Shown here: positions 1 to 64,000 of the stretch, piece by piece
Layout of the letters: each line of letters begins with the position of its first letter
Numbering within the stretch: position 1 is the first letter of the stretch
Source of the DNA: Candidatus Doudnabacteria bacterium
Lineage (GTDB): Bacteria > Patescibacteriota > Doudnabacteria > UBA920 > VMFF01
Direction: 5' to 3'
DNA length: 64,000 nucleotides
Assembly (NCBI GenBank): GCA_963840645.1
Contig: CAWIZL010000002.1
Span: 209,663-273,662 of the forward strand
Notes under the pieces: model-generated
What the model saw: only the letters and a program-made list of their open reading frames with translations
The model's database searches: none
Told to the model about the DNA's origin: nothing
Translations under genes and position numbers: made by a program

Positions 1-130
1 CAACCCCGACACCGACACCTACGCCAACTCCGACACCAACGCCGACACCTACGCCAACTCCGACGCCAACTCCGACGCCAACGCCAACGCCGACGCCAAC
101 GCCGACGCCAACTCCGACGCCAACGCCCGG
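1..130 (+). repeat. Imperfect ACN-CCN tandem repeat encoding a (Thr-Pro)n linker; a coding low-complexity repeat
   Basis: CCGACACCTACGCCAACTCCGACACCAACG... iterates for about 130 nt and is in frame with the downstream ORF. Confidence 0.85.
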
Positions 131-1190
131 GTCGCCGTGCACCATCACCAGTTTCTCGGCAAGCCCAACTGTTATATCGAACGGTAGCTCATCAACCCTC
201 TCGTGGTCATCAACAAACTGCACATCTGCAGTTATCAGTCCTGGTATTGGTTTTACGTGGCCGAACGGTAGTGCCCCAGTTTGGCCAGGCACCACCACCA
301 CGTACACGCTGACTGCGACTGATGGCACTAACTTTCCAACTGCCAACACAACTGTGACCGTGACGTTGGCACCATCTGTCCCATCAGCCCCATCTCCTCC
401 TGTTGTTGATCAAAACTACCAAACTTCTAGTGGCGCTGTTTCCTGCAACTCCATCCAAATTTCTTGGAGCGGCGTTGGTGGTGCTGATTCGTACGGAATC
501 TACCGCAGCACCACAAACTCTATTCCTGGTTTGCCGTGGCAGTCTGGCATTGTGCCAACGTCGTACACCTACTCAGATCCAACCAACACGGCCTACTACT
601 ACTGGGTCGCAGCGCACAATTCATTTGGCTACTCTTCAGGGACGCAGGCAGCACCAGCTCCGATTTCATCTACACCGTGCGAGGTGAACCTCAGCTCTTC
701 GGCCAAGACATTCACAGAGGTGCAGCCTGGCGGGTCTGGTTCGTTCGAGCCAATAGCATCTGCACCTTCCATAAACGCCGGGGATGTTGTGCAGGTTCAG
801 GTTCAGCTCATCAACTCAGGTACCCTTGATGCGACCAACGTGGTGCTCACAGACACCCCGACGAACTTGATAAACCCAAGAGGCTTTCAGCTGAACGGCT
901 CGCCTTGGGCAGTTGGATCTCTGCCATCAACAGGCGCGTTTGTCCTGCCATCCATTGCAAGAATTTCTGCAAGCACCACCACAACTGTAACGTTTGACGA
1001 GACAGTGACCGCACCGTCTGGAAGCCAGGTTGGCCTCTACAGATTTTCAAACATTTTGGGGATCTCGGCATCGCCACAGGTCGGCAGCAACTGTACCTCA
1101 CTATCTGCAGGTTCGTGCAGCATTGCCAGCGGCAGCGTGCCGTTCCACTACGGGTCAGGTGGCACATCAATCCACGAGGTCGCACCATGA
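1..1190 (+). CDS. Secreted/cell-surface protein, C-terminal part (5' end lies outside the window): (Thr-Pro)n linker, Ig-like and FN3-like modules, DUF11/CARDB-like segment
   Basis: Frame 3 is open from nt 3 to the TGA at 1188-1190, so the ORF-track start at 354 is only an internal start codon. Translation gives TPTPTP..., then SFSASPTVISNGSSSTLSWSS...TYTLTATDG, ISWSGVGGADSYGIYRS...YYYWVAAHNSFGYSS, and LINSGTLDATNVVLTDT. Confidence 0.7.
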   Translation, partial: TPTPTPTPTPTPTPTPTPTPTPTPTPTPTPTPTPTPTPTPTPGSPCTITSFSASPTVISNGSSSTLSWSSTNCTSAVISPGIGFTWPNGSAPVWPGTTTTYTLTATDGTNFPTANTTVTVTLAPSVPSAPSPPVVDQNYQTSSGAVSCNSIQISWSGVGGADSYGIYRSTTNSIPGLPWQSGIVPTSYTYSDPTNTAYYYWVAAHNSFGYSSGTQAAPAPISSTPCEVNLSSSAKTFTEVQPGGSGSFEPIASAPSINAGDVVQVQVQLINSGTLDATNVVLTDTPTNLINPRGFQLNGSPWAVGSLPSTGAFVLPSIARISASTTTTVTFDETVTAPSGSQVGLYRFSNILGISASPQVGSNCTSLSAGSCSIASGSVPFHYGSGGTSIHEVAP

Positions 1191-1714
1191 GTAACATCAA
1201 ACGTATGAAAACAGACACAATTTTTGCGTGGGTTCTCGGCATTGTTCTGGTTGCAGTGTTCATTGTGCTCGCCGTTGCGCTGCACCAGCACGGTTCTAGC
1301 AGTGCTCAGCCTGCCAACGCAGGGCAAACAGGTGGAACTGCGCAACAGTCACCAACGAGCCAGCCAATTTCTTCGTTGTCAGACCCAAAGTTCCAGAGCG
1401 TCCTCACAGGAGTGCCAGGCACGTCGAGCTACGCAGCAATAGTGGCAGCACAGGGAGTGGCAACACCTGCCATTCACATCACGGACTGCAAACCGTACCC
1501 ACAGGTCTCTGCTGTGACGATTGGCCAGCCAGTGGAAATTTACAACACTGACAGCGTTGCCAGAACCCTGAAAGGGTCTACTGGCAGCAGCTTCAGCGTT
1601 ACCGTTCCGGCAAAGGGCAGCACGTCCTTCACGTTCCACGCTGCCAGCCAGCCAACTGCATTCAACTACACGTGCAACGGCACAGTAGCTGGCGCAATTG
1701 TAACCTCAAACTAG
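1187..1714 (+). CDS. Membrane-anchored hypothetical protein with a C-terminal two-cysteine beta-sandwich (cupredoxin-like) domain
   Basis: The ATG at 1187 overlaps the upstream stop (ATGA). MSNIKRMKTDTIFAWVLGIVLVAVFIVLAVAL is a signal-anchor TM. The C-terminus reads HITDCKPYPQVSAVTIGQPVEIYNTD...FNYTCNG. It is a paralogue of 33008..33481. Confidence 0.6.
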   Translation: MSNIKRMKTDTIFAWVLGIVLVAVFIVLAVALHQHGSSSAQPANAGQTGGTAQQSPTSQPISSLSDPKFQSVLTGVPGTSSYAAIVAAQGVATPAIHITDCKPYPQVSAVTIGQPVEIYNTDSVARTLKGSTGSSFSVTVPAKGSTSFTFHAASQPTAFNYTCNGTVAGAIVTSN

Positions 1715-2403
1715 TGTTGCCAGTCCGGGGCAGGTGCGAGGCTGGGCAGACGCTCATTGAGACAGTCGTTGCCATTGCCATGCTGACAACTGGGGTGATT
1801 GTTGCCATGAGCCTGGCAGTGTACTCGTCTAGCTCAGCTGGTGATTCAACCAACCAAATTGTTGGCACTGAGCTGGCTAGGCAGGGCCCGAGGGAGTGAG
1901 AAACATGCGTGATTCAAACTGGCTGAATGCCACCAACGATCCTCTCTCCACCTGCGCAGAGTACGGGTCAGGCCAGTGCTACCCAAACTGGCTCGGGTGG
2001 CTCGGTGACCCAAACAGCATCAGCGTTGGCAACTACGCAATGGACATGTTAACCTACGGCGCAAGCCCAACCTACAGCGCAGAGCTCGTGAACCCTGGCA
2101 CCCTGCTAAACGGCAACGGCTACCAGCTCTACTACAATGCTCCATCAGGCCAGTTCTCGGTGAACCAAATTTCACCTGGGGATACGCTGTCGGTTTACAG
2201 CCGTGAGGTTGGTGTTACAGAGCAAACAGGCTTTGTGCCAAGTCTCAACGCAACGTACTCTCCTGCAAACCCACTGGTCACCGTGACCTCAACAGTGTGG
2301 TGGTCAAACAGGCACTGCCCGGCAACGGCAAGCCCTGCTACGCTACCGGCAAGTTGCCAGGTTGCAGTTGAGCACGTACCTCACGAACTGGAGGAACTTT
2401 TAA
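1714..2403 (+). CDS. Type IV pilin-like (pseudopilin) protein, interrupted by two compensating frameshifts (ORF pieces 1672..1899 and 1896..2531)
   Basis: A GTG/TTG start at 1714/1717 gives MLPVRGRCEAG|QTLIETVVAIAMLTTGVIVAM, a prepilin-type N-terminal motif. The frame changes at about 1885-1897 (..ELARQG / PEGVRNMRDSNWL). It returns to the first frame at about 2370 and ends ..TYLTNWRNF-TAA at 2401-2403, directly abutting the next ATG. Confidence 0.6.
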
Positions 2404-3054
2404 ATGGAGAGCAAAAACAACTCAACCCGTGCGGCCAACAGCGGATTTACGCTCATCGAGATCATCGTGTCTACCGCGCTCTTCGTGGTTATCGTGAGTG
2501 CACTCGTGGGGCTGTACCTGCAGGCAATTGACCTCAGCAACAGGGCTGACACCACCCGCACCGCAGCGCAGAACGCACGCGATCTGAGCGAGTCTCTGGC
2601 AAAAGATGTTAGGAATGGAACCATTGACTTTGGGGACGAGGGTGCCGTGGAATCGCCGTGCAATGGTAGCCCATCGAGCCCAACGCCACAGGGTGAGGCG
2701 AGCCTCGGGGTGTTGACCGTTGACGGCGCCCACAACTGCCTCTACCTTGGCGATGCGGCCAGCGGGGGAGGCAACCCACCGTACGATCCGAACGGCAAGT
2801 ACCTGTACCTCATAAGAAATACAGAGCCAGCACAGCTCTTGAACTCACCGAATTTATCTATCAACAGCTTCAAGGTGTACATCTTGCCAACATCCGATCC
2901 AGCCAGTGGCAGCAACCAAGAAGAGCTGGTCTCAATCGTCGGCAGTGTCAGTGCAGTATCAGGATCTGCGAACAACACAGTGCCACAGGACACCGCCGTG
3001 ATTCCTCTCGATGTAACCATTTCAATACCAGACTATGGATACTCACCGCACTAG
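2404..3054 (+). CDS. Prepilin-type N-terminal cleavage/methylation domain protein (minor pilin, PilW/GspJ-like)
   Basis: MESKNNSTRAANSG|FTLIEIIVSTALFVVIVSALVGLYL is the canonical G|FTLIE class III signal. Confidence 0.8.
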   Translation: MESKNNSTRAANSGFTLIEIIVSTALFVVIVSALVGLYLQAIDLSNRADTTRTAAQNARDLSESLAKDVRNGTIDFGDEGAVESPCNGSPSSPTPQGEASLGVLTVDGAHNCLYLGDAASGGGNPPYDPNGKYLYLIRNTEPAQLLNSPNLSINSFKVYILPTSDPASGSNQEELVSIVGSVSAVSGSANNTVPQDTAVIPLDVTISIPDYGYSPH

Positions 3055-3774
3055 GCAGGAAGGCATAACCCTCTTGCTCACCATCCTGATCCTCGCTGCC
3101 CTGTCAACGATTATTTTTGGATTGGCTGCTGTCACGCTCCAAGAGGTTCGCACGTCCAGCGACACCACCATATCAGAGCGAGTTATTTCGTCGGATGAGG
3201 CAATGAACGAGTACTCAATGTACGCGCTCACCAGGGGCAGTGCGTACGGAAGCATTTCCAGCAACTGCGGGACGCCGACTGCCTTGACCCTAAACAGCGT
3301 GCAGGTGAGTGCGTGCGCAGCTGAGTACGACCCAAGCCCTTACTCGTTCACGGTTCCTGCGGCTGCAACCCAGCCATTTCTCCTCTTTAACCCGTCAGAT
3401 TGGTACGGCACGAGCTGCAGCATGAGCGGGACAAACTGTCCTGGGTACACCTCCGTCACCATTACCCAGAACAGTGGAAGCCCCACTGGCGTGTACCTTT
3501 GTAACTGGTCAACGACTGGTTGCGATCCAGCTACTGACTACGGCAGTACAACAGTGGCACCTGGAAGTCCGTGGATGAGCCGGCCCTGAGCGCAACGAGC
3601 CAGTACCAGCTTGTGGTCGACAACCCTACAGGTGCCGGGGTAAACTACGTAATGGCCACGACCACGTCCTCTTCGCCTGCTTACGGGTCACCATCTGATA
3701 CAACAGAGCTCACCGTGAGCGGTACGCTAGAGGGGATAACTAGAAAACTGCAGGGTACTGTTGGGCAGCCGTAG
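3035..3774 (+). CDS. PilX-like minor pilin, interrupted by one frameshift (ORF pieces 3035..3589 and 3571..3774)
   Basis: The N-terminus RTRQEGITLLLTILILAALSTIIFGLA is PilX_N-like. The reading continues in frame 1 from about 3570 (..APGS / VDEPALSATSQYQLVV...TLEGITRKLQGTV). Confidence 0.55.
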
Positions 3775-3785
3775 CCTTCGGGTAC

Positions 3786-3827
3786 AAAAAAGAAGTTTTT
3801 GCTCCGGATAGTTTTAACTTCTTTTTT
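3786..3827. terminator. Bidirectional intrinsic terminator between convergent genes
   Basis: AAAAAAGAAGTT...AACTTCTTTTTT: an A-tract, hairpin and T-tract lie between the stop at 3774 (+) and the stop at 3842 (-). Confidence 0.6.
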
Positions 3828-3841
3828 GTGCCGAGTACCTA

Positions 3842-4228
3842 CTATTGCACTGGGACTTTGAGGGTTGAACCAAGTTTTAAGGTGTACGGGGCTTTCAGGT
3901 TATTCAGCTCAGCAAGGATTTCCCAGCTCGTGTTGTTCGCCTGTGCAACGCTGAAGAGCGTGTCACCCGACTGCACCGTGTAGGTGCTGTACGTTGTCTT
4001 GCTGTACGCCCCGAGCACTGCTGGCTGTACGTTCTGCGATGTTGCAAGTGTTTGGGAGTTTGCCGTGTGGCTGGCAGCTACGTTTTTGACAATGTTCACC
4101 GCGAGCAGGACAGAAAAAATTGTGAGGACAATGCCGCCTGTCTTATAGAGCGTTGACTGCGAAGATGGGTCAGACACGCCGAGCTTGAGTGATTCAGAGA
4201 GCTGTATCTTTTGTTTGTTTTTCGGCAT
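3842..4228 (-). CDS. LysM domain protein with N-terminal membrane anchor
   Basis: The start MPKNKQK (ATG at 4228) is chosen because the longer ORF-track version overlaps ligA. TM segment GGIVLTIFSVLLAVNIV. C-terminal LysM motif YTVQSGDTLFSVAQANNTSWEILAELNNL...LKLGSTLKVP. Confidence 0.8.
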   Translation of the reverse strand: MPKNKQKIQLSESLKLGVSDPSSQSTLYKTGGIVLTIFSVLLAVNIVKNVAASHTANSQTLATSQNVQPAVLGAYSKTTYSTYTVQSGDTLFSVAQANNTSWEILAELNNLKAPYTLKLGSTLKVPVQ

Positions 4229-4318
4229 TGATTTTGTTAATCTAAATTTAATTATAGGAGTTAATGTACCTGTTGTAAAGCTGTGGAAAAGTAGGGGATA
4301 TGGTGTTAAGATAAATGT

Positions 4319-6336
<2,018 letters not shown>

Positions 6337-6403
6337 CCCGTCTGATTTGACGTTGTGCGCGCGGCGGCATTCCCGCGCCGTGCACCCCTATTTTTTAAGG
6401 CTC

Positions 6404-6432
6404 TTGACAAACATTTCAGCCTCGAATATACT
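6404..6432 (+). promoter_or_regulatory. Sigma70-type promoter upstream of the 23S-5S rRNA locus
   Basis: TTGACA (6404-6409), a 17-nt spacer, TATACT (6427-6432), preceded by an A/T-rich tract. Confidence 0.6.
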
Positions 6433-7541
6433 CTCAACAGACTTGAATTTGAACGAGAAAAGCGTAGGTCAAAAGGTTAGCAAAAACCGTAAGATTCCCT
6501 AAAGATTCTTAGCAAAACGCACATGTTTACTTCCACATTAACACCAGAAAAGAGCGGCAGCTTCTAGCCACACATTTTACTGTGTACCTAGCAGCCGCTA
6601 CTGAGCGGTTTTTTGTTGGTTCAGGAACCTTTCAAAATTGTTGTCACATACTTACTGCCCAGGCCAGTATTTACTCGGGTCGAATTAGGGCAGTAGCTAC
6701 GTGATCGCAATACAGCACGACAATAGGCAGTCAACCAGGCGAGCGACACACTGCACATTAACAATTCAATAGTGGCAATCTAGCAGTTGAACGATCAACC
6801 CAACTGTATAGATATGTAAATTCATTGTTAGTGAACAAAGTCCAAATCACCATAAGATTCTAGTGTACAGAAAGCATTCGTCTAACGAGATTGCAGTTGT
6901 AAATTGCTAGTCAAGTTAAGAAGAATTAAAACAGAGAAGGGTATGCGGTGGATGCCTTGGCAATGTCAGCCGATGAAAGACGTGACAGCCTGCGATAAGC
7001 TCCGGGGAGGTGGCAGTAACCTATGATCCGAAGATTTCTGAATGGGGAAACCCACGCACGTGAAGCGTGCGTGCCAATGCACAGAGGTGTGCGTTGTGCG
7101 GGAACCGTGTGAAGTGAAACATCTCAGTAACACCAGGAAAATAAATCAATCTGTCGCAAGACAGGCGAGATTCCCTAAGTAGTGGCGAGCGAACGGGGAA
7201 AAGTAAAGTTATTTATATGATTGGATCCTATAGTTGGGTTCAGTCGATATAGGTAATCTTTCAGCCTAAACTATCCATGTGTTTGTTGTACGCAATACAA
7301 TTATTAAAGCTTACAGGCGTTGCATGGGTAGTGTAACAAGAGGGGTTGTGCGCTGCTGTAGAAGCGCGGAGGTACATTCAAGTGTTTAGCAGAACACGCC
7401 TGGAAAGGCGGACCAAAGAGGGTGATAGTCCCGTATCGCGAAAAACCATGCAATATTCCTAACTTTTTCTTAAGTACAACCAGACACGAGAAATCTGGTT
7501 GGAAATCGGGTCGACTAAGATCCAAGGCTAAATACTCATAT

Positions 7542-7582
<41 letters not shown>

Positions 7583-8264
7583 CACCCCGGAAGGGGAATG
7601 AAATAGTATCTGAAACCGTATACTTACAAGGAGTGGAAGCCCGTAGCAGTGTTTACACTGCTGGGTAACCGCGTGCCTATTGAAGAATGATCCAACGAGT
7701 TAATCTTATACGTGCTTATTAAGCCTTATCAAAGGCGAAATCGTAGTGAAAGCGAGGATGAATAGTCCGCATTAAGAGAATAGTTGATAGTTAGTAGTTA
7801 ATAGCTGGGGATTGTGCGCAGCAGACCGTTGCAATGCCGTCTATTAACTACTAACTATTAGCTATTACTCTTAAATGTCGCATGAGTTAGACCCGAAACC
7901 CAGTGAGCTACTCATGGCCAGGATGAACGTTATGTAAAAGTAACGGGAGGTCCGAACCCACTATTGCTCGCAAAAATAGGGGATGAACTGTGAGTAGGGG
8001 AGAAATTCCAATCGAACTGGGTGATAGCTGGTTCTCCTCGAAATAGCTTTAGGGCTAGCGTCAGATGTTCCCTTGAGAGGTAGAGCACTGAATGGAAACC
8101 TGCTGCGCAAGCGGTAGTCTCCAACCAAACTCCGAATTCTAAAGGTCAAGAGTCTGGCAGTCAGTCCGTGAGGTCTAAGCTTCACGCGACAAATGGAGAA
8201 GAATCCACACCATCGTCTAAGGCCCCCAAATCCTAGCTATAGTGCAAAGGATGTGGGATTGCCC

Positions 8265-8301
<37 letters not shown>

Positions 8302-8997
8302 TAAAGAAAGCGTAACAGCTCACTGGTCAAGCGATCCTGCGCCGACAATATATAGGGGCTAAGCTAGGTGCCGAAGACATGGATTGGCTCGACTTCATTG
8401 CGAGTCAGTGGTAGAGGAGTGTTCTGTACAGCGCTGAAGCGGTATGCGTAAGCGGCCGTGGACGTGCACAAGCAAGAATGTTGGAATAAGTAATATATAT
8501 AGAGGTGAGAATCCTCTTCGCCGAATATCCAAGGTTTCCAGGGCAACGATCGTCGTCCCTGGGTTAGTCGATCCTAAGAGTGGGCCCCAAGGGGTCCACC
8601 CGATGGAAAATACGGTTGATATTCCATAACCACTTTACAATTATCTAAGGCGGAACGCATCATGATAGCGCTGGCGTCATCTGACTATTGGCGTTGTTGT
8701 CTTGTAGGATGAGTTCCAGGCAAATCCGGAGCTCCTATGTTTTGTATATCTACCTCGCAAGAGATGAGATGCAAAACTGTAAATCTCGAAGAGTGCGAAG
8801 AAATCCTGGCAACGGGGATTGGCGTGAATCAAGGTGTCAAGAAAAACGTCGTAGTCACGTTATATGGTGACCGTACCGTAAACCGACACAGGTGGATGGG
8901 GAGAGAATCCCAAGGCGTCCGGATCAATGTTCGTTAAGGAACTCGGCAAAATAAGCGGTCGTACCTTCGGTATATGCCTGACCTTTCATATGCTGGG

Positions 8998-9365
8998 TTG
9001 TGGGTTAAATTAAATGTGAGTGTGCGACTTCATAGCTACAACGGTGGAGGTTCCTCCACTGGGTAAAATCAGGAGGTCGTAGGTTCGATCCCTACTAGTC
9101 GCGCCAAATTGAAGTTGGAAGAATTCACAAGTCTGTACGTTCTCTGTCAATCCTCCGCGGCGGATGAGCGAAAGATTTCGGATTCTGGGAAACGTTGTGT
9201 CGATGCACCCGTCGTTCACTTGCAACAAGACTGAACAGAGATGCTGTCATGCACTGCTTCGTTTATCTACAGAGAGTGGTGTAGCCGCTCATAGCGGCAT
9301 ACCACTCTCAACCACTCGGTCGGACTGGCTGTGATTCTCCCGAGTATAGAACCATCCATCCACTA
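8998..9365 (+). other. About 370-nt expansion segment or intervening sequence inserted at the tip of 23S helix 63
   Basis: It is closed by CATATGCTGGG (8987-8997) pairing with CCCAGCATAT (9366-9375). It lies between the conserved GGAACTCGGCAAA and CGACTGTTTACC blocks. It contains GNRA-capped hairpins and a tRNA-like module. Confidence 0.6.
9024..9106 (+). other. tRNA-like module (acceptor stem, degenerate D-arm, canonical T-arm, encoded CCA) embedded in the 23S expansion; not a canonical tRNA
   Basis: GCGACTT (9024-9030) pairs 6/7 with TAGTCGC (9096-9102), followed by G-CCA. The T-arm is GTAGG-TTCGATC-CCTAC (9079-9095). A D-arm remnant reads TAGCTACAACGGTGGAGG. There is no 5-bp/7-nt anticodon arm; instead there is a CCTCC/GGAGG stem with a 14-nt loop, or alternatively a GTGGAGG/CCTCCAC hairpin. 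Confidence 0.5.
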
Positions 9366-9540
9366 CCCAGCATATTAAAGGCCCGCAGCGAAAGATCTCT
9401 CCCGACTGTTTACCAAAAACTTAGGTCCGTGCTAAAGCGCAAGCTGATGTATACGGGCTGATGCCTGGCCAGTGTCAGAAGGTTAAACCGGTGTGGCGCA
9501 AGCCTCGGCTCAAGCCCTGATGAACGCCGGCAGTAACTAT

Positions 9541-10280
9541 GAACAATTGTAGTTATAAAATTTGGCTATTTGCGGGGATCTCTGTGCACACATGTTTCGT
9601 CATGAGGTGCTTAAAGCTGGTAGTACTCGTCTGAAATATGACAGTAAAAATCTATCAGATACAGACAATCCGCAGGGAAGATTCACTGAAAAGATCCATA
9701 CAAGGAGAATAATATATGGATCAAAGTTGGCTCAAAGAGATTCCGACAGAAAAAGGTTACTACTTTGCAGGTTTCGTAGATGGAGAAGGTAGCTTCAACG
9801 TTTCATTACGTAAGCGATCTGATCATGCAGTACACTGGCAAATAATTCTAACCTTCAATGTCTCCCAGCGCGATCTTGTCGTTTTGTCTCAAATGAAAAA
9901 ATATTTGGGATGCGGCAGGTTATTCGCTAGGAAAGATGGTGTGAACTGTTACATAGTTCAAAACCCATCTGCAATCCAGGAAAGGATTATTCCTTTCTTC
10001 AAGCGGTTTCCTTTTTTATCCGCTAATAAAAAAAAGAACTTCTCGATCTTTGTCCAAATTGCAGATTTGGTCAGCAGCAAGCAGCATCTTACAGAAGATG
10101 GCCTGCGAATCGTTCATTTAAGAGAAAAGCTAAATGAAGGTAAAGGTAGGAAGCGCAAGTACAACTTATCAGATTATTTAGGATCTGACAGCGAAAACCC
10201 TCAACGACTACACGCCGAACGCCAAGAAATTGGTGATGATATAGTCTGATCTGCACGGAGACGTGCAGCAAACACACATG
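9541..10280 (+). mobile_element. Group I intron in 23S rRNA at the E. coli-equivalent site 1917, carrying a LAGLIDADG homing-endonuclease ORF
   Basis: The 5' exon ends ..AACTAT (U at -1). The internal guide GTAGTT (9549-9554) pairs with AACTAT. Core elements are P ATTTGCGGGG (about 9568), Q AATCCGCAGG (about 9667), R TCAACGACTACACG (10201) and S GATATAGTC (about 10238). The intron ends ..CACATG (terminal G). Removing it restores GTAACTAT|AACTGTCC. Confidence 0.8.
9716..10249 (+). CDS. LAGLIDADG homing endonuclease (single-motif, I-CreI-like homodimer type), intron-encoded
   Basis: Contains KGYYFAGFVDGEGSFNVSL (LAGLIDADG motif) and ..IIPFFKRFPFLSANKKKNF. The C-terminal codons run into the intron R/S core. 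Confidence 0.9.
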   Translation: MDQSWLKEIPTEKGYYFAGFVDGEGSFNVSLRKRSDHAVHWQIILTFNVSQRDLVVLSQMKKYLGCGRLFARKDGVNCYIVQNPSAIQERIIPFFKRFPFLSANKKKNFSIFVQIADLVSSKQHLTEDGLRIVHLREKLNEGKGRKRKYNLSDYLGSDSENPQRLHAERQEIGDDIV

Positions 10281-10294
10281 AACTGTCCTATGGT

Positions 10295-10604
10295 GGAAGG
10301 AATTCCCTTTGCCCTCGCAAGAGAGGCAAAGGTTTAGCCGCCTTAGTAAAATTTGGCCATTTGCTGGAAACCCTGAGTATGTCATGGTACTCGTTGCTGT
10401 TGATTTAACAGCAACAGTGAAAATCCATGAACGCAGACAATCAGCAGGAAAGACTGGCTAAGAAATTAGCCAGAATCCTCAACGACTATACGCCAAACGC
10501 TAATAAATGATTAGTGATGATATAGTCTAAGCTGCATGGCGACATGCAGAGTACGACAGAAATGATCGTACCTTGACTTGACAAAAGTCATGTAATATGA
10601 CCTC
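10295..10604 (+). mobile_element. Second, ORF-less group I intron, homologous to the first, at the E. coli-equivalent site 1931; the 3' boundary is uncertain
   Basis: Core elements are P ATTTGCTGG (about 10359), Q AATCAGCAGG (about 10437), R TCAACGACTATACG (about 10479) and S GATATAGTC (about 10519). The internal guide GCCTTAG (10340-10346) is complementary to CTAAGGT (the exon reads CTATGGT). TTTAGC (10333-10338) pairs with the 3' exon GCGAAA. The nucleotide before the AGCGAAATTCC exon is C, not the canonical G. Confidence 0.65.
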
Positions 10605-11203
10605 AGCGAAATTCCTTGTCGCGTAAGTTGCGACCCGCACGAATGGCATAACGAGTAGAGGACTGTCTTGACGAACAACCCGATGAATTTACAGTGGCGG
10701 TAAAGATGCCGTCTGCCCGCAACAAGACGGAAAGACCCTATGAAGCTTTACTATAGCGTGTCATTGGAATAAGGTTTTGGCTGTTTAGAATAGGTGGGAG
10801 ACTTTGAAGTGCTGCTCTGGCAGTAACTGAGTCGCAAGGTGAAATACCACCCTGTCGAAATTTTGTTTCTAACCTTGGTTTAACCTGCCAGGGAACAGTG
10901 GCTCGTGGGTAGTTTAACTGGGGCGGTTGCCTCCTAAATGGTAACGGAGGCGTTTATTAAGGTAGGCTAAACGCGGATGGAAATCGCGTTGATAGTGCAA
11001 ACGCATAAGCCTGCTTGACTGCAAGGCCAGCGAGCCGCGCAGGTACGAAAGTAGAAGTTAGTGATCCGATGCGTTAGAGTGGAATACGCAAAGCCCAACG
11101 GATAAAAGTTACTCTAGGGATAACAGGCTGATCCGTCTCCAAGAGTCCACATCGACGACCGGGTTTGGCACCTCGATGTCGGCTCATCACGTCCTGGGGG
11201 TGA

Positions 11204-11240
<37 letters not shown>

Positions 11241-11802
11241 TGGTACGCGAGCTGGGTTCAAAACGTCGTGAGACAGTTTGGTCCTTATCTGTTGTGGGTG
11301 TACGAAACTTGAGTGGGCACATCTCTAGTACGAGAGGACCAGATGTATGGACCTCTGGTGTACCCGTTGTCCTGTCAAGGGCATAGCGGGGTAGCTAGGC
11401 TCAGTTCAGATAAACGCTGAAGGCATATAAGCGTGAAGCTGTCCACAAAACTAGGTTTCGTTGTGCAGCGATGCACGATAGATTCGCAGAAGACTACTGC
11501 GCACATAGGTTGCAGGTGTAAGCACAGCAATGTGTTCAGCCGAGCAATACTAATCAATCGAAAGTTTTAATTCTTTTTGACTAGCAATTTGCGCTTGTAA
11601 TACAGCGTGATTGTTGGCCGAAGAATTTCTGGGCATACTAGAATACGTCTTTGTTGCATAACAATTTACATTGTTTTCGCCGAAAGGTGAGAACATGCCA
11701 CTATGGTTTGATACAATTCGAAGGTGAATGCCTTCTGAACTTTCAGAGAAACCGCATCCAAAATCCGAATAATTTTGGCTAGCGCACGTTTCCCTGCAGG
11801 TT

Positions 11803-11917
11803 TAGGTGGCATTTACGGCGCGGTCCTGACCTGATCCCATCCCGAACTCAGTAGTCAAACGCGTTCGTGCCGATGATAGCTGGGCTTATGTCCATGCAAA
11901 AGTAGGTAGCCGCCTCT
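11803..11917 (+). rRNA. rrf: 5S rRNA
   Basis: TAGGTGGC...CCTGATCCCATCCCGAACTCAG...GTGCCGATGATAGCTGGG...AGTAGGTAGCCGCCT. The terminal helix pairs. The ends are accurate to a few nt. Confidence 0.85.
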
Positions 11918-11925
11918 ATCACTGA

Positions 11926-11950
11926 AGATCCCTGAAAAGGGGTCTTTTTT
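11926..11950 (+). terminator. Intrinsic terminator of the rRNA locus
   Basis: AGATCCC-TGAAAA-GGGGTCT followed by TTTTT. Confidence 0.7.
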
Positions 11951-12493
11951 GTGCTCCCCAATTTTGATAATTTATAAAGGAGCATCCGCCGAAGCCTTGG
12001 CGAAGGTGGATGAAGTTGGGTGAGGGTGAGCTTGTGGATAATAAGTTTGACGTTGCCCTTTGGTAGGTAGAAAATACCGGTGAGATGGTTTCGTTTGAAG
12101 GAGGCTTCCATGTCGTCGGCTCCACGGCCTACTCTTGCACACGTAGCAGAGGTGGGTTCTTTCGAAAGAATTAGCGAAAAGACCAACATTCAAGTAGTTT
12201 GGGAAAAGGGCGGTCAGATGGTTCTGTTCGTGCGTTCCGCGAGCTACACCGAGTGTCGATGCACAGTTGTTCAAGCTGGACTGCCGCACCTGCTTTCCAC
12301 GAGGACAGCGTGGGTGAACAGGCGCTGCATTCTTGTTGCGGACAGTGGAGTTTTAACGCTCGCCTTTGAAGGGCTTGGTTCAGAAATCGCGGGCTTGCTG
12401 GCCAAACAGGGGCCCAGTAAGAATTGTTTGAAGAAACTAGGGCTGGCGCACGCAAGTGTCGCCAGCCCGTATTAATTGGTGTAAACTTAGTTA

Positions 12494-13762
12494 ATGAAAA
12501 CGTACTTTGACTTTGAAATTCACTCGCGGTACGCGCGAGCATGCTCGCCGCAGCTCACACTGCCAAACATTGCTGCGTGGGCAGCACGCAAGGGCGTGAA
12601 CGTCATTGGCACTGGCGACTTCACGCACCCAAAGTGGTTTGCAGATATATGTGAGCAGCTCGAAGAAGACGGCAGTGGTTTGCTCCGCTTGCGCAAAGAG
12701 TTTGCCATTGCGCCATCGCACACAAAAATTCGCTTCATTCTGTCGTCTGAGGTGTCGTGCATCTACAGGCACAGTGACCGCACGCGCCGCATCCACAACC
12801 TGCTGCTCGCGCCATCCATTGCAGTGGTCGGGAAAATAATTGGCAGCCTCAGCGCAAGAGGTGCAAAGCTGGCTTCAGACGGCAGGCCAATTCTCGGCAT
12901 GTCTTCAAAAGAGGTGCTGCGCCTGGTGCTCGAAGCTTCGCCTGAGTGCATGCTCATTCCAGCGCACGTGTGGACTCCGTACTTTGGGCTGTTCGGCTCA
13001 ATGAGCGGGTACGACAGCGTTGAGGAGTGTTTTGAAGATTTGTCGCCGCACATTTACGCGCTCGAGACTGGCCTTTCAGCAGACCCAGAAATGTTCTGGC
13101 GCATCTCAAAGTTTGACCGCTTCACGCTCGTGTCGTGCTCTGACCCACACTCGCTGCCGCGCATCGGACGCGAGTGCAACAGGCTCGACCTGGCACCTGG
13201 CGACTTCACGTACGCAGAGCTCACGCGCATTGTAAGAGAGCGCGACAGGAAAAAGTTTTTGGCAACGGTTGAGTACTGGCCAGGCGAAGGCCGCTACCAC
13301 TACGATGGCCACGCAGCGTGCAAGGTATCGCTGCATCCTGACCAGACAAAAAAGCTGAAGGGGGTTTGTCCGGTGTGCGGAAAGAAGCTGACCATTGGTG
13401 TGCTGTCGCGCGTGCTAGAGTTGGCTGACCGTCCAGAGGGCTACGTTTTGAAAGATGCAATCCCGAGCAGGCACTTCGTGGTGCTCGAGGAAATTATTGC
13501 GGACGCACTGGGTATTGGTGGCGTGAGCAGCAAAAAAGTTCAGGCAGAGTACGTGCGCCTCACCGATGCGCACCCAGAGTTTGAAATTTTGTTTGATTTA
13601 GACGAGGCAGGTTTGCGCAGCGCAGCACCTGCTGAGATTGCAGACTCGATTCTGCAGATGCGGCTAGACCACGTTGAGGTCACGCCAGGCTACGATGGCG
13701 AGTACGGCAAGGTGAAAATGCTGCGCGAGAAAAAGAAGAAAAAAGCAGCGACGCTGTTCTAA
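12494..13762 (+). CDS. Endonuclease Q family protein (PHP domain plus C-terminal zinc finger)
   Basis: FDFEIHSRYARACSP, GTGDFTHP, LIPAHVWTPYFGLFGS, LETGLSADP, SCSDPHS, GEGRYHYDGHAACKV, CPVCGKKLTIGVLSRV. Confidence 0.8.
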   Translation: MKTYFDFEIHSRYARACSPQLTLPNIAAWAARKGVNVIGTGDFTHPKWFADICEQLEEDGSGLLRLRKEFAIAPSHTKIRFILSSEVSCIYRHSDRTRRIHNLLLAPSIAVVGKIIGSLSARGAKLASDGRPILGMSSKEVLRLVLEASPECMLIPAHVWTPYFGLFGSMSGYDSVEECFEDLSPHIYALETGLSADPEMFWRISKFDRFTLVSCSDPHSLPRIGRECNRLDLAPGDFTYAELTRIVRERDRKKFLATVEYWPGEGRYHYDGHAACKVSLHPDQTKKLKGVCPVCGKKLTIGVLSRVLELADRPEGYVLKDAIPSRHFVVLEEIIADALGIGGVSSKKVQAEYVRLTDAHPEFEILFDLDEAGLRSAAPAEIADSILQMRLDHVEVTPGYDGEYGKVKMLREKKKKKAATLF

Positions 13763-13805
13763 AAGTTGCTACTGTGGTACAATGGTTTTGTAGGGAGGAT
13801 TTTGC

Positions 13806-14180
13806 ATGAAACGAGTTTTCGCCGCTTTGTTTTTTGTAGCAGTAGCGCAGGCACAGGATGCCAAAGAGCCGACACAGGCTCTGAGCACAGCCACGCAGGC
13901 GCCGCTGCCAACATTTTCCGTCAGCGAAGAAATGGCAAATTTTTCATTTCGGTGCAAGGGGAAAGCCAAGCCGCGCGGGCTGGCGAAGCTATTCAGTTTC
14001 GGCACCCGGTACCAGGCCCCAACAATTCGGGAACCAAAGTTTCGGCCGTTCTCAACAGTCACCATTGTGACGCGTAAGCTCGGATCGTTTGAAGCATCTG
14101 CCCAGAGCGTCACTCGGTCTCGCCGAGGGTACGATGAAGTTACACGATCAGAGGCTTCGGTGACGTGGAGGTTCCACTGA
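13806..14180 (+). CDS. Hypothetical small, basic, secreted protein (weak call)
   Basis: A GGGAGGA Shine-Dalgarno lies 7 nt upstream of the ATG. The N-terminus MKRVFAALFFVAVAQAQD looks like a signal peptide. A TGGTACAAT extended -10 is at 13775-13783 and a terminator at 14207-14241. Composition is atypical (R/K-rich). Confidence 0.4.
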   Translation: MKRVFAALFFVAVAQAQDAKEPTQALSTATQAPLPTFSVSEEMANFSFRCKGKAKPRGLAKLFSFGTRYQAPTIREPKFRPFSTVTIVTRKLGSFEASAQSVTRSRRGYDEVTRSEASVTWRFH

Positions 14181-14206
14181 GGTCGCTGCAAAACTACAAA
14201 ACACTG

Positions 14207-14241
14207 GGCTGCACAGCCCCCAAGCCGTGCAGCCTTTTTTA
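14207..14241 (+). terminator. Intrinsic terminator
   Basis: GGCTGCAC...GTGCAGCC followed by TTTTTT. Confidence 0.7.
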
Positions 14242-14267
14242 TTTCATTTGCCCCGTCTTGACAAAAA

Positions 14268-14276
14268 TGCTAGAAT
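14268..14276 (+). promoter_or_regulatory. Extended -10 promoter element (TGCTAGAAT) upstream of tRNA-Ser
   Basis: TGCTAGAAT lies 22 nt upstream of the tRNA 5' end. The same motif class recurs at 18640, 26714, 49445 and 61064. Confidence 0.45.
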
Positions 14277-14298
14277 CAACAATGTTAGCAACGTATCT

Positions 14299-14388
14299 GG
14301 AAGGGTCGCATAGCGGTCTAGTGCACGCGCTTGGAAAGCGCGCAAGGGGTCAAACCCTTCAGGAGTTCGAATCTCCTCCCTTCCGCCA
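14299..14388 (+). tRNA. tRNA-Ser (anticodon GGA), long variable arm, CCA encoded
   Basis: Acceptor GGAAGGG/CCCTTCC. Anticodon arm CGCGC-TTGGAAA-GCGCG. Variable arm GGGGTCAAACCCTTC. T-arm GGAGTTCGAATCTCC. Ends GCCA. Confidence 0.9.
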
Positions 14389-14397
14389 AACAACTAC

Positions 14398-16221
14398 ATG
14401 ACACACGGAACCATTGAGGAAGTGAAAGAGCGGCTCAACATTGTTGATGTCGTTTCTTCGTATGTCCCGCTCAAGCGAGCTGGCACGTACTACCGGGCGA
14501 ACTGTCCTTTCCACAAGGAGAAGACGCCATCTTTCGTGGTGTCGCCGAACCGCCAGTTCTGGCACTGCTTTGGGTGCGGCAAGGGCGGCGATGTGATTGC
14601 CTTTGTGATGGAGTACGAAAATTTAGAATTCAAAGAGGCACTTAAAATTTTAGCTGAACGAGCGGGCGTTGAGCTGCCAAAGTACACGCCACAGGAAGCA
14701 TCGCGCGAAGAGGCTGAAGATCGTGAGCGACGCAGGCTGCTAGAGGTTAACGATCTCGCGGCAAAGTTTTACGCAAAAATTTTAGAAGGCTCGCAGGTTG
14801 GCGCTGGCGCGCGCGAGTACTTGCGCAACAGAAAGCTCACGTCAGAAACCGTGCGCGAGTGGCAAATTGGCTACGCGCCGCAAGAAGATTCAAACGTGCT
14901 TGAAACATTTTTAGAGAAGCGAGCGTACACAGAGCAGGAAGCAATTGCCGCAGGTGTCAGAGGCCGCGCGCAGAGCGGCAGAACGTACGACAGGTTCTTT
15001 GGACGCGTCACGTTCCCAATTCGCAGCTACACAGGCGACGTAGTTGGCTTCACGGCTCGCGTGCTAGACAAAGATGCGAAAGCTGCAAAGTACATCAACA
15101 CCTCAGAGACAAAAGTGTACAGCAAGGGCAAGGTAATTTTTGGACTGTACCAGGCAAAGCAGGCAATCCGCGCAGAGGACTGTGCTGTTGTCGTTGAGGG
15201 CAACATGGACGTGATCACAGCGCACCAAGCTGGGTTTAAGAATGTGGTGGGTTCTTCTGGAACAGCATTCACGCCAGAGCAGCTGCGCGTGCTCTCTCGC
15301 CTGACGCGCAACTTAAAGTTTTGTTTTGATACTGACGCAGCTGGCGTTGCAGCCACGCGTCGAACGCTGGACCCTGCGCTGCAGCAGGGGTTCACTGTTT
15401 CCATTGTGCAAATAGTAGGGGCAAAAGATCCTGATGAACTCATTTTGAAAGATGCAGCAGCTTTCGCGAAAGCTGTGAAGGATGCGCCGCTCTACATGGA
15501 CTACTTTTTCGACAAAGCCTTTGCAGGCTACGACCCGACGAGCGTTGTGCAGAAGAAAAAAATTGCAGCAGAGCTCATCCCGCTCTTGCACCAGCTGTCA
15601 GACCCGCTGGAGCTCGCGCACTACGTGCGCATAATGTCGCAGCGGTTTGCCGTCCCAGAGAAGGCAGTGTACGAGCTCATCCAGAAGCTGCGTTCAAAAG
15701 AAAGGACTGTGCGACAGCAGACTGAGCAGCAGCCAAAGGAGCAGCCTGTCGCAACTTCTGCAATGAAGCGGTCAACGTACCTAGAGCCGAAAGTTTTGGG
15801 CTACGCGCTGTTCAGAGATTCGTGCCTGAGGGCTATCTCAGAAAAGGTCGAGCCTGCCACGTTTACAGGTGTCCAGCTTGCAAGAATTTACGGGCAGTTA
15901 TTGGCAGCAGCCGGAGGCGGTGCATTCAGTGCAGATGCGTTCATTGCATCGCTCCCACGTGAAGACGCAGAGGTTGCTAAAATGGCACTTTTTGTGGTAG
16001 AATCTGAATACAGTACAGAGGGTGCGCAGTCCGAGAATAGCTTTGAGAGAGAGTTTGCGCGCGCGGTCAATGAGCTGCTCAGCCACCACCTCAAGGCGCA
16101 GATGGATGCAGTTCTGGCTGACATGGTCATTGCAGACCGTGCAAAGGACAAGGTGAAGGTTGCAGAATTGAACCAGAAATTCCAAGAGCTATCAACTAAA
16201 ATTAGGGGGTACTCCGCATGA
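14398..16221 (+). CDS. dnaG: DNA primase DnaG
   Basis: CHC2 zinc finger [41 protein letters not shown] region [27 protein letters not shown]. Confidence 0.95.
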
Positions 16222-17500
16222 AGAAGAAAGTCGCAAGGGCCAAAGCTAAAGGCAGAACGAGGGCAGCAAAAACGTTGCGGCCTAAGTTTAAGCACGCAAA
16301 AAAATCTGTCAAGCGAAGCGTAAAAGCGAAGTCCGCGAAATCCAAGAGCAGCGGTGCAAAGAAGGGTCGCTCAGCAACGCCTGGTGAGTTTGATGCGGCA
16401 ACGCGCAAGGCAGTTGACCACCTCGTGCTCAAGGGCGCAGAGCGCGGCTTTGTGACAGAGGCAGAAATTGTGCACGCGCTGCCTCGCTTTGAGGACAACG
16501 TGCAAGACCTCGAGCGTGTAATGGACGAGCTGGATAAACGCGGCATTGAGGTTGTTGACCCAGAGGTTGCCAGCATTTGGCAGACGCGCGAGACTCCGGC
16601 AGAAGGTGTCACAACTACAAAGGGCAAGAAGAAGAAAGAGGTGCCAGACAACAGCTACGACCTCGGCGATATTTACGATGACTCCATTCAAATGTACCTG
16701 CGCGAAATTGGCAAGGTGCCTTTGATTAACGGTTTGGAAGAAGTTGAGCTGGCAAAGCGCATTACGAAGGGCGACATTGCAGCGCGCAAGAAGCTCACGG
16801 AAGCCAATTTGAGGTTGGTTGTTTCGATTGCAAAAAAGTACATGGGCCGCAACCTGGCCTGCTCGATTTAATCCAAGAGGGGAACATTGGCCTGTTCCGC
16901 GCTGTAGACAAGTTTGACTGGCGCAAGGGCTACAAGTTTTCTACGTACGCAACGTGGTGGATTCGCCAGGCAATTACCCGCGCGCTCGCTGACCAGTCGC
17001 GCACCATCCGCATCCCAGTGCACATGGTTGAGACACTCAACAAGTACGCGCAGGCAGAGCGCCAGCTTGTGCAAGACTTAGGTCGCGAGCCGTTGCCAGA
17101 AGAGATTGCTGCGGAGATGGGCATTGAGGTCTCAAAGGTTTACCACCTGAAGAAAATTTCGCAGGAAACCGTGTCTATTGATTCGGCCGTTGGCGAGGAC
17201 GAGGGCGAGAACGAGTCAACGCTGGGCGACTTCATTGTTGACGATGACACCACGATGCCAGCAGATGCAGCTGGCCGTCAGATTCTGCGCGACTACGTAC
17301 AGGAGATTTTGGCTGACCTCGATCCACGCGAGCAGAAAATTTTGAAGATGCGCTTTGGCCTTGAAGACGGCGTGCAGCACACGCTGGAAGAAGTTGGCGA
17401 AGAGTTTGGCGTGACGCGCGAGCGCATTCGCCAGATTGAGGCAAAGGCAATTGAGCGGATTAAGGAGCATGCAAATATTTCTAAATTGAGAGACTACTAG
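16218..17500 (+). CDS. rpoD: RNA polymerase sigma factor RpoD (sigma-70), with one frameshift at about 16855-16862 (ORF pieces 16218..16871 and 17018..17500) and a Lys-rich basic N-terminus
   Basis: The ATGA start overlaps the dnaG stop. Contains [32 protein letters not shown] / [42 protein letters not shown]...RIPVHMVE, and region 4 [23 protein letters not shown]. Confidence 0.9.
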
Positions 17501-17532
17501 CACAACGGGGGATTCTCTGCGGTGTAAAATAA

Positions 17533-18060
17533 ATGGCAAAGGCTGAGAAAATTAGCTTGGATGAGGCAAAGCAGGACAAGCTGTTTTACTTTGTAGCAAA
17601 CGTGGTGATATACCGACCAGAAGATGGTCGGTGTTTGCTTTTGAAGCGCAGCATGGGCGAGAAAGTTCATCCAGGAAAGTTTGCTACACCTGGTGGCAAG
17701 CTGGAGTGGGATGATTTGGATTTAGACAACCCGACGCGCATGAATGGCGATGTGATTGATTTTGAAGGCCAAGTTGAGAAGCTTTTAGCACGCGAGGTGA
17801 GAGAAGAAGCAGGTATTGAAATTGGTGGTGAGTTGCACTACTTAAACAGTAACGTGTTTGTGAGGCCAGATGGAATTCCTGTCGTATTGGTAAAGTTTGC
17901 TGCAAAGTATGCTGGTGGCAAGGTCGTTGTGGAGCAAGGGGCATTCGACGATTTTAAGTGGGTGAATGGTGAAGAGGCAAAAGAACTAGATTGCATTGAC
18001 GGGGTTCCAGATGAGGTTAAATTGGCGGCCAATAGTTTTAATAAGCATTTGATAAAATAA
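17533..18060 (+). CDS. NUDIX hydrolase
   Basis: Nudix box GGKLEWDD...LAREVREEAGIEI. Confidence 0.85.
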   Translation: MAKAEKISLDEAKQDKLFYFVANVVIYRPEDGRCLLLKRSMGEKVHPGKFATPGGKLEWDDLDLDNPTRMNGDVIDFEGQVEKLLAREVREEAGIEIGGELHYLNSNVFVRPDGIPVVLVKFAAKYAGGKVVVEQGAFDDFKWVNGEEAKELDCIDGVPDEVKLAANSFNKHLIK

Positions 18061-18172
18061 AAAAGACTTGTACTTGCGTACAGAGGTCTGGTGCTTTTCT
18101 GTGGATCGCTACGTCTGGAATTACACAAGTGCCACGCAAATCGTCTATACTGCTCAGTAAAAACAGCTATCG

Positions 18173-18529
18173 CTAGATTAGAATTTTGAGCTCTTCAATC
18201 TTCGTTGTATCCAACCCTGCTTTTTTCAGGAAGCCCACAATTGCGTGAGCGGCATCTTCCCAGGTTTCACCCCAGCCACTAAGAATACCGCCATGGGCGT
18301 ACTCTTGTTCGGCATCATCGAATTTCGTCCAGTCCGTGTATATCTCGGCTGTGTCTTCAGCTTTGAACGAAATGATGACTGTCATTTGTCCTTGGCCAAA
18401 ACGAGTCGTTTGGTTGTAGACCAGGACAATATCGAGGGGGTCGGCATTCTCTACTTCGGTGAGCAGGCCTATTCCCTGCATGCACACGTTCACATGTGCT
18501 AAAAATAAATCTAACCTTGCGCGATCCAT
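18173..18529 (-). CDS. Hypothetical acidic cytoplasmic protein
   Basis: A clean 118-aa ORF in an otherwise empty interval; no family recognised. Confidence 0.5.
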   Translation of the reverse strand: MDRARLDLFLAHVNVCMQGIGLLTEVENADPLDIVLVYNQTTRFGQGQMTVIISFKAEDTAEIYTDWTKFDDAEQEYAHGGILSGWGETWEDAAHAIVGFLKKAGLDTTKIEELKILI

Positions 18530-18694
18530 AAGCCTCCTTTAGCTTAGCCTAGAATTAGGCTATTAATAGTGTAGCACAGTTACTTGCTATTTGTCAATAG
18601 ATATTGTGCAATAAATATGTGTAAAATAGGCCTTATTCATGCTAGAATTACTTTGTATTTGAATCATTCTGAAATCAAAATTATTTCTACAAAC

Positions 18695-19609
18695 ATGGAA
18701 CCAATCAAGAAAATAGGCATTATGGGGCTTGGGAAAATGGGGAAGGGCATTGCTCTGAACCTCATTGACAACGGGTTTGAGGTGCACGCGTTCAACAGGA
18801 GCCCTGAGCCGCTCGCAGAGGTTGTGGCAGCTGGTGCAGTTAAGTCTGAATCGTTGGATGACATGGCTTCGCAGCTCGGCAGCCCACGCGTTGTCTGGTT
18901 TATGCTCACAGCTGGTGGCGTGCTCGATGATGTGCTGAAAACTTCTGGCCTGCTCGACAAGCTTCAGCCAGGCGACATCATCATTGACGGCGGCAACTCA
19001 AACTTCAATGACACTGTGAAGCGAGCAGCAATGTGCAAAGAGCGCGGCATCTTTTTCTTGGACGCTGGCGTGTCAGGTGGGCCTGAAGGTGCACGAAGCG
19101 GTGCAGCAATTATGGTTGGCGGCGAAAAAGAGGCGTACGACAAAGTCGCCCACATCTTCAAAGCCCTCAGCGTTGAGAATGGCTACGGCTACATGGGTGC
19201 CAGCAGGCTCTGGCCACTACGTGAAAATGGTGCACAATGCCATTGAGTACGGCATGCTGCAGGCAATGGGCGAAGGCTACGAGCTCGATCAAAGAGCGAG
19301 CCGTACAAAGACCTCGATTTACGCGAGGTCACAAAAGTTTGGCAGAATGGAACAGTGATCCGTGGCTTCCTCATGGACCTCATGGCTCGCGCGTACGAAA
19401 AGAATCCAACTCTCGAAGGCATCAAAGGGTACATTGAAGACAATGGCGAGGGCAAGTGGGCAGTGCAAACAGCGCTCGATGCAAACGTGCCGTTCGTGCT
19501 CAACACGTACGCCCTCATGTTCCGCTACATTACGCGACAGGACGAGAGCTTTGCAGCGCAGGTTGTGGCATCGCTGCGCCACGAGTTTGGCGGGCACGAG
19601 CTCAAGTAG
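18695..19609 (+). CDS. gnd: 6-phosphogluconate dehydrogenase, short (about 300 aa) decarboxylating type, with two compensating frameshifts (about 19201-19206 and 19287-19289)
   Basis: [23 protein letters not shown] (Rossmann fold), [15 protein letters not shown], then in a second frame [27 protein letters not shown], and back in the first frame [31 protein letters not shown]. Confidence 0.85.
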
Positions 19610-19627
19610 TTAGTATAAGTATTAAGT

Positions 19628-21158
19628 ATGCGGGTACCGATGAAACAGAAAGTATCTAAAATTCGAAAGGACGTAGTGCAGCCAACAATCTTCACGATCT
19701 TTGGCATCACTGGAGATTTGGCAAAGAAGTACCTGCTAGTATCGCTGTACAACTTGTGTGCAGCAGGCGAGCTGCCAGCACAGTTTTACCTGGTTGGCTA
19801 CGGCAGGCGAAAGTGGAGCGACGCTGAGATGAAGGCATTTGTGGTCAAGAGCCTGAAAGGTGCGCTGCCAAAATTTAATTCAAAAATTGCTGGCCGGCTT
19901 CTGAGAAATGCCTACTACGTTGTCGGCGATTTTGCTACGCCTGGTGACTACATCAATTTAAAGAAGTTTTTAGCAAAGCTCGAGCGCGATGCGGGTATGC
20001 ACCTGAACAAGATTTTCTACGTTGCCACAGCGCCGCTGTACTACCCAGAAATATTCAAGCAGCTCGGTTCGCACGGGTTGGCGCACTCCACAAAGCTCGA
20101 GCAGACGCGCATTCTAATAGAGAAGCCATTTGGCACTGATGCAAAGTCTGCTGCCTCCCTCAATAAAATTTTGCACGCGCACTTTACAGAAGAGCAAATT
20201 TTTCGCGTTGACCACTACCTGGGCAAGCTGCCAATCCAGAACATCCTGAGCTTCAGGTTTGGCAACGGCATCTTTGAGAAAATCTGGAACTCGCAGCACA
20301 TAGACAACATTCAGATTTCAGCTGTGATGGAAGACGTTGGCATTGAAGGCCGTGGCGCGTTCTACGATGAGACTGGTGCGCTCCTCGACGTCGTGCAGAA
20401 CCACATTATGCAGGTGGTCGCCCTCGTGTGCATGGATGCGCCATTCAACATGGATGCCGAGTGCGTCAGCGAGCGCAAAGCGCAGCTGCTAAAAAAAGTT
20501 CGCATCTCACAGGATGGACGTGACGTTGTGCGCGGCCAGTACAGTGGGTACACGCGTGAGCAGGACGTGCGCATGAACTCAAACACAGAGACGTTCGTTG
20601 CGCTGAAACTGTTCGTGGATACACCGGCGTTTCGTGGCGTGCCAATTTACATCCGCACTGGCAAGGCGCTCGACCGTCGGTTCACAGATGTTGTCGTGCA
20701 GTTCAAGCAGGACAGCGTCCACTTTTTAGGCAACAAGAAACACGGGATAGATCCTAATTTGCTGAGCATACGCGTGCAGCCAGAGGAGTCTATCTCGCTG
20801 CGCATCATGGTGCGCGAGCCTGGTTTTGAGACGCAGCTCAAGCCTGCGCAAATGGACTTCTGCTACCCGCCCAACGGCGAAGGTGCGTACAGTCCCAGCG
20901 CTTACGAGAAGGTAATTTACGATGCGCTGCACGGTGACCAGGTGTCGCTCGTGCGGTCTGACGTGCTCATGCAGCAGTGGCGCATCGTTGATGCGCTGCA
21001 GAAAAAGTGGCGCAGCTACCCGCTTGAAATTTATAAGCAGGGGAGCGAAGGTGCCTGCGAGCCAGCACAAAGTTTTAGAGCGCGACGGCACGCAGTGGTG
21101 GAGCGAGGCAATGCCGTACTGCCCTGCGCCACCGCAGAAACCAGCGAAGAAAAAGTAG
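19628..21158 (+). CDS. zwf: Glucose-6-phosphate dehydrogenase, with one frameshift near the 3' end (about 21049-21052; the true stop is at 21158, not 21196)
   Basis: FTIFGITGDLAKK, IFRVDHYLGK, DVVQNHIMQ. The C-terminus is restored as ..YKQGSEG / PASQHKVLERDGTQWW. Confidence 0.9.
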
Positions 21159-21160
21159 GC

Positions 21161-22826
21161 TTACTCCTTAACCATGTGGTCCAGCGACCACTGTAAATTC
21201 GATCCAACCTTTTTGCCTGGGTTGAAGATGTTGAGCGGGTCAAATGCAGCCTTCACCTCTTCGAACAGGCCGTAGACCTCTGCCCCGTACATTTGCTTGA
21301 GGAACGGGCTGCGGATGAGGCCGTCGTTGTGCTCGGCAGTTATAGATCCGTGGTAGGCGAGCACGAGGTCGTACACTTTGTTGGAGAGCTCTGTAATAAT
21401 TTCGCGCGTCTTTGGATTTTTGAAATCCATGAGCGGAATAATGTGGAAGTTGCCGTCGCCAACGTGACCTGCGATTGTGTACACAATATCGTACTGCGCA
21501 AGGATCTTATTCAAAGCTGGCAGGAACTCTGGCAGGTGCTCTGGCCGCACAATGATGTCATCAATGAAGGGAGCTGTGCGCGTGCCGTGCATGTGCTTGC
21601 GCAGCAGGCTGAAGCTCTCGCGCCTGATTGTCCAGTACTTCTGTGAATCTTTCTGGTCTGCAATGCGGGTTGGCAGCTTGAAGCGCGCAACAGCGTCTTT
21701 GGCAGCCTGTGTGCGTTTGGCAACCTCAGCAGCATCTTTGCCACGGAACTCTGCCATCAGGATGAGCTTCGGGAAGCCGCCAGTGAGCACCATGCCAACC
21801 TCTGGCAAGAACTGCAGGCCAAGGCTGAAGATGTTCGTTGGCGCCATTATCTTTATGATCTCTGGCAGAAACTTCATGGCCAGCGAAAGCGTCTTGTCAT
21901 CGTACGACTCAAAGCTCTCTGGCTTGAACTGCAGCACAACGTTTACCAGTTCTGCCAGGTGCGTGAGGTCATTTCATGAACACAATGAGCATCTGAGACT
22001 CATTGTCAGGTTCTATGAGCCGGAACTTTATGCGGTCAATAATGCCGAGCGTACCCTGCGACCCAACGAGCAGCTTGTTCATGTTGAACGTGCCAGCAGT
22101 GCGGTCGTACACGTTCCAGAGGTAGTAGCCAGCAGAGTTCTTTGAAACCCTTGGCTTTGCAGACTGAAGCACGTCGTAGTTTTTATCTATGATTCCGTAA
22201 ATTTTTCTGTACAGGTCGCCCTCAAAGCCTTCTTCTCTTAACTTGGTGTCGAGCTGGTTGCGGTCGAGCTGCGTGAAAGTGTGCTCTTTGCCGTCAGCCA
22301 GAACCATTTTCAATTCCTCCACGTAGTTTTCGATCTTCCCGTACGTAAGAGTTTTTTCGCCAGCGCCATTGTTGGCCACTTGGCCGCCAACGGCGCAGAT
22401 CTCGCGCGAAGCTGGGTACGGCGGCAGCAGCAGATTTTTTGCCAAGGTGAGCTTCTCAAAGTCGCGGTAGAAAACGCCTGGTTCAACAACGCCGTAGCCA
22501 ACGCTGGGGTCAGTGTTCTTTACCTCGAGTATGTGGTTGAAGTACTTCAGGAAGTCTAAGATGATGGACGTGTTGAGCGATCCGCCGCTCATGCACGTGC
22601 CAGCTGCACGGGCAGTAATAGAAATGGTGGGGTCAGTTTTCTTGGCTTCGCTCACGAACTGCACAATTTTTTCTATGTCAGCAACTGTCTTCGGGCTGAC
22701 AATGACCTCTGGCTTTATCTCAAACACGCTCGCATCGTGGCTGTAAGTGGTGAGCGTTGCATCATCGAACGTAATGTCGCCGTCGAGGTGCAGGGCTTGG
22801 AGCTTCTCAATTGTTGGTGTTGGCAT
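21161..22826 (-). CDS. FAD-linked oxidase (GlcD/D-lactate dehydrogenase-like, PCMH FAD-binding domain), with one frameshift at about 21970 (ORF pieces 21969..22826 and 21161..21937)
   Basis: The N-terminus VSPKTVADIEKIVQFVSE...ITARAAGTCMSGGS matches FAD_binding_4. The C-terminus reads GHVGDGNFHIIP...GSITAEHNDGLIR. The junction reads ..MLIVFMK / DLTHLAELVNVVLQFKPESF. Confidence 0.85.
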
Positions 22827-22834
22827 GGTTCTTT

Positions 22835-24238
22835 TTATAGGGTAAAGCTTTGGTCTTGGGTGGGAATTGCAATGTCAATGCTCGGCGACTTTTCAGCCAT
22901 GTACGCCTTGAATGCCTGGGCAGCAGGCAGCTCTGTGTGCACCAAGAAAACTTTTGCCAGTCCTGGAATTTTTACCATGTAGTCGTGCAGGCCTGTCTGG
23001 TCTGCGTGTGCACTGAACTCATCGAGCGTGATAATTTTTGCATGGACAGGGTACATCTCGTTAAAAATTTTGACAGGGCTCACGCCGTCCTGAATTTTGC
23101 GGCCGAGCGTCCCATCAGCTTGGTAGCCCGTGATGAGCACGTACGCATTCGGGTCGCCAATGTTCGTTTTGAGGTGGTGCAGCACGCGGCCACCCTCGCA
23201 CATTCCAGATGCCGACAGAACCACCTGCGCGCCCGGCGTTGCCTGCAGTTTCTTTGAATCATCAACAGACCGCACGTAGTGCAGGTCAATGAACTGGAGT
23301 GGTTTCTCTGCAACGGTGAAGTCTGCCCCAACAGAGGCACCAAAGTCTTCTTGGTGCTGCGTGAACACAGAGGTCAGGTCTTCTGCGAGCGGGCTGTCGA
23401 GGTACACTGGGATTGGCGGAATTTTTTTCTCATCGAGCAGCTTGTGCATGACGTACAAAATTTCCTGTGTCCTGCCGAGTGAAAAGGCTGGCGTAATAAT
23501 CTTGCTGTTGCTTGCAACAGCGGCATTGATGGTCTCGGCGAGCGTGGCAACGCCGTGCTCAATTGGCGCGTGGTCGCGATCGCCGTACGTGCACTCGCTG
23601 ATGAGCGCATCAACGTGCTCCTCTACAAACTCAGGGTCGTGCAGGATTGGCACTTTTGGCTGGCCGAGGTCACCGGTGTAGGCAATGCGCTTGGTCGCGC
23701 CGTCCTCGACAGACTCAATGAGCGTGACAGCAGACCCTAAAATGTGGCCAGCATCGTAGAGCTTGAAGCGCACGTTTGCGCCGAGGTCTGTCCACGTCTT
23801 TGTAATTCTAAAGTAGCCGGTGCGCTCAAAGTGGGCCATTGCCACGTCAACGTCTGCGGTGCTGAAGTGGGGGACAACGGGCTCTTCGCCAGGCTGTAGG
23901 TGCTTGTTGATGTGCTCTGCGTCCTGCTCCTGGATGGCAGCAGAGTCTTTCAGGATGAACTCTGCAATGTCAGCTGTTGCGTGCGTCGAGTAAATTTTCC
24001 CAGTGAAGCCGTTCTTTACGAGCAGCGGCAAAAGGCCGCAGTGGTCTGTGTGCGCGTGCGACAGGATGACAGCGTCAATAGACTTTGGGTCAAAGTCAAA
24101 GCCGCTGTTGAGCTTGTTGGCGAGAGCGCGGCTACCCTGGAACAGTCCGCAGTCGAGCAGGATGCGAAGCCCGTTTGTTTCAATGAGGTGCTTTGAGCCA
24201 GTCACGTTTTGGGCTGCACCGTAGAAGGTGATCTTCAT
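22835..24238 (-). CDS. MBL-fold metallo-hydrolase of the beta-CASP (CPSF/RNase J-like) RNA-processing family
   Basis: MKITFYGAAQNVTGSKHLIE...LLDCGLFQG...ILSHAHTDHCG, plus beta-CASP and C-terminal RMMBL-like motifs (SAHAD). Confidence 0.9.
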   Translation of the reverse strand: MKITFYGAAQNVTGSKHLIETNGLRILLDCGLFQGSRALANKLNSGFDFDPKSIDAVILSHAHTDHCGLLPLLVKNGFTGKIYSTHATADIAEFILKDSAAIQEQDAEHINKHLQPGEEPVVPHFSTADVDVAMAHFERTGYFRITKTWTDLGANVRFKLYDAGHILGSAVTLIESVEDGATKRIAYTGDLGQPKVPILHDPEFVEEHVDALISECTYGDRDHAPIEHGVATLAETINAAVASNSKIITPAFSLGRTQEILYVMHKLLDEKKIPPIPVYLDSPLAEDLTSVFTQHQEDFGASVGADFTVAEKPLQFIDLHYVRSVDDSKKLQATPGAQVVLSASGMCEGGRVLHHLKTNIGDPNAYVLITGYQADGTLGRKIQDGVSPVKIFNEMYPVHAKIITLDEFSAHADQTGLHDYMVKIPGLAKVFLVHTELPAAQAFKAYMAEKSPSIDIAIPTQDQSFTL

Positions 24239-24256
24239 ACGTACAGTATAGCAGCG

Positions 24257-25999
24257 CTACTCTCGTTCACCAATCTGCTGTCGCCACATTGCAGAGTACA
24301 AGCCTTTTGCATCGAGGAGCTCATCGTGGCTGCCGTGTTCAACTATCACTCCTTTTTCCAAAACGTAGATTCTGTCAGCGTGCATAATTGTAGACAGGCG
24401 GTGCGCAATCATCACGGTAATTTGCTTGCCCGTTGAAGACACCTCGCGGATGGTTTTGCTGATCTCTTCTTCTGTGAGCGAGTCGAGAGCAGAGGTGGCC
24501 TCGTCAAACACTAAAATGTTTGGGTGGCGCAGGAGCGCGCGGGCAATGGACAGGCGCTGCTTCTCGCCGCCAGAAACCTTCACGCCGCCTTCGCCAATTA
24601 CGGTGTCCAGGCCTTTGTCAGCGCGGGCAAGCAGGCCAGTTGCAGCTGCTTGGCGAAGCACTGTCATGCACTCTTCATCTGTTGCAGTTGGGTTCACGAA
24701 CAAGAGGTTGTCGCGGATGGTTCCAGCAAAGAGCTGCGTGTCCTGCGTGACGAGCCCAAACTGCGCAGCGAGCGGAGCGCGGTCAACTTCAGTTCCAGGC
24801 GTGCCATTGTACAGCACAGAGCCACGTGCCGGTGAGTAAAGTCCAACCAGCAGCTTCACGGTCGTGGTTTTCCCAGAGCCTGATGGACCAACGAACGCAA
24901 CTGTCTCGCCGCTCGACACCTTGAACGAAACGTCAGTGAGCGCGTTCGTGCTCGCAGATTGGTGCTTGAACGTCACGCCTTTGAACTCAACATCGTGCAC
25001 TGCGCCAACGTCAACCGGGTGTTCTGGCTGCGGTTCAATAGGCGTTGCCAAAATTCTCTCAAAGTTGTTGAGCGACACCTCGCTCTCGCGGTACGTGTTG
25101 ATGACAGTGCCAACGTCCTGCAGCGGCCCAAATATTGCGAACGAGTAGATGTAGAGTGAGAAGAACTCGCCGAACGTAATTTTTCCAACGAAGATCATGT
25201 AGAGCAGCAGGAACAAAATTGCGGTGCGGAGCGCGTTCACCATTGTGCCCTGCACAAAGCTGAGGCTGCGCACGTACTTTACTTTTTGAAGCTCCAGCTC
25301 TAGAATTTTTCCTGTCGTGCCGTTCAGCCGCGCAATTTCTTGGCCAGCTAACCCCAGGCTCTTCACCAGCTCAATGTTGCGCAGCGACTCTGTGGTAGAG
25401 CCTGCGAGCGCCGTGGTCTTCGCAAAGATTTCTTTCTGCACGCGCTTTATCTTCATGCTCAGCGCCAGCGAAACGCCCGCAATGACCGGCATGGTGATGA
25501 TGAATGCGCCGGCTATCCACCAGTTTATGAATGCCGCGTAAATAGAGACGAACACAAAGCCAATGGAGCTCGTGAAGATTGTGCCGACAAACGTCAGGAT
25601 GAGGTTTTGAATGTCCAGGCGAACCTGCTGCAGGCGGCCTAACGTTTCTCCGCTGCTCTGGTCTTCAAACGTTGCGTACGGCAGCTTGAGCGAGTGCTCA
25701 AGCCCGTCAGCGTACACTTTTGCGCCCAGGCGCTGAATGACCACGTTCGTGTAGTAGTCCTGGAAATTTTTTGCAATGCGCGAAATGAGCGCTGCGCCAA
25801 CCGCGAGCAGCAGCAGCACGCCAACGCCCGTGAAGAACTGGTGAGCCGTGAACTGGCTCACCTTGGTGAGGTAGTTGTCTAAGATGTGCTGAAAAATCCA
25901 CGGGTCGAGCAGCGAGAACACCTGGTTGATTGCTGCTAGAAACAGTGCGAGCGCTAGGACGAGCCTGTAGCGCTTGAGGTAGGACAAAAGTAGCTTCAT
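24257..25999 (-). CDS. ABC transporter, fused permease/ATPase (MsbA-like exporter)
   Basis: Six-TM N-terminal half. Walker A GPSGSGKTT, signature LSGGEKQR, Walker B ILVFDEATSALD. Confidence 0.9.
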   Translation of the reverse strand: MKLLLSYLKRYRLVLALALFLAAINQVFSLLDPWIFQHILDNYLTKVSQFTAHQFFTGVGVLLLLAVGAALISRIAKNFQDYYTNVVIQRLGAKVYADGLEHSLKLPYATFEDQSSGETLGRLQQVRLDIQNLILTFVGTIFTSSIGFVFVSIYAAFINWWIAGAFIITMPVIAGVSLALSMKIKRVQKEIFAKTTALAGSTTESLRNIELVKSLGLAGQEIARLNGTTGKILELELQKVKYVRSLSFVQGTMVNALRTAILFLLLYMIFVGKITFGEFFSLYIYSFAIFGPLQDVGTVINTYRESEVSLNNFERILATPIEPQPEHPVDVGAVHDVEFKGVTFKHQSASTNALTDVSFKVSSGETVAFVGPSGSGKTTTVKLLVGLYSPARGSVLYNGTPGTEVDRAPLAAQFGLVTQDTQLFAGTIRDNLLFVNPTATDEECMTVLRQAAATGLLARADKGLDTVIGEGGVKVSGGEKQRLSIARALLRHPNILVFDEATSALDSLTEEEISKTIREVSSTGKQITVMIAHRLSTIMHADRIYVLEKGVIVEHGSHDELLDAKGLYSAMWRQQIGERE

Positions 26000-26024
26000 G
26001 TATGGTAGTTTAGCATAAAACTAC

Positions 26025-26714
26025 CTATCGTGTCATGTAGAGTTTTTTATCTGGTGGCGACATTCTTTCTATGGAGTAGCGGAGCACCGTGCGTGGCATT
26101 TCGTGTACGTGCGCACCGAGGAATTTTTTGAGCGTGGGTTCAGACTTCTTCCCCAACCTCGCGCAGCATCCAGCCTGTGGCCTTGTGCACGAGGTCGTGG
26201 TTGTCGTTGAGGAGCATGGTTGCAATTGACAGCGTGTCATCGAGTTGCCCACTTCGTATGAATGGGTAGGTTGCAACAATGGCAACGCGCCGTTCCCACA
26301 GGTTTTTTGACCTAGCCAGTTTGTAGAGCACCTTTCGTTCCCGTGGCTTGTCGAGGAGGTACGCGCCCAAAATTCCTGGAGCAGCTGTGTCAACCAAATC
26401 CCAGTTGTTGATGTTTGCCAAGTTCTTCAGCATGAACTTCGTGGCAGCGGCAATGTCAGCGTGCTGCAGAATTAAGAGCGCGGTGAGCCTGTGCTCGTGA
26501 ATTTTGCTATTGAGCAGCTTCTGAATTTCAGGAAATGGCAAACCGACAAACTTTTTTGCGATCGAGCACTCTGCGTTGGGACGTCAACGCCAATGAATGT
26601 GTCTCCCTCTGAGTACTGCCCTCTGCCCATTTTGAAGAAGCCAGCCTGCACAGTGGCTTTCGAACGGCTCGCGTGCTTGGCGAGTTCTAGTTTTGCATTT
26701 AATGCCGTTTTCAT
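26025..26714 (-). CDS. DNA alkylation repair protein (AlkD-like HEAT-repeat family), with two frameshifts (about 26553 and 26151-26154)
   Basis: Three ORF pieces (26472..26714, 26140..26541, 26025..26393) join as ..GVDVPTQSA(R)IAKKFVGLPFPEIQKLL...NNWDLVD...HKATGWMLREVG / KKSEPTLKKFL. Confidence 0.7.
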
Positions 26715-26751
26715 GCTATAATGCTATCAACATTATACAAGAGAGACACAA

Positions 26752-27474
26752 ATGCGCACAGAGCTGAAGATCATGATCCCAATAGCGGTGGTTGTTGTGC
26801 TGGTAGGTGGTTACTTTGTATTTAAGTCAGGTGGCAGCACGCCATCAACACAGAATTCCCAGCCAGTTGACCAGTCACTGCTCGTCCATGCAAATAGCCA
26901 CATGACAGGCAACATCAACGCAAAGGTTACGCTCGTTGAGTTTGGTGACTACGAGTGCCCATCGTGCGGCGCAGCGTACCAGCCAATAAAAACCCTCGTG
27001 AGCCAGTACAGCTCAAACCCAAACTTTAACTTCGTGTTCCGCAACTTCCCGCTCACAACAGTGCACCCCAACGCTCAAATTGCAGCAGAGGCAGCAGAGG
27101 CAGCAGGCGAGCAGGGCAAGTACTGGCAGATGCACGACCTGCTCTACGAGAACCAGGGTACGTGGGGAGATTCAGCTGCACCACTCCAGTACTTTTTGCA
27201 GTACGCGCAGGAGCTCGGCCTGAACGTGAACACGTTCCAGCAAGAGGTGCAGGCTGCCAAGTTTGCGCCAGAGATTCAGGCTGACGTTACTGATGGCAAT
27301 ACTCTTGGCATTGATGCAACGCCAACGTTCTACGTGAACGGCATACAAATTGTGGGCGACCAAGAGCAAGAAATACAGGATGATATTACCAAAGACCTTG
27401 CCGCAGTCTCTTCGGTGACGCCAAGTCCAAGCCCAACGCCTACGCCAACTCCGACTGCTGCTCCGGCAAAGTAG
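26752..27474 (+). CDS. DsbA-family thioredoxin-fold thiol:disulfide oxidoreductase, membrane-anchored, with a PS/PT-rich tail
   Basis: N-terminal TM segment. Active site EFGDYECPSCG. A TGCTATAAT extended -10 is at 26714-26722. Confidence 0.85.
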   Translation: MRTELKIMIPIAVVVVLVGGYFVFKSGGSTPSTQNSQPVDQSLLVHANSHMTGNINAKVTLVEFGDYECPSCGAAYQPIKTLVSQYSSNPNFNFVFRNFPLTTVHPNAQIAAEAAEAAGEQGKYWQMHDLLYENQGTWGDSAAPLQYFLQYAQELGLNVNTFQQEVQAAKFAPEIQADVTDGNTLGIDATPTFYVNGIQIVGDQEQEIQDDITKDLAAVSSVTPSPSPTPTPTPTAAPAK

Positions 27475-27522
27475 GCGCCCTTAAATTTACTGTTTTCAAA
27501 TAATTAAGAAAAAGGAGTAAGC

Positions 27523-27738
27523 ATGGATCAGGGAATGCAGGGTGCGTCGTGCAGCTGTGGACACCACAAGGTGATCCCGATTTTGGTAATTTTACTGGGG
27601 CTGACGTTTTTGCTCCAGGCACTGGGCGTTGTGGGTTGGTACTTCGTCAGCGTGACGTGGCCAATACTGCTGATCATTGCCGCCATTGTAAAGATGGCCG
27701 GCCGTTCATGCAGCTGCAACATGAACCACAAGGCGTAG
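27523..27738 (+). CDS. Small two-TM membrane protein with CxC-H motifs at both termini
   Basis: An AAGGAG Shine-Dalgarno is present. The sequence is MDQGMQGASCSCGHHK..(two TM segments)..GRSCSCNMNHKA. Confidence 0.55.
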   Translation: MDQGMQGASCSCGHHKVIPILVILLGLTFLLQALGVVGWYFVSVTWPILLIIAAIVKMAGRSCSCNMNHKA

Positions 27739-27751
27739 TAGGCCAAAAAGT

Positions 27752-27886
27752 AAAAACCCCTGCTCCGACTGAACCCTGTCTTTTCTTTCAGAAAAGAAAC
27801 GGATTCAGAAGTCGCAGAGGGTTTTTCTTTTTGTCCCAGAGAGAGCAGAAAGAAACGAAACTCGAAGCTCGTGGGTACGTCTTTTT
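27752..27886. repeat. Two adjacent copies of the conserved long-hairpin bidirectional-terminator element family (type 2 at 27752-27830, partial type 1 at 27833-27886)
   Basis: 27752-27830 is about 90% identical to the reverse complement of 40262-40355. 27848-27872 shares GAAAGAAACGAAACTCGAAGCTCGT with 32959-32983. Confidence 0.7.
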
Positions 27887-27906
27887 ATTTGGCGTAGCTA
27901 CCTCAA

Positions 27907-28365
27907 TTACTTTTTGATTGACGCTGCTGCTATCTCTTCACTGTGCCTGTGGATGACGAGCGCAATGGTAATTCCAATGAAGGCTAGGAGCGAGAGCATT
28001 GGGATTGTGACGCTGTGGAAGAGCACTGCCTGCTTCACTGCGCAGTTTGCAGCTGCCGAACACACCTCAATGTCCTTTACCCAGCCTTGCTGGAGCAGCA
28101 CCTGGTACACGGCAATAATGGTTCCAATGACGCTGAGGGGCAGCACGTAGTGCTTCACGTCGTGGTCGTTCTTGAAGATGCCAATTGCAATGATGATGAC
28201 GAGCGGGTACATGACAATGCGCTGGTACCAGCAGAGCGTGCAGGGGATGAGCCCCTCAATTTGGCTGAAGTACAGACTGCTGAGCGTCGCAATGAGCGCA
28301 ATTGTCCACGCAGCGTAGAGCGCGTAGTGCTTGATGTAGGCCATGAACCCATTTTTTTCTTGCAT
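27907..28365 (-). CDS. Disulfide bond formation protein, DsbB/BdbC family
   Basis: GLIPCTLCWYQRIVMYP plus a second Cys pair (VCSAAANC). Four TM segments. The start is at 28365 or 28344. Confidence 0.85.
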   Translation of the reverse strand: MQEKNGFMAYIKHYALYAAWTIALIATLSSLYFSQIEGLIPCTLCWYQRIVMYPLVIIIAIGIFKNDHDVKHYVLPLSVIGTIIAVYQVLLQQGWVKDIEVCSAAANCAVKQAVLFHSVTIPMLSLLAFIGITIALVIHRHSEEIAAASIKK

Positions 28366-28471
28366 ATGTATGAATGGTAGCCGTATTAGTTTTACGGCGC
28401 AAATTGATTTTTTTTGCTTTCTGTGGTAAGGTTACTGGACTCTGTTCCAGAGGCAAGGAGGATAAAAGGTA

Positions 28472-28702
28472 TTGAAAAGGGAAGAGACACACCGAGTGGT
28501 TCAGGGCGATGACAGAGCAGACAGCGCACGTGAGGCGTGTGGAATTATTGCGGCAGCAAGGGTTGCCGGTAGCATGTCTCCTGAAGAGACACAGAGGCTT
28601 GCCCGCTGTATGCTTGCGTCCGGTCAAAATCCAGAAACATTGAACACATCGCTCCGCGAGCTGAGCGCTTTGGCTGATGCAGGCTTGGCTAATACGAAGT
28701 AG
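28472..28702 (+). CDS. Hypothetical small protein (76 aa, TTG start)
   Basis: An AAGGAGG Shine-Dalgarno lies 10 nt upstream and a strong terminator follows directly. No family recognised. Confidence 0.45.
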   Translation: MKREETHRVVQGDDRADSAREACGIIAAARVAGSMSPEETQRLARCMLASGQNPETLNTSLRELSALADAGLANTK

Positions 28703-28730
28703 TAATTATCCCCGTTCGATACGTAACCTC

Positions 28731-28774
28731 TGGCTCGCCGCAGTGCTGCGGCGAGCCAGTTCATTTTTATTTAA
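28731..28774 (+). terminator. Intrinsic terminator
   Basis: CTGGCTCGCCGCA-GTGC-TGCGGCGAGCCAG followed by TTCATTTTTATTT. Confidence 0.75.
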
Positions 28775-28833
28775 CGAAACATTCATCTTCTCTCTGTACC
28801 ATAGGTGTGAACAATTAACAGAGAGGATGAAAC

Positions 28834-29637
28834 ATGAGAATACACAGGTGTGCGTGGAATTTCTTTCTATTTTTTGCCGTACTCGGTTTGGCAGCCCCAG
28901 GTTTGCTCGCGCCACTCGGCTCAGCTGTGAAGTTCGCGACAGCAGCGAGCATTGGTTCGTACCCAAATGTATCTGCAAACTGGGCTGGGTACGCTGCAAC
29001 CAGCGGCAATTACACAGCAGTCAGCGGCACATGGGTTGTGCCAAGCGTCAAGCCCTCGATAAGCTACCGAGCAGACGCTGCGTGGGTCGGCATTGGCGGG
29101 GTGAGCAGCTCTGATTTAATCCAGGCAGGAACATCTGCCACAACGGGCACTGGGGGCGCTACTGCGTACAACGCGTGGATAGAAATGTTGCCAGCGTTCA
29201 GCCAGCCAGTGCCAGTGGCTGTGCGCCCTGGTGACTCTGTGAGCGTGTCAATTGCCCAACAGCCATCTGGCAAGTGGCTCATTGCAGTAGCAGATAACAC
29301 GAGCGGGCAAAAGTACAAGACCACCGTTAGCTACAAATCCTCACTGTCATCAGCAGAGTGGGTTGAGGAAATGCCGAGCGATGGCACTGGCCTCATTGCA
29401 CTCGATAGCTTCAGCAAGGTGAACTTTTCTGGTGGCTCAGCGGTGAAGAATGGATCAAAGGTAAGCATTGCAAAGTCTGGTGCGCAGCAGCTCGCAATGG
29501 CGAGTTCGTCAGGTAGAATTTTGGCAGTCCCATCAGCCCTCAGCGGCACGGGAAGTTCTTTCTCAGTATCGCGCGGTTCAGGGTTAGAGCTGAAGAACGC
29601 AAGGCTGGTGAGGTCTTTCACGCACAGCAGGCGGTAA
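28834..29637 (+). CDS. Secreted peptidase family G1 (eqolisin / glutamic peptidase, Peptidase_A4-like)
   Basis: A signal peptide is present. Contains SANWAGYAA, AAWVGIGG, DLIQAGTS (candidate catalytic Gln), SSAEWVEEMP (candidate catalytic Glu) and FSKVNFSG. Confidence 0.75.
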   Translation: MRIHRCAWNFFLFFAVLGLAAPGLLAPLGSAVKFATAASIGSYPNVSANWAGYAATSGNYTAVSGTWVVPSVKPSISYRADAAWVGIGGVSSSDLIQAGTSATTGTGGATAYNAWIEMLPAFSQPVPVAVRPGDSVSVSIAQQPSGKWLIAVADNTSGQKYKTTVSYKSSLSSAEWVEEMPSDGTGLIALDSFSKVNFSGGSAVKNGSKVSIAKSGAQQLAMASSSGRILAVPSALSGTGSSFSVSRGSGLELKNARLVRSFTHSRR

Positions 29638-29669
29638 GTAACCAACCAGCAACTATTAACTATTGAACT

Positions 29670-30674
29670 ATGCACTACCCGAAGACATTGATTTTTGTTT
29701 TGGCAGCCCTCGCAGCTGCTACTTTTGCCACGACAGCATTCGCTGATAGCGTGAGCCCGACCACCGTAACAGAGGGTTCCTCAAGTACCTACGTGCTCGT
29801 TGACTGCACAGGCGCAAGTGGCGGCAACGTCATTGCAAACCTGTTCAGCTCATCTGGCACATCAGTGCCAATCGACACTTATGAAAATGCGATGGGTGTT
29901 AACTGCCAGATCTCGCCCCACTTGGTTAGCGTTCCAGCAAACTTGGACAGTGGCACGTACTATATTGACGTGTACTCAGCTAGTTTTCTCATCGCCGATG
30001 GAACAGAAACAAGGTCAACCGTTGAAGCATCAGCGGGTTTCGTTGAATCGTTCCCCATTACAGTGGTAGGCAATGAGCCAGAGCCTACCCCAACGCCAGA
30101 GCTTACACCGACACCTACGCCAGAGCCCACCTCAGCACCAGTTCCCAATCCTGTGAGTGTGCCAGTTCCAAGTGGCGGCAGCAGCGACACTTCTGCACCT
30201 ACCCCATTCAATGCTGGTTTGCTCAGCGCTGGAAGTGGTCTAGACACTGGGCCAGTGGTTGCAAGTTCGCCAAGTTTGGCTGGGCAGGTTTTGGGCGCTA
30301 GCACCACGGCCCCTCACCCAGATGGCACCCTCGTGTTAAGTGGCCAAACAGTTTACCTCATTCGTAGTGGCGAGCGCTACGCCTTCAGGAACGCAGCAGA
30401 GTTCGAGACCTATGGCTACAGTTTTAGCCAGGTTGTGCCAGCAAACAGTGGAGACCTTGTCCTTCCGTTCACCGCTCAAAATATTTTGAAGGCAAAAGCA
30501 GGTTCTGTCATACTGGATGCGTCCGATAGAAAAACAGTGTACATCATTGGAGAGAACGGCAGTAAGCAAGGTTTTACATCTGCTCGTGCGTTCAGTCAAC
30601 ACGGGTACTCATTTGCGGGCTTACCAGTCATTGACCTGAGCGACTACCCACCAGGTCCCGTAATCGCAGCATAG
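29670..30674 (+). CDS. Secreted surface protein: signal peptide, Ig-like N-domain, PT/PE linker, and two copies of a roughly 50-aa 'TVYxIxxGxxxxFxSxxxFxxxGYSF' module
   Basis: MHYPKTLIFVLAALAAATFATTAFA; EPEPTPTPELTPTPTPEP; GQTVYLIRSGERYAFRNAAEFETYGYSFSQV; KTVYIIGENGSKQGFTSARAFSQHGYSFAGL. Confidence 0.75.
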   Translation: MHYPKTLIFVLAALAAATFATTAFADSVSPTTVTEGSSSTYVLVDCTGASGGNVIANLFSSSGTSVPIDTYENAMGVNCQISPHLVSVPANLDSGTYYIDVYSASFLIADGTETRSTVEASAGFVESFPITVVGNEPEPTPTPELTPTPTPEPTSAPVPNPVSVPVPSGGSSDTSAPTPFNAGLLSAGSGLDTGPVVASSPSLAGQVLGASTTAPHPDGTLVLSGQTVYLIRSGERYAFRNAAEFETYGYSFSQVVPANSGDLVLPFTAQNILKAKAGSVILDASDRKTVYIIGENGSKQGFTSARAFSQHGYSFAGLPVIDLSDYPPGPVIAA

Positions 30675-30704
30675 GATTCTTTCTGCACTGGGAAAATTAG
30701 AGAA

Positions 30705-30800
30705 CAAAAAAAGAGTCTCATTTGTGCTGTCCTCGCATTTCAGCTAACGCGTTGCGCTGCTGAAATTGCTGCGGAGGCACTGCATGAGACTCTTTTTTGC
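30705..30800. terminator. Long bidirectional terminator hairpin between convergent genes
   Basis: AAAAAAAGAGTCTCAT...ATGAGACTCTTTTTT encloses a second imperfect stem. Confidence 0.6.
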
Positions 30801-30827
30801 TCTAATCCCTAGTTTGTGGTTGTTTGA

Positions 30828-31100
30828 CTAGGGAGCTCCTGTGCCAGTTGCTGGAATCATTGGCATTCCACCTTGGCCACTGCCCATCATCTGGTAGCGA
30901 GGTGTCATCCCGTAGCCAGCGCGTCCAATGTAGCCTCTGAATTCTCCAATTTGGAGACCCATCCAGAACACAATGAGCAGGATGACTATGCCGAGCAGCC
31001 AGCGCAGGATGAAAATTCCAATGTGGCCGTGGCCGCCGTACATGCTGCACATTGGGCAAGGGCACATCCCGTGCTTTTGATCTCTTTTGGTTTCTTCCAT
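30828..31100 (-). CDS. Small membrane protein with an N-terminal CPCPMC motif and a Gly/Met-rich tail
   Basis: MEETKRDQKHGMCPCPMCSMYGGHGH, then TM segment IGIFILRWLLGIVILLIVFWMGL. The ATG at 31100 is preferred over the TTG at 31136. Confidence 0.55.
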   Translation of the reverse strand: MEETKRDQKHGMCPCPMCSMYGGHGHIGIFILRWLLGIVILLIVFWMGLQIGEFRGYIGRAGYGMTPRYQMMGSGQGGMPMIPATGTGAP

Positions 31101-31238
31101 ATTTTTACTTTTCTCTTTAATGCTTACTCGAACCAAGTGTTCCCATTATACCACACGCTGCAGCTTTATCCACATGCACCTAGACACTACTGCTGGGCTG
31201 GATATAATGAGGCTACGCACGGGAATTAAAAACACAAA

Positions 31239-32549
31239 ATGAATAAAAGAATTGTAGGCCTCGTCTTGCTCTTGGCCATTGCGTCCAGCGTGAACAGTTC
31301 CACTGCACGCGCAGCTGCTGATGCAGCTGGCAGCAACGTGGTGTCAGGTGGCACGGTGTACTTCATCAGTGCCTCTGGGCAGAAGCAGGCGTACACGTCT
31401 GCTGGCGCTTTCTTGTCCTACGGCTTTAACTCGTGGGCAAACGTTACCCCAGCAACGTCTGATGACCTGAGCCTGCCAACTGGTTCCTTTGTTCCGCCAA
31501 TGGACGGTTCGCTCATCAATGACGGAGGCACGGTGTACGTCATCACCGGTGGCGAGCGCGCAGCGTTCACGTCTGCAGCTGTGTTCACCGCACTCGGCTA
31601 CTCGTTCTCAAACGTCATTCCTGGCGACACGTCGTTTCTGCAGTCTCTCCCAGACATTAACTCATCGAGCGCTGCGCACCTGCCAGGTGCCATTATCCTT
31701 GACCACATCACAACGCCGCCAACAGCCTACCTTGTGACAGCTTCTGGCAAAGACGGCATACCTTCACCCGCAGTGTTCAATTCGTGGGGGTACTCGTGGG
31801 CTGACGCTGTGACAGCGGACAGTTTTGACTGGGTGCTGCCGCAGGTTGGGGTGATGCCCCAAAGAATTTCTGGGTACCTCAGCCCCCTGAGCCAGCCAGC
31901 CAGTGTGTCACCAACAAACCCCGCGACTGGGGCAGTCACAATTTCTGAGGTTGGCTCAACTGGTGTCACGGGTACATCTGCGACTGTAACGTGGTACACA
32001 GACAACCTGGCGAGCAGCACTGTGAACTACGGCACCAACACAACGTACTCTGCTACGCCAGTGACGAGCGCAGCGCTCACGCTCTTCCACACCATCCAGC
32101 TGGTGGGCTTGCAGCCAAACACAACGTACCACTACGACGTGTCATCACAGGCTGCAGGTGGCGCAACTGGAACCTCTGCTGACGCAACGTTCACCACTTC
32201 ACAGGCACAGGCCAGCGTGAGCGTAACCCCAACGGCTCTCACGTTCGGCCCCATCGAAGTGGCGACGAGCAGCGATCCACAGTCCATCACCATTTTGAAC
32301 CAGGGTTCGGCAGGCCTGAACATTGTGAGCGCTGTGTCTTCAAACTTCCAGTTCGTTGTGACAGGCTTGTCTACCACGGGGCTTACACCTCTGCCAGCTG
32401 GCCAGCCCGTGACCCTTTCAGTTGTTTTCAATCCGGGAACCCTGGATACCGTAACTGGTAGTGTGACCATTACCTTTGACGCTGCTCCAGCCCAAGTGGT
32501 GAATTTGACAGGCACGTCGTACCCAGCGCCATCGCCAACTCCAACGTGA
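31239..32549 (+). CDS. Secreted surface protein: three copies of the 'TVYxIxxGxxxxFxSxxxFxxxGY' module, an FN3/purple-acid-phosphatase-N-like domain, and an ASPM/Hydin-like Ig domain
   Basis: A signal peptide is present. Contains GGTVYFISASGQKQAYTSAGAFLSYGFNSW, GGTVYVITGGERAAFTSAAVFTALGYSFSNV, SATVTWYTDNLASSTVNYGTNTTY...PNTTYHYDV and LTFGPIEVATSSDPQSITILNQGSAGLNI. Confidence 0.8.
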   Translation: MNKRIVGLVLLLAIASSVNSSTARAAADAAGSNVVSGGTVYFISASGQKQAYTSAGAFLSYGFNSWANVTPATSDDLSLPTGSFVPPMDGSLINDGGTVYVITGGERAAFTSAAVFTALGYSFSNVIPGDTSFLQSLPDINSSSAAHLPGAIILDHITTPPTAYLVTASGKDGIPSPAVFNSWGYSWADAVTADSFDWVLPQVGVMPQRISGYLSPLSQPASVSPTNPATGAVTISEVGSTGVTGTSATVTWYTDNLASSTVNYGTNTTYSATPVTSAALTLFHTIQLVGLQPNTTYHYDVSSQAAGGATGTSADATFTTSQAQASVSVTPTALTFGPIEVATSSDPQSITILNQGSAGLNIVSAVSSNFQFVVTGLSTTGLTPLPAGQPVTLSVVFNPGTLDTVTGSVTITFDAAPAQVVNLTGTSYPAPSPTPT

Positions 32550-32677
32550 GGTAGCGGCAGCCCTAGTGTTTCTACGCCAGACGTGGTATGATAGCAGTAG
32601 AGCATTTGTTTTTGGATAATTCGTCGAGCTCCAAAAAGTATTTTGAAGCAGTTCAGGAATTTATTAAAACTACAATC

Positions 32678-32899
32678 ATGACAGGAAAAGTAGCAAAGAT
32701 CATGCCAGATAAGCCATTCGGCTTTATCACCCCAGACGGCGAGACAAAGGATCTGTTCTTCCACCAGAACTCTCTGGTTGGAATTTCGATCACAGACCTC
32801 CGCGCAGGGGATGCAGTGACCTTTGAAGTTGAGGATTCTCCTCCAAAACCAGGCGACACTGCAAAGAGGCAGAACGCTGTGAACGTGCAGAAAGCTTAA
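32678..32899 (+). CDS. Cold-shock domain protein (CspA family-like)
   Basis: MTGKVAKIMPDKPFGFITPDGETKDLFFHQNSL...GDAVTFEV. The internal ATG at 32678 is preferred over the ORF-track start at 32588. Confidence 0.75.
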   Translation: MTGKVAKIMPDKPFGFITPDGETKDLFFHQNSLVGISITDLRAGDAVTFEVEDSPPKPGDTAKRQNAVNVQKA

Positions 32900-32908
32900 T
32901 AGCCAAAG

Positions 32909-32995
32909 CAAAAAGAACATCCGCCTCGCGCTCGTTTCTTGGCTTTCGCTCTGCGAAAGAAACGAAACTCGAAGCTCGTCGGATGTTCTTTTTGT
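32909..32995. repeat. Conserved long-hairpin bidirectional-terminator element (type 1)
   Basis: AAAAGAACATCCG...GTTTCTTGGCTTTCGCTCTGCGAAAGAAACGAAACTCGAAGCTCGT...CGGATGTTCTTTT lies between convergent stops at 32899 and 33008. Confidence 0.7.
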
Positions 32996-33007
32996 TTTGG
33001 TTCGTAC

Positions 33008-33481
33008 TTACTTCTGAACGTTCAGCACTGCTGCGCCACCGCCGTCGCAGGTGACATTGCTGCTCTCGACTGCTGATGTGTGCAGGAGCACCCAGCCGTA
33101 GCCTGGAATGGTGAAGGTCTGGCTATCTGCTTCAATCACGTGCGATTTTGCATCCCTGTTGTCGAGCATCACGACGTCACCCTTTGCCACCTGCATAGTG
33201 CCAGGTGTTCCGTGGCAAGATACGAACTGGATTCTGTACGGGTGTGCGGCAACCTCTTGTCCGTACGTTGATGCAGCTGCGGGGTTGGTGCCAGAGGCTG
33301 TGGTAGCTGTTGGCGAAGGCGTTGGGCTCATGGCTGGCTGGCTCTCCATGGATGTGGTTGCTTGCATTGCCGCTTCGTTCTTGCGGTGCACGTGGACAGC
33401 CCACGCGATGATCACAATAATAACGATAACCCCAACTACGATGTACGCAATGTACATGTTCCGCTGCTGTTCTTTGGTCAT
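33008..33481 (-). CDS. Membrane-anchored hypothetical protein with a C-terminal two-cysteine beta-sandwich domain (paralogue of 1187..1714)
   Basis: TM segment YIAYIVVGVIVIIVIIAWAV, a PT/S-rich linker, then RIQFVSCHGTPGTMQVAKGDVVMLDNRD...NVTCDGG. Confidence 0.65.
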   Translation of the reverse strand: MTKEQQRNMYIAYIVVGVIVIIVIIAWAVHVHRKNEAAMQATTSMESQPAMSPTPSPTATTASGTNPAAASTYGQEVAAHPYRIQFVSCHGTPGTMQVAKGDVVMLDNRDAKSHVIEADSQTFTIPGYGWVLLHTSAVESSNVTCDGGGAAVLNVQK

Positions 33482-33645
33482 ACCTCAAATCCTTGTTTAA
33501 TGCTAATTTAATGCCTTTATGCTATCACTCTACTCCTTTTCAGGGGAGTTGGCACGGATGTTATCCACAGCGTTTCTGCATCCTTGACCCTGCTTTTCAG
33601 TGCTGTTAAACTTATATTATCTAATATTTAGTTTACTGAAACATC

Positions 33646-34068
33646 ATGGACAAGGGCAGGGCTGACGAAATCACATCAGTGTTCTATAGCTTCTGGCGTC
33701 GGTTGCGCCAGGAGCTATCGACGGGCAGTCCGCTGCTGGAGTTCACGATGCCGCAGCTTGAAGCCCTGCGCTACATTGGCGAGCAGGGGCAGGTTTCAAT
33801 GCGTGCACTCGCAGATTTCTTGTCTGTTGCGCCGCCGTCAGCCACCAGCCTCACCAACCACCTTGAAGAGCTCGGCTTTGTTGTCCGCCAGCGCGATGAG
33901 GCCAGCCGCCGCAGCGTCAAGCTCAGCCTCACGAAAGTGGGTAGCGGCGTGCTTGCCCGAGCAGTGCGCGAACGATCCAGCAAGATGAAAATCTTGCTCG
34001 GGTCACTGAGCATCCAAGAGCAGCACGGCCTGCTTGAGCTGTTCAAAAAAATGTCCCAGAAAAATTAA
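33646..34068 (+). CDS. MarR family transcriptional regulator
   Basis: Winged-helix region LEALRYIGEQGQVSMRALADFLSVAPPSATSLTNHLEELGFVVRQRDEASRRSVKLSLT. Confidence 0.85.
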   Translation: MDKGRADEITSVFYSFWRRLRQELSTGSPLLEFTMPQLEALRYIGEQGQVSMRALADFLSVAPPSATSLTNHLEELGFVVRQRDEASRRSVKLSLTKVGSGVLARAVRERSSKMKILLGSLSIQEQHGLLELFKKMSQKN

Positions 34069-34088
34069 ATTTCCACTAACCCACCACA

Positions 34089-35627
34089 ATGAACAGGTAC
34101 ACTGCCACTGTTACTGCCTCAGTCGTAATCATTGCGCTGGTAACTGCGTACACCAGCCACGCGCTCACAGAGCGCCCAACGTTCAGCACCACCACTGTCC
34201 AAGCTACCAACGTCGTGCAGGGCGTTGAGACGAGCGGCACTGTGCAGGCAGCCCAGAGCGTTGACCTGTCCTTCCAAATTGCCGGCACGGTGAGCTCTGT
34301 CCCAGTCGCCGTTGGCGATAGCGTGAAGGCTGGCGAGGTTTTGGCATCGCTCAATAGCCAGAGCAGCCACGCGAGCGTAGACCAGGCGCGCGCAGCTGTT
34401 GCAGCAGCCCAGGCCGCGTACAAAAAAGTTATTGACGGCTCAACCAGCGCGCAGACAGACGTGGCCAGCACGGCACTCACCAGCGCGCAGACAGCTTTGG
34501 CAAATGCAGTTGCAGCGCAAACTGCATCTGCAGCGCAGCAGACAAACTCAGTGCAGAACGCTGACAGTGCAATGCTGAACGATGGACTTGCGGCAATTTC
34601 AGGCAGCGGCAACGATGATGGCGTGACGGCGACTGTCACCGGCACGTACACTGGTTCTGCTGGCGGCACGTACAACGTGAGCATATACAGCACGGGCAAT
34701 GGCCCAGAGTTCCAGGCGAAAGGACTCGAGTTCAGCTCTGGTGCCGTGAAAACTGTGCCAGTGCTACTCGGCACCATGGGGCTGTACATTCAGTTCAGCG
34801 GAACGCCGTCAACGAGCGACACGTACACCGTGAGCATTCCAAACACGTCAGCGGCAGGCTACGTGGCAGCCAGCAATGCGTACCAGGCAGCGCTCCAGGC
34901 GCAGGCGCAAGCAGCAACAGCAGCCCAGGCAGCTGTTGCCTCTGCACAAGATGCCGTGAGCCAGGCGCAGGCAAACTTGAATTTAACACAGACGCCGGCT
35001 CGGCCAGAAGACGTGGCAGCAGCCCAGGCCCAGGTTAACTCCGCAGAGGCTGCACTCGAAAGCGCAGAGGCTGCAAACAGCAACACAGAAATAACCGCCC
35101 CGTTCGACGGCACCGTTACAGAAGTTGACGCCAAGATTGACCAGACAGCGTCGCCTGGAAGCCCAGAGGTCAGCATGATTTCAAACCAAATGTTCCAGGC
35201 AGTGATGTACGTTTCTCAGACAGACCTCGGCCGCGTGAACATTGGCGACCCAGCGCAGGTTACGCTCGACGCGTACGGCAGTGCCAGCTGGTTCCCGGCA
35301 ACCGTGGTTGCCATTGACCCAGACGCAACCACCGTGGGCAACGTTCCCGGCTACAAGGTGACGCTCCAGTTCAACCAGAACGATGCGCTCATCAAAGATG
35401 GCCTAGCGGCAAACATCACCGTGACAGACGCAACGCACGCCAATGTCTTGGCAGTGCCGCAGAGCGCACTCTTCACGCAGGGCGACCAGAACGTGGTGCT
35501 CGAGCAGGGGAGTGGCGGTGCCATCAAGCAGGTTCCAGTCCAGCTCGGCACCACAGGTTTGAACGGCATGGTTGAGGTTGCCTCAGGCTTGGGCGCTGGT
35601 GACCAGGTTGTATACTTCGGCAAGTAA
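34089..35627 (+). CDS. Efflux membrane-fusion (periplasmic adaptor, HlyD/MacA-like) protein with a long Ala/Gln-rich coiled coil
   Basis: N-terminal TM segment. Lipoyl-like motif SFQIAGTVSSVPVAVGDSVKAGEVLASL ... ITAPFDGTVTEVDAKIDQ. C-terminal beta-barrel. Confidence 0.8.
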   Translation: MNRYTATVTASVVIIALVTAYTSHALTERPTFSTTTVQATNVVQGVETSGTVQAAQSVDLSFQIAGTVSSVPVAVGDSVKAGEVLASLNSQSSHASVDQARAAVAAAQAAYKKVIDGSTSAQTDVASTALTSAQTALANAVAAQTASAAQQTNSVQNADSAMLNDGLAAISGSGNDDGVTATVTGTYTGSAGGTYNVSIYSTGNGPEFQAKGLEFSSGAVKTVPVLLGTMGLYIQFSGTPSTSDTYTVSIPNTSAAGYVAASNAYQAALQAQAQAATAAQAAVASAQDAVSQAQANLNLTQTPARPEDVAAAQAQVNSAEAALESAEAANSNTEITAPFDGTVTEVDAKIDQTASPGSPEVSMISNQMFQAVMYVSQTDLGRVNIGDPAQVTLDAYGSASWFPATVVAIDPDATTVGNVPGYKVTLQFNQNDALIKDGLAANITVTDATHANVLAVPQSALFTQGDQNVVLEQGSGGAIKQVPVQLGTTGLNGMVEVASGLGAGDQVVYFGK

Positions 35628-35638
35628 AAAATACGAAA

Positions 35639-36292
35639 ATGGACAAAGAAGAAAAGGAATCGCCAAAGAAGAGCCAGTCAATTCTAAAGAACAGGTGGGT
35701 GCAGAGCGTCGGCGCTATTGCCCTAGTGCTAATTATCGCGGGAGGTTTTCTCTACCTTCAAACCGAACGCCAGGAAGTTGGCATTGACACATCGATTATC
35801 AGTGCGCCATCCATTGAGCTGTCGCCAACGACCGGAGGTGTCCTACAGCAAACCTACGTTAATGAGGGTGACAGCGTGCCCGCAAACACGGCAGTTGCGC
35901 TCATTGGCACAGAGCTCGTGAAGACAAAAGTTGCGGGCATCATCACGAACGTGCAGAACGATGTGGGCGAGAGCTTCACGCCAGGCCAGACCGTGGTGAC
36001 CATGGTTGACCCAACGCAGCTGCGCGTTGTCGGCACAATTGATGAGAACAAGGGCTTGGACAGAATCAGCGTTGGCCAGCCAGCGGTATTCACCGTGGAC
36101 GCGTTCGGCTCAAAGCAGTACAAGGGCATTGTGGATGAGATCAGCTCAACGGCCAATTCATCTGACGTCGTGTTCAATATTTCTGACGAGCGCGAGACGC
36201 AGCAGTTTGATGTCTACGTCCGCTTTGATCCAACAGAGTACCCAGAGCTGAAGAACGGCATGTCTGCAAAGCTGACCATTTTTACCAACTAG
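35639..36292 (+). CDS. HlyD/EmrA-family membrane-fusion protein (short)
   Basis: TM anchor, then GGVLQQTYVNEGDSVPANTAVALI...VAGIITNV...VGTIDEN. Confidence 0.8.
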   Translation: MDKEEKESPKKSQSILKNRWVQSVGAIALVLIIAGGFLYLQTERQEVGIDTSIISAPSIELSPTTGGVLQQTYVNEGDSVPANTAVALIGTELVKTKVAGIITNVQNDVGESFTPGQTVVTMVDPTQLRVVGTIDENKGLDRISVGQPAVFTVDAFGSKQYKGIVDEISSTANSSDVVFNISDERETQQFDVYVRFDPTEYPELKNGMSAKLTIFTN

Positions 36293-36295
36293 GCA

Positions 36296-37785
36296 ATGGC
36301 AGCTGAAGGCGAGTCAAACCTAAAGTGGTGGGTGCTGCTCACCGTCATCATTGGCACGTTCTTGGGCAGGCTTGACCAGACAGTGGTGAACCTTGCCCTG
36401 CCGAAAATTATTGACGACTTTGGCATCAGCGTCTCAGCTGCTGGCTGGATTGCCACTGCGTACATTCTGGCGAACGCAATTTTCGTGCCAATTTGGGGCA
36501 AGCTCGGCGACACCATTGGCCGCAAGAAAGTGTACATTATTGGGTTCGTGGTTTTTATAATTGGCTCGGCGCTCGCGGGGCTCTCGTGGAACCTGACGCT
36601 CCATGATCGTGTTCCGCGTCATCCAGTCTATTGCGGGCAGCGCAGACTACCCAACGGCAATGGCTATTTTAGCGGTCACGTTCACGGGAACGAAGGAGCG
36701 TGCGCAGGCGCTGGGCATTTGGTCGTCATCGTTTGCGGCTGCCGCTGTATTTGGCCGCTCATCGGCTGGCCTGCTTGATAGACAACTTTGGGTGGCGCTC
36801 AGTGTTTCTGGTGAACATTCCAGTTGGCATAGTCGGGTTGTTCATGGCAATCACGTTCGTACACGAGTCTATGGCTGAAAAACCGACCACGCACTTTGAC
36901 TGGTGGGGTGCGATCACCCTCGGCATTGCGCTCTCGGCACTCGTGCTCGTGCTCGACCAGGGCACGACGTGGGGTTGGACAGCCATGTACTCTGTGCTGT
37001 GCTACGTTGCCACAGTTGCATTCACGTGGATTTTTATATCAATAGAGCACCGGTCGCCAGAGCCAATTGTGGATCTGCGCTTCTTCAAGATTCCAGCGTT
37101 CGTCAACACGCTCTGGAACAACTTCATTGTGTTCATGGGCTTGATGGGCAGCATCTTCCTCATCCCAATTTTTGCTCAGACGTTCATGGGGTACACGGCA
37201 ACGCAGAGCGGGTACCTATTCATTCCGCTGGCTGTAGCGCTCATGGCAGCAGCGCCAATTGGCGGCTCGCTCATTGGGCGCGTGCGGCCTGGGTACGTCA
37301 TTGCCGCGAGCACCTTGGTGGCAGGCATTGGCATTTACATGTTCTCGTTTTTAATTGACCCGCGCTCTGGTCCAATGGCCATCATCATCCCGTTGTCTGT
37401 TATGGCGTTCGGCTTAGGCTTTGGCATGGCGCAGCGCACCAACATTGTGGCGCAGGTTGTTGAGCAGGATGAAATCGGTGTCGCGTCCTCAATTTTGGCG
37501 CTCGTGCGAAATATTTCGGGCGCGTTCGGCATTGCGATTTTCGCGACAATTCTAAACAACATTACGAACGCGAACGTCTTGAACCTCGGCCGCGGCAGCG
37601 TGCTGCAGAGCACAAACCCATCAGATTACCAGAAGTTCATAGCGCTCATTATTCTGAAGGCGCAGGTGTCCGCGTACAGCGAGGTGTTCCTGGTAGCCGC
37701 AGTGCTCGTGTTCATTGGTGCCGTGGCAGCGCTGTGGATCCGTGTCGGCCACCAGAACAGCGACGTGCACGTTATGGTAGAATAA
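36296..37785 (+). CDS. MFS transporter, DHA2 (EmrB/QacA-like, 14-TM) family, with two frameshifts (about 36600 and 36750; ORF pieces 36296..36778, 36603..36878, 36700..37785)
   Basis: LDQTVVNLALPKI, GKLGDTIGRKKVYIIG, then MIVFRVIQSIAGSADYPTAMAIL in a second frame and LIDNFGWRSVFLVNIPVG in a third. Confidence 0.85.
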
Positions 37786-37806
37786 GGTAAACATTCACCC
37801 CGACAC

Positions 37807-38535
37807 ATGGAAGCAATACTGCTCTCGCTGGCAACGTTCTGCTCTACGTTTTTCGGTGGCCTCTTCTCGATTAAGTTCAAGGACAAGCTTCACTTGATCA
37901 TGGGTTTTGCCGCTGGCGTGCTCATCGGCGTGTTCGCGTTCGACATTTTTCCAGAGGTCATTGGCCAGGTTCAGCAGCACGGCTACAATGCGATTGGGCC
38001 AATGGTGGCGTTCGTCACGGCGTTCATGCTGTTCCACGTTTTAGAGAAGACCATCCTCATCCACCACGCGCACGAGGGTGAGTACGCAGAGCACCACCAC
38101 CCGCAGGTTGGCATCCTGTCAGCGCTCGCGCTGGCTGGCCACAGCTTCATGGACGGCGTTGGCATTGGGCTCGGTTTCCAGGTTAGCCCGGCAGTGGGTC
38201 TGCTCGTTGCCGTTGCCGTGATAGCCCACGACTTCACAGACGGCATGAACACTGTCACGCTCTTGCTGACGAATAAAAACTCTACCACTCGGGCAAGGTG
38301 GTTCTTGTTCCTAGACGCTCTCACGCCGGTGCTGGGCGTTGCCTCAACGTTATTTTTTAGAGTGCCGCCGTACTTTCTGACGCTGTACCTTGGTTTCTTC
38401 GGCGGCTTCATCATGTACATTGGCGCGAGCGACATTCTGCCAGAGGCGCACAGCGAGCACAGCAGCTTCAAGATAATTGGGCTGACGTTGCTCGGTCGTA
38501 TTCACGTTCTTGGTGACAAGGGTTGCCTGACTTAA
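37807..38535 (+). CDS. ZIP family metal (zinc) transporter, ZupT-like
   Basis: HHAHEGEYAEHHHP loop, HSFMDGVGIGLGF, AHDFTDG. The last roughly 15 codons read better in another frame (..GVVFTFLVTRVA), so a further indel is possible. Confidence 0.85.
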   Translation: MEAILLSLATFCSTFFGGLFSIKFKDKLHLIMGFAAGVLIGVFAFDIFPEVIGQVQQHGYNAIGPMVAFVTAFMLFHVLEKTILIHHAHEGEYAEHHHPQVGILSALALAGHSFMDGVGIGLGFQVSPAVGLLVAVAVIAHDFTDGMNTVTLLLTNKNSTTRARWFLFLDALTPVLGVASTLFFRVPPYFLTLYLGFFGGFIMYIGASDILPEAHSEHSSFKIIGLTLLGRIHVLGDKGCLT

Positions 38536-38627
38536 ACGGAAAGAAGGTTTTCGCGGGCGGTTTGTTTCTTGGCTTTTGCTTCGCAAAAGAAACGAAACTC
38601 AAAGCCCGCGAAAACCTTCTTTCCGTT
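38536..38627. repeat. Conserved long-hairpin bidirectional-terminator element (type 1)
   Basis: AACGGAAAGAAGGTTTTCGCGGGC...GTTTCTTGGCTTTTGCTTCGCAAAAGAAACGAAACTCAAAGCCCGCGAAAACCTTCTTTCCGTT. Confidence 0.7.
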
Positions 38628-38642
38628 TAGAGCCGTTCTGAG

Positions 38643-39312
38643 TTAGCCCTGCAGCTCCAGCGGGTGCTGCTTGAGCAGCTGCCCGTAGTACGCCAAGTTT
38701 CTCGCTAAATTTTTTGCCATGTGCTGGGTTGCCTTGCTCTTGAGGCGCGCCGCACGCTCTAGCGCGGTCGGCTTTCCAACCTCTCCAACCCAGTACGCAC
38801 AGCACTCTGGCGGCAAGGTGAAGTTCATGAACGTCAGCACCTCCATGATAGAGCCGAGCGTTGCCTGAGCGCCGTCTTCGCTGCCCGTTATTACAATGCC
38901 AGCCACTTTATTGAGGAGCGCACTCCTGCCATTGGCAATGTACTCTTCGTCGAGTGCATCCATGCGCTCAATGACCCGCTGCATGAGGCTGGAGCGTCCA
39001 CCCCACCAAATTGGCGTTGCAAAGATGACCACGTCAGCGGCCTTGAGCTTCACCACAATTCCCGGCCACTCATCGTTTGCGCCCTCTTTGAACCCAAGCC
39101 CAACCGGGATCTCTTTATCTGCAAGGCGAATTTCTTCACTGGCAACTTTGCAGTATTCCCCCATGTTCTTCACGACGAGCTCAGCGAGCTTCTCCCGTAT
39201 TCGAGATACTCTTGCCACGCCTGTGCTTCAGAGATGCGTTGAGGATGAGCACGTTGAGTTTCTGGTTCTTATTCGGCACGGCGCAATTTTGTACTGGCTT
39301 TGTTTTGTACAT
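38643..39312 (-). CDS. Flavodoxin-like fold NAD(P)H-dependent FMN reductase family protein, with one frameshift at about 39200
   Basis: The N-terminal piece MYKTKPV..KLNVLILNASLKH is in another frame (ATG at 39312). It continues ..VVIFATPIWWGGRSSLMQRVIERMD...AGIVITGSEDG. Confidence 0.7.
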
Positions 39313-39342
39313 AGGATTAGATCGCTATTGTTGCTCTATTTT

Positions 39343-39606
39343 TTACTCTACGCCTGTTTTATCGTCCTCGCTGAGTGCCGCGTAGACTTGCTGGGCGAGG
39401 TCAGAGAGGTTTGTGGCGTCATCGTAGCTGACGTCATTGTCGTCTGCCAGCTCGTGCAGCTTTTCTATTGCCTCGTCTGTGCCAGCTTCTGCGAGGGACA
39501 TAATCTGCCCGTAGCTGGGCTGTCCGTGGTCACTGAGCCAGTCAAATGCTTGGGCAACTGGCCGCGAGCTCGTGTCTGACGGGTCTTGTTCTTTAAAGTT
39601 GGGCAT
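39343..39606 (-). CDS. Hypothetical small acidic protein
   Basis: A clean 87-aa ORF, D/E-rich; no family recognised. Confidence 0.5.
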   Translation of the reverse strand: MPNFKEQDPSDTSSRPVAQAFDWLSDHGQPSYGQIMSLAEAGTDEAIEKLHELADDNDVSYDDATNLSDLAQQVYAALSEDDKTGVE

Positions 39607-39679
39607 TGTTTTTTCTTTACTTGTCTTACGGTTTAGTCTAGCATCTTAGTGTGCGTAATAGAAAGCGAGGTGATGAAGC

Positions 39680-39868
39680 ATGCCAAAGTACTCAAAGGGT
39701 GCGCAGAAGAAAGTTGAGCGAGCCATGCACGAAATGAAGGCAGGCAAGCTCAAGAGCGGCCGCAGCGGTAAAAAGGTGACAAACCCAAAGCAGGCTGTTG
39801 CCATTGGACTGTCAGAGGCTCGCAAGAGGGGCGCAAAGGTTCCGGCAAAGCGCAGCAACAAACGCTAG
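39680..39868 (+). CDS. Small basic protein, DUF6496-like
   Basis: MPKYSKGAQKKVERAMHEMKAGKLKSGRSGKKVTNPKQAVAIGLSEARKRGAKVP. This matches from memory the conserved small-protein family annotated DUF6496. Confidence 0.6.
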   Translation: MPKYSKGAQKKVERAMHEMKAGKLKSGRSGKKVTNPKQAVAIGLSEARKRGAKVPAKRSNKR

Positions 39869-39961
39869 CTGTGCACATCTCAATTGACACAGGTATTTGC
39901 GAGAGTACACTTGAATGGTGTGGAAAATTAAGCGTTGCTGAAATAATTAACTGAAAAAATT

Positions 39962-40210
39962 ATGGGAATACTACTCTGGATTATCTTCGGCGCAATTGCT
40001 GGTTTCATTGCCTCGCACATCATGGGTTCAGGCAGTGGCTTGCTGTGGGATATTGTACTGGGCATTGTCGGAGCGCTCCTCGGCGGATTCATCATGAACG
40101 CATTTGGGCAAGCAGGTGTCACAGGCTTCAACCTGTACAGCCTGATTGTGGCAATCATTGGTGCAATCATTGTCATTTGGATTGGCAGGTTGTTCCGCAG
40201 GACGGCTTAG
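39962..40210 (+). CDS. GlsB/YeaQ/YmgE family stress-response membrane protein
   Basis: GILLWIIFGAIAGFIASHIMG...DIVLGIVGALLGGFI...IVAIIGAIIVIWI. Confidence 0.85.
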   Translation: MGILLWIIFGAIAGFIASHIMGSGSGLLWDIVLGIVGALLGGFIMNAFGQAGVTGFNLYSLIVAIIGAIIVIWIGRLFRRTA

Positions 40211-40261
40211 CTTTCCTGTTTCCATTTTCCACACAGTTTTTGTTGTTGGTATTGGTCAAGC

Positions 40262-40355
40262 AAAAAAGAAGAGCCCGATGCGACTTCTGGATCCGTTTCT
40301 TTTCCGAAAGGAAAAGACAGGATTCAGTCGGAGCAAGGGGGGGCCTTCTTTTTTG
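40262..40355. repeat. Conserved long-hairpin bidirectional-terminator element (type 2, inverted relative to the copy at 27752-27830)
   Basis: The reverse complement reads ..CTTGCTCCGACTGAATCCTGTCTTTTCCTTTCGGAAAAGAAACGGATCCAGAAGTCGCATCGGG. The copy at 27.76 kb reads ..CCTGCTCCGACTGAACCCTGTCTTTTCTTTCAGAAAAGAAACGGATTCAGAAGTCGCAGAGGG. Confidence 0.7.
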
Positions 40356-40365
40356 CTGTGGCTAG

Positions 40366-40521
40366 CTAGCTCTGCTGTGGCTTATTGCCACCAGCAACGA
40401 AGTGCCAGATGCCCAGGATGATTGCCAGAACTAGCGCAATGTAGATGAACCCGCCCAAGATGTGGAAGACGAGGCCAAGTATCCACAGGATGAGCAGAAT
40501 AATCGCGAGGGTTAACAGCAT
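40366..40521 (-). CDS. Small (51 aa) two-TM membrane protein, lmo0937-like; too short for the ORF track
   Basis: Manual translation of the minus strand gives MLLTLAIILLILWILGLVFHILGGFIYIALVLAIILGIWHFVAGGNKPQQS. Confidence 0.55.
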   Translation of the reverse strand: MLLTLAIILLILWILGLVFHILGGFIYIALVLAIILGIWHFVAGGNKPQQS

Positions 40522-40669
40522 ACGTTTTTAACTCCTGTTTAATGATGTTACCTAAAATAGTATAGGAGCGTTTTTTTAGGTAGGCAAGTCGTTTTTCTAG
40601 GTATTCTACCACTTGACAAAAACACTTAGATAGTCTAACATTTAAGGTCTACAGTAAACTACCTTAAGT

Positions 40670-42452
40670 ATGCCTAGCAGCAACGAGAATTCGACCGATA
40701 GCAGCATAGAACCAGCCCAAGAGACAGGCTTCATGAAGTGGGTGCCACTGCTGGTAATCAGTCTTGCGCTGACTATCATCATCCTGGACACCACAATTCT
40801 GAACGTGACCCTGCGCACGATCATCCTTGATCTGCACACGAACATCCAGAGCATCCAGTGGGTGATTACAGGGTACTCGCTCATCATTGCCGCATTCACC
40901 ATCACGGGCGGCAGAATGGGCGACCTCTTTGGCCGCAAGAAAATGTTCGTGCTGGGTGCAATTATTTTTGCGGTCGGCTCGTTCATGACCTCAATTGCGC
41001 ACAGCGTGAGCTTCATGATAGCTGGCGAGGCAGTCATTGAAGGCCTTGGTGCGTGTCTCATGCTGCCAGCTACGCAGTCGCTGCTCCGCTCAAGCTACAA
41101 AGGGCGTGACCTTCAGGTGGCGTTCGGCATTTGGGGTGGCATCATTGCAGGTGCTGCTGCAGCTGGGCCGCTCATTGGCGGCTGGTTCACGTCGCACTAC
41201 TCGTGGCGCTGGGCGTTCCGCGTGAACGTTGTCGTCGCGGCAATTTTGGTGGTCTCGTCCATTGCCATCAAAGAGTACCGCGACCTATCTGAGAAAACAG
41301 ACGTAGACTTTGTTGGTGTCATTCTTTCAGCTCTCTCAATGACATCCATTGTGTTTGGCTTTGTGCAGACGTCTACGTACGGCTGGTGGAAGGCTCTCGC
41401 ACCTCTCAACGTTCTGCACCACGCCATTCACTTTGGCGGACTTTCGGCATCTCCGATTTTCGTAGCAGCTGGCTTGCTCATTGGCTGGGCATTCATTGCG
41501 TGGGAAGCTCACGTTGAAAAAATCGGCAAGACGCCACTCGCATCCGTGGCACTCTTCAAGAGCTCAGGCTTTGTGGTTGGCTCCAGCATTTCTTCAATTC
41601 AGGCATTGGGCATGGCTGGCCTGACATTTGCCATTCCAATTTACCTCCAGGCAGTGCTCAAGCTCACGCCAATTCAAACTGGGCTCGCGCTCGTGCCAAT
41701 GACCCTGCCAATTTTAATCTCTGCCCCGCTGTCTTCGTGGATCAGCAAGTACATTACGCCAAAGGTCATCATTCAGATTGGCATAGTGTTGAACATCATT
41801 GGATTCATTGTGCTGCGCCAGAGCCTGCACGTTGGCGTGAACCAGTGGGCAATGGCTCCTGGCTTAATCTTGTTCGGGGCTCGGACTTGGGTTGATTTTT
41901 GCCCAGGCAACAAACCTCACGCTCTCTGCTGTGCCCGTTGACCAAGCTGGTGAAGCTGCTGGTGTTTCCAGCACGCTCCGCTCGCTCGGGCAGACGCTCG
42001 GTGCGGCAATTTTGGGCGCTGTGCTCATCTCAGCGCTGGGATCAAACTTGGTCTCAGGCGTGAACGCGAGCGCGGCAATTCCACAGGCAAGCAAGCCAGC
42101 CGTCGTGCAGGTTGTGTCTAGCCAGACTTCAAATATAGAGTTTGGCAGTGGGCGAGCTTTGCCGGAACTGGAATTTCGCCGAGCACTGCTAGCGCCATTA
42201 CCACAATTGGCAATGCTGCCACTGTGACCGCAACGCGCGAATCGTTCGCCTACGGTGCACTGTTCATGCTGCTGGGCTTAATTGTTTCTTTTGCACTGCC
42301 ATCAGGAGCTGAAGAAACAGTGACACCAGAAGCAAGTGTTGCACCAGTGGCTGCAGCTGCAATGGAAGGACCAGCAGTTTTTGCTGCAGATGTTTCTGCA
42401 AAGGAACCTGATCCTGTGCCAGTGCCAAAGCAGAGCTCCGAAGCCAGAGCCT
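40670..42452 (+). CDS. Second MFS transporter of the DHA2 family, with frameshifts at about 41876-41879 and 42150; the 3' end is unresolved and it is possibly fused to the next ORF
   Basis: LDTTILNVTLRTI, GGRMGDLFGRKKMFVLG, then GLGLIFAQATNLTLSAVPVDQAGEAAGVSSTLRSLGQTLG in a second frame and AITTIGNAATVTATRESFAYGALFMLLGLIVSFALP in a third. Confidence 0.75.
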
Positions 42453-43148
42453 ATGGTGAAATCGCCCGTAGAGCAAAAACCTACGTCAGTAATTGTCACG
42501 CACGAAGAAAACGATGGAAAGGCAATTGGAGCTGGCGTCTTTGCACTCGTGCTGCTCGCCGCTGGCACGCTCGTTGGGTTTCTGTTGGGCAGGCACACTG
42601 CGCCAACGGCAACTGTTGTGGCGCCAAACTACCAGATCACAGTGCCTCCGCAGCCAACGGTAGCTCTACCAACGCCAACACCTCAGGTGCTCGGCATAAC
42701 TGTTGGAAACCCACAGCCAACCCCGATACAACCGACTCCAACGCAGCCACCAGCGCCAACGCAGGTGCAGCCTGTTGCACTTCTTGATTCTCAAACGTTC
42801 AGTGATCCAGCTGAGCAGTTCACCTTCCAGGTGCCCTCTGACTGGAAAGCGTCGAACGTGGACGGCGAAGATGTTTTCGTGACGCCGCAAGGCCAGCGCG
42901 CCAGCGTGCAGATGTACCAGGTTGGCAACAACGACTTCGTGGCACTCGGAAGCTTCTTGAGCAACCAGCCAAACCTCCACGACGTTGTGCAGTCAACGTT
43001 TGCCGGCAGACCTGCGTACGCATTCAACGTTGACGGCATTTACGTGCACGGCTACGCGTTCTTGGATAGCGGAAGGCTGTACTACGTGCTCGGCGCAGGC
43101 GTCGAGAGTTCGCCTCTCGCGGCAACTTTCCAGACCACGCAGAACTAA
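42453..43148 (+). CDS. Membrane-anchored extracytoplasmic protein; either a separate gene from ATG 42453 or the C-terminal extension of the MFS gene
   Basis: MVKSPVEQKPTSV.., TM segment AIGAGVFALVLLAAGTLVGFLLG, a PT/PQ linker, then a roughly 120-aa domain FTFQVPSDWKASNVDGEDVFVTP...YYVLGAG. Confidence 0.55.
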   Translation: MVKSPVEQKPTSVIVTHEENDGKAIGAGVFALVLLAAGTLVGFLLGRHTAPTATVVAPNYQITVPPQPTVALPTPTPQVLGITVGNPQPTPIQPTPTQPPAPTQVQPVALLDSQTFSDPAEQFTFQVPSDWKASNVDGEDVFVTPQGQRASVQMYQVGNNDFVALGSFLSNQPNLHDVVQSTFAGRPAYAFNVDGIYVHGYAFLDSGRLYYVLGAGVESSPLAATFQTTQN

Positions 43149-43188
43149 GGTTGCGGCTCTCTGAGTGTTGGTGTACAATGAACGTACA

Positions 43189-43791
43189 ATGAGTGAAAAG
43201 AGAAAAATTAAGGCGCTTGTTTTTGACCTCGGTGGCGTCGTCGTCCACGGAGGCTACCTCGACTTTGTGGCGCAGTACGTGCGCCCAGCGCTGGTGCCAC
43301 ACGGCACGAAGAAAATCGCACAGCTCGAGCGCCAGGTTGACCTTGGTGCAATAACAGAGAATGAGTTTTACCGCGACATTGAGAAGACGTTCCACCTGCA
43401 CCTGAAGCCTAGCAAGATGCATAAGATCATCGTGGACAAGATGGTGCTCAACAAGAGCTTGGTGAGCTACATTTCAAAAATCAAGAAAGCAAAAGTTGCG
43501 CTGTTCTCAAACTCAATTGGCAACATGGCAGCAGAGGTTCTGAGGGAGCGCCGCGTGCCGGGGAAGACCTTTGGCAAGCTTTTCATGTCTAACAAAATTC
43601 ACCTGGCAAAGCCAGACCAAGCAGCGTACAGGTACGTTGCAAGGCACCTCAAGGTGAAGCCACAGGAAACCTTGATGATTGATGATCGGCCTGAGAACGT
43701 GCGAGATGCCAAGAGGATTGGCATGCAGGGGATTGTGTTCAGGAATACAGCCCAGTTCAAGCGGGCAATGCGGAAGTTCGAGCTGGCGTAG
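43189..43791 (+). CDS. HAD-superfamily hydrolase (subfamily IA)
   Basis: ALVFDLGGVVV (motif I), SNS (motif II), MIDDRPENVRDAKRIGM (motif IV). Confidence 0.8.
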   Translation: MSEKRKIKALVFDLGGVVVHGGYLDFVAQYVRPALVPHGTKKIAQLERQVDLGAITENEFYRDIEKTFHLHLKPSKMHKIIVDKMVLNKSLVSYISKIKKAKVALFSNSIGNMAAEVLRERRVPGKTFGKLFMSNKIHLAKPDQAAYRYVARHLKVKPQETLMIDDRPENVRDAKRIGMQGIVFRNTAQFKRAMRKFELA

Positions 43792-43915
43792 GGCTGTGGT
43801 TAAATCCACAGCTTGATTTTTTTAACTTCAAGTGGTATGCTGTCCTAAGGCAACAGGAGGGTACATTAGCGGTAACGTGCCCGCAATTTTTTGTTGCTGT
43901 CCAAAAGGGAGACCT

Positions 43916-44488
43916 ATGGTAGACAACGAGAAAGCAAAAGAGACTTTGATTGAGTTGAAACGTGAGTGTGGGTCAATGATCCACCGGCTGCTCACCAGTG
44001 GCCTCACCGTCGAAAGGTCTGCAGATGAGATAGACCAGCTCTTGAGCCACGATGCTCGAGACAACGCGGCCATTGAGATTCAGAAGTACCGTGACAAAGA
44101 AATGTTAATCGACCGATGTCTGCGGCACGTCGAGACGAGCGGGTACGGGGTTTGCAAGCAGTGCGAACAAAAGATAACACCTAAACGCATCGCTGCAGTA
44201 CCGTGGGCCATTTACTGTATACGCTGTGAGGATTTCCCGCACGAAGAGGAAGATCCTGAGCCAGGTATTCTCACCAAGCCCTCTGTGAATGGGGTTGGGC
44301 AGACACCAAAAGCCCGAACGCCGCACAAGGCAGAAGGGGTAGCACAGACTGCTCCGTCGCGAGCAGGTCGTTCAGGCGGAGGTTCCTTGTTTGACCGCAC
44401 CCCTTTAAGGGGGCAGCATTTTGTGGGGATCTCGTATCCGTCTGACACGAATTCCGTTGGCTTGCCCGGTAGCAAACCAGCCAGGTAA
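43916..44488 (+). CDS. DksA/TraR-family C4 zinc-finger protein with an unusually long, low-quality C-terminal tail
   Basis: An AGGGAG Shine-Dalgarno is present. Contains GYGVCKQCEQKITPKRIAAVPWAIYCIRCED. The roughly 85 residues after the finger may not be genuine coding sequence. Confidence 0.65.
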   Translation: MVDNEKAKETLIELKRECGSMIHRLLTSGLTVERSADEIDQLLSHDARDNAAIEIQKYRDKEMLIDRCLRHVETSGYGVCKQCEQKITPKRIAAVPWAIYCIRCEDFPHEEEDPEPGILTKPSVNGVGQTPKARTPHKAEGVAQTAPSRAGRSGGGSLFDRTPLRGQHFVGISYPSDTNSVGLPGSKPAR

Positions 44489-44616
44489 GCAGTAGCTGCG
44501 TGAGTAGAACCTTGCTCCCTCGCCCTGTTTGCGATGGGGTGCCTGTGGAGATTTTGCTGGCGCACTTACCGCTGAAACCTTGTGTCCTGCTGCCTGGCGG
44601 TCGGCAGGCACGAGTG

Positions 44617-44674
44617 GGGGGATTGGAAAGCTGTAGGCCCACAGGCCACGCAATTCAATCCCCGTTATTTTTTA
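44617..44674 (+). terminator. Intrinsic terminator (long hairpin plus T-run); its T-run overlaps the stop region of the convergent gene
   Basis: GGGGATTG...CAATCCCC followed by GTTATTTTTT. Confidence 0.55.
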
Positions 44675-45993
44675 TTCACAGTTTTTTCAAACAGGTTCTT
44701 CAGCTTTCGCTCTGGATCGTACTTCTGCTTCAAGCTGTCGTACGTTGGCTTGTCGTAGATTTCCCAAAATTCATCTTCAGTGTAGTACGCGTCTGAGTAG
44801 AGCCCTTTTCTACCTTCCAGTTCAGTAACCTTTGCCTCAACGAGTGAGTTGTAGTAGCCAGCTTGCTTGTCCGTTGGCACAGATCCCCAGAATCCAAAGT
44901 TCACGTAAATCTTTTTTGGGTCAAGAGGGTAGAGGCTGAATTTGGCTTCTGCATCGTACGTGCCAATGGGGCAGATCCACACAGGCCTAATGCCAATTTT
45001 TTCAAAGAAAAATTTCTCGAACGCTGGCGCGTTTTCGATTGGAATATCAACATCTTGAATGACCCACTCTTCACGCCCGGTGACGAGAGGCAGCAGCTTC
45101 TGCGTAATGAACGACCTCTGGCTCCAGCGCATGAGCTTTGTGTAGAAGAGCGAGTTCAGGCGTTTTTTCCCGAGCAAGCGGCGCAGCAGTGGATTCTGCG
45201 CGCCAATGACGTTTGAGCACCAGAACCAGTCTGTGTCCCAGCGCCAAATGAAATCAGCTGCAGAGAGGTAGTCAGTTTTCTTTTCACGGATCGATTTGTA
45301 GTACACGTTCATGTACGTGTAGTCGCTCGTGAACGGCGCGCTGTCTGTGAACGTTCCAGTGGTGATGTACATTTCACCTGGGCCAAAAATCGTGCCGTCT
45401 ACAAAGGCTACTGCTGCGCCAGAGGCGCACGTGGCGGCCAGAGCTTTGAAGTACGACTCTGAATCGCTGTAGTGCTCGTGCTCTACTTTCACAAACTTTT
45501 TCACGGGAATAACTTTCACCCGCAGCTTCAGTGCGTACCCAAAGGTTCCGTACGAGTTTGGGAAACCGTAGAATAAATCTGAGTTTTTGGTTTTGCTGCA
45601 CGTGACGATTTGGCCAGTTGCGAGCAGGATTTCCATCTGTGTTACTGTCTCGTGCACCAAGCCGTACCGAAACGACGTAGCCTCAATGCCAATGCCGCTC
45701 ACAGCTCCGCCAACGGTGATTGTTTTCAGCTGCGGTACAACAGCAGGCATGGCGCCGTAGCGCAAGGTTTCGGCTACAAAGTCTTCGTAGGTTGCCATGC
45801 CCTCAACTTCAGCCCAACCTCCAGCTACGTTTACCTCCAGCACCTTGTTGAAGTCGCGAACGTCTAACGAGTTTCCGTTTGCCCCATCGCGGCTGCGGAA
45901 AAGGTTTGATGTTTTTTTGGCCAGGCGAACACTGCCGGTGCGCTTGATCTGCTCTGCCAGGCGCTGCGCTTTTGCCTCGTAGTTGCTGTCCAT
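44665..45993 (-). CDS. FAD-binding oxidoreductase of the DWF1/DHCR24-like family (BfaA-like)
   Basis: LEVNVAGGWAEVEGMATYEDFVAETLRYGAMPAVVPQLKTITVGGAVSGIGIEATSFRYGLVHETV..MEILLATGQIV.CS...NSDLFYGFPNSYGTFGYALKL closely parallels the DHCR24/DIMINUTO FAD domain. Confidence 0.8.
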   Translation of the reverse strand: MDSNYEAKAQRLAEQIKRTGSVRLAKKTSNLFRSRDGANGNSLDVRDFNKVLEVNVAGGWAEVEGMATYEDFVAETLRYGAMPAVVPQLKTITVGGAVSGIGIEATSFRYGLVHETVTQMEILLATGQIVTCSKTKNSDLFYGFPNSYGTFGYALKLRVKVIPVKKFVKVEHEHYSDSESYFKALAATCASGAAVAFVDGTIFGPGEMYITTGTFTDSAPFTSDYTYMNVYYKSIREKKTDYLSAADFIWRWDTDWFWCSNVIGAQNPLLRRLLGKKRLNSLFYTKLMRWSQRSFITQKLLPLVTGREEWVIQDVDIPIENAPAFEKFFFEKIGIRPVWICPIGTYDAEAKFSLYPLDPKKIYVNFGFWGSVPTDKQAGYYNSLVEAKVTELEGRKGLYSDAYYTEDEFWEIYDKPTYDSLKQKYDPERKLKNLFEKTVNKK

Positions 45994-46002
45994 TCGTAAA
46001 AA

Positions 46003-47120
46003 TTACCGCACAGACCTGTAACCGCCAGGCACACCTTTTTTGGACAGCGTGAACTGCCAGAGCTGGTTTCTCCTCGCGCGGAACGCTCCGGCGCACGAGA
46101 GCAGGTAGTAGCTCCACATTCTGTAGAACCTATCGCCGTACTCTGCCTTCAGGCTCGGCCAGTTGTCGACAAAGTTTTTGTGCCACGCCATGAGGGTCTT
46201 GTCGTAGTCTGCTCCAAAGTTGTGCAGGTCTTCGAGGATGAACAATTTTTCCATTGGGCCACGAGCTGCGCGAGCGCTGGGAGAACGCCGTTGGGAAAGA
46301 TGTACTTGTCTGTCCACGGGTCTGGCACTGGCAAGGACTTGTGGTACCCAATGGTGTGCAGCAGGAACATGCCGTCATTGGTGAGCCTGTCGTGGGCCAC
46401 CTTGAACAGCGAAGCGTAGTTCTTAGGCCCACGTGCTCAGCGAGGCCAATTGAAACAACGCGGTCAAACGTACCCTCAGCGTCGCGGTAGTCGCGAACCT
46501 GGAAGTCGAGCGGCAGGCCAGCGCACGATTCTTTGGCAAACTTCATCTGCTCTTTTGAAAGGTTCACGCCAACGCCGGTGACCCCGTACTTTTCAGCTGC
46601 GTACTTCAAGAAGCTCCCAAAGCCGCAGCCAAGGTCTAAAACTTTCATGCCAGGCTTGAGGCCAACCTTCCTGCAGACTAAGTCAAACTTTGCATCTTCA
46701 GCATCGTCTAAGTTCTGGGCGTCTCTCCAGTACGCGCACGTGTACGACATTGTGTGGCCGAGCATGAGCGCGTACAGGTTGTTGCCAATGTCGTAGTGCT
46801 TCTCTGCAACCTCTGCTGCCTTCGACTTCTTCTGGCCATTGAAGATTTGAGCCTTCAAGAAGTGAACGGCGAGTTTCCAGTCTTTCAGCTCGTTCTCTAA
46901 GTTGGCCTTCAGAACCCTGTTGAAGAACTCATCCAGCTCTGCGCAGTCCCACCACCCGTCCATGTACGATTCGCCCAAGCCTAGGTACGGCTGTCTCAGG
47001 ATGCGGGCGTAGAGCTTCTTCATTGTGTACCTGTATGTCCCACGGCGCGGTTCCGTTAATGGTGATACCAGCTTTTGCCGCTAAGCTGACCACCAGCTCT
47101 TTGTCTTTTTTCATTGCCAA
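46003..47120 (-). CDS. Cyclopropane-fatty-acyl-phospholipid synthase family SAM-dependent methyltransferase (BfaB/Cfa-like), with three frameshifts (about 47015, 46430, 46260)
   Basis: Pieces 46929..47120, 46130..47023, 46149..46400 and 46003..46317 join as ..APWDIQVHNEE/LYARILRQPYLGLGESYMDGWWDC...HYDIGNNLY...VLDLGCGFGSF...SIGLAEHVG/..HDRLTNDGMFLLHTIG...DPWTDKYIFPNG/..LEDLHNFGADYDKTLMAWHKNF...YYLLSCAGAFRAR. Confidence 0.8.
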
Positions 47121-47177
47121 ATTATAGCATATTTAACATATTCATTTACAGCACAAGGGAGACACCTCTTCTTGTGC

Positions 47178-48473
47178 CTAAGAGACAACCACCTTTGCCA
47201 TGCTGTAGATTTCCTTGAGGTTGTAGTAGGAAGAGAAGTTAATGTCTTTGCCGTTCGGCACGTACGGGTCGCGCATGACGTAGTTGCCGTTGCTGCCGCT
47301 CACGAGCACCACGAAGTGCGTGCCACCGTACACGTTCATGCCAATGACCACCGGATTGCCAGTGGCGAGCGTTGCGTCAATGGTTGATGCCACGCGCGTG
47401 GCACTCGCACCGTCAGTGTTGATGGTGATCAGTAAGTAGGCAGGGTAGTACGATGCAAAGTTGGTTGGGTCTGAGTTGATAGTTGCAGGCGTGACGTCCT
47501 TGAAGCCGTAGTGCGTCATGACCATTGCCATTGCCGTGACCAAGCACCCGTCACTGGCCATTGTGTAGCTCGTGCCATCGAGCGCATCATCGCCCCACGC
47601 TGCATCGCGCTGGTTGTAGTAGCAACCCCAAGCATCGCACACTGTCTGGCCTGTTAAGAGTTGGTCGCCGCCGTGCTGGGTGAACTTCGAGAAGCTCTGC
47701 AGCTGAGCCTCTGCTTGGGCCAGCAGCTTTTGGTACGTAGACTCTTTGCCGTTTGTCTGCGCCAGCAGTTCATTTTTTGACTGCACGGTGGCAGCGAGCG
47801 ATTTTTGCTGCTGGGCAAGGGATTCGTTCTGTGCTGAGAGCGTGCTGTTCTGCTGCTGCACCGTGCTCTGCGTACTGGTGAGGGTGTCTTTTTCTTCTTG
47901 CAGCTCCTGAGTTTTTACCTGAACCGCGCTCTGCAGCTGCACGGTGCTGTCAAGGTTTTTCCAGAAATCAGATAGGCTGCCAGATGCAGCCAACTGGAGC
48001 ACCAGCGGCTGGGTGTCAGCCTGCTGCACGTCTTGGATGTAGCTGGCCAGCGCATCCTGGTCAGCAGCTATTGCTTGCTGTGCGCTCTGAATCTGGCTGC
48101 CCAGCTGCTGGATCTGCAGCTGGGTTTGGTTGATCTGGCTCTGCGTGAGGGCAACCTGGGCTTCCACCTCGCTGCTCTGCAGGTCAAGGGTGTTGATGGC
48201 TGTCTGGAGGGTTTTCTTGTCTGCGCCAGCCTGCTTAATTTCCGCTTGGTACTGTGCGATCTGCTGGTTGAGTGCAGCGATTTGCTGCGTGTCAGTGTCG
48301 AGCTGGGCCTGGGCAGCCGCAGCGGCAGCTGAGGTGGGCATTGGGGTGGGAATGGGTGCCGTGAGCAGTGCGAGTGCTGGAGTTACGCTGAAGCCGCCCA
48401 CAGCTTGCACAGCAATGAGTGCGATCGCTAGCGCCCCAGCATGTCTTTTTATTTTTGAGGAAATCTTTTTCAT
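47178..48473 (-). CDS. Secreted coiled-coil protein with a C-terminal papain-like (C39-like/CHAP-like) cysteine peptidase domain; PcsB-like architecture, putative cell-wall hydrolase
   Basis: The start MKKISSKIKRHAGALAIALIAV acts as a signal (ATG at 48473). About 270 aa are Gln/Ala-rich heptad repeats. The C-terminus reads WGCYYNQRD..DGCLVTAMAMVMTHYG...GGTHFVVL. Confidence 0.7.
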   Translation of the reverse strand: MKKISSKIKRHAGALAIALIAVQAVGGFSVTPALALLTAPIPTPMPTSAAAAAAQAQLDTDTQQIAALNQQIAQYQAEIKQAGADKKTLQTAINTLDLQSSEVEAQVALTQSQINQTQLQIQQLGSQIQSAQQAIAADQDALASYIQDVQQADTQPLVLQLAASGSLSDFWKNLDSTVQLQSAVQVKTQELQEEKDTLTSTQSTVQQQNSTLSAQNESLAQQQKSLAATVQSKNELLAQTNGKESTYQKLLAQAEAQLQSFSKFTQHGGDQLLTGQTVCDAWGCYYNQRDAAWGDDALDGTSYTMASDGCLVTAMAMVMTHYGFKDVTPATINSDPTNFASYYPAYLLITINTDGASATRVASTIDATLATGNPVVIGMNVYGGTHFVVLVSGSNGNYVMRDPYVPNGKDINFSSYYNLKEIYSMAKVVVS

Positions 48474-48522
48474 GGACAATCCTAGTATACCACTACTACG
48501 ATTGCCAGAACATTTTTGGTCG

Positions 48523-49011
48523 CTACCGCGCGGCTGCCAGAAACGTGTCGAGCTTCGTGAGCTGCTGCTCAAAGCCGTACTTCATGCCCTCTACTGCCAT
48601 TTTAGCCCCTGGCCCAATCTTGCTGACTGTGGCCTTGAGGTTCAGCTTTGTTTTGCCGCCTTCTTCTGTGAGGACGAGCTCTGTCACCTGGTCAATCTGG
48701 GTTGCCCCATCATCGTTCTGCCCCTCAGTCCAAGCCTTTGCGGTGTACGAGAGCTTTGAGTTTGGCTCAACAACTGTGAACTCTGCCTGCATTGGCCACT
48801 TCGTGCCCTTGTACGGCCCATTGCCTCGCCAGCTTCCATGACAATGTAGAACTTGCCGCCAACGCGCAGGTCAACTTCGCACTCAGGAATGGTTACGTCG
48901 TTTGGCACCCCACCACTGCTTGAGCACTTCTGGGTCTGTCCACGCTTTCCAAATTGTTGCTGCTGGTGCATCGTACGTTCTCTCGAACGTCACTTCTTTG
49001 ACTGGTTCCAT
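48523..49011 (-). CDS. SRPBCC/AHSA1 (activator of Hsp90 ATPase-like, START-fold) family protein, with two frameshifts
   Basis: MEPVKEVTFERTYDAPAATIWKAWTDPEVLKQWWG / PNDVTIPECEVDLRVGGKFYIVMEAGEAMG / PYKGTKWPMQAEFTVVEPNSKLSYT... The start abuts the ArsR stop. Confidence 0.7.
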
Positions 49012-49371
49012 TTACCTATTTCCTTTCTTTTTATTAATTGACTTTACGTACCGGTCGAGTGAGTCTAGCCTGTGCTCCCACAGCTCGCGGTACTTTTCAA
49101 GGTACGCGTTTGCCTGTTCAAGTGCAGGAGGTGACAGCGTGACGAGCTGCTCTTTGCCGCGACGAGTCTTGCTCACCAGGCCAGCTTGCTCCAGAACTTT
49201 GAGGTGTTTTGCAACAGCTGAAAAGGTAAGGTCGTAGTGCGTGGCAATTTTGCCAATGCTCATTGAACGCTTCGCGATGCGCGCCAAGATGTCGCGCCTG
49301 GTCGGATCTCCCAGCGAGCTGAACAGTGCGTCGAGCTGCTGGCTGTTTCTCTGTTTAACTTGTTCAACCAT
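49012..49371 (-). CDS. ArsR/SmtB family transcriptional regulator
   Basis: LFSSLGDPTRRDILARIAKRSMSIGKIATHYDLTFSAVAKHLKVLEQAGLV. Confidence 0.85.
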   Translation of the reverse strand: MVEQVKQRNSQQLDALFSSLGDPTRRDILARIAKRSMSIGKIATHYDLTFSAVAKHLKVLEQAGLVSKTRRGKEQLVTLSPPALEQANAYLEKYRELWEHRLDSLDRYVKSINKKKGNR

Positions 49372-49623
49372 ATAGTTGAATGATATACGCGTTGGTTTGC
49401 GGTGTCAAGAGGGCCACAAAGCTCTTTACAAAAATTTAAAAAAGTGCTATAACTAATACGAAAGAGGAGGAGCACATTGAAGAAAATTGTATTGGCGGCT
49501 TTGTCTGCTGTAGGAGTACTTGCGATCGGTTTGGCCATCGGATGGCCCAGGTAGACCTGCGGCGGTAGTGGCTCGAGGGGGCGCAGCAAGCGACCCCCTT
49601 ATTTCTATGGATCGAGGGGAAAA

Positions 49624-50174
49624 ATGAACATTAGATTTCAGTCGAAGAGGGACGACACGTCGAGGTACGCCAGCCAGAAGCACGTGATCCCGTTTACCAA
49701 AAAGCAGGCGATTGTCCTTGCTGCTGGGTTGCTGTGCATTCTAGCCATTGGCATCCTGGCTGCAAAACCTGTGGCAGAATTTTTGAACTATCGGTACGGC
49801 ATCGGCAACAAGGCAGCTATACAGAAGGTCGAGATTGAAGACCTCAAAGATATTCATGACACCGTTGGTCGTGATTCGTACACCGTGCACTTCGTGTACA
49901 ACGGAATCATCAGCCGAGACAGGAACGATAAGCCGCCGGACGATTTCAAAGAGCCGTACATGTGGGTGACGTTCACGTACCGTGTTGACGATGGGGGAAT
50001 TAAGGCAGTCACTGAACAGCTCCAGCAGTTGAAAGGCGTTGAGCCGAACGGCGTTAACGTGAAGACGTTCAGTGTCTCCATCCGCAAAGCCGACGAGATG
50101 AAGTGGATCGCGGTATGGCAAGAGGTCAGGATGTGCTCAATGCCTACATGCTCAGCCACCCACATCCAAACTAA
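49624..50174 (+). CDS. Membrane-anchored hypothetical protein; probable frameshift at about 50125 (true stop about 50174, not 50331)
   Basis: TM segment AIVLAAGLLCILAIGILAA. The ORF-track version runs through a terminator (AGCCCA..TGGGCT followed by a T-run at about 50206-50240) into the convergent gene. The alternative frame ends ..GQDVLNAYMLSHPHPN-TAA. Confidence 0.5.
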
Positions 50175-50231
50175 CAGTTTCGAATTTCAAATCCAGCACT
50201 GCTGGCAGCCCATCGCAAGGTGGGCTCTTTT

Positions 50232-50588
50232 TTATTTTTCTTGCTCGTTCAGCTTTGATGCTGCTTCTGGTGTCGAGACAGTTTTACCCATCAAAAATAA
50301 TTTTACAATTCCTAGGGCAATGAGCCAGTAGACCACCATGGCGAGCAAGGTTGCCCACTCAAACACGCTACCATTTACATCGGTAATTCTGAAGACGCTC
50401 AAGAACGGAACCACAAACGGGTACGTAACACTGTAGATGAAGCTGGTGAAGCCAGCGTAAGGGTTTGCGTCGAGCAGCTTGAGCACAAAGCGAAATACCA
50501 GCAGAACTTCTAGAAGCCCAAGAATGTACCAGATAACTTGCGTTGCTCGGTACAGTGGCTTAGTTGTTGGCGAGCTGTATGAGTCCAT
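50232..50588 (-). CDS. YggT family membrane protein
   Basis: VIWYILGLLEVLLVFRFVLKLLDANPYAGFTSFIYSVTYPFVVPF. Confidence 0.8.
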   Translation of the reverse strand: MDSYSSPTTKPLYRATQVIWYILGLLEVLLVFRFVLKLLDANPYAGFTSFIYSVTYPFVVPFLSVFRITDVNGSVFEWATLLAMVVYWLIALGIVKLFLMGKTVSTPEAASKLNEQEK

Positions 50589-50625
50589 ATGTTTTTATGG
50601 TTAATTTTTTATACCTAGAGTTTGC

Positions 50626-51117
50626 TTAAGGGTTTAGGAGTGGATTTCCAGAGCTGCCGGTAACTGTGAAGGGGAGCGTGTTGCTGGTGAGCCCGGTGCT
50701 GTTGGTCACGCTAATGCTGTAGGTTCCAGGTTTAACCAACATCACGTATATTGGGCATGCTTTGCCAGGCGCGCAGTAAGGGCCAACGCTTTGCGGAACA
50801 GAGAAGGCTAAGGTTGCGCCGTTTGCTGCTGCAGAGATGCTCGTGATGGCTCCGCTGGCAAAATTCACCCTGTTGCCTGTTGCGCTGAACCCGCTGCCAG
50901 TAACTGTGACCTCTGTACCTACGAGTCCTGAGGTTGGGCTGAGGCTGTTTATATAGATAGATGACGTCGTGGGGGTTGGCGCCAGGGTTGGCGTAGGCCT
51001 AGCAGTGGGTGTTGCGGAAGGCGATGTTGGATTTTGAACAACAGGAGCTTGCTGGGGTGCAGTGCAGCCAGCTGCGAACAGGGTGACCATTGGCAACACG
51101 AACAGTATTTTTCTCAT
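50626..51117 (-). CDS. Lipoprotein with tandem IPT/TIG-like Ig domains
   Basis: MRKILFVLPMVTLFAAGC (lipobox). Contains INSLSPTSGLVGTEVTVTGSGFSATGNRVNF...YSISVTNSTGLTSNTLPFTVTG. Confidence 0.7.
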   Translation of the reverse strand: MRKILFVLPMVTLFAAGCTAPQQAPVVQNPTSPSATPTARPTPTLAPTPTTSSIYINSLSPTSGLVGTEVTVTGSGFSATGNRVNFASGAITSISAAANGATLAFSVPQSVGPYCAPGKACPIYVMLVKPGTYSISVTNSTGLTSNTLPFTVTGSSGNPLLNP

Positions 51118-51119
51118 AG

Positions 51120-52328
51120 CTAGTAAGTCTGCGGGAGGTTCAAAATCCAAACCTCTCCTCTGCCAGCGCCTTGGTTGGCGCGCTCAATGTAAATTACGTA
51201 CTTGCTGCCAGCTGAGTTCCAATCGCCGTCGCTGGGGGAGCCGCCGCCAGTTTCATAGCCTGGATCGCCAGCAACCTGCACATCGGTCAGGCGCTGCTTG
51301 TTGCTCCCGTCTGCATTCATTATCCATAAATCTAAGTTATTCTCTGTGCCCACCACGCCACCTTGGGCGTTGTACTTTACGCTGTTGCCTTTGGAAGAAG
51401 ACCAAATAATGTACTTGCCATCAGGTGAGTAGTGCGCGTGCTCGTTCCAAACGTCGGTATCTGTGGTTAGCTCGGCAAGTTTTCCGGTCTGTAAATCTAA
51501 TGTGTAAATGTTTGTGTCTCCCCAGGTTGCAGGCGGAACAGAAGAGGTGAAAAGAATTTTTGAACCGTCAGGCGAAAAGCCGTGGCTCTCGTAAGCTGCG
51601 TAAGTGCCGAGGGGTTGGTAGCTTTTCGTGTTGCTCACAGAAGGAACGCCGTTGCTCACCGAAAAGTTTGCCACTTCCAGAGCCCACTCGCCATCCCCAT
51701 TAGCTCCGCCTCCAGCTAAACGCTGCGTCCACAGGAGCTTGGTGCCATCAGAAGAGAAATGAGGGTGCAGTATGCCGCCCACCATTGACGTTGTTGCCAC
51801 CAGCTTCCAGTAGTGGGTGCCAGTGCTGTCCATGACCCACAGGTCATTGGCAAAACCTTGCCCAGGATTTAGGAAAAAACTCGTGCCCTTAGCGGCAAAG
51901 GCGGCTGTAGCGCCAGGCTGCACTGCCTGAAAAACTATGTACTTGCCATCGGGCGACCAGGCTGGATTGCCCCTGTCTCCAGCTGGCAGAGCTGAGGTGT
52001 TGCACGTCAGGCACTGCTGGTTGCTGCCATCAGGGTTAACAGTGTAAATATCGTAAGTTCCAGCTGAACTTATGGCATCGTACGCTATGAGAGAAGGTGC
52101 GCCCCAATCAACGCGACCGCCGTTTTTGACAATTAAGCTCAAGGATGGCAGCTGGCCACTGGTGCCTGAACCTGAGCCGCTGCTAGGCTGGGTAGGTGTG
52201 GGATTACCTGAGCCGAGGCCAGGCTGTGAAGGCTGAGACGGCGCGGGCGTTGGGTAAGGAGGGACTCCTCTGGCGCAGCCTGCTGCTAAAATTGAAAGAA
52301 CGCTAACCAAAAGCATTTTTTTAAACAT
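51120..52328 (-). CDS. Lipoprotein with a TolB-like (PD40/WD40-like) beta-propeller
   Basis: MFKKMLLVSVLSILAAGC (lipobox). Repeated ..DIYTVNPDGSNQQ.., ..PAWSPDGKYIVF.., ..FSPDGSKILFTS.., ..YSPDGKYIIWSS.., ..LWIMNADGSNKQRLT. Confidence 0.8.
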   Translation of the reverse strand: MFKKMLLVSVLSILAAGCARGVPPYPTPAPSQPSQPGLGSGNPTPTQPSSGSGSGTSGQLPSLSLIVKNGGRVDWGAPSLIAYDAISSAGTYDIYTVNPDGSNQQCLTCNTSALPAGDRGNPAWSPDGKYIVFQAVQPGATAAFAAKGTSFFLNPGQGFANDLWVMDSTGTHYWKLVATTSMVGGILHPHFSSDGTKLLWTQRLAGGGANGDGEWALEVANFSVSNGVPSVSNTKSYQPLGTYAAYESHGFSPDGSKILFTSSVPPATWGDTNIYTLDLQTGKLAELTTDTDVWNEHAHYSPDGKYIIWSSSKGNSVKYNAQGGVVGTENNLDLWIMNADGSNKQRLTDVQVAGDPGYETGGGSPSDGDWNSAGSKYVIYIERANQGAGRGEVWILNLPQTY

Positions 52329-52403
52329 GCTGGTAATGTTAATGGTGGCTTAAAAGTTCTCTAAAAAAAGTATAGCACTTAGCTCTGGGGTCACCCCAAA
52401 ATG

Positions 52404-52718
52404 TCAACCTAAATTTTTAGACCGCCCATTGAGTATGCCTTGCACTGATGGGCTTACTTTCTTATCTTTGCGATGAATGCAGCCCAGCCAGCAGCACGGC
52501 CTCCGCATTCCTTCTTTAAGCTCAGTTCGCACTCTCTGCACGTGCTGTCTTCGCGTCTCCGCCTTTTTGACGAACGTAACCCAGCATATCCACTCATTGC
52601 GCGCCAAAGGCGTTAGATCCTGCCACGCAGCCAAAGCCGCCTTGTCGGAAGCAAGAGTCTTCTTTAAATCGGCCGGCAGTGTGTGCGCTGTTCCTGAGAA
52701 AATTTTTGTATTGCCCAT
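52404..52718 (-). CDS. YdeI/OmpD-associated family protein
   Basis: LTPLARNEWICWVTFVKKAETRRQHVQRVRTELKEGMRRPCCW. Confidence 0.65.
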   Translation of the reverse strand: MGNTKIFSGTAHTLPADLKKTLASDKAALAAWQDLTPLARNEWICWVTFVKKAETRRQHVQRVRTELKEGMRRPCCWLGCIHRKDKKVSPSVQGILNGRSKNLG

Positions 52719-52749
52719 GCGGTTATTTTACATCGAGCTGGATAAAAAA

Positions 52750-53295
52750 CTATGCCGAAGCGTACCGTACAATGGTAGCGCCTGTTTGCAGTGGCCGTGC
52801 TTCGAGCAGCTCAAGCTTGTGGTACGGCAAGCCTTCGTTAAATAGGCGTCTGCCGTTGCCTAAGAAAACTGGGACGATGCAGAGACGGTATTCATCAAAC
52901 AGGTTCGCTTTCATCAGAGACTCTGAAAGATTGCCGCTTCCGAATACGAAAATGTTGCCGCTACCTTCCTGTTTCAGCTTTGCCAGTCCGGCAGCTGCAT
53001 CGCCCAGGATGGTTGTATTGCTCCAATCCGCAGCCTCGAGTTTATTCGAGCATACGATCTTGGGAAGCTTGTTCATGTACTCAGCCGTCTCTCCTTCTCT
53101 TTTACTCCAGTAGTCCGCCATGCCTAGGTAGGTCTTTTTGCCAAAGACAAGCAGGTCGATTGACTTAAGCTGTTCAGAGATAAAGTCTTCGAGCTCCTTG
53201 CCCCACGCAAGACCGTGAAAATTTAAATCCCAGGCCTTCTCGCCCTCAAAGTAGCCATCGACCGTAACCAAATTCCACATGGTAAGTTTTTTCAT
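52750..53295 (-). CDS. Dihydrofolate reductase family protein (RibD C-terminal domain type)
   Basis: The start is MKKLTMWNLVTVDGYFEG (ATG at 53295). The C-terminus reads IFVFGSGNLSESLMKANLFDEYRLCIVPVFLGNGRRLF. Confidence 0.8.
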   Translation of the reverse strand: MKKLTMWNLVTVDGYFEGEKAWDLNFHGLAWGKELEDFISEQLKSIDLLVFGKKTYLGMADYWSKREGETAEYMNKLPKIVCSNKLEAADWSNTTILGDAAAGLAKLKQEGSGNIFVFGSGNLSESLMKANLFDEYRLCIVPVFLGNGRRLFNEGLPYHKLELLEARPLQTGATIVRYASA

Positions 53296-53444
53296 AGCTC
53301 TCCAAATTATACAGTGCCATCCTAACAAAAAACACCAGCTTGCGCCAGCGCATTTTAGTTGGCTCCCAATGGTGGACGAGTTCGCAACCATCGATTGGCG
53401 GAGCACCAGGGATGAGTTGCAGTTTAGCGGCGTACTGAATTTTG

Positions 53445-54344
53445 TTACCGCGTAGTTGGTTTTGGTGTGCTGACGAGAATAGGTAGCACCAGCAGTGCTA
53501 CTAGCGGTGCAGCGTTGAAGTCGGTGGCTGTCCCCACCCAGAGCGTTGATAGTCCACCAAAATCCTGCCCCAGCCACCACACAATGAAAAGGAATGCAAT
53601 GGCTACGCTCGCGCTCAATTTATTTGGTTTGAGGAGTAGGGCTGTGGCTAGCAACAGCGGAGCAATTATCAGAAGCCAATTGAACGCTGCGGGGTGAGCA
53701 GCAAGTGAATTGGTGAGGGAGTTAGGCAGCGCGTTTACAGCCCGCAGGGTATCGGAGGCGGACATCTGAAAAATCATTTGCGTGCCCATGGCATTCCAGA
53801 AGGTTGGCTGGAGCTGCAGTGCCGCCCCGAGAAGGAACACCGCAGCCGCAACTCTGGCGGAGAGTCTGCTGCTTATTTTTTCTGGTACGAGAAGGAGGGC
53901 GGCGATTAGCGCATACAGCAGTGCTGCCCCTGGTGCTCCCGTGTACAGGCTGGCAGAGCCAGTGAGCAAGCCGCCCAAGCCCTCGCCGAATGCCCAGACC
54001 GCCAACCCCCAGGTGACGGATAGCCATAAGCCCAGGCTGAATTTTTTGCTACCAGCGGGACACAGCAGCAGAACGCCGATTGCTACTTGCAAGAGTGCGG
54101 CAGCGCAGTTAGCGACGGCGGTGTTGAGGGTGAACAGGTGTATGCCGAAAGCGATTAATGCGTGGAAGAACGCGGGCTGTCTAGTAAGGTTTGGCGACAG
54201 CACGGTGGCAACGAAAGTTGCCCCGAACATTTTTGGCTGTAGCTGGAGCAGCCCATCGAGCAGCCACAGGAATCCCAGAACTCTGCCCAGAATTTTAACG
54301 ATGCCATCGTCGAGTGTAATTTGGGCAAGAGTTTTTTCAAACAT
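53445..54344 (-). CDS. Polytopic integral membrane protein, function unknown
   Basis: A 299-aa ORF with about 8 hydrophobic segments; no family recognised. Confidence 0.65.
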   Translation of the reverse strand: MFEKTLAQITLDDGIVKILGRVLGFLWLLDGLLQLQPKMFGATFVATVLSPNLTRQPAFFHALIAFGIHLFTLNTAVANCAAALLQVAIGVLLLCPAGSKKFSLGLWLSVTWGLAVWAFGEGLGGLLTGSASLYTGAPGAALLYALIAALLLVPEKISSRLSARVAAAVFLLGAALQLQPTFWNAMGTQMIFQMSASDTLRAVNALPNSLTNSLAAHPAAFNWLLIIAPLLLATALLLKPNKLSASVAIAFLFIVWWLGQDFGGLSTLWVGTATDFNAAPLVALLVLPILVSTPKPTTR

Positions 54345-54749
54345 AGTCCTATCTTACGCTTAGAGGTAGATTAAATCAAAAATTTGAGCAGGATATAAAA
54401 AAGTACACAGCTTGCTCCGCGGTTGATTTCAATAGATTGAGGGTAGCCCAGGAAACGAAAAACCGCCCTTTAGGGGCGGTTCATACAATTTGGCTCGACG
54501 TTGTGGCGGAAGTTAGGAAGGCAATACGCGAGCATGAAGGGTACATTTACATTCCTGATTTGGGCCAGAAGGGGGATGTTGCGGCTGATGTTGTCGGTAG
54601 GATAACAGCTCGTTAAAAATTTTACCCCACCGTAAGTGTCACTGTATCGTGAGATGTAATGTTTTGGTTTTAAGGTGTTTAAAAAAGGCGCACGTTGCCA
54701 CCAGTGATGGTGGGCGTGCGCTGGGTTGCGAGTGTTGGTCTTACTGAAA

Positions 54750-54950
54750 TCATTTTAAGTTCGCCACGTGCTCTCTGAGCTTGCCGATCGGGTTGCTGTC
54801 TCCGAATCGGGTCGAGGCGTAGTCGAGCAGGCGGTCGGCTGCCTCAGAGCGGGAGTCGAGCAAGCCCCGCTCAACTAAATCGCTCACAGCTTGAGCCAGC
54901 TTGTCTGCTGCACTTATGGTGAACGGCGAGACTGGTTCTGAGTGTTCCAA
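54750..54950 (-). CDS. Hypothetical 66-aa protein (TTG start), last gene of a 3-gene operon
   Basis: A perfect AGGAGG lies 6 nt upstream of the TTG at 54950. A minus-strand terminator follows at about 54690-54730. The ORF-track version 54750..55046 is over-extended. Confidence 0.5.
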   Translation of the reverse strand: MEHSEPVSPFTISAADKLAQAVSDLVERGLLDSRSEAADRLLDYASTRFGDSNPIGKLREHVANLK

Positions 54951-54970
54951 ATCGAATCCTCCTGGAAATC

Positions 54971-55213
54971 TTACTTGCAGTAGGCTTCGACAAGTTTCAG
55001 GAAGACGTGTAGGGCAGCGGGTGTTCCCGTGAAGTCCCACGCCCACTCGCCGTCCTTGTTCGTGGCGAAGTGTGGCGCGCGGATTTCGTTGCCCGAGTAT
55101 GCCAGGACACCTGACTGCAGCGCCATGTCTTCTAGTCTCTGGACTGCTGCCTCAACCTCGTCATCGTTTCCTGTGAACGTAATCGTTACTTTGGTTTCTT
55201 CTATGCGTATCAT
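54971..55213 (-). CDS. Hypothetical 80-aa protein, middle gene of the 3-gene operon
   Basis: MIRIEETKVTITFTGNDDEVEAAVQRLEDMALQSG...; the ATG at 55213 is chosen. The upstream part of the ORF-track version (to 55450) overlaps the membrane-protein gene out of frame. Confidence 0.5.
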   Translation of the reverse strand: MIRIEETKVTITFTGNDDEVEAAVQRLEDMALQSGVLAYSGNEIRAPHFATNKDGEWAWDFTGTPAALHVFLKLVEAYCK

Positions 55214-55223
55214 TTTAGTCCTT

Positions 55224-55721
55224 TCAAAATCCAGTTCTGGCTTTCGTTGCAGCGAGAATCCAAGCAGCAATCCCGAGTGCAACAAAGAGCAGTGTCCCGC
55301 CCAGGTACGATACCTGAGCCGTTGAGCTGCCGCTGAAGAACTGCCACGCGCGGTACTCGGCGTACACGAGCAGTCCGATCGAGGCCGACATGCACAGCAC
55401 GTCTGCCATCGGCATGAGGTACGTGGTTGGCACGTGGCTAGCCTTGGCAATTTCCCACGGGTCGCCAGCGGATTTCAGGAATCCGCCGAGGCGCTGGACC
55501 ATGGTGTCGAGCCTGCACACCAGGCCGAGCATCACAACGCTGAACGCTGGCACCCAGAGCTGGGGCAGCCTGTTGCCCGTCAGGTCAGAGATGACCGTGA
55601 GGGTGAGCTGAACGAGCATGACGACAACGATCATGGCCGTGTGGGCCAAATCGATTACCGTGATCTGTGAACGGTACGCGGCGAAATCTAACATGAGAAT
55701 CCTCCTGTAAAACCAGTACAT
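55224..55721 (-). CDS. Hypothetical four-TM membrane protein, first gene of the 3-gene operon
   Basis: Hydrophobic segments AMIVVVMLVQLTLTVI, VPAFSVVMLGLVC, VLCMSASIGLLVY and TLLFVALGIAAWILA. The start may be the internal MLDFAAY. Confidence 0.5.
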   Translation of the reverse strand: MYWFYRRILMLDFAAYRSQITVIDLAHTAMIVVVMLVQLTLTVISDLTGNRLPQLWVPAFSVVMLGLVCRLDTMVQRLGGFLKSAGDPWEIAKASHVPTTYLMPMADVLCMSASIGLLVYAEYRAWQFFSGSSTAQVSYLGGTLLFVALGIAAWILAATKARTGF

Positions 55722-55814
55722 TGTACCACGTATGGATAAAAAAGTCTAACGCTGCAAAATTGTTTAAACGGAGGATTTGTGCCACAATTGAGACAATTAA
55801 TAACCCCCAACCAA

Positions 55815-56711
55815 ATGAAAAGGTTTCTACTTGCTCTGCCCGTTGTCGTATTGATAGCCGCTGGTTGCAACTCATCGCCACAGGTTTCTAGCCAGATGCC
55901 TGTCCAAAACCCAGTGGTGCAAAACACAACTCCCACCCAAACCACACAGCCCACAGCTGCTGGCGGCAGCCAAACCGCAAGCCCATCCCCAACTCCTGCC
56001 AAGCCGCTCACGGCGAGTGGCGTGATCCAGGCGTTGACGAGCACCTTTATGCAGCAGGGGTACACCATAGGCACGAACATACAGCCCGTTTACATACTCC
56101 CCAACTTTTGGTGGCTCGACCCGAGCGGTGTAGCCGTCAACCTGCCAGATACAAACTCTCTGAGCTTCAACCTAAACACGCAGGTTCCTGGAACTCAGTC
56201 GGGACCAGTCAACAACCTGCCCGAGCCTTCGAAGATAATCCAGACCGCAGATTCGTACTTTAGCGCAAATGGTTTCAGCGCCCAGGCAAACCAGTCAACG
56301 GGGACAACGCAAAATCCCAACACCGACCTGTCGTACACCAGGGCGTACCTCAACCAGCAGACTTCTGTTCGGTGCAGAATGTACATCTACACCACGGATG
56401 ACGGGATTGCTGCATCGTACCCGTACGCCGATTCTGTGATCTGCGCCGATAGTTCAGACTACGCGCAGGCGTACAGCGCACAGGCTCCGTTCTTGAAAGG
56501 CATGACTGGCGGCGGCACTGATGCAGAGGGAGACTTGTTCATAGTTGAGCTGGGTACGCCCCCAACGTGCAGCGGCGATCCTTCGATAAAGCTCCTGAAA
56601 CTGGATTCCGCAAACGGCTCATCTGCTCAGGAGTACGCGTTCAAGCTCGTCAACGGCACTTGGGCTGAGGACAACATTAGCGGCTACCAAATAGACCAGG
56701 ACTGCAAGTAG
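55815..56711 (+). CDS. Lipoprotein, function unknown
   Basis: MKRFLLALPVVVLIAAGC (lipobox, ATG at 55815), a Q/T/P-rich linker, then a Cys-containing globular domain. Confidence 0.65.
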   Translation: MKRFLLALPVVVLIAAGCNSSPQVSSQMPVQNPVVQNTTPTQTTQPTAAGGSQTASPSPTPAKPLTASGVIQALTSTFMQQGYTIGTNIQPVYILPNFWWLDPSGVAVNLPDTNSLSFNLNTQVPGTQSGPVNNLPEPSKIIQTADSYFSANGFSAQANQSTGTTQNPNTDLSYTRAYLNQQTSVRCRMYIYTTDDGIAASYPYADSVICADSSDYAQAYSAQAPFLKGMTGGGTDAEGDLFIVELGTPPTCSGDPSIKLLKLDSANGSSAQEYAFKLVNGTWAEDNISGYQIDQDCK

Positions 56712-56772
56712 GTTTTAAGCGAAAACTTTCAAGCGAGCAAACAGTGAATACCCCAAAGAGGCGGTAGCTTTT

Positions 56773-57726
56773 ATGCAGATAACCGAAACCTCATCCGACG
56801 GCGCTTACCCAGACGTGACCTTTGAGTACACCGAGGCTGATTCGTTCGACGACCTTGAGTACGGGCTGTGCAAGCAGGTGTACGGAATTTCTTTCTGTGG
56901 TGGTGAGCTGGTAATTTGCCGTAACGGGCGGAGGAATGGCTGGAGCTTCACTGGTGGAAAAATAGAAGCGGGTGAGAACTTCGAGCAGACACTGAGGCGT
57001 GAGATTCTCGAAGAATCAAACATGGATGTGCTCCAGTTTCATCCGCTCGGTTTCCAGAAAGTAATAGCCAAGGACGGATCGTTCTTTTACCAGTTGCGGT
57101 ACGTGTGCACGGTGAGGCCTAATGGGCCGTTCGTGTCTGACCCTGGCGGGAACGTCATAGGTATAAAGTTGATTAATCCTAAGGAGTACCGCAGGTACGT
57201 TGACTGGGGTAGCATCGGCGAGAGGATAATGGGCAAGGCTCTGCGCTTGCTGCCAGAGATGGATAGTTTTCAAGAGGTGAAACCTAAGTACCAGGCCAGC
57301 CTTTACGTCAGCCGAGCGCACATGCCGTTTTGGTTTGCTTCTCATTGCTGGCTTGTGGTTAACAACAATGGCATTGTATCCCGCTGGGAAGTGCTGTTCC
57401 GCAAGCACGCCTCTCCTATGAGCTGGGGGTATTTGACGAAGAACTACCTTCCTCCGACAGTTGGGATAGAAATCATCCCGTACTGGATGAAGTACCTTTG
57501 GCGCGGTAGGCTAATAGGTTCTATCAAGGGTGGCGATAATTCCGAAGCGCAGAGGATGGTGGGTTTCATCGAGAGTTCATACCAGACGTACCTTTACAGA
57601 GACCGCTACTTCTTCTTGGGACCAAACAGCAACACGTACCCCCAGTGGGTGCTGAGCCACTTCCCAGGGTTCAAGATTGAGCTTCCTCCGAATGCTTACG
57701 GGAAAGGATATAAACCAATATTATAG
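56773..57726 (+). CDS. Fusion protein: N-terminal NUDIX hydrolase domain plus a C-terminal DUF3750-like domain
   Basis: Nudix box GGKIEAGENFEQTLRREILEESNM. The C-terminal half reads YVSRAHMPFWFASHCWLVVNNNGIVSRWEVLF...YFFLGPNSNTYPQWVL. A perfect hairpin follows at 57749-57786. Confidence 0.65.
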   Translation: MQITETSSDGAYPDVTFEYTEADSFDDLEYGLCKQVYGISFCGGELVICRNGRRNGWSFTGGKIEAGENFEQTLRREILEESNMDVLQFHPLGFQKVIAKDGSFFYQLRYVCTVRPNGPFVSDPGGNVIGIKLINPKEYRRYVDWGSIGERIMGKALRLLPEMDSFQEVKPKYQASLYVSRAHMPFWFASHCWLVVNNNGIVSRWEVLFRKHASPMSWGYLTKNYLPPTVGIEIIPYWMKYLWRGRLIGSIKGGDNSEAQRMVGFIESSYQTYLYRDRYFFLGPNSNTYPQWVLSHFPGFKIELPPNAYGKGYKPIL

Positions 57727-57896
57727 TGAGTGGCAGTCGGTACTAAACACGAAACGATACATCTACCCCTAGATGTATCGTTTCGAGCTTCTAAACGTGA
57801 CATCTTTCGTTGAGGCGCATTGCAATTTGCATTTAATAGCAAAATGCCTTAGTATTATGACTGGAAGTAACCTTTAAAGTCATTTCCAGTAACAAT

Positions 57897-58493
57897 ATGG
57901 ATAAAAAGCCTTCAAAAGGTGAGTACTTAGAGACCTTGCTGAGATCTCCAAAGACAGTCTTTTCGACCAAAGACGTTGCTTTGCTGTGGGCAGAAGAGAA
58001 AGAATCAACAATTACGGCTAGGCTGAACAAGTACGTGAAAGCTGGGAAACTGGTCAGGGTTCGACGCGGCTTTTATGCAAAGGACAAGGGCTATGACCGC
58101 TTTGAGCTGGCAACGCGTATCTATACCCCATCGTACATCAGCTTTGAAACAGTCTTGACCCGCGAGGGGGTCAACTTTCAGTACTACGGCAACATCTTTG
58201 TCGCATCGTACATAAATCGTGAAATCCAAGTTGGCGATCAGAAAATAACCTTCGTCCGTATGAAGAAGTACGTGCTGAGCAACACCATGGGCATTGAGCA
58301 CATCGGCAACATCGCCAGGGCGACCAAAGAGCGCGCTTTCTTAGACCGCATCTACGTCAGCAAGGATTACCACTTCGATAACTTAGATAGCTTGGACTGG
58401 AAAAAAGTTTTGGAGATTGCGCCGATCTACCACAACAAACGGCTGACCAAAAAGGTGGATGAGTACATGCAGCACTTCAAAAGTAACACGTAA
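57897..58493 (+). CDS. AbiEi-family antitoxin/transcriptional regulator (type IV toxin-antitoxin, abortive infection)
   Basis: The N-terminal wHTH reads FSTKDVALLWAEEKESTITARLNKYVKAGKLVRVRRGFYA. It lies 5 nt upstream of an AbiEii gene. Confidence 0.75.
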   Translation: MDKKPSKGEYLETLLRSPKTVFSTKDVALLWAEEKESTITARLNKYVKAGKLVRVRRGFYAKDKGYDRFELATRIYTPSYISFETVLTREGVNFQYYGNIFVASYINREIQVGDQKITFVRMKKYVLSNTMGIEHIGNIARATKERAFLDRIYVSKDYHFDNLDSLDWKKVLEIAPIYHNKRLTKKVDEYMQHFKSNT

Positions 58494-58498
58494 AAATC

Positions 58499-59197
58499 AT
58501 GACGCTGAATTACTCAAAGCATAGAGAGGTGCTCCTGCAAATCCTGAAAGATGTATACTCAGATTCTTCCATTGCTCCATACTTGGGTTTCAAGGGTGGC
58601 ACGGCTGCGCTCCTGTTCTACGGACTAGACCGCAATTCTGTAGACTTGGACTTCGATTTATTAGATGAAAGTAAAGAAGAGTTCGTGTTCGAGAAACTTC
58701 AAAAGGTTGCCGCAAGCCATGGCACGCTCACCGATTCGCACGTGAAGAAGTTCAACATGCTGAACGTCATCTCGTATGCTCCTGGTGCGCAGAAGGTAAA
58801 GCTGGAGGTGAACCGCCGAAATTTTGGATCGCACTACGAGGTGAAAACTTTGCTCGGCATATCAATGCTCGTGATGGTTGAGGCTGACATGTACGCGCAC
58901 AAGCTCATGGCAATGTACGAGCGGGTCGGCAAGACGAGCCGCGATATCTTCGACGTGTACTTCTTCGAGAAGAGGCACTGGGAAATCAATAAAACCATTG
59001 TTGAGGGTCGATCGGGCATGTCTTTCAGGAAGACGCTCGCTGCCTGCATCGATCTGCTTGAAAAAATGGACAACCGTCACATCCTCGATGGTTTGGGTGA
59101 GATGCTCACCGAGTCTCAGAAAGGCTGGGTACGGGCAAAGCTAAAGGAAGAAACCATTTTTTTGCTGAGGGTGAAAATGGATGGCTTGGAAAAGTAG
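58499..59197 (+). CDS. Nucleotidyltransferase AbiEii/AbiGii toxin family protein (DUF1814)
   Basis: LGFKGGTAALLFYGLDRNSVDLDFDL ... MYAHKLMAMYERVGKTSRDIFDVYFF. Confidence 0.8.
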   Translation: MTLNYSKHREVLLQILKDVYSDSSIAPYLGFKGGTAALLFYGLDRNSVDLDFDLLDESKEEFVFEKLQKVAASHGTLTDSHVKKFNMLNVISYAPGAQKVKLEVNRRNFGSHYEVKTLLGISMLVMVEADMYAHKLMAMYERVGKTSRDIFDVYFFEKRHWEINKTIVEGRSGMSFRKTLAACIDLLEKMDNRHILDGLGEMLTESQKGWVRAKLKEETIFLLRVKMDGLEK

Positions 59198-59243
59198 CTC
59201 TAATAAAACACAAAGCACCACCTTTGAGGTGATGCGTTCTGTT

Positions 59244-59318
<75 letters not shown>

Positions 59319-59409
59319 ATATGGATACATAAGTTAACTTGGGTATTTTAGCAGTGCCAGCTGATTTTATCAAGTTTGCTAAAGGCTGCCCCACATATAT
59401 AATAGAGCT

Positions 59410-60345
59410 ATGATCACAGAAGAACACAAGCCACTGCACGGCTACCAGCTGCTCGACAGCGGGGATGGCCTGCGCCTGGAGAAGTTTGGGGAGTACACGC
59501 TGGTGCGGCCAGATCCAGGTGTCCTTTGGAAGAAAGACCTGCCAAATGCAGAGTGGGACGTTACTGATGCAGTGTACACCAGGAAAGGCGAACAGGATAA
59601 AGGCCTGCCCGACGAAGTCCAGCGCAGCTGGACGAAGTCTGGCGGGTGGAAGCTCATCAGCGAGGTTCCTGAAAAGTGGCCCATGCACTACGGCACTGGC
59701 GAATCTGCCATCACCTTTTACGCAGGCCTCACGCCATTCAAGCACACTGGCGTTTTTCCAGAGCAAGCTGCAAACTGGGATTTCATGGCAGAAAAGATCG
59801 AGGCACACAGCCTGGACCGCCTGAAGGTTCTCAACCTGTTTGGCTACACTGGCATTGCGAGCGTGCTGTGCGCAAAGCTTGGCTGCGACGTCACGCACGT
59901 CGATGCTTCAAAGCCTTCCATTGCGTGGGCAAAGGAAAACATGGCAGCATCTGGCTTGCCTGGTAACGCCATTCGCTGGATGCTCGATGACGCGCTCAAG
60001 TTTGTGGCGCGCGAGGCGAGGCGTGGCGCAAAGTACAATGCGGTAATTCTAGATCCGCCAGCATTTGGCCGTGGCGCTTCGAGCGAGGTGTGGAAGTTTG
60101 CAGAGGATCTGCCAAAACTGCTGAACGTGCTCGGCGACATCATGGAGACAGGCAAAGACTTTGCGTTCGTTGTGATCAACGCGTACGCAGTGTCGTCGTC
60201 ATCACTGCTCCTGAAAAATTTAATGGATGATTTTGCCATCAAGCTTGAGCTAGACCGCGACCATAAAATAGACTACGGCGAGCTGGTGCTCAAGCAGAAG
60301 AGCGGGCGGGTGCTGTCAACCGGAATTTTCGCGAGGCTCTACTAA
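59410..60345 (+). CDS. Class I SAM-dependent methyltransferase (RlmI/RlmK-like rRNA methyltransferase family)
   Basis: VLNLFGYTGIASVLCAKLGCDVTHVDASK...YNAVILDPPAFGRG. Confidence 0.8.
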   Translation: MITEEHKPLHGYQLLDSGDGLRLEKFGEYTLVRPDPGVLWKKDLPNAEWDVTDAVYTRKGEQDKGLPDEVQRSWTKSGGWKLISEVPEKWPMHYGTGESAITFYAGLTPFKHTGVFPEQAANWDFMAEKIEAHSLDRLKVLNLFGYTGIASVLCAKLGCDVTHVDASKPSIAWAKENMAASGLPGNAIRWMLDDALKFVAREARRGAKYNAVILDPPAFGRGASSEVWKFAEDLPKLLNVLGDIMETGKDFAFVVINAYAVSSSSLLLKNLMDDFAIKLELDRDHKIDYGELVLKQKSGRVLSTGIFARLY

Positions 60346-60354
60346 CGACTTTCA

Positions 60355-61071
60355 ATGGTGGAAATTTACCCAGATCAAGACGAGCTGGCAAGCGCTGCCG
60401 CTCTGCACTTTGCGGAAAGTGTGAGTGCGACGATTGCCGCGTGCGGGTGGGCAACTGTTGCGCTGTCTGGTGGATCAACGCCAGCAAAAATGTTCTTTGC
60501 GCTCGTTGACGAAGATGTTGACTGGCAGCACGTGCACTTTTTCTGGAGCGATGAGCGCGAGGTTCCACCAAGCGATGCCACGAGCAACTTTAAGCTGGCG
60601 AACGACTTGCTGCTGTCACGGGTGAACGTGCCTGTCGAGAACGTTCACCGCGTGCGCGCAGAGCTCGGTGCAAAAGTTGCGGCAGAGCAGTACCAGGATG
60701 AAATTTTGAAGACGTTTGCGCTGTACTCGCGGCTTGATGGCGTTCCAGCATTTGATTTAATTTTCCTAGGTCTTGGCGATGACGGGCACGTGGCGTCGCT
60801 TTTCCCTGGCACTGCTGCACTGGCTGAGAAGGGGAGATTGGTTGTTGCGAACCACGTTGAGCAGCTGAAGGCGAACAGAATCACGTTCACGCTGCCTCTA
60901 ATTAATGCAGCCCACGAGGTTGTTTTCTTGGTTGCAGGGCACCAAAAGGCAAGCCGCGTGAAGGAAATTGTTTGCTCCACGGGCGCTGGCAAAGCCCTGC
61001 TGCCAGCTGCGTTGGTTGACCCTGACCGCTCAACGTGGATGCTCGATGCCCAGGCAGCAGGCATGCTATAA
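60355..61071 (+). CDS. pgl: 6-phosphogluconolactonase
   Basis: VALSGGSTPAKMF, VHFFWSDEREVP, FLGLGDDGHVASLFPG. Confidence 0.9.
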   Translation: MVEIYPDQDELASAAALHFAESVSATIAACGWATVALSGGSTPAKMFFALVDEDVDWQHVHFFWSDEREVPPSDATSNFKLANDLLLSRVNVPVENVHRVRAELGAKVAAEQYQDEILKTFALYSRLDGVPAFDLIFLGLGDDGHVASLFPGTAALAEKGRLVVANHVEQLKANRITFTLPLINAAHEVVFLVAGHQKASRVKEIVCSTGAGKALLPAALVDPDRSTWMLDAQAAGML

Positions 61072-61096
61072 TGTAAGTACCAGCTAACAAAACTAC

Positions 61097-62008
61097 ATGG
61101 CGAAACAAAAACAGCAAATTGAGGTTCCGGGCGATGTGCCAAAAGAGGCGCAGGCTCTCTACGAGAAAAACTACCTTGCCGTGACGCACGGCGTTGGCCG
61201 CATGATGCTGTTTGCGGGCGACCAAAAAGTGGAGCACATGAACGATGACTTCATTGACGTTGAGCACCTGTTCAAAATAGCAGCAGCTGCAAAAATTTCT
61301 TGCTTTGCATCAGAGCTTGGCACGATTGCGCGCTACGGCAGGTCGTACCCAAACGTGCCGTACCTCATTAAGATGAACTCAAAGAGCAATGCAGTGCCAA
61401 CCTCAGAGGCAGACCCGGTGAGCCTTGCGTGGTTTGACGTTGACGACGTTGTGGCATTCAAAGAGTCGAGCGGCCTGAACGTCGTGGGCATTGGCTACAC
61501 AGTGTACGTTGGCAGCCTGCACGAGAACGAAATGCTGCGCGAGGTGGCGAACTTAATTTTCCAGGCGCACAGGCACGGACTGGTTGCGTGCGTGTGGATG
61601 TACCCGCAGGGCGAGGCAGTTAAAGACGAAACAGATCCGCACACCATTGCAGGTGCCACGAGCATTGCGTGCTGCCTCGGCGCAGACTTCGTGAAGGTGA
61701 AGTTTCCAAAGCTGAAGGGTGCTGCTGCGCAGACGCCGGAGGATCGTGCAAAATCTTTTGCCGAAGCTGTGGCTGCAGCTGGTCCGCGCACGAAGGTCAT
61801 TTGCTCTGGTGGCGAGAAAATGGCACCAGAAGCTTTCCTGCAGCAGCTGTGGGATCAAATTCACATCAGCGGTTGCGCTGGCAATGCGACAGGCCGCAAC
61901 ATCCACGAGCGCCCGTTCGACGAAGCTGTGCGGTTCGCGGACGCCGTGTACGCTCTTACCATTGACGATGCTTCGGTCGCAGGTGCGCTTAAAATTCTTC
62001 ACGGCTAA
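61097..62008 (+). CDS. Class I aldolase of the DhnA/FbaB (DeoC/LacD-superfamily) type, probable fructose-bisphosphate aldolase
   Basis: LFAGDQKVEH, LIKMNSKSN, GYTVYVGS, GADFVKVKFP (candidate Schiff-base Lys region). A TGCTATAAT promoter element is at 61064-61072. Confidence 0.75.
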   Translation: MAKQKQQIEVPGDVPKEAQALYEKNYLAVTHGVGRMMLFAGDQKVEHMNDDFIDVEHLFKIAAAAKISCFASELGTIARYGRSYPNVPYLIKMNSKSNAVPTSEADPVSLAWFDVDDVVAFKESSGLNVVGIGYTVYVGSLHENEMLREVANLIFQAHRHGLVACVWMYPQGEAVKDETDPHTIAGATSIACCLGADFVKVKFPKLKGAAAQTPEDRAKSFAEAVAAAGPRTKVICSGGEKMAPEAFLQQLWDQIHISGCAGNATGRNIHERPFDEAVRFADAVYALTIDDASVAGALKILHG

Positions 62009-62873
62009 TGGCCGATCGTCCAAAAACTAAAATTCTTTTAGACAGCGGCGACCCAGCCGAGACAGCTCGCGCTCGCGAGCTGCTCGGGTTTTTAGACGGG
62101 CAGACAACAAACCCATCGCTCGTTGCGAAAGACCCAGAGATTGTGGCGCTCGTTGCATCTGGCCAAAAGCTCACCGCTGCAGCGCAAACAGTAGAGTACA
62201 AAAAAATTGTCGGGGAAATTTCGCCCCTGGTTGGCGGTGCCGGCGTATCTATAGAGGTGTACGCTGACATGGGTTCAAAGGCTGACGATTTGTACGCCCA
62301 AGGCCGTGAAATGTTCTCGTGGATTCCAAATGCGTACGTGAAGTACCCGTGCCTGCCAGCTGGGTTTGAGGCAGCCCAGAAGTCTGTTGCCGATGGCACG
62401 CGCGTGAACATGACCCTGTGCTTTTCTGAAGCACAGGCTGCTGCTGTGTACGCTGCCACCGTTGGCAGCAAATCGCCAGTCTATGTTTCGCCGTTCGTTG
62501 GCCGCCTCGATGACATTGGCTTGAACGGCATGGGCAGCTCATCAAGAATATTTTGGAGATGTACAAAGGCGGCGATGGGCACGTCAAAGTTTTGGTTGCC
62601 AGCGTGCGCAGCCTAGACCACTTAATGTGCTCGTTTGCGCTGGGCGCTGATTTGGCCACAGTGCCACTGAAAATTTTAGAGGAGTGGGCGAGCGCTGGCA
62701 TGCCACTGCCAGGCGCCGGTTACGTTTACGGTGGCGCTGCGAGCCTTGCGCCAATTGCGCACGAGCAGCTCGATTTAACCCAGCCGTGGACGAGCTTCAA
62801 CATCCACCACGACCTGACAGACAAGGGGATTGCGAAGTTTGTAGAAGACTATAGGAAAACAGTTCAGGGCTAG
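62008..62873 (+). CDS. tal: Transaldolase family protein, with one frameshift at about 62530 (ORF pieces 62008..62616 and 62553..62873)
   Basis: ILLDSGDPAE, GQTTNPSL, YVKYPC, NMTLCFS, YVSPFVGRLDDIGLNGM / LIKNILEMYKGGDGHVKVLVASVRS. Confidence 0.85.
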
Positions 62874-62893
62874 CAGAGCCAGCCGCGGCCTCG

Positions 62894-63568
62894 CTAGTTG
62901 TCTCTGCTTATCTTGTACCCAACGTTGTTCACGGTCTTCACGAGCGTGGTTGAGTACGGCTTGTCGATTTTTTCGCGGAGGTGGTGAATGTGCACGTCCA
63001 CAACGTTGGTGTAGCGTTCAATGGTTGGACCCCAAACGTAGTTCATGATCATGTCACGCGTGAGCACCTGCCCCTCGTGGCGGATGAGGTACTCTAGAAT
63101 TTTAATTTCTTTCTCGCGCATTGGCACGACCTTGCCGCGCCGCGTGACCTGGTGCGACTTGAAGTCAATGGTGATGTCGTCAAAGGTGATGGTATCGAGC
63201 ACCTCAACGCTGTGCTTGCGCAGGGCTGCGCGGATCCGCGCCATGAGCTCGCCAAACTCGAACGGCTTTGTGACGTAGTCGTCAGCGCCCAGCCCGAACA
63301 CGCGCACCTTTGTGCCCATGTCGCTCACGCCGGTGACCACAATTATTGGGACGTTATGTTTGGCAAACCTGAGCTGCTTCAGAATCTCATCGCCATTTTT
63401 TTCTGGCAGCAGCAGGTCCAGCACAATGAGGTCGTAGCTCTGCGACGCTGCGAGCCTGAGGCCACGCGTGCCGTTCGATGCAGTGTCAACGTCAATGCGC
63501 TCGTTCTGCAATCCCCAGGTAATAACTTTTGTAATGGATGGGTCGTCTTCGACCAGTAGTATTTTCAT
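62894..63568 (-). CDS. OmpR/PhoB-family two-component response regulator
   Basis: MKILLVEDDPSI..LIVLDLLLP..ADDYVTKPF, plus the winged-helix LTRDMIMNYVWG...VDVHIHHLREKI. The ATG at 63568 is chosen. Confidence 0.9.
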   Translation of the reverse strand: MKILLVEDDPSITKVITWGLQNERIDVDTASNGTRGLRLAASQSYDLIVLDLLLPEKNGDEILKQLRFAKHNVPIIVVTGVSDMGTKVRVFGLGADDYVTKPFEFGELMARIRAALRKHSVEVLDTITFDDITIDFKSHQVTRRGKVVPMREKEIKILEYLIRHEGQVLTRDMIMNYVWGPTIERYTNVVDVHIHHLREKIDKPYSTTLVKTVNNVGYKISRDN

Positions 63569-63695
63569 AGGGCAATCGTACAGTGCGCACGTTCGTGAAG
63601 TCAAAAAAGTTAATCTGCATTTAATCTCTTGCGGGTTAAATGCAGTTAATGTCTAAATTTATTAATGAAATGAATGAATTTAATCACGGCCGTAG

Positions 63696-64000
63696 CTAGG
63701 CAATGAGCTGTCCATACTTGAGCGAGGATACAGTTTTGATAACTTCGCTGAAGTTATCCCCAGGATCAACACGCTGCGGGGGAAACGCGTTCACCAGGAA
63801 CGGTTCGAACGGGACGCCGTTCATCACTCCCTTTAAGTAGAACGAGTGGAGGGGTACGTTCTGCAAATCGCCCTCGTCAATTGGTGCCATCTCAGTTTTC
63901 AGGAACGCTGCGTCAGCTGCGCCAACCTGGAAGCAGATGAACGTGCCAACGTTGCCAAGCACTGCGCCACGAATTTTTTCTGGCAGCTGCTCTATGTACT
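63696..64000 (-). CDS. C-terminal fragment of a P-loop ATPase resembling type IV secretion coupling (VirD4/TraG-like) or HerA/FtsK-type proteins; the 5' part lies outside the window
   Basis: The ORF is open to the window edge. It reads ..LPEKIRGAVLGNVGTFICFQVGAADAAFL...; assignment is by resemblance only. Confidence 0.4.
   Translation of the reverse strand, partial: YIEQLPEKIRGAVLGNVGTFICFQVGAADAAFLKTEMAPIDEGDLQNVPLHSFYLKGVMNGVPFEPFLVNAFPPQRVDPGDNFSEVIKTVSSLKYGQLIA

What the first reader, a model, noticed from the sequence alone, without database searches (positions are those of the whole stretch)
1714..62873. At least about 24 single-nucleotide frameshifts, including in essential genes; most likely assembly indels
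Many genes match well-known families only if the frame is changed by 1 nt. The essential genes affected are ligA (about 5717-5720, a G-run; ..[31 protein letters not shown]) and rpoD (about 16855-16862; ..[42 protein letters not shown]). Central-metabolism genes are also hit: gnd twice (about 19203 and 19288), zwf (about 21050) and tal (about 62530). So are the FAD oxidase (about 21970) and the AlkD-like gene twice (about 26553 and 26152). Transporters are affected: MFS-1 twice (about 36600 and 36750) and MFS-2 two or three times (about 41877, 42150 and possibly 42440). The remaining cases are the flavodoxin-like gene (about 39200), the cfa-like gene three times (about 47015, 46430, 46260), the SRPBCC gene twice, the hypothetical gene at about 50125, and two of the three pilin-like genes. 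Both insertions and deletions occur, and several are not in homopolymers. Two genes show compensating pairs, so the frame leaves and returns: the pilin gene 1714-2403 over about 480 nt, and gnd over about 85 nt. Indispensable single-copy genes are hit and I see no slippery heptamers or stimulatory structures. Uncorrected indel errors, typical of a long-read or low-coverage assembly, are therefore the economical explanation. Genuine decay or transcript-level correction cannot be excluded from sequence alone. In practice, ORF-track boundaries in this window are unreliable and automated annotation will over-call pseudogenes and split genes.
Basis: partly seen in the sequence, partly recalled or inferred. 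Interest (0 to 1): 0.6.

Follow-up and report, generated by a model that had tools for sequence, protein, structure and literature searches.

The report
Sequencing-error frameshifts in a draft genome
About two dozen one-base frameshifts break essential and housekeeping genes in this stretch of an uncultured Patescibacteria (Candidatus Doudnabacteria-like) genome; they are almost certainly sequencing or assembly errors clustered at GGCC sites and short G/C runs, so this is a quality problem for annotation, not new biology.

Summary
Nineteen single-base frame breaks in 12 genes (ligA, rpoD, gnd x2, zwf, FAD oxidase, AlkD x2, MFS-1 x2, FMN reductase, MFS-2 x2, cfa x3, SRPBCC x2, tal) are supported by homology. 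Pfam coordinates abut across fragments. One-base edits restore full-length ORFs and single continuous domain matches. Related Doudnabacteria genomes carry uninterrupted orthologues. Four more sites (two pilin-like genes, one hypothetical) have weaker support, and one (MFS-2 tail) is unresolved.

- Sequence on both sides of each break is equally conserved.
- Insertions and deletions are balanced, 12 each.
- The 23S rRNA carries two uncompensated lesions at about the same density, one in the sarcin-ricin stem.
- The breaks cluster at GGCC or GGGCC and at short G/C runs, not A/T runs.
- An independent k-mer assembly of run ERR11571140, which holds the same organism, is fragmented. Five of its 12 mapped contig ends fall on frameshift sites, so the reads disagree there.

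This fits error-prone, probably modification-sensitive, long-read consensus. No slippery site lies at a break and no break is shared with relatives, so recoding or real decay is very unlikely. Interest is low, apart from the annotation warning.

The parts
1880..1896 (+). pilin-like gene 1714-2403, first break (apparent 1-nt deletion) in GCAGGGCCCGAGG
   Evidence: The stop-bounded interval is only 19 nt (1881-1899) and contains GGGCCC. The N_methyl motif lies in the upstream frame. Coding potential switches frame here.
2357..2370 (+). pilin-like gene 1714-2403, second break (apparent 1-nt insertion) that returns the frame so the gene ends at 2403
   Evidence: A Logan contig starts at 2365. The edited ORF ends ...STYLTNWRNF* directly before the next gene's ATG at 2404. 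Weak support: no homologue was tested.
3574..3589 (+). pilin-like gene 3035-3774, break (deletion) at GAGCCGGCCCTGA
   Evidence: Two blastx HSPs in different frames match one L001 ORF at residues 5-73 and 90-151. A Logan contig ends at 3580.
5711..5726 (+). ligA (4319-6336), 1-nt deletion in GACGGGCCATC
   Evidence: HSPs to L001 LigA end at residue 596 and resume at 598 in another frame. The Pfam domains are split between the fragments. The edited ORF is 672 aa, as in the sister genome.
16850..16865 (+). rpoD (16218-17500), 1-nt deletion: CTGG^CCTG where relatives have TTGGGG or CTTGGT
   Evidence: DNA alignments to L081 and L083. Sigma70_r2 is split at profile position 22/23. The 120 closest listed homologues (409-455 aa, one of 382) all carry the five sigma-70 domains in one protein.
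19191..19206 (+). gnd (18695-19609), first break: an extra base in ATGGG[T]GCC; the sister has ATGGGGCC
   Evidence: DNA alignment to L083. A Logan contig ends at 19196, inside the motif. Pfam coordinates.
19284..19305 (+). gnd, second break (1-nt deletion) that restores the frame about 90 nt later
   Evidence: Three-frame reading and L083 alignment. The exact base is ambiguous: AAA to AAAA, or GCCG to GCCCG. The edited ORF is 304 aa against 298 aa in the sister.
21046..21061 (+). zwf (19628-21158), extra base in GAAGGT[G]CCTGC; the true C-terminus is ...GPASQHKVLERDGTQWW...
   Evidence: tblastn with the sister Zwf gives residues 1-468 in one frame and 459-491 in the next. After the edit, G6PD_C covers 2-296/296, against 2-286 before.
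21965..21979 (-). FAD-linked oxidase (21161-22826), extra base in ATGAAATGACC
   Evidence: HSPs to the L083, L001 and L002 proteins abut at residue 285 (L083), 280/281 (L001) and 265/266 (L002). The edited ORF is 554 aa, the same length as the sister protein.
26563..26576 (-). AlkD-like gene (26025-26714), first break: 1-nt deletion at CAGAG^TGC
   Evidence: tblastn gives residues 3-49 and 52-227 in different frames. A Logan contig starts at 26570. Pfam coordinates are 2-39 | 47-184.
26145..26158 (-). AlkD-like gene, second break: GGGG where the sister has GGG
   Evidence: DNA alignment. Pfam coordinates are 47-184 | 182-213. After the edits, one match covers 2-213/213.
36596..36609 (+). MFS-1 (36296-37785), first break: extra base in GCTC[C]ATG
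   Evidence: Pfam MFS_1 coordinates are 2-82 | 88-145. Context.
36750..36783 (+). MFS-1, second break: net +1, probably three indels around two GGCC sites (TTTGGCCGCTCATCGGCTGGCCTGCTTGATAGAC)
   Evidence: PLIG is readable only in the third frame. The three-edit version restores GPLIGG and scores 194.1 bits against 184.8 bits.
39188..39201 (-). FMN-reductase/flavodoxin-like gene (38643-39312), extra G in ACGGGAG
   Evidence: FMN_red starts at profile position 8 in the fragment and at position 2 after the edit.
41871..41884 (+). MFS-2 (from 40670), first break: GGGG for GGG
   Evidence: Frame reading gives LILFG|LGLGLIFAQ. MFS_1 covers 2-306 in the first fragment.
42146..42157 (+). MFS-2, second break: GGG for GGGG
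   Evidence: Frame reading gives EFGSG|ASFAGTGIS. Coding potential returns to the first frame.
42390..42460 (+). MFS-2 tail, possible third break (unresolved)
   Evidence: The open frame runs on to 42784 through sequence with no coding signal and overlaps the next gene, which starts near 42452. No homology support.
47009..47024 (-). cfa-like gene (46003-47120), first break: extra base in GAAGAAGCTC
   Evidence: Frame reading gives WDIQVHNEE|LYARILRQ. The edited protein is a single ORF.
46420..46435 (-). cfa-like gene, second break: C missing from GTGGGCC^TAAG (EHVG|PKNY)
   Evidence: CMAS coordinates are 2-143 | 141-208. Context.
46250..46265 (-). cfa-like gene, third break: base missing in GTGGCCCAATGG
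   Evidence: CMAS coordinates are 141-208 | 208-273. After the edits, one match covers 2-273/273 at 273.8 bits.
48899..48914 (-). SRPBCC/AHSA1 gene (48523-48990), first break: extra base in GGGG[T]GCC
   Evidence: Frame reading gives KQWWG|PNDVTIPECE. After the edits, AHSA1 covers 1-124/125 at 86 bits, against 34-124 at 39 bits before.
48808..48823 (-). SRPBCC/AHSA1 gene, second break: C missing from ATGGGCC^GTAC
50112..50125 (+). hypothetical gene 49624-50170, probable 1-nt deletion at TATGGC^AAG
   Evidence: Coding potential ends near 50101. A Logan contig ends at 50117. The edit gives a stop at 50170, clear of the convergent gene that ends at 50235. No homologue was tested.
62528..62541 (+). 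tal (62008-62873), 1-nt deletion in ATGGGC^AGC
   Evidence: TAL_FSA coordinates are 1-167 | 184-281. After the edit, one match covers 1-281/285 at 130 bits.
11327..11346 (+). 23S rRNA sarcin-ricin element: the G that closes the stem after AGTACGAGAGGACC is missing
   Evidence: The Rfam alignment shows a deletion and an unpaired partner. Sister L083 has identical flanks plus the G, and L001, L003 and L006 also keep a complete stem.
11133..11140 (+). 23S rRNA domain V helix: CCGTCTC where the sister has CCGGTC; the 3' partner GACCGG is unchanged
   Evidence: The Rfam alignment shows an insertion with non-canonical pairs. Comparison with L083 and L001.

Best explanation
The frame breaks are consensus errors in the deposited assembly, not features of the organism's DNA. 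The window comes from a 407,690-bp contig of an uncultured Candidatus Doudnabacteria-like bacterium. It was most likely assembled from error-prone long reads at modest coverage without accurate-read polishing.

At certain contexts the reads disagree on length, and the consensus picked the wrong length at roughly one position in 2 kb. These contexts are GGCC, especially GGGCC/GGCCC, where a C or G is dropped or a T or G is inserted to give GGTGCC. Short G runs are also affected.

Shown:
- The breaks are single-base.
- The genes are otherwise intact and conserved.
- The rRNA is hit at a similar density.
- The sites share a sequence context.
- A k-mer assembly of a run holding the same organism breaks at the sites.

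Inferred:
- The platform is probably nanopore.
- The GGCC bias may reflect cytosine methylation at GGCC that disturbs basecalling.
For: 1. Single-base edits restore every tested gene to a full-length ORF with one continuous Pfam match.

2. Orthologues in L001, L002, L081 and the syntenic sister L083 are uninterrupted: ligA 672, rpoD 433-434, gnd 298, zwf 499, FAD oxidase 554 and AlkD 232 aa. The 120 closest rpoD homologues all carry the five sigma-70 domains in one protein; 119 are 409-455 aa and one is 382 aa.

3. There is no decay after the breaks. FAD oxidase is 80.2% and 80.4% identical on the two sides. The rpoD C-terminal part is 95.5% identical at 83% nucleotide identity.

4. The process ignores function. 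Essential genes are hit. Deletions and insertions are 12 and 12. The 23S rRNA carries two uncompensated lesions in about 3.6 kb, one in the sarcin-ricin stem, while the sister has identical flanks.

5. Context bias: GGCC lies in 8 of 23 site contexts against 1.4 expected. GGGCC/GGCCC lies in 6 against 0.3. GGTGCC lies in 3 against 0.3. G/C runs lie in 13 against 6.3. A/T runs are depleted, 5 against 9.5. The sister shows GGGGCC where the window has GGGTGCC.

6. Exact intact proteins of the window occur in the Logan assembly of run ERR11571140, but on contigs of only 1.1-4.4 kb. Five of 12 contig ends fall on frameshift sites: 19196, 26570, 50117, 2365 and 3580. No contig spans a site. The truncated products are recorded only on the 407,690-bp contig.

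7. Nanopore consensus errors are known to concentrate in 5-methylcytosine motifs and homopolymers, and to fragment gene calls in bins below about 40-fold coverage (PMC6591954; PMC9262707).
Against: - The reads and the platform metadata of ERR11571140 could not be inspected.
- The DNA of its Logan contigs was not available, so read-level disagreement is inferred from where contigs end.
- Two of the five coinciding contexts (hypothetical gene, pilin second site) were refined after I saw the contig ends. Three are independent.
- About 40% of the sites lie in no GGCC or G-run context.
- Only some 4-6% of GGCC sites are affected, so the motif effect is partial.
- No DNA methyltransferase gene is present in the window.
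- GGCC is only moderately under-represented (observed/expected 0.69).
Confidence: 0.93

Rival explanations
1. Genuine pseudogenisation: the lineage is decaying and these genes are truly inactivated.
For: The breaks are present in the deposited sequence. Patescibacteria have reduced genomes and many are thought to depend on hosts (general knowledge).
Against: - The hits include the dnaG-linked primary sigma factor, the NAD-dependent ligase and the 23S sarcin-ricin stem.
- Each gene carries only the frame break or breaks, with no extra stops.
- Conservation is equal on both sides of the breaks.
- All relatives are intact.
- The sites share a sequence context typical of technical error.
Confidence: 0.03
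2. The consensus mixes co-assembled strains, so the breaks reflect real population heterogeneity at these positions, including non-functional alleles.
For: The k-mer contigs of ERR11571140 break at the sites, which means at least two sequence versions, or no solid k-mers, exist there.
Against: Real strain differences within coding sequence are mostly substitutions or whole-codon indels. One-base length variants in rpoD, ligA and rRNA stems would be lethal alleles. The GGCC and G-run context points to a measurement effect.
Confidence: 0.03
3. The breaks are real and are bypassed by programmed ribosomal frameshifting, transcriptional slippage or RNA-level correction.
For: Both +1 and -1 breaks sit in genes that must be expressed. 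A shared GGCC-type context could in principle be a recognition signal.
Against: - No in-phase slippery heptamer lies at any shift point.
- The A AAA AAG stretches near rpoD and AlkD lie outside the mapped junctions. The rpoD stretch is also present in a relative (L081) that needs no shift.
- No long A/T tract is present, and A/T runs are depleted at the sites.
- None of the breaks is conserved in relatives.
- The rRNA lesions cannot be rescued by translation.
- Some genes would need two or three events in both directions.
Confidence: 0.01

Closest known systems
Nanopore consensus errors at methylation motifs and homopolymers (Wick et al. 2019, PMC6591954)
   Same: Residual consensus errors concentrate in a short cytosine-methylation-type motif and in homopolymers. 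They survive polishing and are independent of gene function. Here GGCC/GGGCC and G runs take that role.
   Different: The motif there is Dcm CCWGG in Enterobacteriaceae, and the platform and methylation were known. Here the platform and any GGCC methylation are inferred. Only a few per cent of GGCC sites are affected.
Frameshift-fragmented genes in long-read metagenome-assembled genomes (Sereika et al. 2022, PMC9262707)
   Same: Indels in the consensus cause truncated or split gene calls, particularly in bins below about 40-fold coverage without short-read polishing.
   Different: That work attributes most errors to long homopolymers. Here the runs are short (2-4 bases) and G/C-specific.
Programmed ribosomal frameshifting (dnaX -1, prfB +1)
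   Same: An essential protein is encoded in two overlapping frames.
   Different: Those sites have a defined slippery sequence, stimulatory elements and conservation across relatives (general knowledge). None of these is found here.
Transcriptional slippage at poly(A) tracts rescuing frameshifted genes in insect endosymbionts
   Same: Many frameshifted genes in a small genome can still be expressed.
   Different: That rescue needs long A/T homopolymers (general knowledge). Here A/T runs are depleted at the sites and the genome is 53% G+C.

Membership tests
Long-read consensus indel artefact | Single-base indels that interrupt otherwise intact, conserved ORFs; one-base edits restore full length | tested here: met
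Long-read consensus indel artefact | Blind to function: essential genes and structural RNA are hit at a similar density, in both directions | tested here: met
   rpoD and ligA are broken. The 23S rRNA has two uncompensated lesions in about 3.6 kb, against about 24 breaks in roughly 50 kb of coding sequence. Insertions and deletions are 12 and 12.
Long-read consensus indel artefact | Enrichment in homopolymers or a specific short motif | tested here: met
   GGCC in 8 of 23 contexts against 1.4 expected. GGGCC/GGCCC in 6 of 23 against 0.3. G/C runs in 13 of 23 against 6.3. The contexts were placed by hand, which is a caveat.
Long-read consensus indel artefact | Reads disagree at the sites | tested here: inconclusive
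   The evidence is indirect. Logan k-mer contigs of ERR11571140 end at 5 of the sites and none spans a site. The reads themselves were not available.
Long-read consensus indel artefact | The breaks disappear after polishing with accurate reads | not testable with these tools
   There was no access to reads.
Programmed ribosomal frameshift | Slippery sequence in phase at the shift point | tested here: not met
   Contexts. The A AAA AAG stretches near rpoD and AlkD lie outside the junctions mapped with relatives.
Programmed ribosomal frameshift | The frameshift is conserved in orthologues | tested here: not met
   L001, L002, L081 and L083 have single ORFs. The 120 rpoD homologues all carry the five sigma-70 domains in one protein.
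Programmed ribosomal frameshift | Downstream stimulatory RNA structure | not tested
   Not examined, because the two features above already failed.
Pseudogene / genome decay | Relaxed constraint after the lesion (extra stops, lower conservation downstream) | tested here: not met
   FAD oxidase is 80.2% and 80.4% identical on the two sides. The rpoD C-terminal part is 95.5% identical. The corrected frames contain no extra stops.
Transcriptional slippage rescue | Long A/T homopolymer at the lesion | tested here: not met
   A/T runs of 3 or more lie in 5 of 23 contexts against 9.5 expected. No long tract is seen.

The most novel reading that the evidence does not exclude
The frameshifts are truly in the DNA of this Patescibacteria lineage, and expression is rescued by an unknown site-specific correction at GGCC-type contexts. 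The correction could be RNA-level insertion or deletion, or context-dependent ribosome shifting in both directions.

A milder and much more likely by-product reading is that the error pattern exposes GGCC cytosine methylation in this uncultured lineage.
Probability: 0.01. Interest if true: 0.9.

Novelty: not a real feature. Interest (0 to 1): 0.1.

Why it matters
The value is practical. Gene calls in this contig, and probably in the whole genome bin, over-count pseudogenes and split genes. ligA, rpoD, gnd, zwf, tal and others should not be scored as absent or broken in metabolic or essential-gene analyses of this candidate-phylum bacterium.

The error contexts (GGCC/GGGCC and short G runs) give a concrete target for re-polishing. 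They also give a testable hint that the organism methylates GGCC.

If the breaks were real they would imply unprecedented recoding, but the evidence is strongly against that.

Tried and rejected
- **Exact look-ups of truncated products.** The rpoD, ligA, tal and other fragments were found only on the 407,690-bp contig, so there is no independent copy of the broken alleles.
- **Exact look-ups that returned nothing.** DnaG and the ArsR-like protein gave no record in the contig index.
- **Search for another copy of this species' rpoD.** The closest hit is 84% identical, so no second assembly of the same species exists in the collection.
- **Logan contig DNA for ERR11571140.** It was not retrievable because the file is too large, so only gene tables and contig spans could be used.
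- **Stop-codon-bounded intervals as an objective site definition.** Most were too wide (100-300 nt) to test motif enrichment, and the search mis-set two of them. Hand-placed contexts of 12-34 nt were used instead, with that caveat.
- **Literature searches.** Searches for the run accession and for the sister sample label found nothing relevant.
- **Search for a DNA methyltransferase in the window.** None was found. The only methyltransferase hit belongs to an rRNA-type family. The sister genome does carry a C5 methylase.
- **tRNA-Ser as another possible error site.** It is 90 nt with a normal cloverleaf, as in relatives.
- **Region 52-56 kb as further frameshift candidates.** The ORFs there are separate intact genes.

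Full report
**Source of the window**

The DnaG protein of the window finds its closest relatives (54-56% identity) in Candidatus Doudnabacteria metagenome-assembled genomes, within the Patescibacteria or candidate phyla radiation. Exact protein look-ups show that the window belongs to a single NCBI/ENA contig of 407,690 bp. The window also carries a 23S rRNA gene not preceded by a 16S gene, a 5S gene and two tRNA genes.

**Checking the observation**

A codon-usage frame track, built without any homology, shows the same same-strand frame switches.

I scanned each stop-to-stop fragment on its own against Pfam. The profile coordinates of successive fragments abut:

| Gene | Pfam family | Profile coordinates across fragments |
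|---|---|---|
| rpoD | Sigma70_r2 | resumes at 23 of 71 |
| gnd | NAD_binding_2 / 6PGD | 1-153, then 1-31, then 164 onward |
| AlkD-like | DNA_alkylation | 2-39, 47-184, 182-213 of 213 |
| MFS-1 | MFS_1 | 2-82, 88-145, 144-346 of 347 |
| cfa-like | CMAS | 2-143, 141-208, 208-273 of 273 |
| tal | TAL_FSA | 1-167, 184-281 of 285 |

For ligA and the FAD oxidase, HSPs to intact orthologues are adjacent and non-overlapping but lie in different frames.

Defined single-base edits turn each gene into one ORF of the expected length. Each edited protein gives one continuous, higher-scoring domain match: DNA_alkylation 2-213/213, CMAS 2-273/273, TAL_FSA 1-281/285, AHSA1 1-124/125, G6PD_C 2-296/296 and MFS_1 2-346/347.

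I count 19 breaks supported by homology in 12 genes. Four more have weaker support: two in pilin gene 1714-2403, one in pilin gene 3035-3774, and one in the hypothetical gene near 50117. The MFS-2 tail near 42440 is unresolved. The MFS-1 site at 36750-36783 is probably three indels within 30 nt. Only the three-edit version restores the GPLIGG motif, and it scores 9 bits more.

**Comparison with relatives**

Four related loci carry uninterrupted orthologues.
- L001 and L002 are Doudnabacteria MAGs.
- L081 is a Logan contig about 84% identical in nucleotides, with a 434-aa RpoD.
- L083 is a syntenic sister scaffold that runs from ligA to dsbB. It encodes LigA 672 aa, RpoD 433, Gnd 298, Zwf 499, FAD oxidase 554 and AlkD 232.

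tblastn and DNA alignment against L083 map the window's lesions to single bases:
- GGG[T]GCC against GGGGCC in gnd.
- GGT[G]CC in zwf.
- AAA[T]GAC in the oxidase.
- CAGAG^TGC and GGG[G] in AlkD.
- CTGG^CCTG in rpoD.

The 120 closest RpoD homologues in the large protein collection all carry the five sigma-70 domains in one protein; 119 are 409-455 aa and one is 382 aa. The best is 84% identical, so no second assembly of this species exists there.

**Error or biology**

Several independent lines agree that these are errors.

- **No decay after the breaks.** The two halves of the FAD oxidase are 80.2% and 80.4% identical to the sister protein. The rpoD part downstream of the break is 95.5% identical at 83% nucleotide identity. 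The corrected frames contain no extra stops.
- **The process ignores function.** The dnaG-linked primary sigma factor and the NAD-dependent ligase are hit. Apparent insertions and deletions are 12 each.
- **The 23S rRNA is hit too.** It carries two lesions that break conserved helices with no compensating change. The G closing the sarcin-ricin stem is missing after AGTACGAGAGGACC, while the sister has identical flanks plus the G. CCGGTC has also become CCGTCTC, while its partner GACCGG is unchanged. Two lesions in about 3.6 kb of rRNA match the density of about 24 in roughly 50 kb of coding sequence.
- **The sites share a context**. GGCC lies in 8 of 23 hand-placed site contexts against 1.4 expected. 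GGGCC/GGCCC lies in 6 against 0.3, GGTGCC in 3 against 0.3, and G/C runs in 13 against 6.3. A/T runs are depleted, 5 against 9.5. At GGCC the typical event is loss of a C or G. In three genes a T or G is inserted to give GGTGCC where Gly-Pro is expected.
- **An independent k-mer assembly breaks at the sites.** Intact proteins of the window are found, letter for letter, in the Logan assembly of run ERR11571140, but on contigs of only 1.1-4.4 kb. In window coordinates those contigs span 11829-13986, 17369-19196, 26570-27805, 35462-36580, 50117-54562 and 2365-3580. Five of the 12 ends fall on frameshift sites, and no contig crosses a site. The nominal chance probability is about 2e-8. Two of the five contexts were refined after I saw the ends, so three coincidences are fully independent. 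A de Bruijn contig stops where the reads offer alternative sequences or none that repeat. It would run straight through a fixed clonal sequence, whether broken or intact.

**Mechanism**

The most economical account is consensus error from noisy, signal-based long reads at modest coverage without accurate-read polishing. Published work supports this. Nanopore consensus errors concentrate in 5-methylcytosine motifs and homopolymers and partly survive polishing (PMC6591954). Such indels fragment gene calls, particularly in bins below about 40-fold coverage (PMC9262707).

The G/C-specific, GGCC-centred pattern suggests a modification effect. GGCC and CCGG are the two most under-represented 4-base palindromes in the window, with observed/expected ratios of 0.69 and 0.62. 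GGCC is also low in the relatives. The sister genome carries a C5 cytosine methylase next to an HNH nuclease.

This step remains inference. No methyltransferase lies in the window. Only a few per cent of GGCC sites are affected, and the platform of the run is unknown to me.

**Rival explanations**

- **Real pseudogenisation.** It fails on the essential targets, the equal conservation on both sides, the rRNA lesions and the technical-looking context.
- **Strain-mixture consensus.** It could explain the contig breaks. However, it would require lethal one-base alleles to be common in the population.
- **Programmed frameshifting or slippage.** It fails for four reasons. No in-phase slippery heptamer sits at a mapped junction; the A AAA AAG stretches near rpoD and AlkD lie outside the junctions, and the rpoD stretch also occurs in a relative (L081) that needs no shift. 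No break is conserved in relatives. Some genes would need two or three shifts in both directions. Translation cannot repair an rRNA.

**Verdict**

The feature is an assembly artefact of a known kind. Its scientific interest is low. It does have practical consequences for annotating this contig, and it offers a testable hint about GGCC methylation.

Noticed in passing
window 6924-11574 (intron about 9540-10605; ORF 9716-10249): The 23S rRNA gene spans 4.65 kb and is not preceded by a 16S gene; ligA ends at 6336 just upstream. It holds an insertion of about 1,065 nt with a group I intron (Rfam hit 10301-10549) and a LAGLIDADG homing-endonuclease ORF. Sisters L001 and L083 lack this insertion.
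   Followed up: partly
window 54971-59250, next to tRNA-Asn 59244-59318; L082 1409-4387: This block (DUF3750 protein, AbiEi/AbiEii toxin-antitoxin pair) is 84-87% identical in nucleotides to a JGI metagenome contig. The other genes on that contig (P450, AMP-binding enzymes, thiolase) do not look like Patescibacteria. The block may be a mobile island or a recent transfer at a tRNA gene.
   Followed up: partly
L083 6433-7997; window 13762-14398; L081 2405-3869: The slot between the MJ0043_C-like gene and tRNA-Ser/dnaG is variable. The sister genome carries a C5 cytosine DNA methylase plus an HNH nuclease there. L081 has a Bro-N protein, and the window has only small ORFs.
   Followed up: no
window 18695-21158 and 60355-62873: An oxidative pentose-phosphate set is present in this small-genome lineage: gnd, zwf, 6-phosphogluconolactonase (60355-61071), a DeoC/LacD-family aldolase (61097-62008) and tal.
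   Followed up: no
whole window; L001, L002, L081: CCGG and GGCC are the most under-represented 4-base palindromes in the window (observed/expected 0.62 and 0.69). GGCC is also low in the relatives (0.56-0.70). This is compatible with restriction-modification pressure.
   Followed up: partly
window 3-130: The window opens inside a long Thr-Pro repeat (TPTPTP...) of a large secreted or surface protein with a DUF11 domain. It lies upstream of the pilin-like gene cluster.
   Followed up: no
window 36577-36580: A Logan contig of ERR11571140 ends on a GGGG run 20 nt upstream of the first MFS-1 break. This hints that the reads also disagree at positions where the deposited consensus is in frame.
   Followed up: no
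L083 2650-2725: ARAGORN calls a tRNA-Phe inside the variable insertion of the sister's 23S rRNA region. The window has nothing comparable at the equivalent place, 9006-9356.
   Followed up: no

Follow-up and report, generated by a model that had tools for sequence, protein, structure and literature searches.

The 23S rRNA gene in the 64-kb stretch of DNA analysed here (the window) carries an insert of several hundred nucleotides (nt) at helix 63 (H63), and within this insert lies a module that resembles a tRNA in its acceptor stem, T-arm and CCA end, which raises the question of whether we are dealing with a tRNA gene, a signal for RNA processing, a part of the ribosome or the remains of something that is merely carried along. 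The gene is located at 6924-11574 on the + strand (Rfam LSU_rRNA_bacteria, 2102 bits) and spans 4651 nt as compared with the 2925 positions of the Rfam model. A 5S rRNA gene is present at 11802-11918 (Rfam), Rfam finds no 16S gene in the 64-kb window, and tRNA-Ser at 14299 and tRNA-Asn at 59244 are the sole tRNA calls made there by ARAGORN. The 23S gene is flanked by ligA upstream and by an EndoQ-family gene, dnaG and rpoD downstream. As the closest relatives of LigA (55-57% identical) are Patescibacteria, i.e. metagenome-assembled Paceibacteria, Nomurabacteria and other members of this group, the host is, judged by its sequence, a CPR/Patescibacteria bacterium. [quoted passage not shown]

The spacing from the conserved 23S block GGAACTCGGCAAA, which starts at 8938, to the block GACTGTTTACCAAAAAC, which starts at 9404, is 453 nt in the window as compared with 73-75 nt in insert-free relatives (73 nt in L040). 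In an alignment to E. coli 23S rRNA the extra sequence falls between E. coli positions (Ec) 1694 and 1771, an interval that we take to comprise H62 and H63 of the E. coli secondary structure, and this gap agrees with the original prediction, which had placed an insert absent from E. coli at H63. H62 is present in the window 23S as GCGGUCGUACCUUCGGUAUAUGCC. In the insert-free L040 and L046 the H63 region consists of CCUUU, a loop of 9-13 nt and (U)AAGG, and most of H63 is generally missing from CPR 23S genes (PMC9297842). The insert and its parts are:

8982-8986, + strand: 5' strand of the residual H63 stub, CCUUU, pairing with AAAGG at 9377-9381
8987-9376, + strand: the whole H63 insert, ~390 nt, taking the place of a 9-nt loop on the truncated H63
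8988-9005, + strand: 5' side of the closing (basal) stem, AUAUGCUGGGU-U-GUGGGU, which is paired in the minimum-energy fold
9024-9106, + strand (as the 23S gene): tRNA-like module, interpreted as the decayed remains of a cargo tRNA
9042-9061, + strand: 8-bp hairpin in place of the D and anticodon arms, CGGUGGAG-GUUC-CUCCACUG, present in the local and in the whole-insert minimum-energy folds
9272-9309, + strand: long interior hairpin, GAGAGUGGUGUAGCCGCU-CAU-AGCGGCAUACCACUCUC, present in the minimum-energy fold
9357-9375, + strand: 3' strand of the basal stem, ending in AUCCAC-U-ACCCAGCAUAU, paired in the minimum-energy fold

The closing stem pairs A8988-U8998 with A9365-U9375 (11 bp) and is extended by six further pairs, 9000-9005 with ~9357-9363, to ~17 bp. 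A stem-enclosed expansion of ~370 nt had been predicted, and its borders, 8998 and 9365, turn out to be the inner edges of this closing stem. The insert folds far better than shuffled sequences (z = -5.6), has no second copy in the window and gives no Rfam match to an intron or a ribozyme. A group I/II intron was rejected, as no covariance model matches 8985-9380 at E values up to 10 and both introns of the gene lie downstream. The longest ORF of the insert (72 aa) runs antisense over the module and found no homologue in a protein search. The hairpin at 9272-9309 had been given as an example of a GNRA-capped hairpin, but its loop is a CAU triloop; it has a counterpart in the related insert of L060, with which it shares a GAGAGUG/CACUCUC base.

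The module itself is built as originally described. Its acceptor pairs GCGACUU (9024-9030) with UAGUCGC (9096-9102) in six Watson-Crick pairs and one U-U, the T-arm GUAGG-UUCGAUC-CCUAC (9079-9095) consists of a 5-bp stem and a canonical UUCRANY loop, and the discriminator G9103 is followed by an encoded CCA (9104-9106). The D-arm is decayed, its stem having at best two of four pairs, positions A14 and A21 are lost, and an anticodon arm is missing, i.e. there is no 7-nt anticodon loop, the best stem on the anticodon side enclosing 14 nt. The hairpin at 9042-9061 takes up the D-loop GG. Aligned end to end with the Rfam tRNA model (RF00005) the module scores 17.5 bits against a gathering threshold of 29 (E = 0.53 over 4227 families and 792 nt, ~1e-4 for the tRNA family alone). 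ARAGORN does not call it at the default or 90% thresholds and makes only a poor call at 80%, in another register and with a 6-nt loop; the tRNA-like domain of a tmRNA was dismissed, as the tmRNA mode of ARAGORN gives no match even at a threshold of 70%. A scan for the architecture (acceptor with at least six of seven pairs, 5-bp T-stem, TTCRANY and NCCA) returns only the module and two real tRNAs from the window, and it yields three matches in 300 simulated 64-kb windows, i.e. ~0.01 per window and ~6e-5 in 390 nt. When the whole insert is folded to minimum energy (-150.0 kcal/mol), the acceptor stem does not form, its 5' strand being paired elsewhere; a fold in which this stem is forced reaches -143.2 kcal/mol and is less stable by 6.8 kcal/mol, although the local acceptor stem would be at an advantage if the RNA folds during transcription. 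As for the reliability of the sequence, ligA (at 5720), rpoD (16829-16862) and zwf (21024-21052) each contain one frameshift relative to the intact orthologues in L054, which amounts to ~1 frameshift per 3 kb in the essential genes of the window and points to indel errors of the assembly rather than real pseudogenes. Given these frameshifts, individual bases of the module may be in error; its many departures from a tRNA are not explicable by assembly errors.

Related 23S genes provide the strongest support for the origin of the module. A metagenome scan for a 23S block followed 116-146 nt later by GGTTCGAWYCC gave one true match, L051, and three syntenic loci were reached via homologues of EndoQ, namely L054 and L060 (both with 81% EndoQ identity) and L062 (67%). 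The inserts of L051 and L054 contain canonical tRNA genes at the position and in the orientation of the window module: Thr-GGU in L051 (1612-1687 according to ARAGORN; 61.4 bits with Rfam) and Phe-GAA in L054 (5606-5681; 65.5 bits). Each of them is the first interior element of its insert, lies on the 23S strand, encodes CCA and forms a full cloverleaf in the minimum-energy fold of the whole insert. The intact tRNAs at the same site in two relatives, and a score of 17.5 bits that stays below the threshold of 29, support the earlier idea that the module derives from a tRNA and does not serve as a functional tRNA gene.

In the inserts of L060 and L062 no tRNA-like element was detected. Conservation of the acceptor/T-arm pairing in relatives, on which the original prediction had laid weight, is found in part: the pairing is kept in L051 and L054, the 12-bp acceptor/T stack being paired in 35 of the 36 cells formed by the window and these two relatives, but the whole element is absent from L060 and L062. 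Six of the 12 pairs change on both sides across the window, L051 and L054, which is, with three sequences, indicative only. The window retains 11 of the 12 pairs, with four compensatory differences from its intact relatives.

The nested tRNAs have features of their own. The Thr-GGU of L051 has A1-U72, G2-C71 and a G3.U70 pair, the last being the alanine identity pair, and in L002 and L014 the canonical tRNA-Thr genes of CPR bacteria begin with GCCG; the Phe-GAA of L054 has A1-U72 and a C at position 37. In view of these oddities the nested tRNAs may not be charged as their anticodons suggest, and it is uncertain whether they have a decoding function. The isotype from which the window module descends is not evident, as a global alignment to 51 tRNAs from the loci singles out neither Thr nor Phe nor the nested tRNAs, and a derivation from tRNA-Thr was dropped since this alignment does not discriminate. 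The exact 21-mer comprising T-arm and acceptor has no match in the JGI metagenomes, where neither a near-identical copy nor a parent tRNA was found; one 46-nt match over the T-arm was obtained in a phage collection and none in a plasmid collection. On the minus strand the module (9024-9104) matches the Rfam family Plastid-ycf2 5'UTR with 27.5 bits against a threshold of 65.7, as does the reverse strand of the L054 tRNA with 23.3 bits, the model probably overlapping an antisense plastid tRNA gene. YrlA is a bacterial Y-RNA-like family that combines a stem with a tRNA-like domain, and its match in L054 (5556-5661) was discarded, as 13.8 bits against a threshold of 69 (E = 5) is at chance level.

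In the window, L051, L054, L060 and L062 the insert is found at the same point of the 23S gene and on the same core stem, AUGCUGGGU/ACCCAGCAU. This core comprises 9 bp, and AUGCUGGGU is identical in all five members of the family, whereas the adjacent pairs covary (UG/CA in the window and L060, AA/UU in L051 and L054, CG/CG in L062). The basal stem is 17-19 bp long in the relatives. The interiors do not align with one another, and the number of extra nucleotides relative to an insert-free loop varies widely (window ~380, L051 ~530, L054 340, L060 243 and L062 923). No mobility gene was found in the 923-nt insert of L062, which contains no ORF above 80 aa and has no Rfam match. Two members of the family are known from a single contig each, and the L051 contig ends 5 nt past the stem; the L054 locus is present in several samples.

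The comparison of 23S genes in related genomes called for by the original prediction also yielded genes in which the insert is missing. L040 and L041, fetched via the closest homologues of the LAGLIDADG protein of the window (endonuclease 83% identical), have no insert at H63, although their 23S exons are 96-98% identical to those of L054, L060 and L062, and neither has the syntenic outgroup L046. Other routes were less productive: 38 loci from the genomes of relatives were collected via ligA, and an Rfam scan of the eight closest showed no 23S gene; the EndoQ look-ups P0129, P0131 and P0135 gave no usable 23S, the contig of L061 starting inside the intron. Five matches to the basal-stem pattern in viral contigs were rejected as chance. 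In another CPR lineage (L042, 1559-1771; also L043-L045) an unrelated hairpin insert of ~110 nt sits on the same tip of H63, so that inserts may have arisen at H63 more than once in the 23S genes of CPR bacteria.

The history of the family may not simply follow that of its hosts. In the 23S tree of the hosts the quartet is resolved as window with L051 versus L054 with L060 (1000 of 1000 bootstrap replicates; 828 ungapped columns), and L060 is the nearest relative of L054 (93.5% 23S identity). The variants of stem and leader group oppositely, i.e. the window with L060 and L051 with L054, though at few positions only. This conflict in the sequences suggests an exchange of the insert, whole or in part, between lineages, such as has been proposed for classical intervening sequences (IVSs). 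Moreover, L040 is close to L054, L060 and L062, yet free of the insert, and the tRNA is lost in L060 while it is intact in L054, its nearest relative, so that the cargo is dispensable. The family presents its tRNA cargo at three stages: intact, decayed and lost.

We consider the feature to be a sporadic RNase III-type IVS at the tip of a truncated H63, with a dispensable cargo tRNA that has decayed in the window to an acceptor/T-arm/CCA minihelix, and would give this explanation a probability of roughly 0.55. The insert stands in place of the apical part (the 9-nt loop) of a surface-exposed 23S helix, its complementary termini form a long stem (11 + 6 bp in the window), and it occurs sporadically among close relatives with a poorly conserved interior, the same anatomy as in classical IVSs (PMC4990558). 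The family may accordingly be described as one in which the basal stem (17-19 bp) is conserved and covaries, the interior changes fast, and a tRNA just inside the 5' strand of the stem is optional. By analogy, the insert would be transcribed within pre-23S, RNase III would cut the basal stem and free the insert, and the 23S would be left in two pieces that are held together in the ribosome. An intact cargo tRNA could then be matured from the released RNA by RNase P and 3' trimming, in which case the 23S gene would also act as its promoter. The cargo in the window would be a pseudogene, its D and anticodon arms having collapsed into one hairpin, and hence unable to decode; the surviving minihelix might still be cut by RNase P, although this would not be needed for the removal of the insert.

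Several reports are compatible with such a pathway. The RNase III gene rnc is retained by CPR bacteria (PMC12641178), H63 lies on the outer surface where it is accessible to RNase III, and E. coli 23S rRNA tolerates ends made by RNase III at this helix (bioRxiv 10.1101/2024.04.10.588894). According to a passage in PMC9297842 that cites Brown 2015, CPR rRNA insertions are absent from transcripts. Excision as an ordinary RNase III IVS, the outcome that the original prediction had set against a processing handle, is in our view the most likely reading. There are points that fit less well. The decay is uneven, as 11 of 12 pairs, the canonical T-loop and CCA are kept whereas the middle is remodelled to a perfect 8-bp hairpin, a pattern that would also fit continued selection on the minihelix. 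Furthermore, H63 is not a classical IVS site, and the family has five members only.

If selection does act on the minihelix, it could be a processing handle, with cuts by RNase P on the 5' side and by RNase Z or exonucleases on the 3' side fragmenting the 23S at H63, as the original prediction had considered. We regard this as unlikely, even if it has some attraction: the minihelix is near-intact (11/12 pairs, UUCGAUC, NCCA) despite a diverged sequence with 6/12 pairs changed on both sides, the exchange of the D and anticodon arms for a stable hairpin does not resemble random decay, and all three tRNAs or tRNA-like elements encode CCA at the same place. However, a tRNA-like processing element should be conserved wherever its cut is needed, and L060 and L062 share the basal stem without such an element, so that a handle is not required by the family. 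Moreover, the compensatory changes, seen in three sequences only, could all predate the loss of an intact tRNA, the 5' strand of the acceptor pairs elsewhere in the whole-insert fold (6.8 kcal/mol), the hairpin sequesters the D-loop GG on which the tRNA elbow depends, and in its sequence the family shows all the hallmarks of an ordinary RNase III IVS. Equally tentative is the idea of a laterally exchanged H63 element for which the 23S gene would be host and promoter of a tRNA, with maturation of the tRNA coupled to the cut in the 23S; in the window a minimal RNase P substrate would have been kept to drive removal of the insert, which would amount to bacterial tRNA punctuation inside an rRNA.

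We consider it improbable that the insert remains unexcised as an extension of H63 on the solvent side of the 50S subunit, where a tRNA shape on the surface might bind tRNA-recognising proteins. In eukaryotes the expansion segment ES27L emerges from H63, i.e. from the same origin, the insert is strongly structured (z = -5.6), and its 9-bp stem core is conserved in sequence and not in pairing alone. Yet ES27L is retained, conserved within lineages and functional, whereas the insert is sporadic and hypervariable: its presence differs among near-identical 23S genes and its interior ranges from 243 to 923 extra nt, which is unlike a functional part of the ribosome. CPR ribosomes are, in addition, reduced at H63 (PMC9297842), and the passage on transcripts in the same article (citing Brown 2015) has CPR rRNA insertions missing from them. 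That the 23S gene harbours and expresses an unusual but functional tRNA, e.g. one with an enlarged anticodon loop, is very improbable and largely refuted by the sequence: acceptor, T-arm, discriminator and CCA are present and relatives have real tRNAs at this place, but the score (17.5 bits vs 29), the failure of ARAGORN at default settings, the D stem with at most two of four pairs, the 14-nt loop on the anticodon side and the loss of A14 and A21 all speak against it. Chance resemblance or an assembly artefact, for which the ~1 frameshift per 3 kb and the tRNA score below threshold might be quoted, can hardly account for an architecture expected ~0.01 times per 64-kb window and for the same stem at the same site in five independent assemblies, two of them with canonical tRNAs at the homologous position and one locus (L054) seen in several samples.

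An RNase III-type IVS, the preferred explanation, has well-known counterparts in the 23S rRNAs of Salmonella, Leptospira, Alphaproteobacteria and Coxiella burnetii, which are excised by RNase III without religation. In these, likewise, the tip of a surface helix is replaced, the complementary termini form a long stem, the interior is variable and the occurrence among close relatives is sporadic; the IVS of Coxiella, with 444 nt and a 28-bp stem, is of a similar size as the H63 insert (PMC4990558). The insert described here differs in its location at H63 instead of H9, H25 or H45, in its cargo, which is a tRNA gene or its remnant instead of an S23p/IVP ORF or nothing, and in its host, a CPR bacterium, and its excision is putative. 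It also resembles the ORF-less rRNA insertions of CPR bacteria (Brown et al. 2015; Tsurumaki et al. 2024, PMC11270868), which come from the same group of organisms, are no introns, measure a few hundred nt and likewise occur in 23S genes that also bear LAGLIDADG group I introns; the authors suspected RNase III IVSs (PMC11270868). 

tRNA genes next to rRNA are familiar from the spacers of rrn operons, where tRNA-Ile and tRNA-Ala between 16S and 23S are co-transcribed and freed by RNase P and 3' processing while RNase III stems flank the rRNAs. In contrast, the nested tRNA is contained in a helix of the 23S coding region itself, and the 23S-5S unit is unlinked from 16S. tRNA punctuation in mitochondria, the t-elements of plant mitochondria and the mascRNA of MALAT1 also feature a non-decoding tRNA shape with intact acceptor/T-arm in a longer transcript, but there cleavage by RNase P and RNase Z has been demonstrated, whereas here it is a possibility, and members of the present family lack the element. 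The mitochondria of Chlamydomonas reinhardtii have fragmented and scrambled rRNA genes interspersed with tRNA genes. As in our case tRNA genes are found between pieces of rRNA, and tRNA processing and rRNA fragmentation can coincide, but that system is organellar, rearranged and permanently discontinuous, and it has no enclosing stem.

Judged by its sequence features, the H63 insert conforms to an IVS and does not conform to a tRNA gene, a group I/II intron, a tmRNA or an expansion segment of the conserved kind. Its novelty lies in the location at H63 and in a cargo that consists of a tRNA gene or of what is left of one: the literature searched yielded no description of a 23S helix or an IVS that contains a tRNA gene, and the main survey of CPR rRNA inserts never mentions a tRNA (PMC11270868). 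One class of the unexplained CPR 23S inserts thereby gains a defined anatomy, i.e. a conserved H63 stem suited to RNase III and an optional tRNA. If the nested tRNAs are expressed, they would represent tRNA genes inside an rRNA helix, an arrangement that we did not find reported in bacteria, and would couple the maturation of tRNA to that of rRNA in organisms that have few processing enzymes left. There is also a consequence for annotation, as tRNA finders will call genes inside the 23S and 23S models will span them, so that the tRNA counts of these small genomes may err either way.

Some further observations concern the surroundings of the insert. The 23S-5S unit is unlinked from 16S and embedded in the order ligA-23S-5S-endoQ-tRNA-Ser(GGA)-dnaG-rpoD-gnd-zwf (window 4319-21196), which is kept in L054, L060 and L062. 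L054 (9389-10953) and its sister contigs have genes for a DNA methylase and an HNH endonuclease between endoQ and dnaG, which are missing in the window and in L060. Downstream of H63 the 23S gene contains two group I introns (window 9530-10600), located around E. coli positions 1917-1950:

10048-10268: ribozyme core of the first group I intron, 43.7 bits (below threshold), with a LAGLIDADG_1 gene at 9716-10249
10301-10549: second group I intron, 74.7 bits

Homologues of the LAGLIDADG gene number more than 1400 in the 23S genes of CPR bacteria. Two further inserts are found in the 23S gene: the first (window 7199-7397) exceeds 100 nt and lies near E. coli positions 270-300, and the second (window 7768-7879), near E. 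coli position 640, is a long, near-perfect palindrome of ~110 nt that attracts spurious miRNA matches on both strands.

Follow-up and report, generated by a model that had tools for sequence, protein, structure and literature searches.

The only 23S rRNA gene seen in the window, by which we mean the whole 64,000-nt stretch of DNA analysed, is interrupted by two homologous group I introns. They are inserted after E. coli positions 1917 (intron 1, site L1917) and 1931 (intron 2, site L1931) and are separated by a micro-exon of 14 nt. Intron 1 has the terminal guanosine (omega G) of group I introns (G10280), whereas intron 2 ends in a cytidine (C10604). The whole is probably best explained by two mobile introns of one superfamily occupying neighbouring homing sites, the second of which was gained recently and is most likely still productive. 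The nearest host-related contigs are labelled Patescibacteria and Doudnabacteria, and the host is a Patescibacteria (CPR) bacterium.

Insertion sites, splice borders and the micro-exon

The 23S (LSU) rRNA gene that hosts both introns lies at 6924..11574 (all features described here are on the + strand) and matches Rfam model RF02541 from model position 1 to 2925 with a score of 2102 bits. Its length of 4651 nt includes the two introns and several expansion segments, and it is 67% identical to E. coli rrlH over the aligned columns. Alignment to the Rfam LSU model revealed two large insertions around GUAACUAU, ACUGUC and AGCGAAAUUCC, and MAFFT alignment with rrlH placed insertion 1 (9541-10280, 740 nt) exactly after Ec1917 and insertion 2 (10295-10604, 310 nt) exactly after Ec1931. 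Both intron boundaries fell, to the base, where the original prediction had drawn them. By the Rfam and MAFFT alignments, the 5′ exon closes with the 5′ strand and loop of H69 (GGCAGTAACTAT, 9529..9540, last base Ec U1917), and the micro-exon (AACUGUCCUAUGGU, 10281..10294, Ec1918-1931) provides the H69 3′ strand and the H69/H71 linker. The 3′ exon, read from the sequence, starts with AGCGAAAUUCCUU (10605..10617, Ec1932 onward).

An empty L1931 site was found in three related contigs (L001, L002 and L003), all of which carry intron 1; here AACTGTCCTATGGT runs uninterrupted into AGCGAAATTCC. Since the exon around this empty site is identical to that of the window, intron 2 is exactly 10295-10604 and its last base is C, confirming the proposed borders. 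The border cannot slide, the bases at the junction ends being T vs. C and G vs. A. The micro-exon (AACTGTCCTATGGT in DNA letters) joins flanking exon sequence directly in the same relatives (L001, L002, L003), and the proposal that this 14-nt segment is genuine rRNA is borne out both by the alignments and by these uninterrupted copies. The compensation suggested for H69, C1909A with G1921U (GGCAG/CTGTC), is directly legible in the sequence. G1921U and A1928U are traits of the lineage rather than errors of sequencing. The annotation of this genome is now correct, the 14-nt segment belonging to the real rRNA, and standard rRNA callers and 23S-based phylogenies must allow for these introns and the micro-exon.

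Other positions for the 3′ end of intron 2 were considered and rejected. A register ending at G10599 would insert ACCUC into the rRNA and conflicts with both the empty site and the P10 register. One ending at G10606 would mean that A1932 and G1933 are supplied by the first two bases of the intron, which are not conserved across the L1931 family; it too is contradicted by the empty site of the relatives and by the P10 register. Lastly, a conserved upstream G could be the real terminal G, but this position is A, G or U in the UAACA subfamily.

Structure of the two introns

Intron 1 (9541..10280, 740 nt, last base G10280) is a complete intron and homing-endonuclease unit with canonical splice signals. 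Its P1, read from the sequence, is formed by the exon strand AACUAU (9535-9540) and the guide GUAGUU (GTAGTT in DNA letters, 9549-9554), with a U-G wobble at the splice site. The core strands P (ATTTGCGGGG, 9568-9577), Q (AATCCGCAGG, 9667-9676), R (TCAACGACTACACG, 10201-10214) and S (GATATAGTC, 10238-10246) are followed by a P9 hairpin (10251-10268). The match to the Rfam group I model RF00028 (Intron_gpI, gathering score 50) is confined to the 3′ half (10048-10268, 43.7 bits, E 1.9e-9) because the open reading frame splits it. Introns 75-80% identical to intron 1 occupy the same site in L001, L003 and L007.

The open reading frame (9716..10249, 177 aa) encodes a single-motif LAGLIDADG homing endonuclease (Pfam PF00961, LAGLIDADG_1, E 9.5e-20) and is preceded by a Shine-Dalgarno sequence, AAGGAG (9702-9707). 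It begins in the P6 loop, crosses P7, P3′ and P8, and stops just past S; a core-overlapping LAGLIDADG frame that starts in P6, in an intron inserted after U1917, is the L1917 type of Synechococcus C9 and Thermotoga subterranea. We found 1515 homologues of the endonuclease. The original prediction of an intact frame holds, with dN/dS about 0.05 (0.066 vs. L001 and 0.044 vs. L003), values that place the gene under purifying selection.

Intron 2 (10295..10604, 310 nt), delimited by MAFFT, RF00028 and the empty site, belongs to the widespread L1931 family and lacks an ORF; its catalytic core is intact, and it has the P9/P9.1/P9.2 tail of the family. It matches RF00028 from 10301 to 10549 (74.7 bits), and its fold has a z-score of -6.9. 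The group I core from P3 to P9 is present, with P (ATTTGCTGG, 10359-10367), Q (AATCAGCAGG, 10439-10448), R (TCAACGACTATACG, 10479-10492) and S (GATATAGTC, 10519-10527), a P6 hairpin (10454-10473) and P8 (10498-10516). These are followed by P9 (10532-10549), P9.1 (10551-10571), P9.2 (10574-10590) and a single-stranded tail (10591-10604). The P, Q, R and S strings, the guides and the hairpin quoted in the original prediction were all found where it had located them. The consensus fold of the aligned L1931 family has 64 pairs, 24 of them with compensatory changes, and intron 2 of the window breaks just one, a U-U in P1. The distance from S to the 3′ end is 77 nt, within the 59-148 nt of the family, for which such a long 3′ tail is typical.

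Intron 2 also has the other marks of its family, which occupies the I-CpaI site: insertion after U1931, the guide GCCUUAG (GCCTTAG in DNA letters, 10340-10346), and a P10 strand (10331-10339) for the AGCGA exon. In both introns the U before the 5′ splice site wobbles with a guide G, and the G-binding pair is present in P7 (GACUA/UAGUC). In this lineage P7 is closed below the bulge by A-U, the bulged base being C; elsewhere the pair is G-C and the bulged base A. Intron 2 contains no ORF longer than 50 aa and hence no LAGLIDADG endonuclease such as the family can encode; ORF-less variants are common among L1931 introns (30/57 are ≤ 509 nt). Its P10 is degenerate, with 7 of 9 positions pairing with the 3′ exon (mismatches at 1 and 4), and its P1 (CUAUGGU with GCCUUAG) contains one internal U-U mismatch. 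The missing ORF, the single guide mismatch to the host exon and the missing terminal G, all claimed originally, hold. A further contig, L008, has the same exon variant, CTATGGT, but there the guide matches (GCCATAG); the mismatch in intron 2 is therefore an unadapted state. The P1-loop hairpin with its GCAA cap (10305-10332) is carried by none of the 19 other ORF-less relatives.

The start of intron 2, GGAAGGAATTCC, had been taken for a near-copy of the downstream exon and is better read as a complement of the 3′ exon: AAGGAATT (10297-10304) pairs with AATTCCTT (10610-10617) over 8 bp in the minimum-free-energy fold, as an alternative to P10. This helix is the longest of its kind in the L1931 family. 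As a conserved feature it was rejected, the family mean (4.70) being equal to the shuffled mean (4.69).

The homology of the two introns, as originally proposed, is upheld by their cores, which align with each other. Local duplication of intron 1 was considered as the source of intron 2 and rejected: the 5′ half of intron 2 has L1931-family states at 9/9 diagnostic columns, as do its P9 and tail, the match to the lineage being confined to the P7 flanks (4/6 columns). BLAST showed no special closeness of intron 2 to intron 1.

The terminal nucleotide and the splicing of intron 2

A terminal G is considered indispensable for the second splicing step, and a C cannot dock in the G-binding site in any known way. 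The last base varies within the family of intron 2: among 57 distinct L1931 introns from a metagenome sample, 33 end in G, 14 in A and 10 in C, omega G thus being absent from 24/57, about 40% of the sampled family. The ending GAYCTC is common to four contigs, the 3′ ends being TTAACAGACCTC in L051, L115 and L119, and TTAACAGATCTC in L094; these four differ from one another by compensatory changes in P9.1 and P9.2. In a second, small sample, chosen by endonuclease similarity, all 4 distinct L1931 introns end in G, and non-G endings are therefore restricted to certain clades. We also considered whether tandem introns and non-G endings go together and dropped the idea, since such endings occur in tandem (15/33) and in single (9/24) introns.

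These data bear directly on whether an error of sequencing or assembly put the terminal C into this metagenome-assembled contig, the real intron ending in G. This genome was represented by a single assembly, with the identical protein P0001 on a single 407,690-bp contig, and the related genome L007 has a likely single-base error at the same junction. However, three independent contigs (L051, L115, L119) also read GACCTC|AGCG, and L094 reads GATCTC|AGCG; 24/57 family members end in A or C; and the difference from a terminal G would be a substitution rather than a homopolymer indel. We consider such an error very improbable; the assembly indel envisaged in the original prediction is likewise unlikely, given the same terminal GACCTC in independent contigs.

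Intact ORFs of 178-252 aa were found in C-ending introns (L051, L072, L085, L095 and L115) and also in A-ending ones (L031, L046, L060, L074 and L104). An Rfam scan of the L031 locus showed an ordinary bacterial LSU together with a 5S. C and A endings thus persist through divergence and compensatory helix changes in elements with intact homing-endonuclease genes, and non-G endings in the sampled L1931 family are not confined to decayed copies. The family P10 (AGCGA with UCGCU), directly 5′ of the guide, is conserved, A- and C-ending members included. The last 6-9 nt are hypervariable even among close relatives.

From these features we infer splicing of both introns, as follows. Intron 2 is absent from the closest relatives found (L001, L002, L003, L007), and its guide fits the consensus exon CUAAGGU, not the CUAUGGU of the host; it would have been gained recently, probably from a related CPR donor, as we propose on the grounds that both introns have the lineage-specific P7 variant. 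By our reading of the sequence, the micro-exon supplies a strand to each intron: bases 1-6 can pair with ACAAUU (9543-9548) as P10 of intron 1, and P1 of intron 2 uses bases 8-14. This split is without overlap, and therefore either intron could splice first. The two ribozymes would act independently, H69 forming only once intron 1 is removed. The first, guanosine-dependent step of intron 2 is expected to be normal, because the G-binding pair in P7 (GACUA/UAGUC) is intact. Its second step would face the omega C, the U-U mismatch in P1 and a weakened P10, and would probably be slower. Intron 2 combines these three weakening features (terminal C, P1 U-U, P10 mismatches) with the P1-loop hairpin. 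It is most likely still productive, because diverged relatives whose endonuclease genes are intact have retained its terminal motif.

A different possibility is that the two introns form one cooperative unit, intron 2 depending on intron 1 or both being removed jointly with skipping of the exon. Their cores are homologous, and both Coxiella and phage Twort provide documented cases of short exons being skipped (PMC10136302). Skipping would, however, remove the H69 3′ strand, which is essential; moreover, the guides differ, the partition of the micro-exon is non-overlapping, and intron 1 stands alone in the closest relatives found. The dependence of intron 2 on intron 1 that had been suggested is not indicated either, as C-ending L1931 introns without an L1917 partner exist (L076, L096). 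A cooperative unit is accordingly a very improbable explanation, and we retain that of two independent ribozymes.

Intron 2 could also be a decaying, ligation-defective element, which we think rather unlikely. The terminal C, the U-U in P1, the weak P10 and the missing ORF would all be expected of such an element, and the hypervariable last 6-9 nt of the family fit a relaxed constraint on the 3′ splice site. Against this, the core and all helices of intron 2 are intact, with a score above the Rfam gathering threshold; the conserved pairing of AGCGA with UCGCU in A- and C-ending members would be needless if ligation were of no consequence; the endonuclease genes of non-G introns are still intact; and the L1931 site is situated at the subunit interface, flanked by H69 and H71. 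In favour of decay is the precedent of Simkania negevensis, where an unspliced group I intron at the same site is reported in the title of Everett 1999 (cited via PMC11270868 and PMC1995217). The persistence of non-G endings could equally reflect tolerance of failed ligation at the L1931 site, which that title implies.

The terminal nucleotide is the only point with wider reach. We suggest, tentatively and with some doubt, that the terminal guanosine may be dispensable in a sizeable clade of L1931 rRNA introns and in some at L1917, intron 2 being a CPR example. If so, one possibility is that ligation proceeds without docking of a G, P10 and P9.0 positioning the splice site by themselves or with the aid of a host factor; the other is that ribosomes routinely cope with an H69-H71 junction that is unligated or retains the intron. 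If non-G introns splice, the textbook rule of a terminal G for the second step holds less strictly in nature than model ribozymes would lead one to expect; if they do not, breaks or insertions at the H69-H71 junction are tolerated in many bacteria.

Comparison with known systems

The tandem layout, presented originally as the novelty, is published for Synechococcus sp. C9 and the Navicula plastid and is frequent among the L1931 introns sampled, 33/57 distinct introns of the metagenome sample following the same 14-nt micro-exon. By these counts an L1917/L1931 pair around a 14-nt exon is a common state. In L094 the architecture is that of the introns described here: its L1917 intron measures 780 nt, and beyond the 14-nt exon lies an ORF-less L1931 intron of 274 nt that ends in C. 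The two introns of the window belong with the group I pairs, such as those of Coxiella and phage Twort, whose intervening exon measures at most some tens of nucleotides, and one contig has three introns with exons of 6 and 8 nt between them, which gives a lower bound on the exon needed between two ribozymes.

The LSU rRNA of Synechococcus sp. C9 has group I introns at L1917, L1931 and L2593 (Haugen et al. 2007, PMC1995217). Occupation of the first two sites implies the same 14-nt micro-exon. As in the window, the gene is a bacterial 23S with single-motif LAGLIDADG genes, and its L1917 ORF begins in P6 and extends across P7, P3 and P8 (PMC1995217). The differences are that both of these Synechococcus introns carry endonuclease genes (PMC1995217), whereas the L1931 intron of the window is ORF-less, and that the host is a cyanobacterium vs. 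a CPR bacterium here. Both sites are also filled in one gene in the plastid rrl of Navicula vanseea, by IB4 introns, but in an organelle and with ORFs in both (PMC11019260).

The aberrant second intron is not new either, with a precedent in Coxiella in addition to its recurrence in L1931 relatives. In Coxiella, two 23S introns, reported to be self-splicing, enclose an exon of 34 bp, and the canonical terminal G is missing from one of them (Raghavan 2007, as cited in PMC11270868). They resemble the window in having a very short exon in the H69-H71 region between two introns, one of them non-G-ending; they differ in the second site, L1951 not L1931, and in the exon length, 34 vs. 14 nt. The odd terminal base of Coxiella is said to be an A, in the L1917 intron, vs. 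the C in the L1931 intron of the window. The two Coxiella introns fall into separate subgroups, IB2 and IA3 (PMC10136302), whereas those of the window are homologous. Both the inclusion and the skipping of exons, where these are short, are treated in PMC10136302.

At L1931 itself, the Simkania intron offers, to judge by the title of Everett et al. 1999, a precedent for a bacterial 23S site that may tolerate an unremoved group I intron. It stands alone and carries an endonuclease ORF, whereas intron 2 of the window is ORF-less and in tandem. The Thermotoga L1931 intron reportedly splices, and that of Simkania reportedly does not. The Simkania intron is 654 nt long, with an ORF of 143 aa (PMC1995217).

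Closest in host is the catalogue of rRNA insertions in CPR bacteria, which lists sites 23IS6 (1917) and 23IS7 (1931) (Tsurumaki et al. 2024, PMC11270868). In its main text, as searched, we found no discussion of a micro-exon or of the 3′ terminal nucleotide. What it does report agrees with the window in phylum, sites and LAGLIDADG_1 endonucleases, with many genes having several insertions and with ORF-less and ORF-bearing versions at one site (PMC11270868), and the L1917 and L1931 tandem is implicit in it. The window adds another instance to a layout that is already documented.

Borders and cores of the two introns

The 23S gene matches the Rfam bacterial LSU model over window positions 6924-11574 (2102 bits), a length of 4651 nt vs. 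2925 model positions. A 5S gene lies downstream (11802-11918) and no 16S gene was found with Rfam in the 6.9 kb upstream (1-6923); 16S appears to be unlinked from 23S-5S in this genome. Between CGGCAGUAACUAU and UCAGCGAAAUUCC, the LSU-model alignment (Rfam) leaves 741 bases unaligned before ACUGUC and 315 after it. Alignment with E. coli rrlH by MAFFT gave exact borders: 740 nt are inserted after E. coli position (Ec) 1917 (intron 1, 9541-10280) and 310 nt after Ec1931 (intron 2, 10295-10604), on either side of a 14-nt micro-exon (10281-10294). The LSU-model alignment is consistent with this placement. Further insertions relative to E. coli, of ~135 nt after Ec284 (7245-7379), ~100 nt around Ec638-653 (7757-7874) and three blocks totalling ~350 nt at Ec1731-1770 (9017-9402), have no Rfam match and no credible ORF; the last block is not conserved in L007, one of the closest relatives found.

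Intron 2 matches Intron_gpI (Rfam) end to end (74.7 bits; gathering score 50). In intron 1, whose P6 loop is occupied by a 534-nt ORF, the match is for that reason confined to the 3′ half (43.7 bits, E 1.9e-9). The aligned cores share 69-75% column identity, and P4 differs by a compensatory change (GCGG:CCGC in intron 1, GCUG:CAGC in intron 2). The original prediction of two homologous group I introns at 1917 and 1931 with a compensatory P/Q difference was correct and detailed, and all the strings it quoted (for P, Q, R and S, the guides and the hairpin) lie where it placed them. The intact LAGLIDADG ORF it described in intron 1 (9716-10249, with AAGGAG 8 nt upstream) is of the single-motif LAGLIDADG_1 type (E 9.5e-20), with 1515 database homologues; its dN/dS values of 0.066 and 0.044 vs. 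the two nearest full-length relatives indicate that the gene is maintained. The ORF runs from P6 into P7, P3′ and P8, as described for a Synechococcus L1917 intron (PMC1995217).

Prevalence of the tandem layout

Scanning metagenome contigs with the guide motif GCCTTAGNAAAATTTGG gave at least 120 stretches; those listed, once parsed and joined by the window and contig L008, yielded at least 57 distinct L1931 introns for which the two exon borders are both present. Among the matches listed, these 57 are 232-780 nt long, and in 33 of them the sequence before the 14 upstream bases is not the 5′ strand of H69. Of these 33 cases, 32 show a group I S element 27-93 nt before the micro-exon, and in 11 the contig includes an entire L1917 intron (280-788 nt). 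The architecture of the window recurs in contig L094 (a 780-nt L1917 intron, a 14-nt exon and an L1931 intron of 274 nt that has no ORF and a terminal C).

On metagenome contig Ga0116228_10286781 (L121, 1-1156), an LSU gene is interrupted at 1917, 1923 and 1931 by three group I introns without ORFs, separated by exons of 6 and 8 nt. The upstream exon ends in GTAACTAT (114) and is followed by intron 115-473, AACGGT (Ec1918-1923), intron 480-742 (guide GCCGTT), CCTAAGGT (Ec1924-1931), intron 751-1033 and AGCGAAATTCC. The 8-nt exon would be needed both for P10 of the middle intron and for P1 of the last, which may impose an order on splicing.

The rRNA flanking the introns of the sampled contigs is only ~71% identical to that of the window and GC ranges from 0.38 to 0.64 (among the matches listed), and one sampled contig, L031, scored as ordinary bacterial LSU plus 5S (Rfam). 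The tandem is therefore not restricted to CPR bacteria. Introns are known at L1917, L1931 and L2593 in Synechococcus sp. C9 (PMC1995217) and at L1917 plus L1931 in a diatom plastid (PMC11019260), and 1917 and 1931 are listed among CPR bacteria as sites of frequent LAGLIDADG_1 insertion (PMC11270868). The tandem layout, originally put forward as part of the novelty, is common and has been described before, and the feature is unexceptional within its class.

The micro-exon and the probable gain of intron 2

In relatives L001 and L002 (endonuclease 83% and 3′ exon 94% identical to those of the window) and in L003, labelled a Patescibacteria metagenome-assembled genome (MAG), intron 1 occupies the same place and is followed by unbroken AACTGTCCTATGGT|AGCGAAATTCC. 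The micro-exon is therefore genuine rRNA, as had been proposed, with G1921U and A1928U as lineage traits. The empty site also fixes intron 2 at exactly 10295-10604, with no possibility of sliding and with C as its final base.

The two ribozymes probably use separate, non-overlapping parts of the micro-exon. P10 of intron 1 can form from bases 1-6 (AACUGU) and ACAAUU (9543-9548), with five of six positions paired, and bases 8-14 (CUAUGGU) pair with the intron 2 guide. The two ribozymes could therefore fold and react independently. P10 of intron 2 pairs AGCGAAAUU with GGUUUAGCC (10331-10339) at 7 of 9 positions; in the rest of the family, among the matches listed, it is a clean AGCGA/UCGCU directly 5′ of the guide, which puts the 3′ splice site of every member immediately ahead of A1932. 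Intron 2 could also form an 8-bp helix from its 5′ end (AAGGAAUU, 10297-10304) with the 3′ exon (AAUUCCUU, 10610-10617). Among the matches listed, it is the longest of its kind in the family and ~20 members begin GGAAU, complementary to AUUCC, with no family-wide enrichment of such helices vs. shuffled sequences.

As originally noted, the intron 2 guide (GCCUUAG) is matched to the consensus exon rather than to CUAUGGU of the host. L008 (CAZMID010000048.1, 717-991), a second tandem case on a CPR-like contig, has the same exon variant (CTATGGT) but a matching guide (GCCATAG) and an intron with a terminal G; the contig is binned as Planctomycetia, yet is close to Peregrinibacteria contig L009, and the bin label looks wrong. 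With intron 2 absent from the closest relatives found (L001, L002, L003 and L007) and its guide unfitted to the host exon, we read it, on these sequence grounds, as a fairly recent gain. The empty site of L007 (Candidatus Doudnabacteria MAG, CAWBGV010000031.1, 3569-3600), CCTATGGTAAGCGAAATTCC, has an extra A exactly at the insertion point, which may be a long-read error or the footprint of imprecise intron loss.

A P7 variant, TCAACGACTA...GATGATATAGTC-T, with an A-U closing pair and a bulged C, occurs in this lineage only and is common to introns at three different 23S sites (window 10201-10246 and 10479-10528; L001 895 and 1821; also L002, L003 and L007); the other 98 cores among the loci compared have TCAGAGACTA...GAAGATATAGTC-C. 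Intron 2 has a mosaic make-up, with L1931-family states in its 5′ half, P9 and tail and lineage states in the P7 flanks. This suggests either that co-resident introns underwent gene conversion or that the donor belonged to the same clade.

The terminal nucleotide of L1931 introns

Among the matches listed, the base before AGCG in the 57 L1931 introns is G in 33, A in 14, C in 10 and never U. The lack of a terminal G in intron 2 was recognized from the start, and the intron was considered aberrant, possibly through an assembly indel. The tail is in fact typical: P9, P9.1, P9.2 and a single-stranded end are the family's layout, and P9 is identical to the family consensus CUGCAUGGCGACAUGCAG. Its end, ...GUAAUAUGACCUC, aligns with ...GUUAACAGACCUC of contigs L051, L115 and L119, ...GAUCUC of L094, ...GAACUG of L056 (ending in G) and ...AGUCUA of L058 (ending in A), and the related C endings speak against an indel. 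The C-ending members, both ORF-bearing and ORF-less (L115 and L119), have compensatory differences in P9.1 and P9.2 and keep the terminal motif. Five C-ending and five A-ending introns contain intact ORFs of 178-252 aa, and the P7 G-binding pair is identical in every class (both among the matches listed). The motif kept despite helix divergence, the intact ORFs and the unchanged G-binding pair argue that the terminal C is a real, persistent state, neither an assembly artefact nor tied to the tandem arrangement. The last base is G in each of four additional distinct L1931 introns found via 162-aa endonuclease homologues; endings other than G are limited to particular clades.

Six upstream L1917-site introns (in L026, L031, L102, L111, L085 and L063, among the matches listed) end in A, not G, for example ...ACGACCTA|AACGG. 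An exception of this kind is reported for Coxiella. According to its title, the Coxiella paper (cited in PMC11270868) concerns two introns flanking a 34-bp exon, one without the canonical terminal G. Because the Simkania L1931 intron is unspliced, per the title of its paper, tolerance of failure at this site is a live alternative to exon ligation by the C-ending introns. For the missing terminal G, the sole aspect deserving experiment, there is a single published precedent alongside many relatives that are unpublished.

Follow-up and report, generated by a model that had tools for sequence, protein, structure and literature searches.

The window, i.e., the whole 64,000-nucleotide stretch of DNA analyzed here, carries a gene for a CMAS-family methyltransferase (MT) and a gene for an FAD-binding oxidoreductase side by side (Table 1). 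The MT gene is the upstream and the reductase gene the downstream partner on the same strand, as taken from the list of open reading frames (ORFs) and the sequence. Direct reading of the sequence confirms the same-strand pair with its 9-nt gap, which the original prediction had described. This short spacer is consistent with co-transcription of MT and reductase. The GC content of the region, 52 to 54%, equals the window average. The bounds 46003 to 47120 proposed earlier for the MT gene hold at the stop end, and the start is better placed at an ATG: position 47114 (MKKDKE..., with MSKEKE... in relatives) is the likely start rather than the TTG at 47120. A consensus scan for promoters and terminators yielded no signal exceeding the shuffled background. 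The possible promoter element TGCTATAAT was missed by the consensus scanner because it has no −35 hexamer; if it is used, the MT transcript might be leaderless or near-leaderless.

Table 1. Features of the methyltransferase–reductase locus in window coordinates
Feature	Position	Strand	Remarks
FAD_binding_4 oxidoreductase gene (BfaA-type, DHCR24/DWF1-like)	44665–45993	minus	Intact ORF, 442 aa
CMAS-family MT gene	46003–47114	minus	370 codons after fixing three single-base indels; predicted methylene synthase
Intergenic spacer, 9 nt	45994–46002	minus	MT stop TAA 46005–46003; reductase ATG 45993–45991
Possible extended −10 element TGCTATAAT	47121–47129	minus	Read by eye; ends 6 nt before the MT ATG
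Indel 1, one extra A	47016–47017	minus	GAAGAAGCTC in the window versus GAAG-AGTTC in L082
Indel 2, one base missing	46431–46432	minus	GAGCACG-TGGGCC, abuts GGCC; alignment to L082
Indel 3, one base missing	46260–46261	minus	CAGCTCGT-GGCCCA, abuts GGCC; alignment to L082

The MT gene is present as four ORF pieces in three frames (46929–47120, 46130–47023, 46149–46400, and 46003–46317). The pieces match consecutive parts of the Pfam model PF02353—covering model positions 2 to 143, 153 to 208, and 208 to 273—and consecutive parts of the NCBIfam model NF008686 as well. Nucleotide alignment to the closest intact ortholog, L082 (81% nucleotide identity), shows that exactly three single-base indels part the gene from a clean ORF, in agreement with the three apparent frameshifts noted earlier. 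The corrected ORF runs through 370 codons without an internal stop and shares 81.6% identity with the L082 ortholog.

The corrected MT scores 565.5 bits on NF008686, the "Cfa" equivalog model with a cut-off of 400. The TmpB proteins of D. postgatei and D. toluolica, which are proven 10-methylene synthases, score 593 to 594 bits and, thus, above the window MT. Since this model scores the window MT and the proven methylene synthases alike, homology does not settle the product type. The corrected MT aligns with E. coli Cfa (6BQC) along its entire length, N-terminal lipid-binding domain included, at 52% identity (E 3e-127). The SAM fold is conserved, and so are, in the alignment to 6BQC, all bicarbonate ligands: C139, E239, H266, I268, and Y317. 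These residues are likewise conserved in BfaB and TmpB (PMC7791843) and, hence, do not discriminate between the three enzymes. The MT shares 54 to 56% identity along its whole length (approximately 360 aa) with TmpB of Desulfobacter and Desulfobacula, versus 35 to 38% with BfaB, where the similarity is restricted to the catalytic domain. It also departs from BfaB in clade, in length (370 aa versus approximately 420 to 440 aa), and in gene order. In a neighbor-joining (NJ) tree, it is separate from the BfaB clade and lies in the same major clade as TmpB, although E. coli Cfa is found inside this clade too, and its partner is a BfaA-type reductase instead of TmpA. As judged by sequence, the MT is a member of the E. 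coli Cfa/Desulfobacter TmpB clade and not a BfaB ortholog.

The reductase has FAD_binding_4 (PF01565) as its sole Pfam match at 58 bits. It is 43 to 48% identical over its full length (approximately 430 to 460 aligned residues, E 1e-122 to 1e-152) to five BfaA proteins, namely those of T. curvata, M. smegmatis, R. opacus, M. tuberculosis (Rv3719), and C. glyciniphilum, with the sequences taken from the supplement of PMC7791843. The characterized enzymes among these five include those of T. curvata and M. smegmatis. The motifs LAKxTSNLFR, VVPQLKTITxGGA, FPNSYGT, and WRWDTDWFWCS are invariant in alignment A1. The protein features the BfaA-type arrangement—an N-terminal FAD_binding_4 domain and a family-specific C-terminal domain with the WRWDTDWFWC motif—and the BfaA-type pairing with an adjoining CMAS-family MT. 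For T. curvata BfaA, and among BfaA enzymes for this one only, the NADPH-dependent reduction of 10-methylene to 10-methyl acyl chains was shown (PMC7791843). The BfaA/BfaB-like pair proposed in the original prediction hence holds for the reductase, which is BfaA-type, and fails for the MT, which is not BfaB/Rv3720-like.

The AlphaFold model of the reductase is confident and displays a two-domain VAO/PCMH fold. A fold search of the PDB with the reductase returned generic VAO/PCMH relatives only, e.g., cytokinin dehydrogenases and DprE1; to our knowledge, no structure of BfaA or DHCR24 exists. The link to DHCR24 therefore rests on BLASTP with a human DHCR24 sequence (27% identity over 421 aa, E 8e-44), which bears out the earlier call of a DHCR24/DWF1-like FAD oxidoreductase. 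The homologs of the reductase comprise more than 8000 clusters at 90% identity and 590 clusters at 50% identity with E ≤ 1e-30. Homologs of approximately 900 aa were considered as MT–reductase fusions and rejected, as they consist of tandem double reductase domains.

The pairing is widely kept. A CMAS-family MT gene adjoins a BfaA-like gene in 69 of 80 species-representative loci, across phyla, and in 67 of them both genes share a strand, often with 4-nt overlaps; the spacers range from −17 to about 220 nt. The CPR relatives (L001, L002, L082/L083, and the Doudnabacteria MAG L084) feature the order MT, then reductase, with intact MTs of 370 to 376 aa, and the same cassette with an intact MT also occurs in Nitrospira, Acidobacteria, and others. 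The reductase comes first in all nine actinomycete loci. Across the locus survey, BfaA-like reductases pair with three different MT clades in at least six phyla. Two loci, L066 and L081, contain apparent MT–reductase fusion ORFs, which were not used as evidence since they stem from long-read MAGs and may be artifacts of 1-nt indels at an ATGA overlap; the junction of the L066 fusion ORF is clean. The conserved pairing of a Cfa-family MT with this reductase makes a pathway via a methylene to a methyl group the best reading. The original prediction had arrived at the same sequence of intermediates, and the conserved pairing together with the homology to BfaA speaks for it, with the product predicted from sequence.

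In the window MT, a Thr stands in front of the catalytic Cys. All BfaB and TmpB references share this Thr, as do the reductase-linked MTs with a matchable motif (67 of 67), whereas the solved cyclopropane synthases of E. coli, L. acidophilus, and Aquifex, as well as CmaA1, carry a Ser there. Overall, Cfa deviates at eight positions that at least 90% of the reductase-linked relatives conserve, among them Ser138 to Thr beside the catalytic Cys139. The Ser/Thr signature is a correlation from few characterized enzymes, which offers a testable discriminator for annotation: current HMMs name proven methylene synthases "cyclopropane synthase."

We consider it rather likely that the two genes form a co-transcribed, probably functional cassette for the mid-chain methyl branching of unsaturated acyl chains in membrane phospholipids. 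In the first step, the Cfa/TmpB-type MT would use SAM to methylate the cis double bond of a monounsaturated chain bound to a phospholipid. By homology, the product would be an exocyclic methylene and not a cyclopropane—a 10-methylene in case of a Δ9 substrate. In the second step, the BfaA-type flavoenzyme would reduce the methylene to a methyl group with NADPH, as suggested by its homology to characterized BfaA. The genes of G6PD and 6PGD are located within the window, and this potential NADPH supply is counted in favor of the mechanism. Most CPR lack fatty-acid synthesis; if this is the case for the host, a Doudnabacteria-related CPR bacterium, the substrates would be acquired lipids. For the first step, there is a precedent in E. 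coli, where tmpBA operons converted palmitoleate into 10-methylene-16:0, with 31.5% for D. postgatei and 11.8% for D. toluolica (PMC7791843).

Three other explanations have to be weighed against methyl branching by an intact cassette. The MT could be an ordinary cyclopropane synthase (Cfa), with the flavoenzyme acting elsewhere or on the cyclopropane product. The score on the Cfa equivalog model, the full-length identity to E. coli Cfa, which is near the similarity to TmpB, and the nesting of E. coli Cfa in the clade of the MT fit this explanation. However, the methylene-forming TmpB proteins outscore the MT on that very model, the only demonstrated activity of the enzymes related to its partner is methylene reduction, the adjacency of MT and reductase is conserved across phyla, and the catalytic Cys follows a Thr and not a Ser, which holds for every methylene former examined; we regard an ordinary Cfa as unlikely. 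It is quite unlikely, too, that the MT is a true pseudogene in a decaying cassette of which the reductase ORF alone survives. The original prediction had made the function of the MT dependent on the frameshifts being errors. Base-calling or assembly errors are the most likely cause of the frameshifts, rather than gene decay, a real inactivation of this copy being the less likely case. The density of three indels within 1.1 kb does exceed that of the window, approximately one per 3.5 kb in its 4- to 26-kb part, and indel 1, the insertion, is without GGCC context. Yet 1-nt indels relative to a short-read relative are also present in ligA (at 5721), rpoD (at 16855), G6PD, and a glcD-like gene of the same window, and a viable cell cannot have ligA or rpoD, which are essential, broken; the AHSA1 and MFS genes of the window are split as well. 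All four mapped deletions are located at most 3 nt from a GGCC, a distance within which only 3.1% of the window positions lie (p ~1e-6 by chance). In addition, the stop-free corrected ORF has a dN/dS of 0.16 versus 0.13 for the intact reductase partner, and the MT is intact in every CPR relative examined. With the frameshifts being likely artifacts, the organism probably has a working cassette.

The third explanation concerns the origin of the pair, which might have been newly acquired from an actinobacterial host or might be a misbinned non-CPR fragment. Actinomycetes provided the first description of BfaA and BfaB, and, according to PMC10633639, cultured Saccharibacteria live on Actinobacteria. 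The NJ tree of the reductases, however, places the window protein in a clade of CPR sequences (95% bootstrap), next to other Patescibacteria, one gammaproteobacterium, and Nitrospira, and well apart from the actinobacterial BfaA sequences; the tree is rooted on the latter, hence no bootstrap can be read for that group. The tree of the MTs agrees with that of the reductases, and each contains CPR, Nitrospira, and Acidobacteria clades. Together with the low identity of the MT to BfaB and the reversed gene order, this leaves the acquisition from an actinobacterial host that had been suggested originally unsupported. Phylogenies, which had been proposed at that time, place the MT with Cfa and TmpB and both proteins outside the actinobacterial groups. 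E. coli Cfa nests among the reductase-linked MTs, so that phylogeny cannot resolve the product type of the MT. Against misbinning stand the GC content of the region, the presence of CPR-type markers on the same unbroken 64-kb stretch as both genes, and the occurrence of the same cassette on several independent CPR contigs. The best named matches of DnaG are Candidatus Doudnabacteria proteins with 53 to 56% identity, and the 23S rRNA in the window spans 4.65 kb and holds a group I intron, in line with the original CPR assignment. A recent actinobacterial or non-CPR source is thus highly improbable.

The enzyme families and the chemistry of the methyl-branching cassette are already known; its combination of enzymes and its host are new. 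Only two pathways are described—actinomycete bfaAB and deltaproteobacterial/gammaproteobacterial tmpBA—and they are presented as separate, with unrelated reductases. Searching the literature for cfa/BfaA in CPR brought up no pertinent report, nor did a search for genes behind 10- or 11-methyl-16:0 biosynthesis in organisms other than actinomycetes and Desulfobacter, and no description of the operon architecture of the window was found in the literature. We put forward, as a tentative proposal that may well turn out otherwise, that Doudnabacteria-related CPR, which probably make no fatty acids of their own, re-tailor acquired phospholipids in place by mid-chain methylation via an undescribed cassette of a Cfa/TmpB-like methylase and a BfaA-like reductase, and that this type and a second one with a Marinobacter-TmpB-like methylase are widespread in Nitrospira, Acidobacteria, Burkholderiales, and others. 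In that case, fatty acids with a 10-methyl or 11-methyl branch, regarded as "actinomycete" or "Desulfobacter" biomarkers, could come from many more sources than assumed. PLFAs with a 10-methyl branch commonly serve as taxon markers, a role that a broad genetic distribution would weaken. That purifying selection acts on a conserved cassette for lipid tailoring suggests that CPR go beyond a passive adoption of host lipids. Mycobacterial tuberculostearic acid, which controls membrane compartmentalization according to PMC10127668, may serve by analogy as a precedent for a physiological importance of the methyl-branched product.

Among the known systems, actinomycete bfaAB (tms; tuberculostearic acid; Machida 2017, PMC5660069; Blitzblau 2021, PMC7791843) is, like the window, a two-gene cassette of a CMAS-family MT and a reductase with the same predicted chemistry, i.e., methylenation with SAM followed by reduction with NADPH. 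The window MT, however, belongs to another CMAS clade and lacks the long N-terminal region of BfaB, the order is MT to reductase instead of reductase to MT, and the host is a CPR bacterium and not an actinomycete, with the proteins phylogenetically apart. The tmpBA operons of Desulfobacter and Desulfobacula (ten-methyl-palmitate pathway, PMC7791843) share with the window the MT gene in first position and the closely similar MT. Their reductase TmpA is a geranylgeranyl-reductase-like flavoprotein unrelated to BfaA (PMC7791843), and the TmpB enzymes nearest to the window MT naturally work with TmpA and not with a BfaA-type reductase. By joining a TmpB-like MT to a BfaA-type reductase, the window cassette is a mosaic of both pathways published so far. 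E. coli Cfa has the two-domain architecture, the bicarbonate ligands, and an NF008686 score above cut-off in common with the window MT; in contrast to the reductase-linked window MT, its gene stands alone, without a reductase as partner, and the enzyme forms a cyclopropane ring. DHCR24 and plant DWF1 (DIMINUTO) are full-length homologs of the reductase with analogous chemistry, namely C=C reduction after SAM methylation: In the plant sterol side chain, a 24-methylene is reduced to a 24-methyl group. These enzymes act on a sterol and carry an N-terminal membrane anchor, whereas the window reductase features no anchor and has a phospholipid acyl chain as its predicted substrate.

The cassette consists of a reductase gene of the BfaA type and a gene for a CMAS-family methyltransferase; in actinomycetes, BfaA and BfaB are the reductase and the methylase of tuberculostearic acid formation. 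The ORF list and the sequence agree with the original prediction of an FAD reductase and a Cfa-family methyltransferase 9 nt apart on the same strand, the methyltransferase gene being the upstream one. The latter occurs as four pieces in three frames, which match consecutive parts of PF02353 and NCBIfam NF008686. A DNA alignment to L082, the closest intact orthologue locus (81% nucleotide identity), features three single-base indels as the only lesions—exactly the number of frameshifts predicted. Translation probably begins at the ATG at 47114, which a possible extended -10 element, TGCTATAAT, precedes at a distance of 6 nt; with this position, the transcript would be leaderless. The next gene upstream of the cassette encodes a protein of 464 aa that combines a long Gln/Ala-rich coiled coil with a C-terminal C39-like peptidase domain and is possibly secreted or located on the cell surface.

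Coordinates of the cassette, the single-base indels, and further features of the window
Feature	Position	Strand	Remark
Reductase ORF	44665-45993	-	442 aa, intact; sole Pfam match FAD_binding_4
Methyltransferase indel	47016/17	-	extra A (alignment to L082)
Thr codon, Cfa Ser138 equivalent	~46735-46760		within MSYTCAYW
Methyltransferase indel	46432/31	-	one base missing (alignment to L082)
Methyltransferase indel	46261/60	-	one base missing (alignment to L082)
Possible extended -10 element	47121-47129	-
464-aa coiled-coil protein	47178-48572	-
AHSA1/SRPBCC gene	48523-49011	-	split into three frames
MFS transporter gene	36296-37785	+	split into two frames
GlcD-like FAD oxidase gene	21161-22826	-	split into two frames
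Single-base indel, glcD-like gene	21971		vs L085
Single-base indel, G6PD	21053		vs L085
Single-base indel, rpoD	16855		vs L085
Single-base indel, ligA	5721		vs L085
23S rRNA gene	6924-11574		4.65 kb
Intron/ORF features in 23S	9716-10249; 10301-10549

The frameshifts were weighed as sequencing error or decay by comparing other genes with the syntenic short-read scaffold of the relative L085. Single-base indels occur in four of them, and the split AHSA1, MFS, and GlcD-like genes are further cases of the same problem. No living cell could really carry broken ligA and rpoD. The four deletions that were mapped, two in the methyltransferase gene and one each in ligA and rpoD, all lie at most 3 nt from GGCC, compared with 3.1% of window positions. 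The chance probability of this pattern is ~1e-6; it points to a motif-linked, possibly methylation-related, base-calling error and gives a hint of a DNA methyltransferase specific for GGCC in the organism. Related contigs carry long-read-style names. The corrected methyltransferase has 370 residues, contains no stop codon, and shares 81.6% identity with its intact orthologue, with a dN/dS of 0.16 as against 0.13 for the reductase. With three indels in 1.1 kb, the methyltransferase gene carries more of them per length than the local average, and no GGCC lies near the insertion.

Reference sequences of the characterised enzymes were taken from the supplementary material to Blitzblau et al. 2021 (PMC7791843). 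The reductase shares 43-48% full-length identity with BfaA of T. curvata, M. smegmatis, R. opacus, M. tuberculosis (Rv3719), and C. glyciniphilum; the T. curvata enzyme converts 10-methylene to 10-methyl acyl chains with NADPH, not NADH (PMC7791843). Its AlphaFold model (42 homologues) is confident (pLDDT 85, pTM 0.86) and features the VAO/PCMH two-domain fold; among solved structures, nothing is closer than cytokinin dehydrogenases and DprE1. The label DHCR24/DWF1-like is borne out by BLASTP against a human DHCR24 sequence (27% identity, 421 residues, E 8e-44). The family is large: clustering at 90% identity leaves more than 8000 groups, and at 50% identity, 590 clusters reach E<=1e-30. NCBIfam holds no reductase-specific model. 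Five of its members (P0276, P0300, P0302, P0311, and P0314) are ~900 aa long and carry two tandem BfaA-like FAD_binding_4 modules without a methyltransferase domain.

The reading as a BfaA/BfaB-like pair thus holds for the reductase and not for the methyltransferase, which is only 35-38% identical to BfaB and Marinobacter-type TmpB, over the catalytic domain only, and is nearer to TmpB of Desulfobacter/Desulfobacula (54-56%) and E. coli Cfa (52%). TmpB and TmpA are the methylase and reductase of the ten-methyl-palmitate pathway. The match to E. coli Cfa 6BQC extends across both domains (E 3e-127) and retains the bicarbonate ligands. The methyltransferase scores 565 bits on the NCBIfam Cfa equivalog model, whose cut-off is 400, and TmpB of D. 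postgatei and D. toluolica 593-594; the operons encoding these two yield 31.5% and 11.8% 10-methylene-16:0 from palmitoleate in E. coli. Because methylene-forming TmpB proteins outscore the methyltransferase on the Cfa model, a grouping with ordinary Cfa is, as judged by sequence, uninformative on its product. Likewise, E. coli Cfa is nested among Desulfobacter TmpB and reductase-linked methyltransferases in a neighbor-joining tree. At eight positions, the reductase-linked Cfa/TmpB-like methyltransferases show at least 90% conservation yet differ from E. coli Cfa; at one of them, Ser138 adjoining the catalytic Cys139 (E. coli Cfa numbering) is replaced by Thr. In PDB alignments, Ser occupies this position in the E. 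coli, L. acidophilus, and Aquifex cyclopropane synthases and CmaA1, and Thr in UmaA. Every BfaB and TmpB reference has Thr as well, as do the window enzyme and 67/67 motif-matching reductase-linked methyltransferases. This correlation makes the residue a candidate for what decides the product.

Intact methyltransferases precede the reductase in the close CPR relatives L001 (376 aa), L002 (370 aa), L082/L083 (370 aa), and L084 (371 aa), the last a Doudnabacteria MAG. In a survey of one genome per GTDB species, 69 of 80 loci with a BfaA-like gene have an adjacent CMAS methyltransferase. BfaB-type enzymes follow the reductase in 9 actinomycete loci; Marinobacter-TmpB-like ones precede it in 41 (2 apparent fusions), mostly of Burkholderiales and other Proteobacteria. 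The Cfa/Desulfobacter-TmpB-like type precedes it in 15 (CPR, Acidobacteria, Nitrospira, Verrucomicrobia, and some Gammaproteobacteria) and follows it in 2 CPR loci; in 2 more (Rhodospirillaceae and Lysobacterales), either non-BfaB type lies on the opposite strand. CPR, Nitrospira, and Acidobacteria group alike in the reductase and methyltransferase trees, which suggests that the two genes are inherited together.

Some loci deviate in arrangement, among them those of other CPR lineages. In a Saccharibacteria MAG (L017, 1-3138), a methyltransferase flanks the reductase on both sides; in a Patescibacteria MAG (L025, 2617-5125), the methyltransferase follows after a 1-nt spacer. Single ORFs of ~900 aa appear to join a methyltransferase of the Marinobacter-TmpB-like type and a BfaA-like reductase (L066:2612-5296, with a clean junction, ..FLYRP-MTLVEHE.., and L081:2564-5272); both stem from long-read MAGs, and such fusions could arise falsely from a single-base error in an ATGA overlap. 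Eight loci (L004, L008, L010, L012, L035, L060, L061, and L075) have no CMAS methyltransferase within ~3-4 kb on the sides covered, the downstream flank of L060 being partial. The loci lacking this neighbor form a gammaproteobacterial subgroup, in which partner or substrate may differ.

A CPR/Patescibacteria origin of the window is supported by its 23S rRNA gene and by DnaG primase, whose best named relatives are Candidatus Doudnabacteria (53-56% identity). The exact reductase protein is found on a 407,690-bp contig. The 23S gene is stretched and holds a group I intron (Rfam RF00028, 74.7 bits), as is typical of CPR rRNA genes; a 5S rRNA gene is also present. A 177-aa ORF lies inside the 23S gene, and the relative L087 carries a LAGLIDADG_1 ORF at the matching place. 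In the relatives L085 and L086, a gene for a C5 DNA methylase stands beside dnaG. GC content around the gene pair equals the window average. In the reductase tree, the window groups with L082 (99% bootstrap) and with L082, L001, L002, and L084 together (95%); adjoining this CPR clade, with weak support, stand further Patescibacteria, a single gammaproteobacterium, and Nitrospira. All actinobacterial BfaA sequences, on which the tree is rooted (no bootstrap value readable), stand together apart from it, so the proposed acquisition from an actinobacterial host is not supported.

With SAM, the methyltransferase would methylate a cis double bond in a chain bound to phospholipid, the carbocation resolving to an exocyclic methylene; the reductase, which is 48% identical to the T. 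curvata enzyme that was assayed, would reduce this to a methyl branch with NADPH, which G6PD and 6PGD encoded in the window could supply. Depending on the content of the genome, the substrates may be scavenged lipids. The cassette is probably a functional, conserved system of mid-chain methyl branching—the predicted pair is confirmed as an observation and its interpretation supported in part. The published pathways are only bfaAB and tmpBA, the reductase of the latter being unrelated to BfaA (PMC7791843). A literature search found no description of this mosaic architecture or of the cassette in CPR. The cassette mixes the bfaAB and tmpBA architectures, and its host is a CPR bacterium. The enzymology is ordinary; distribution and context are moderately novel.
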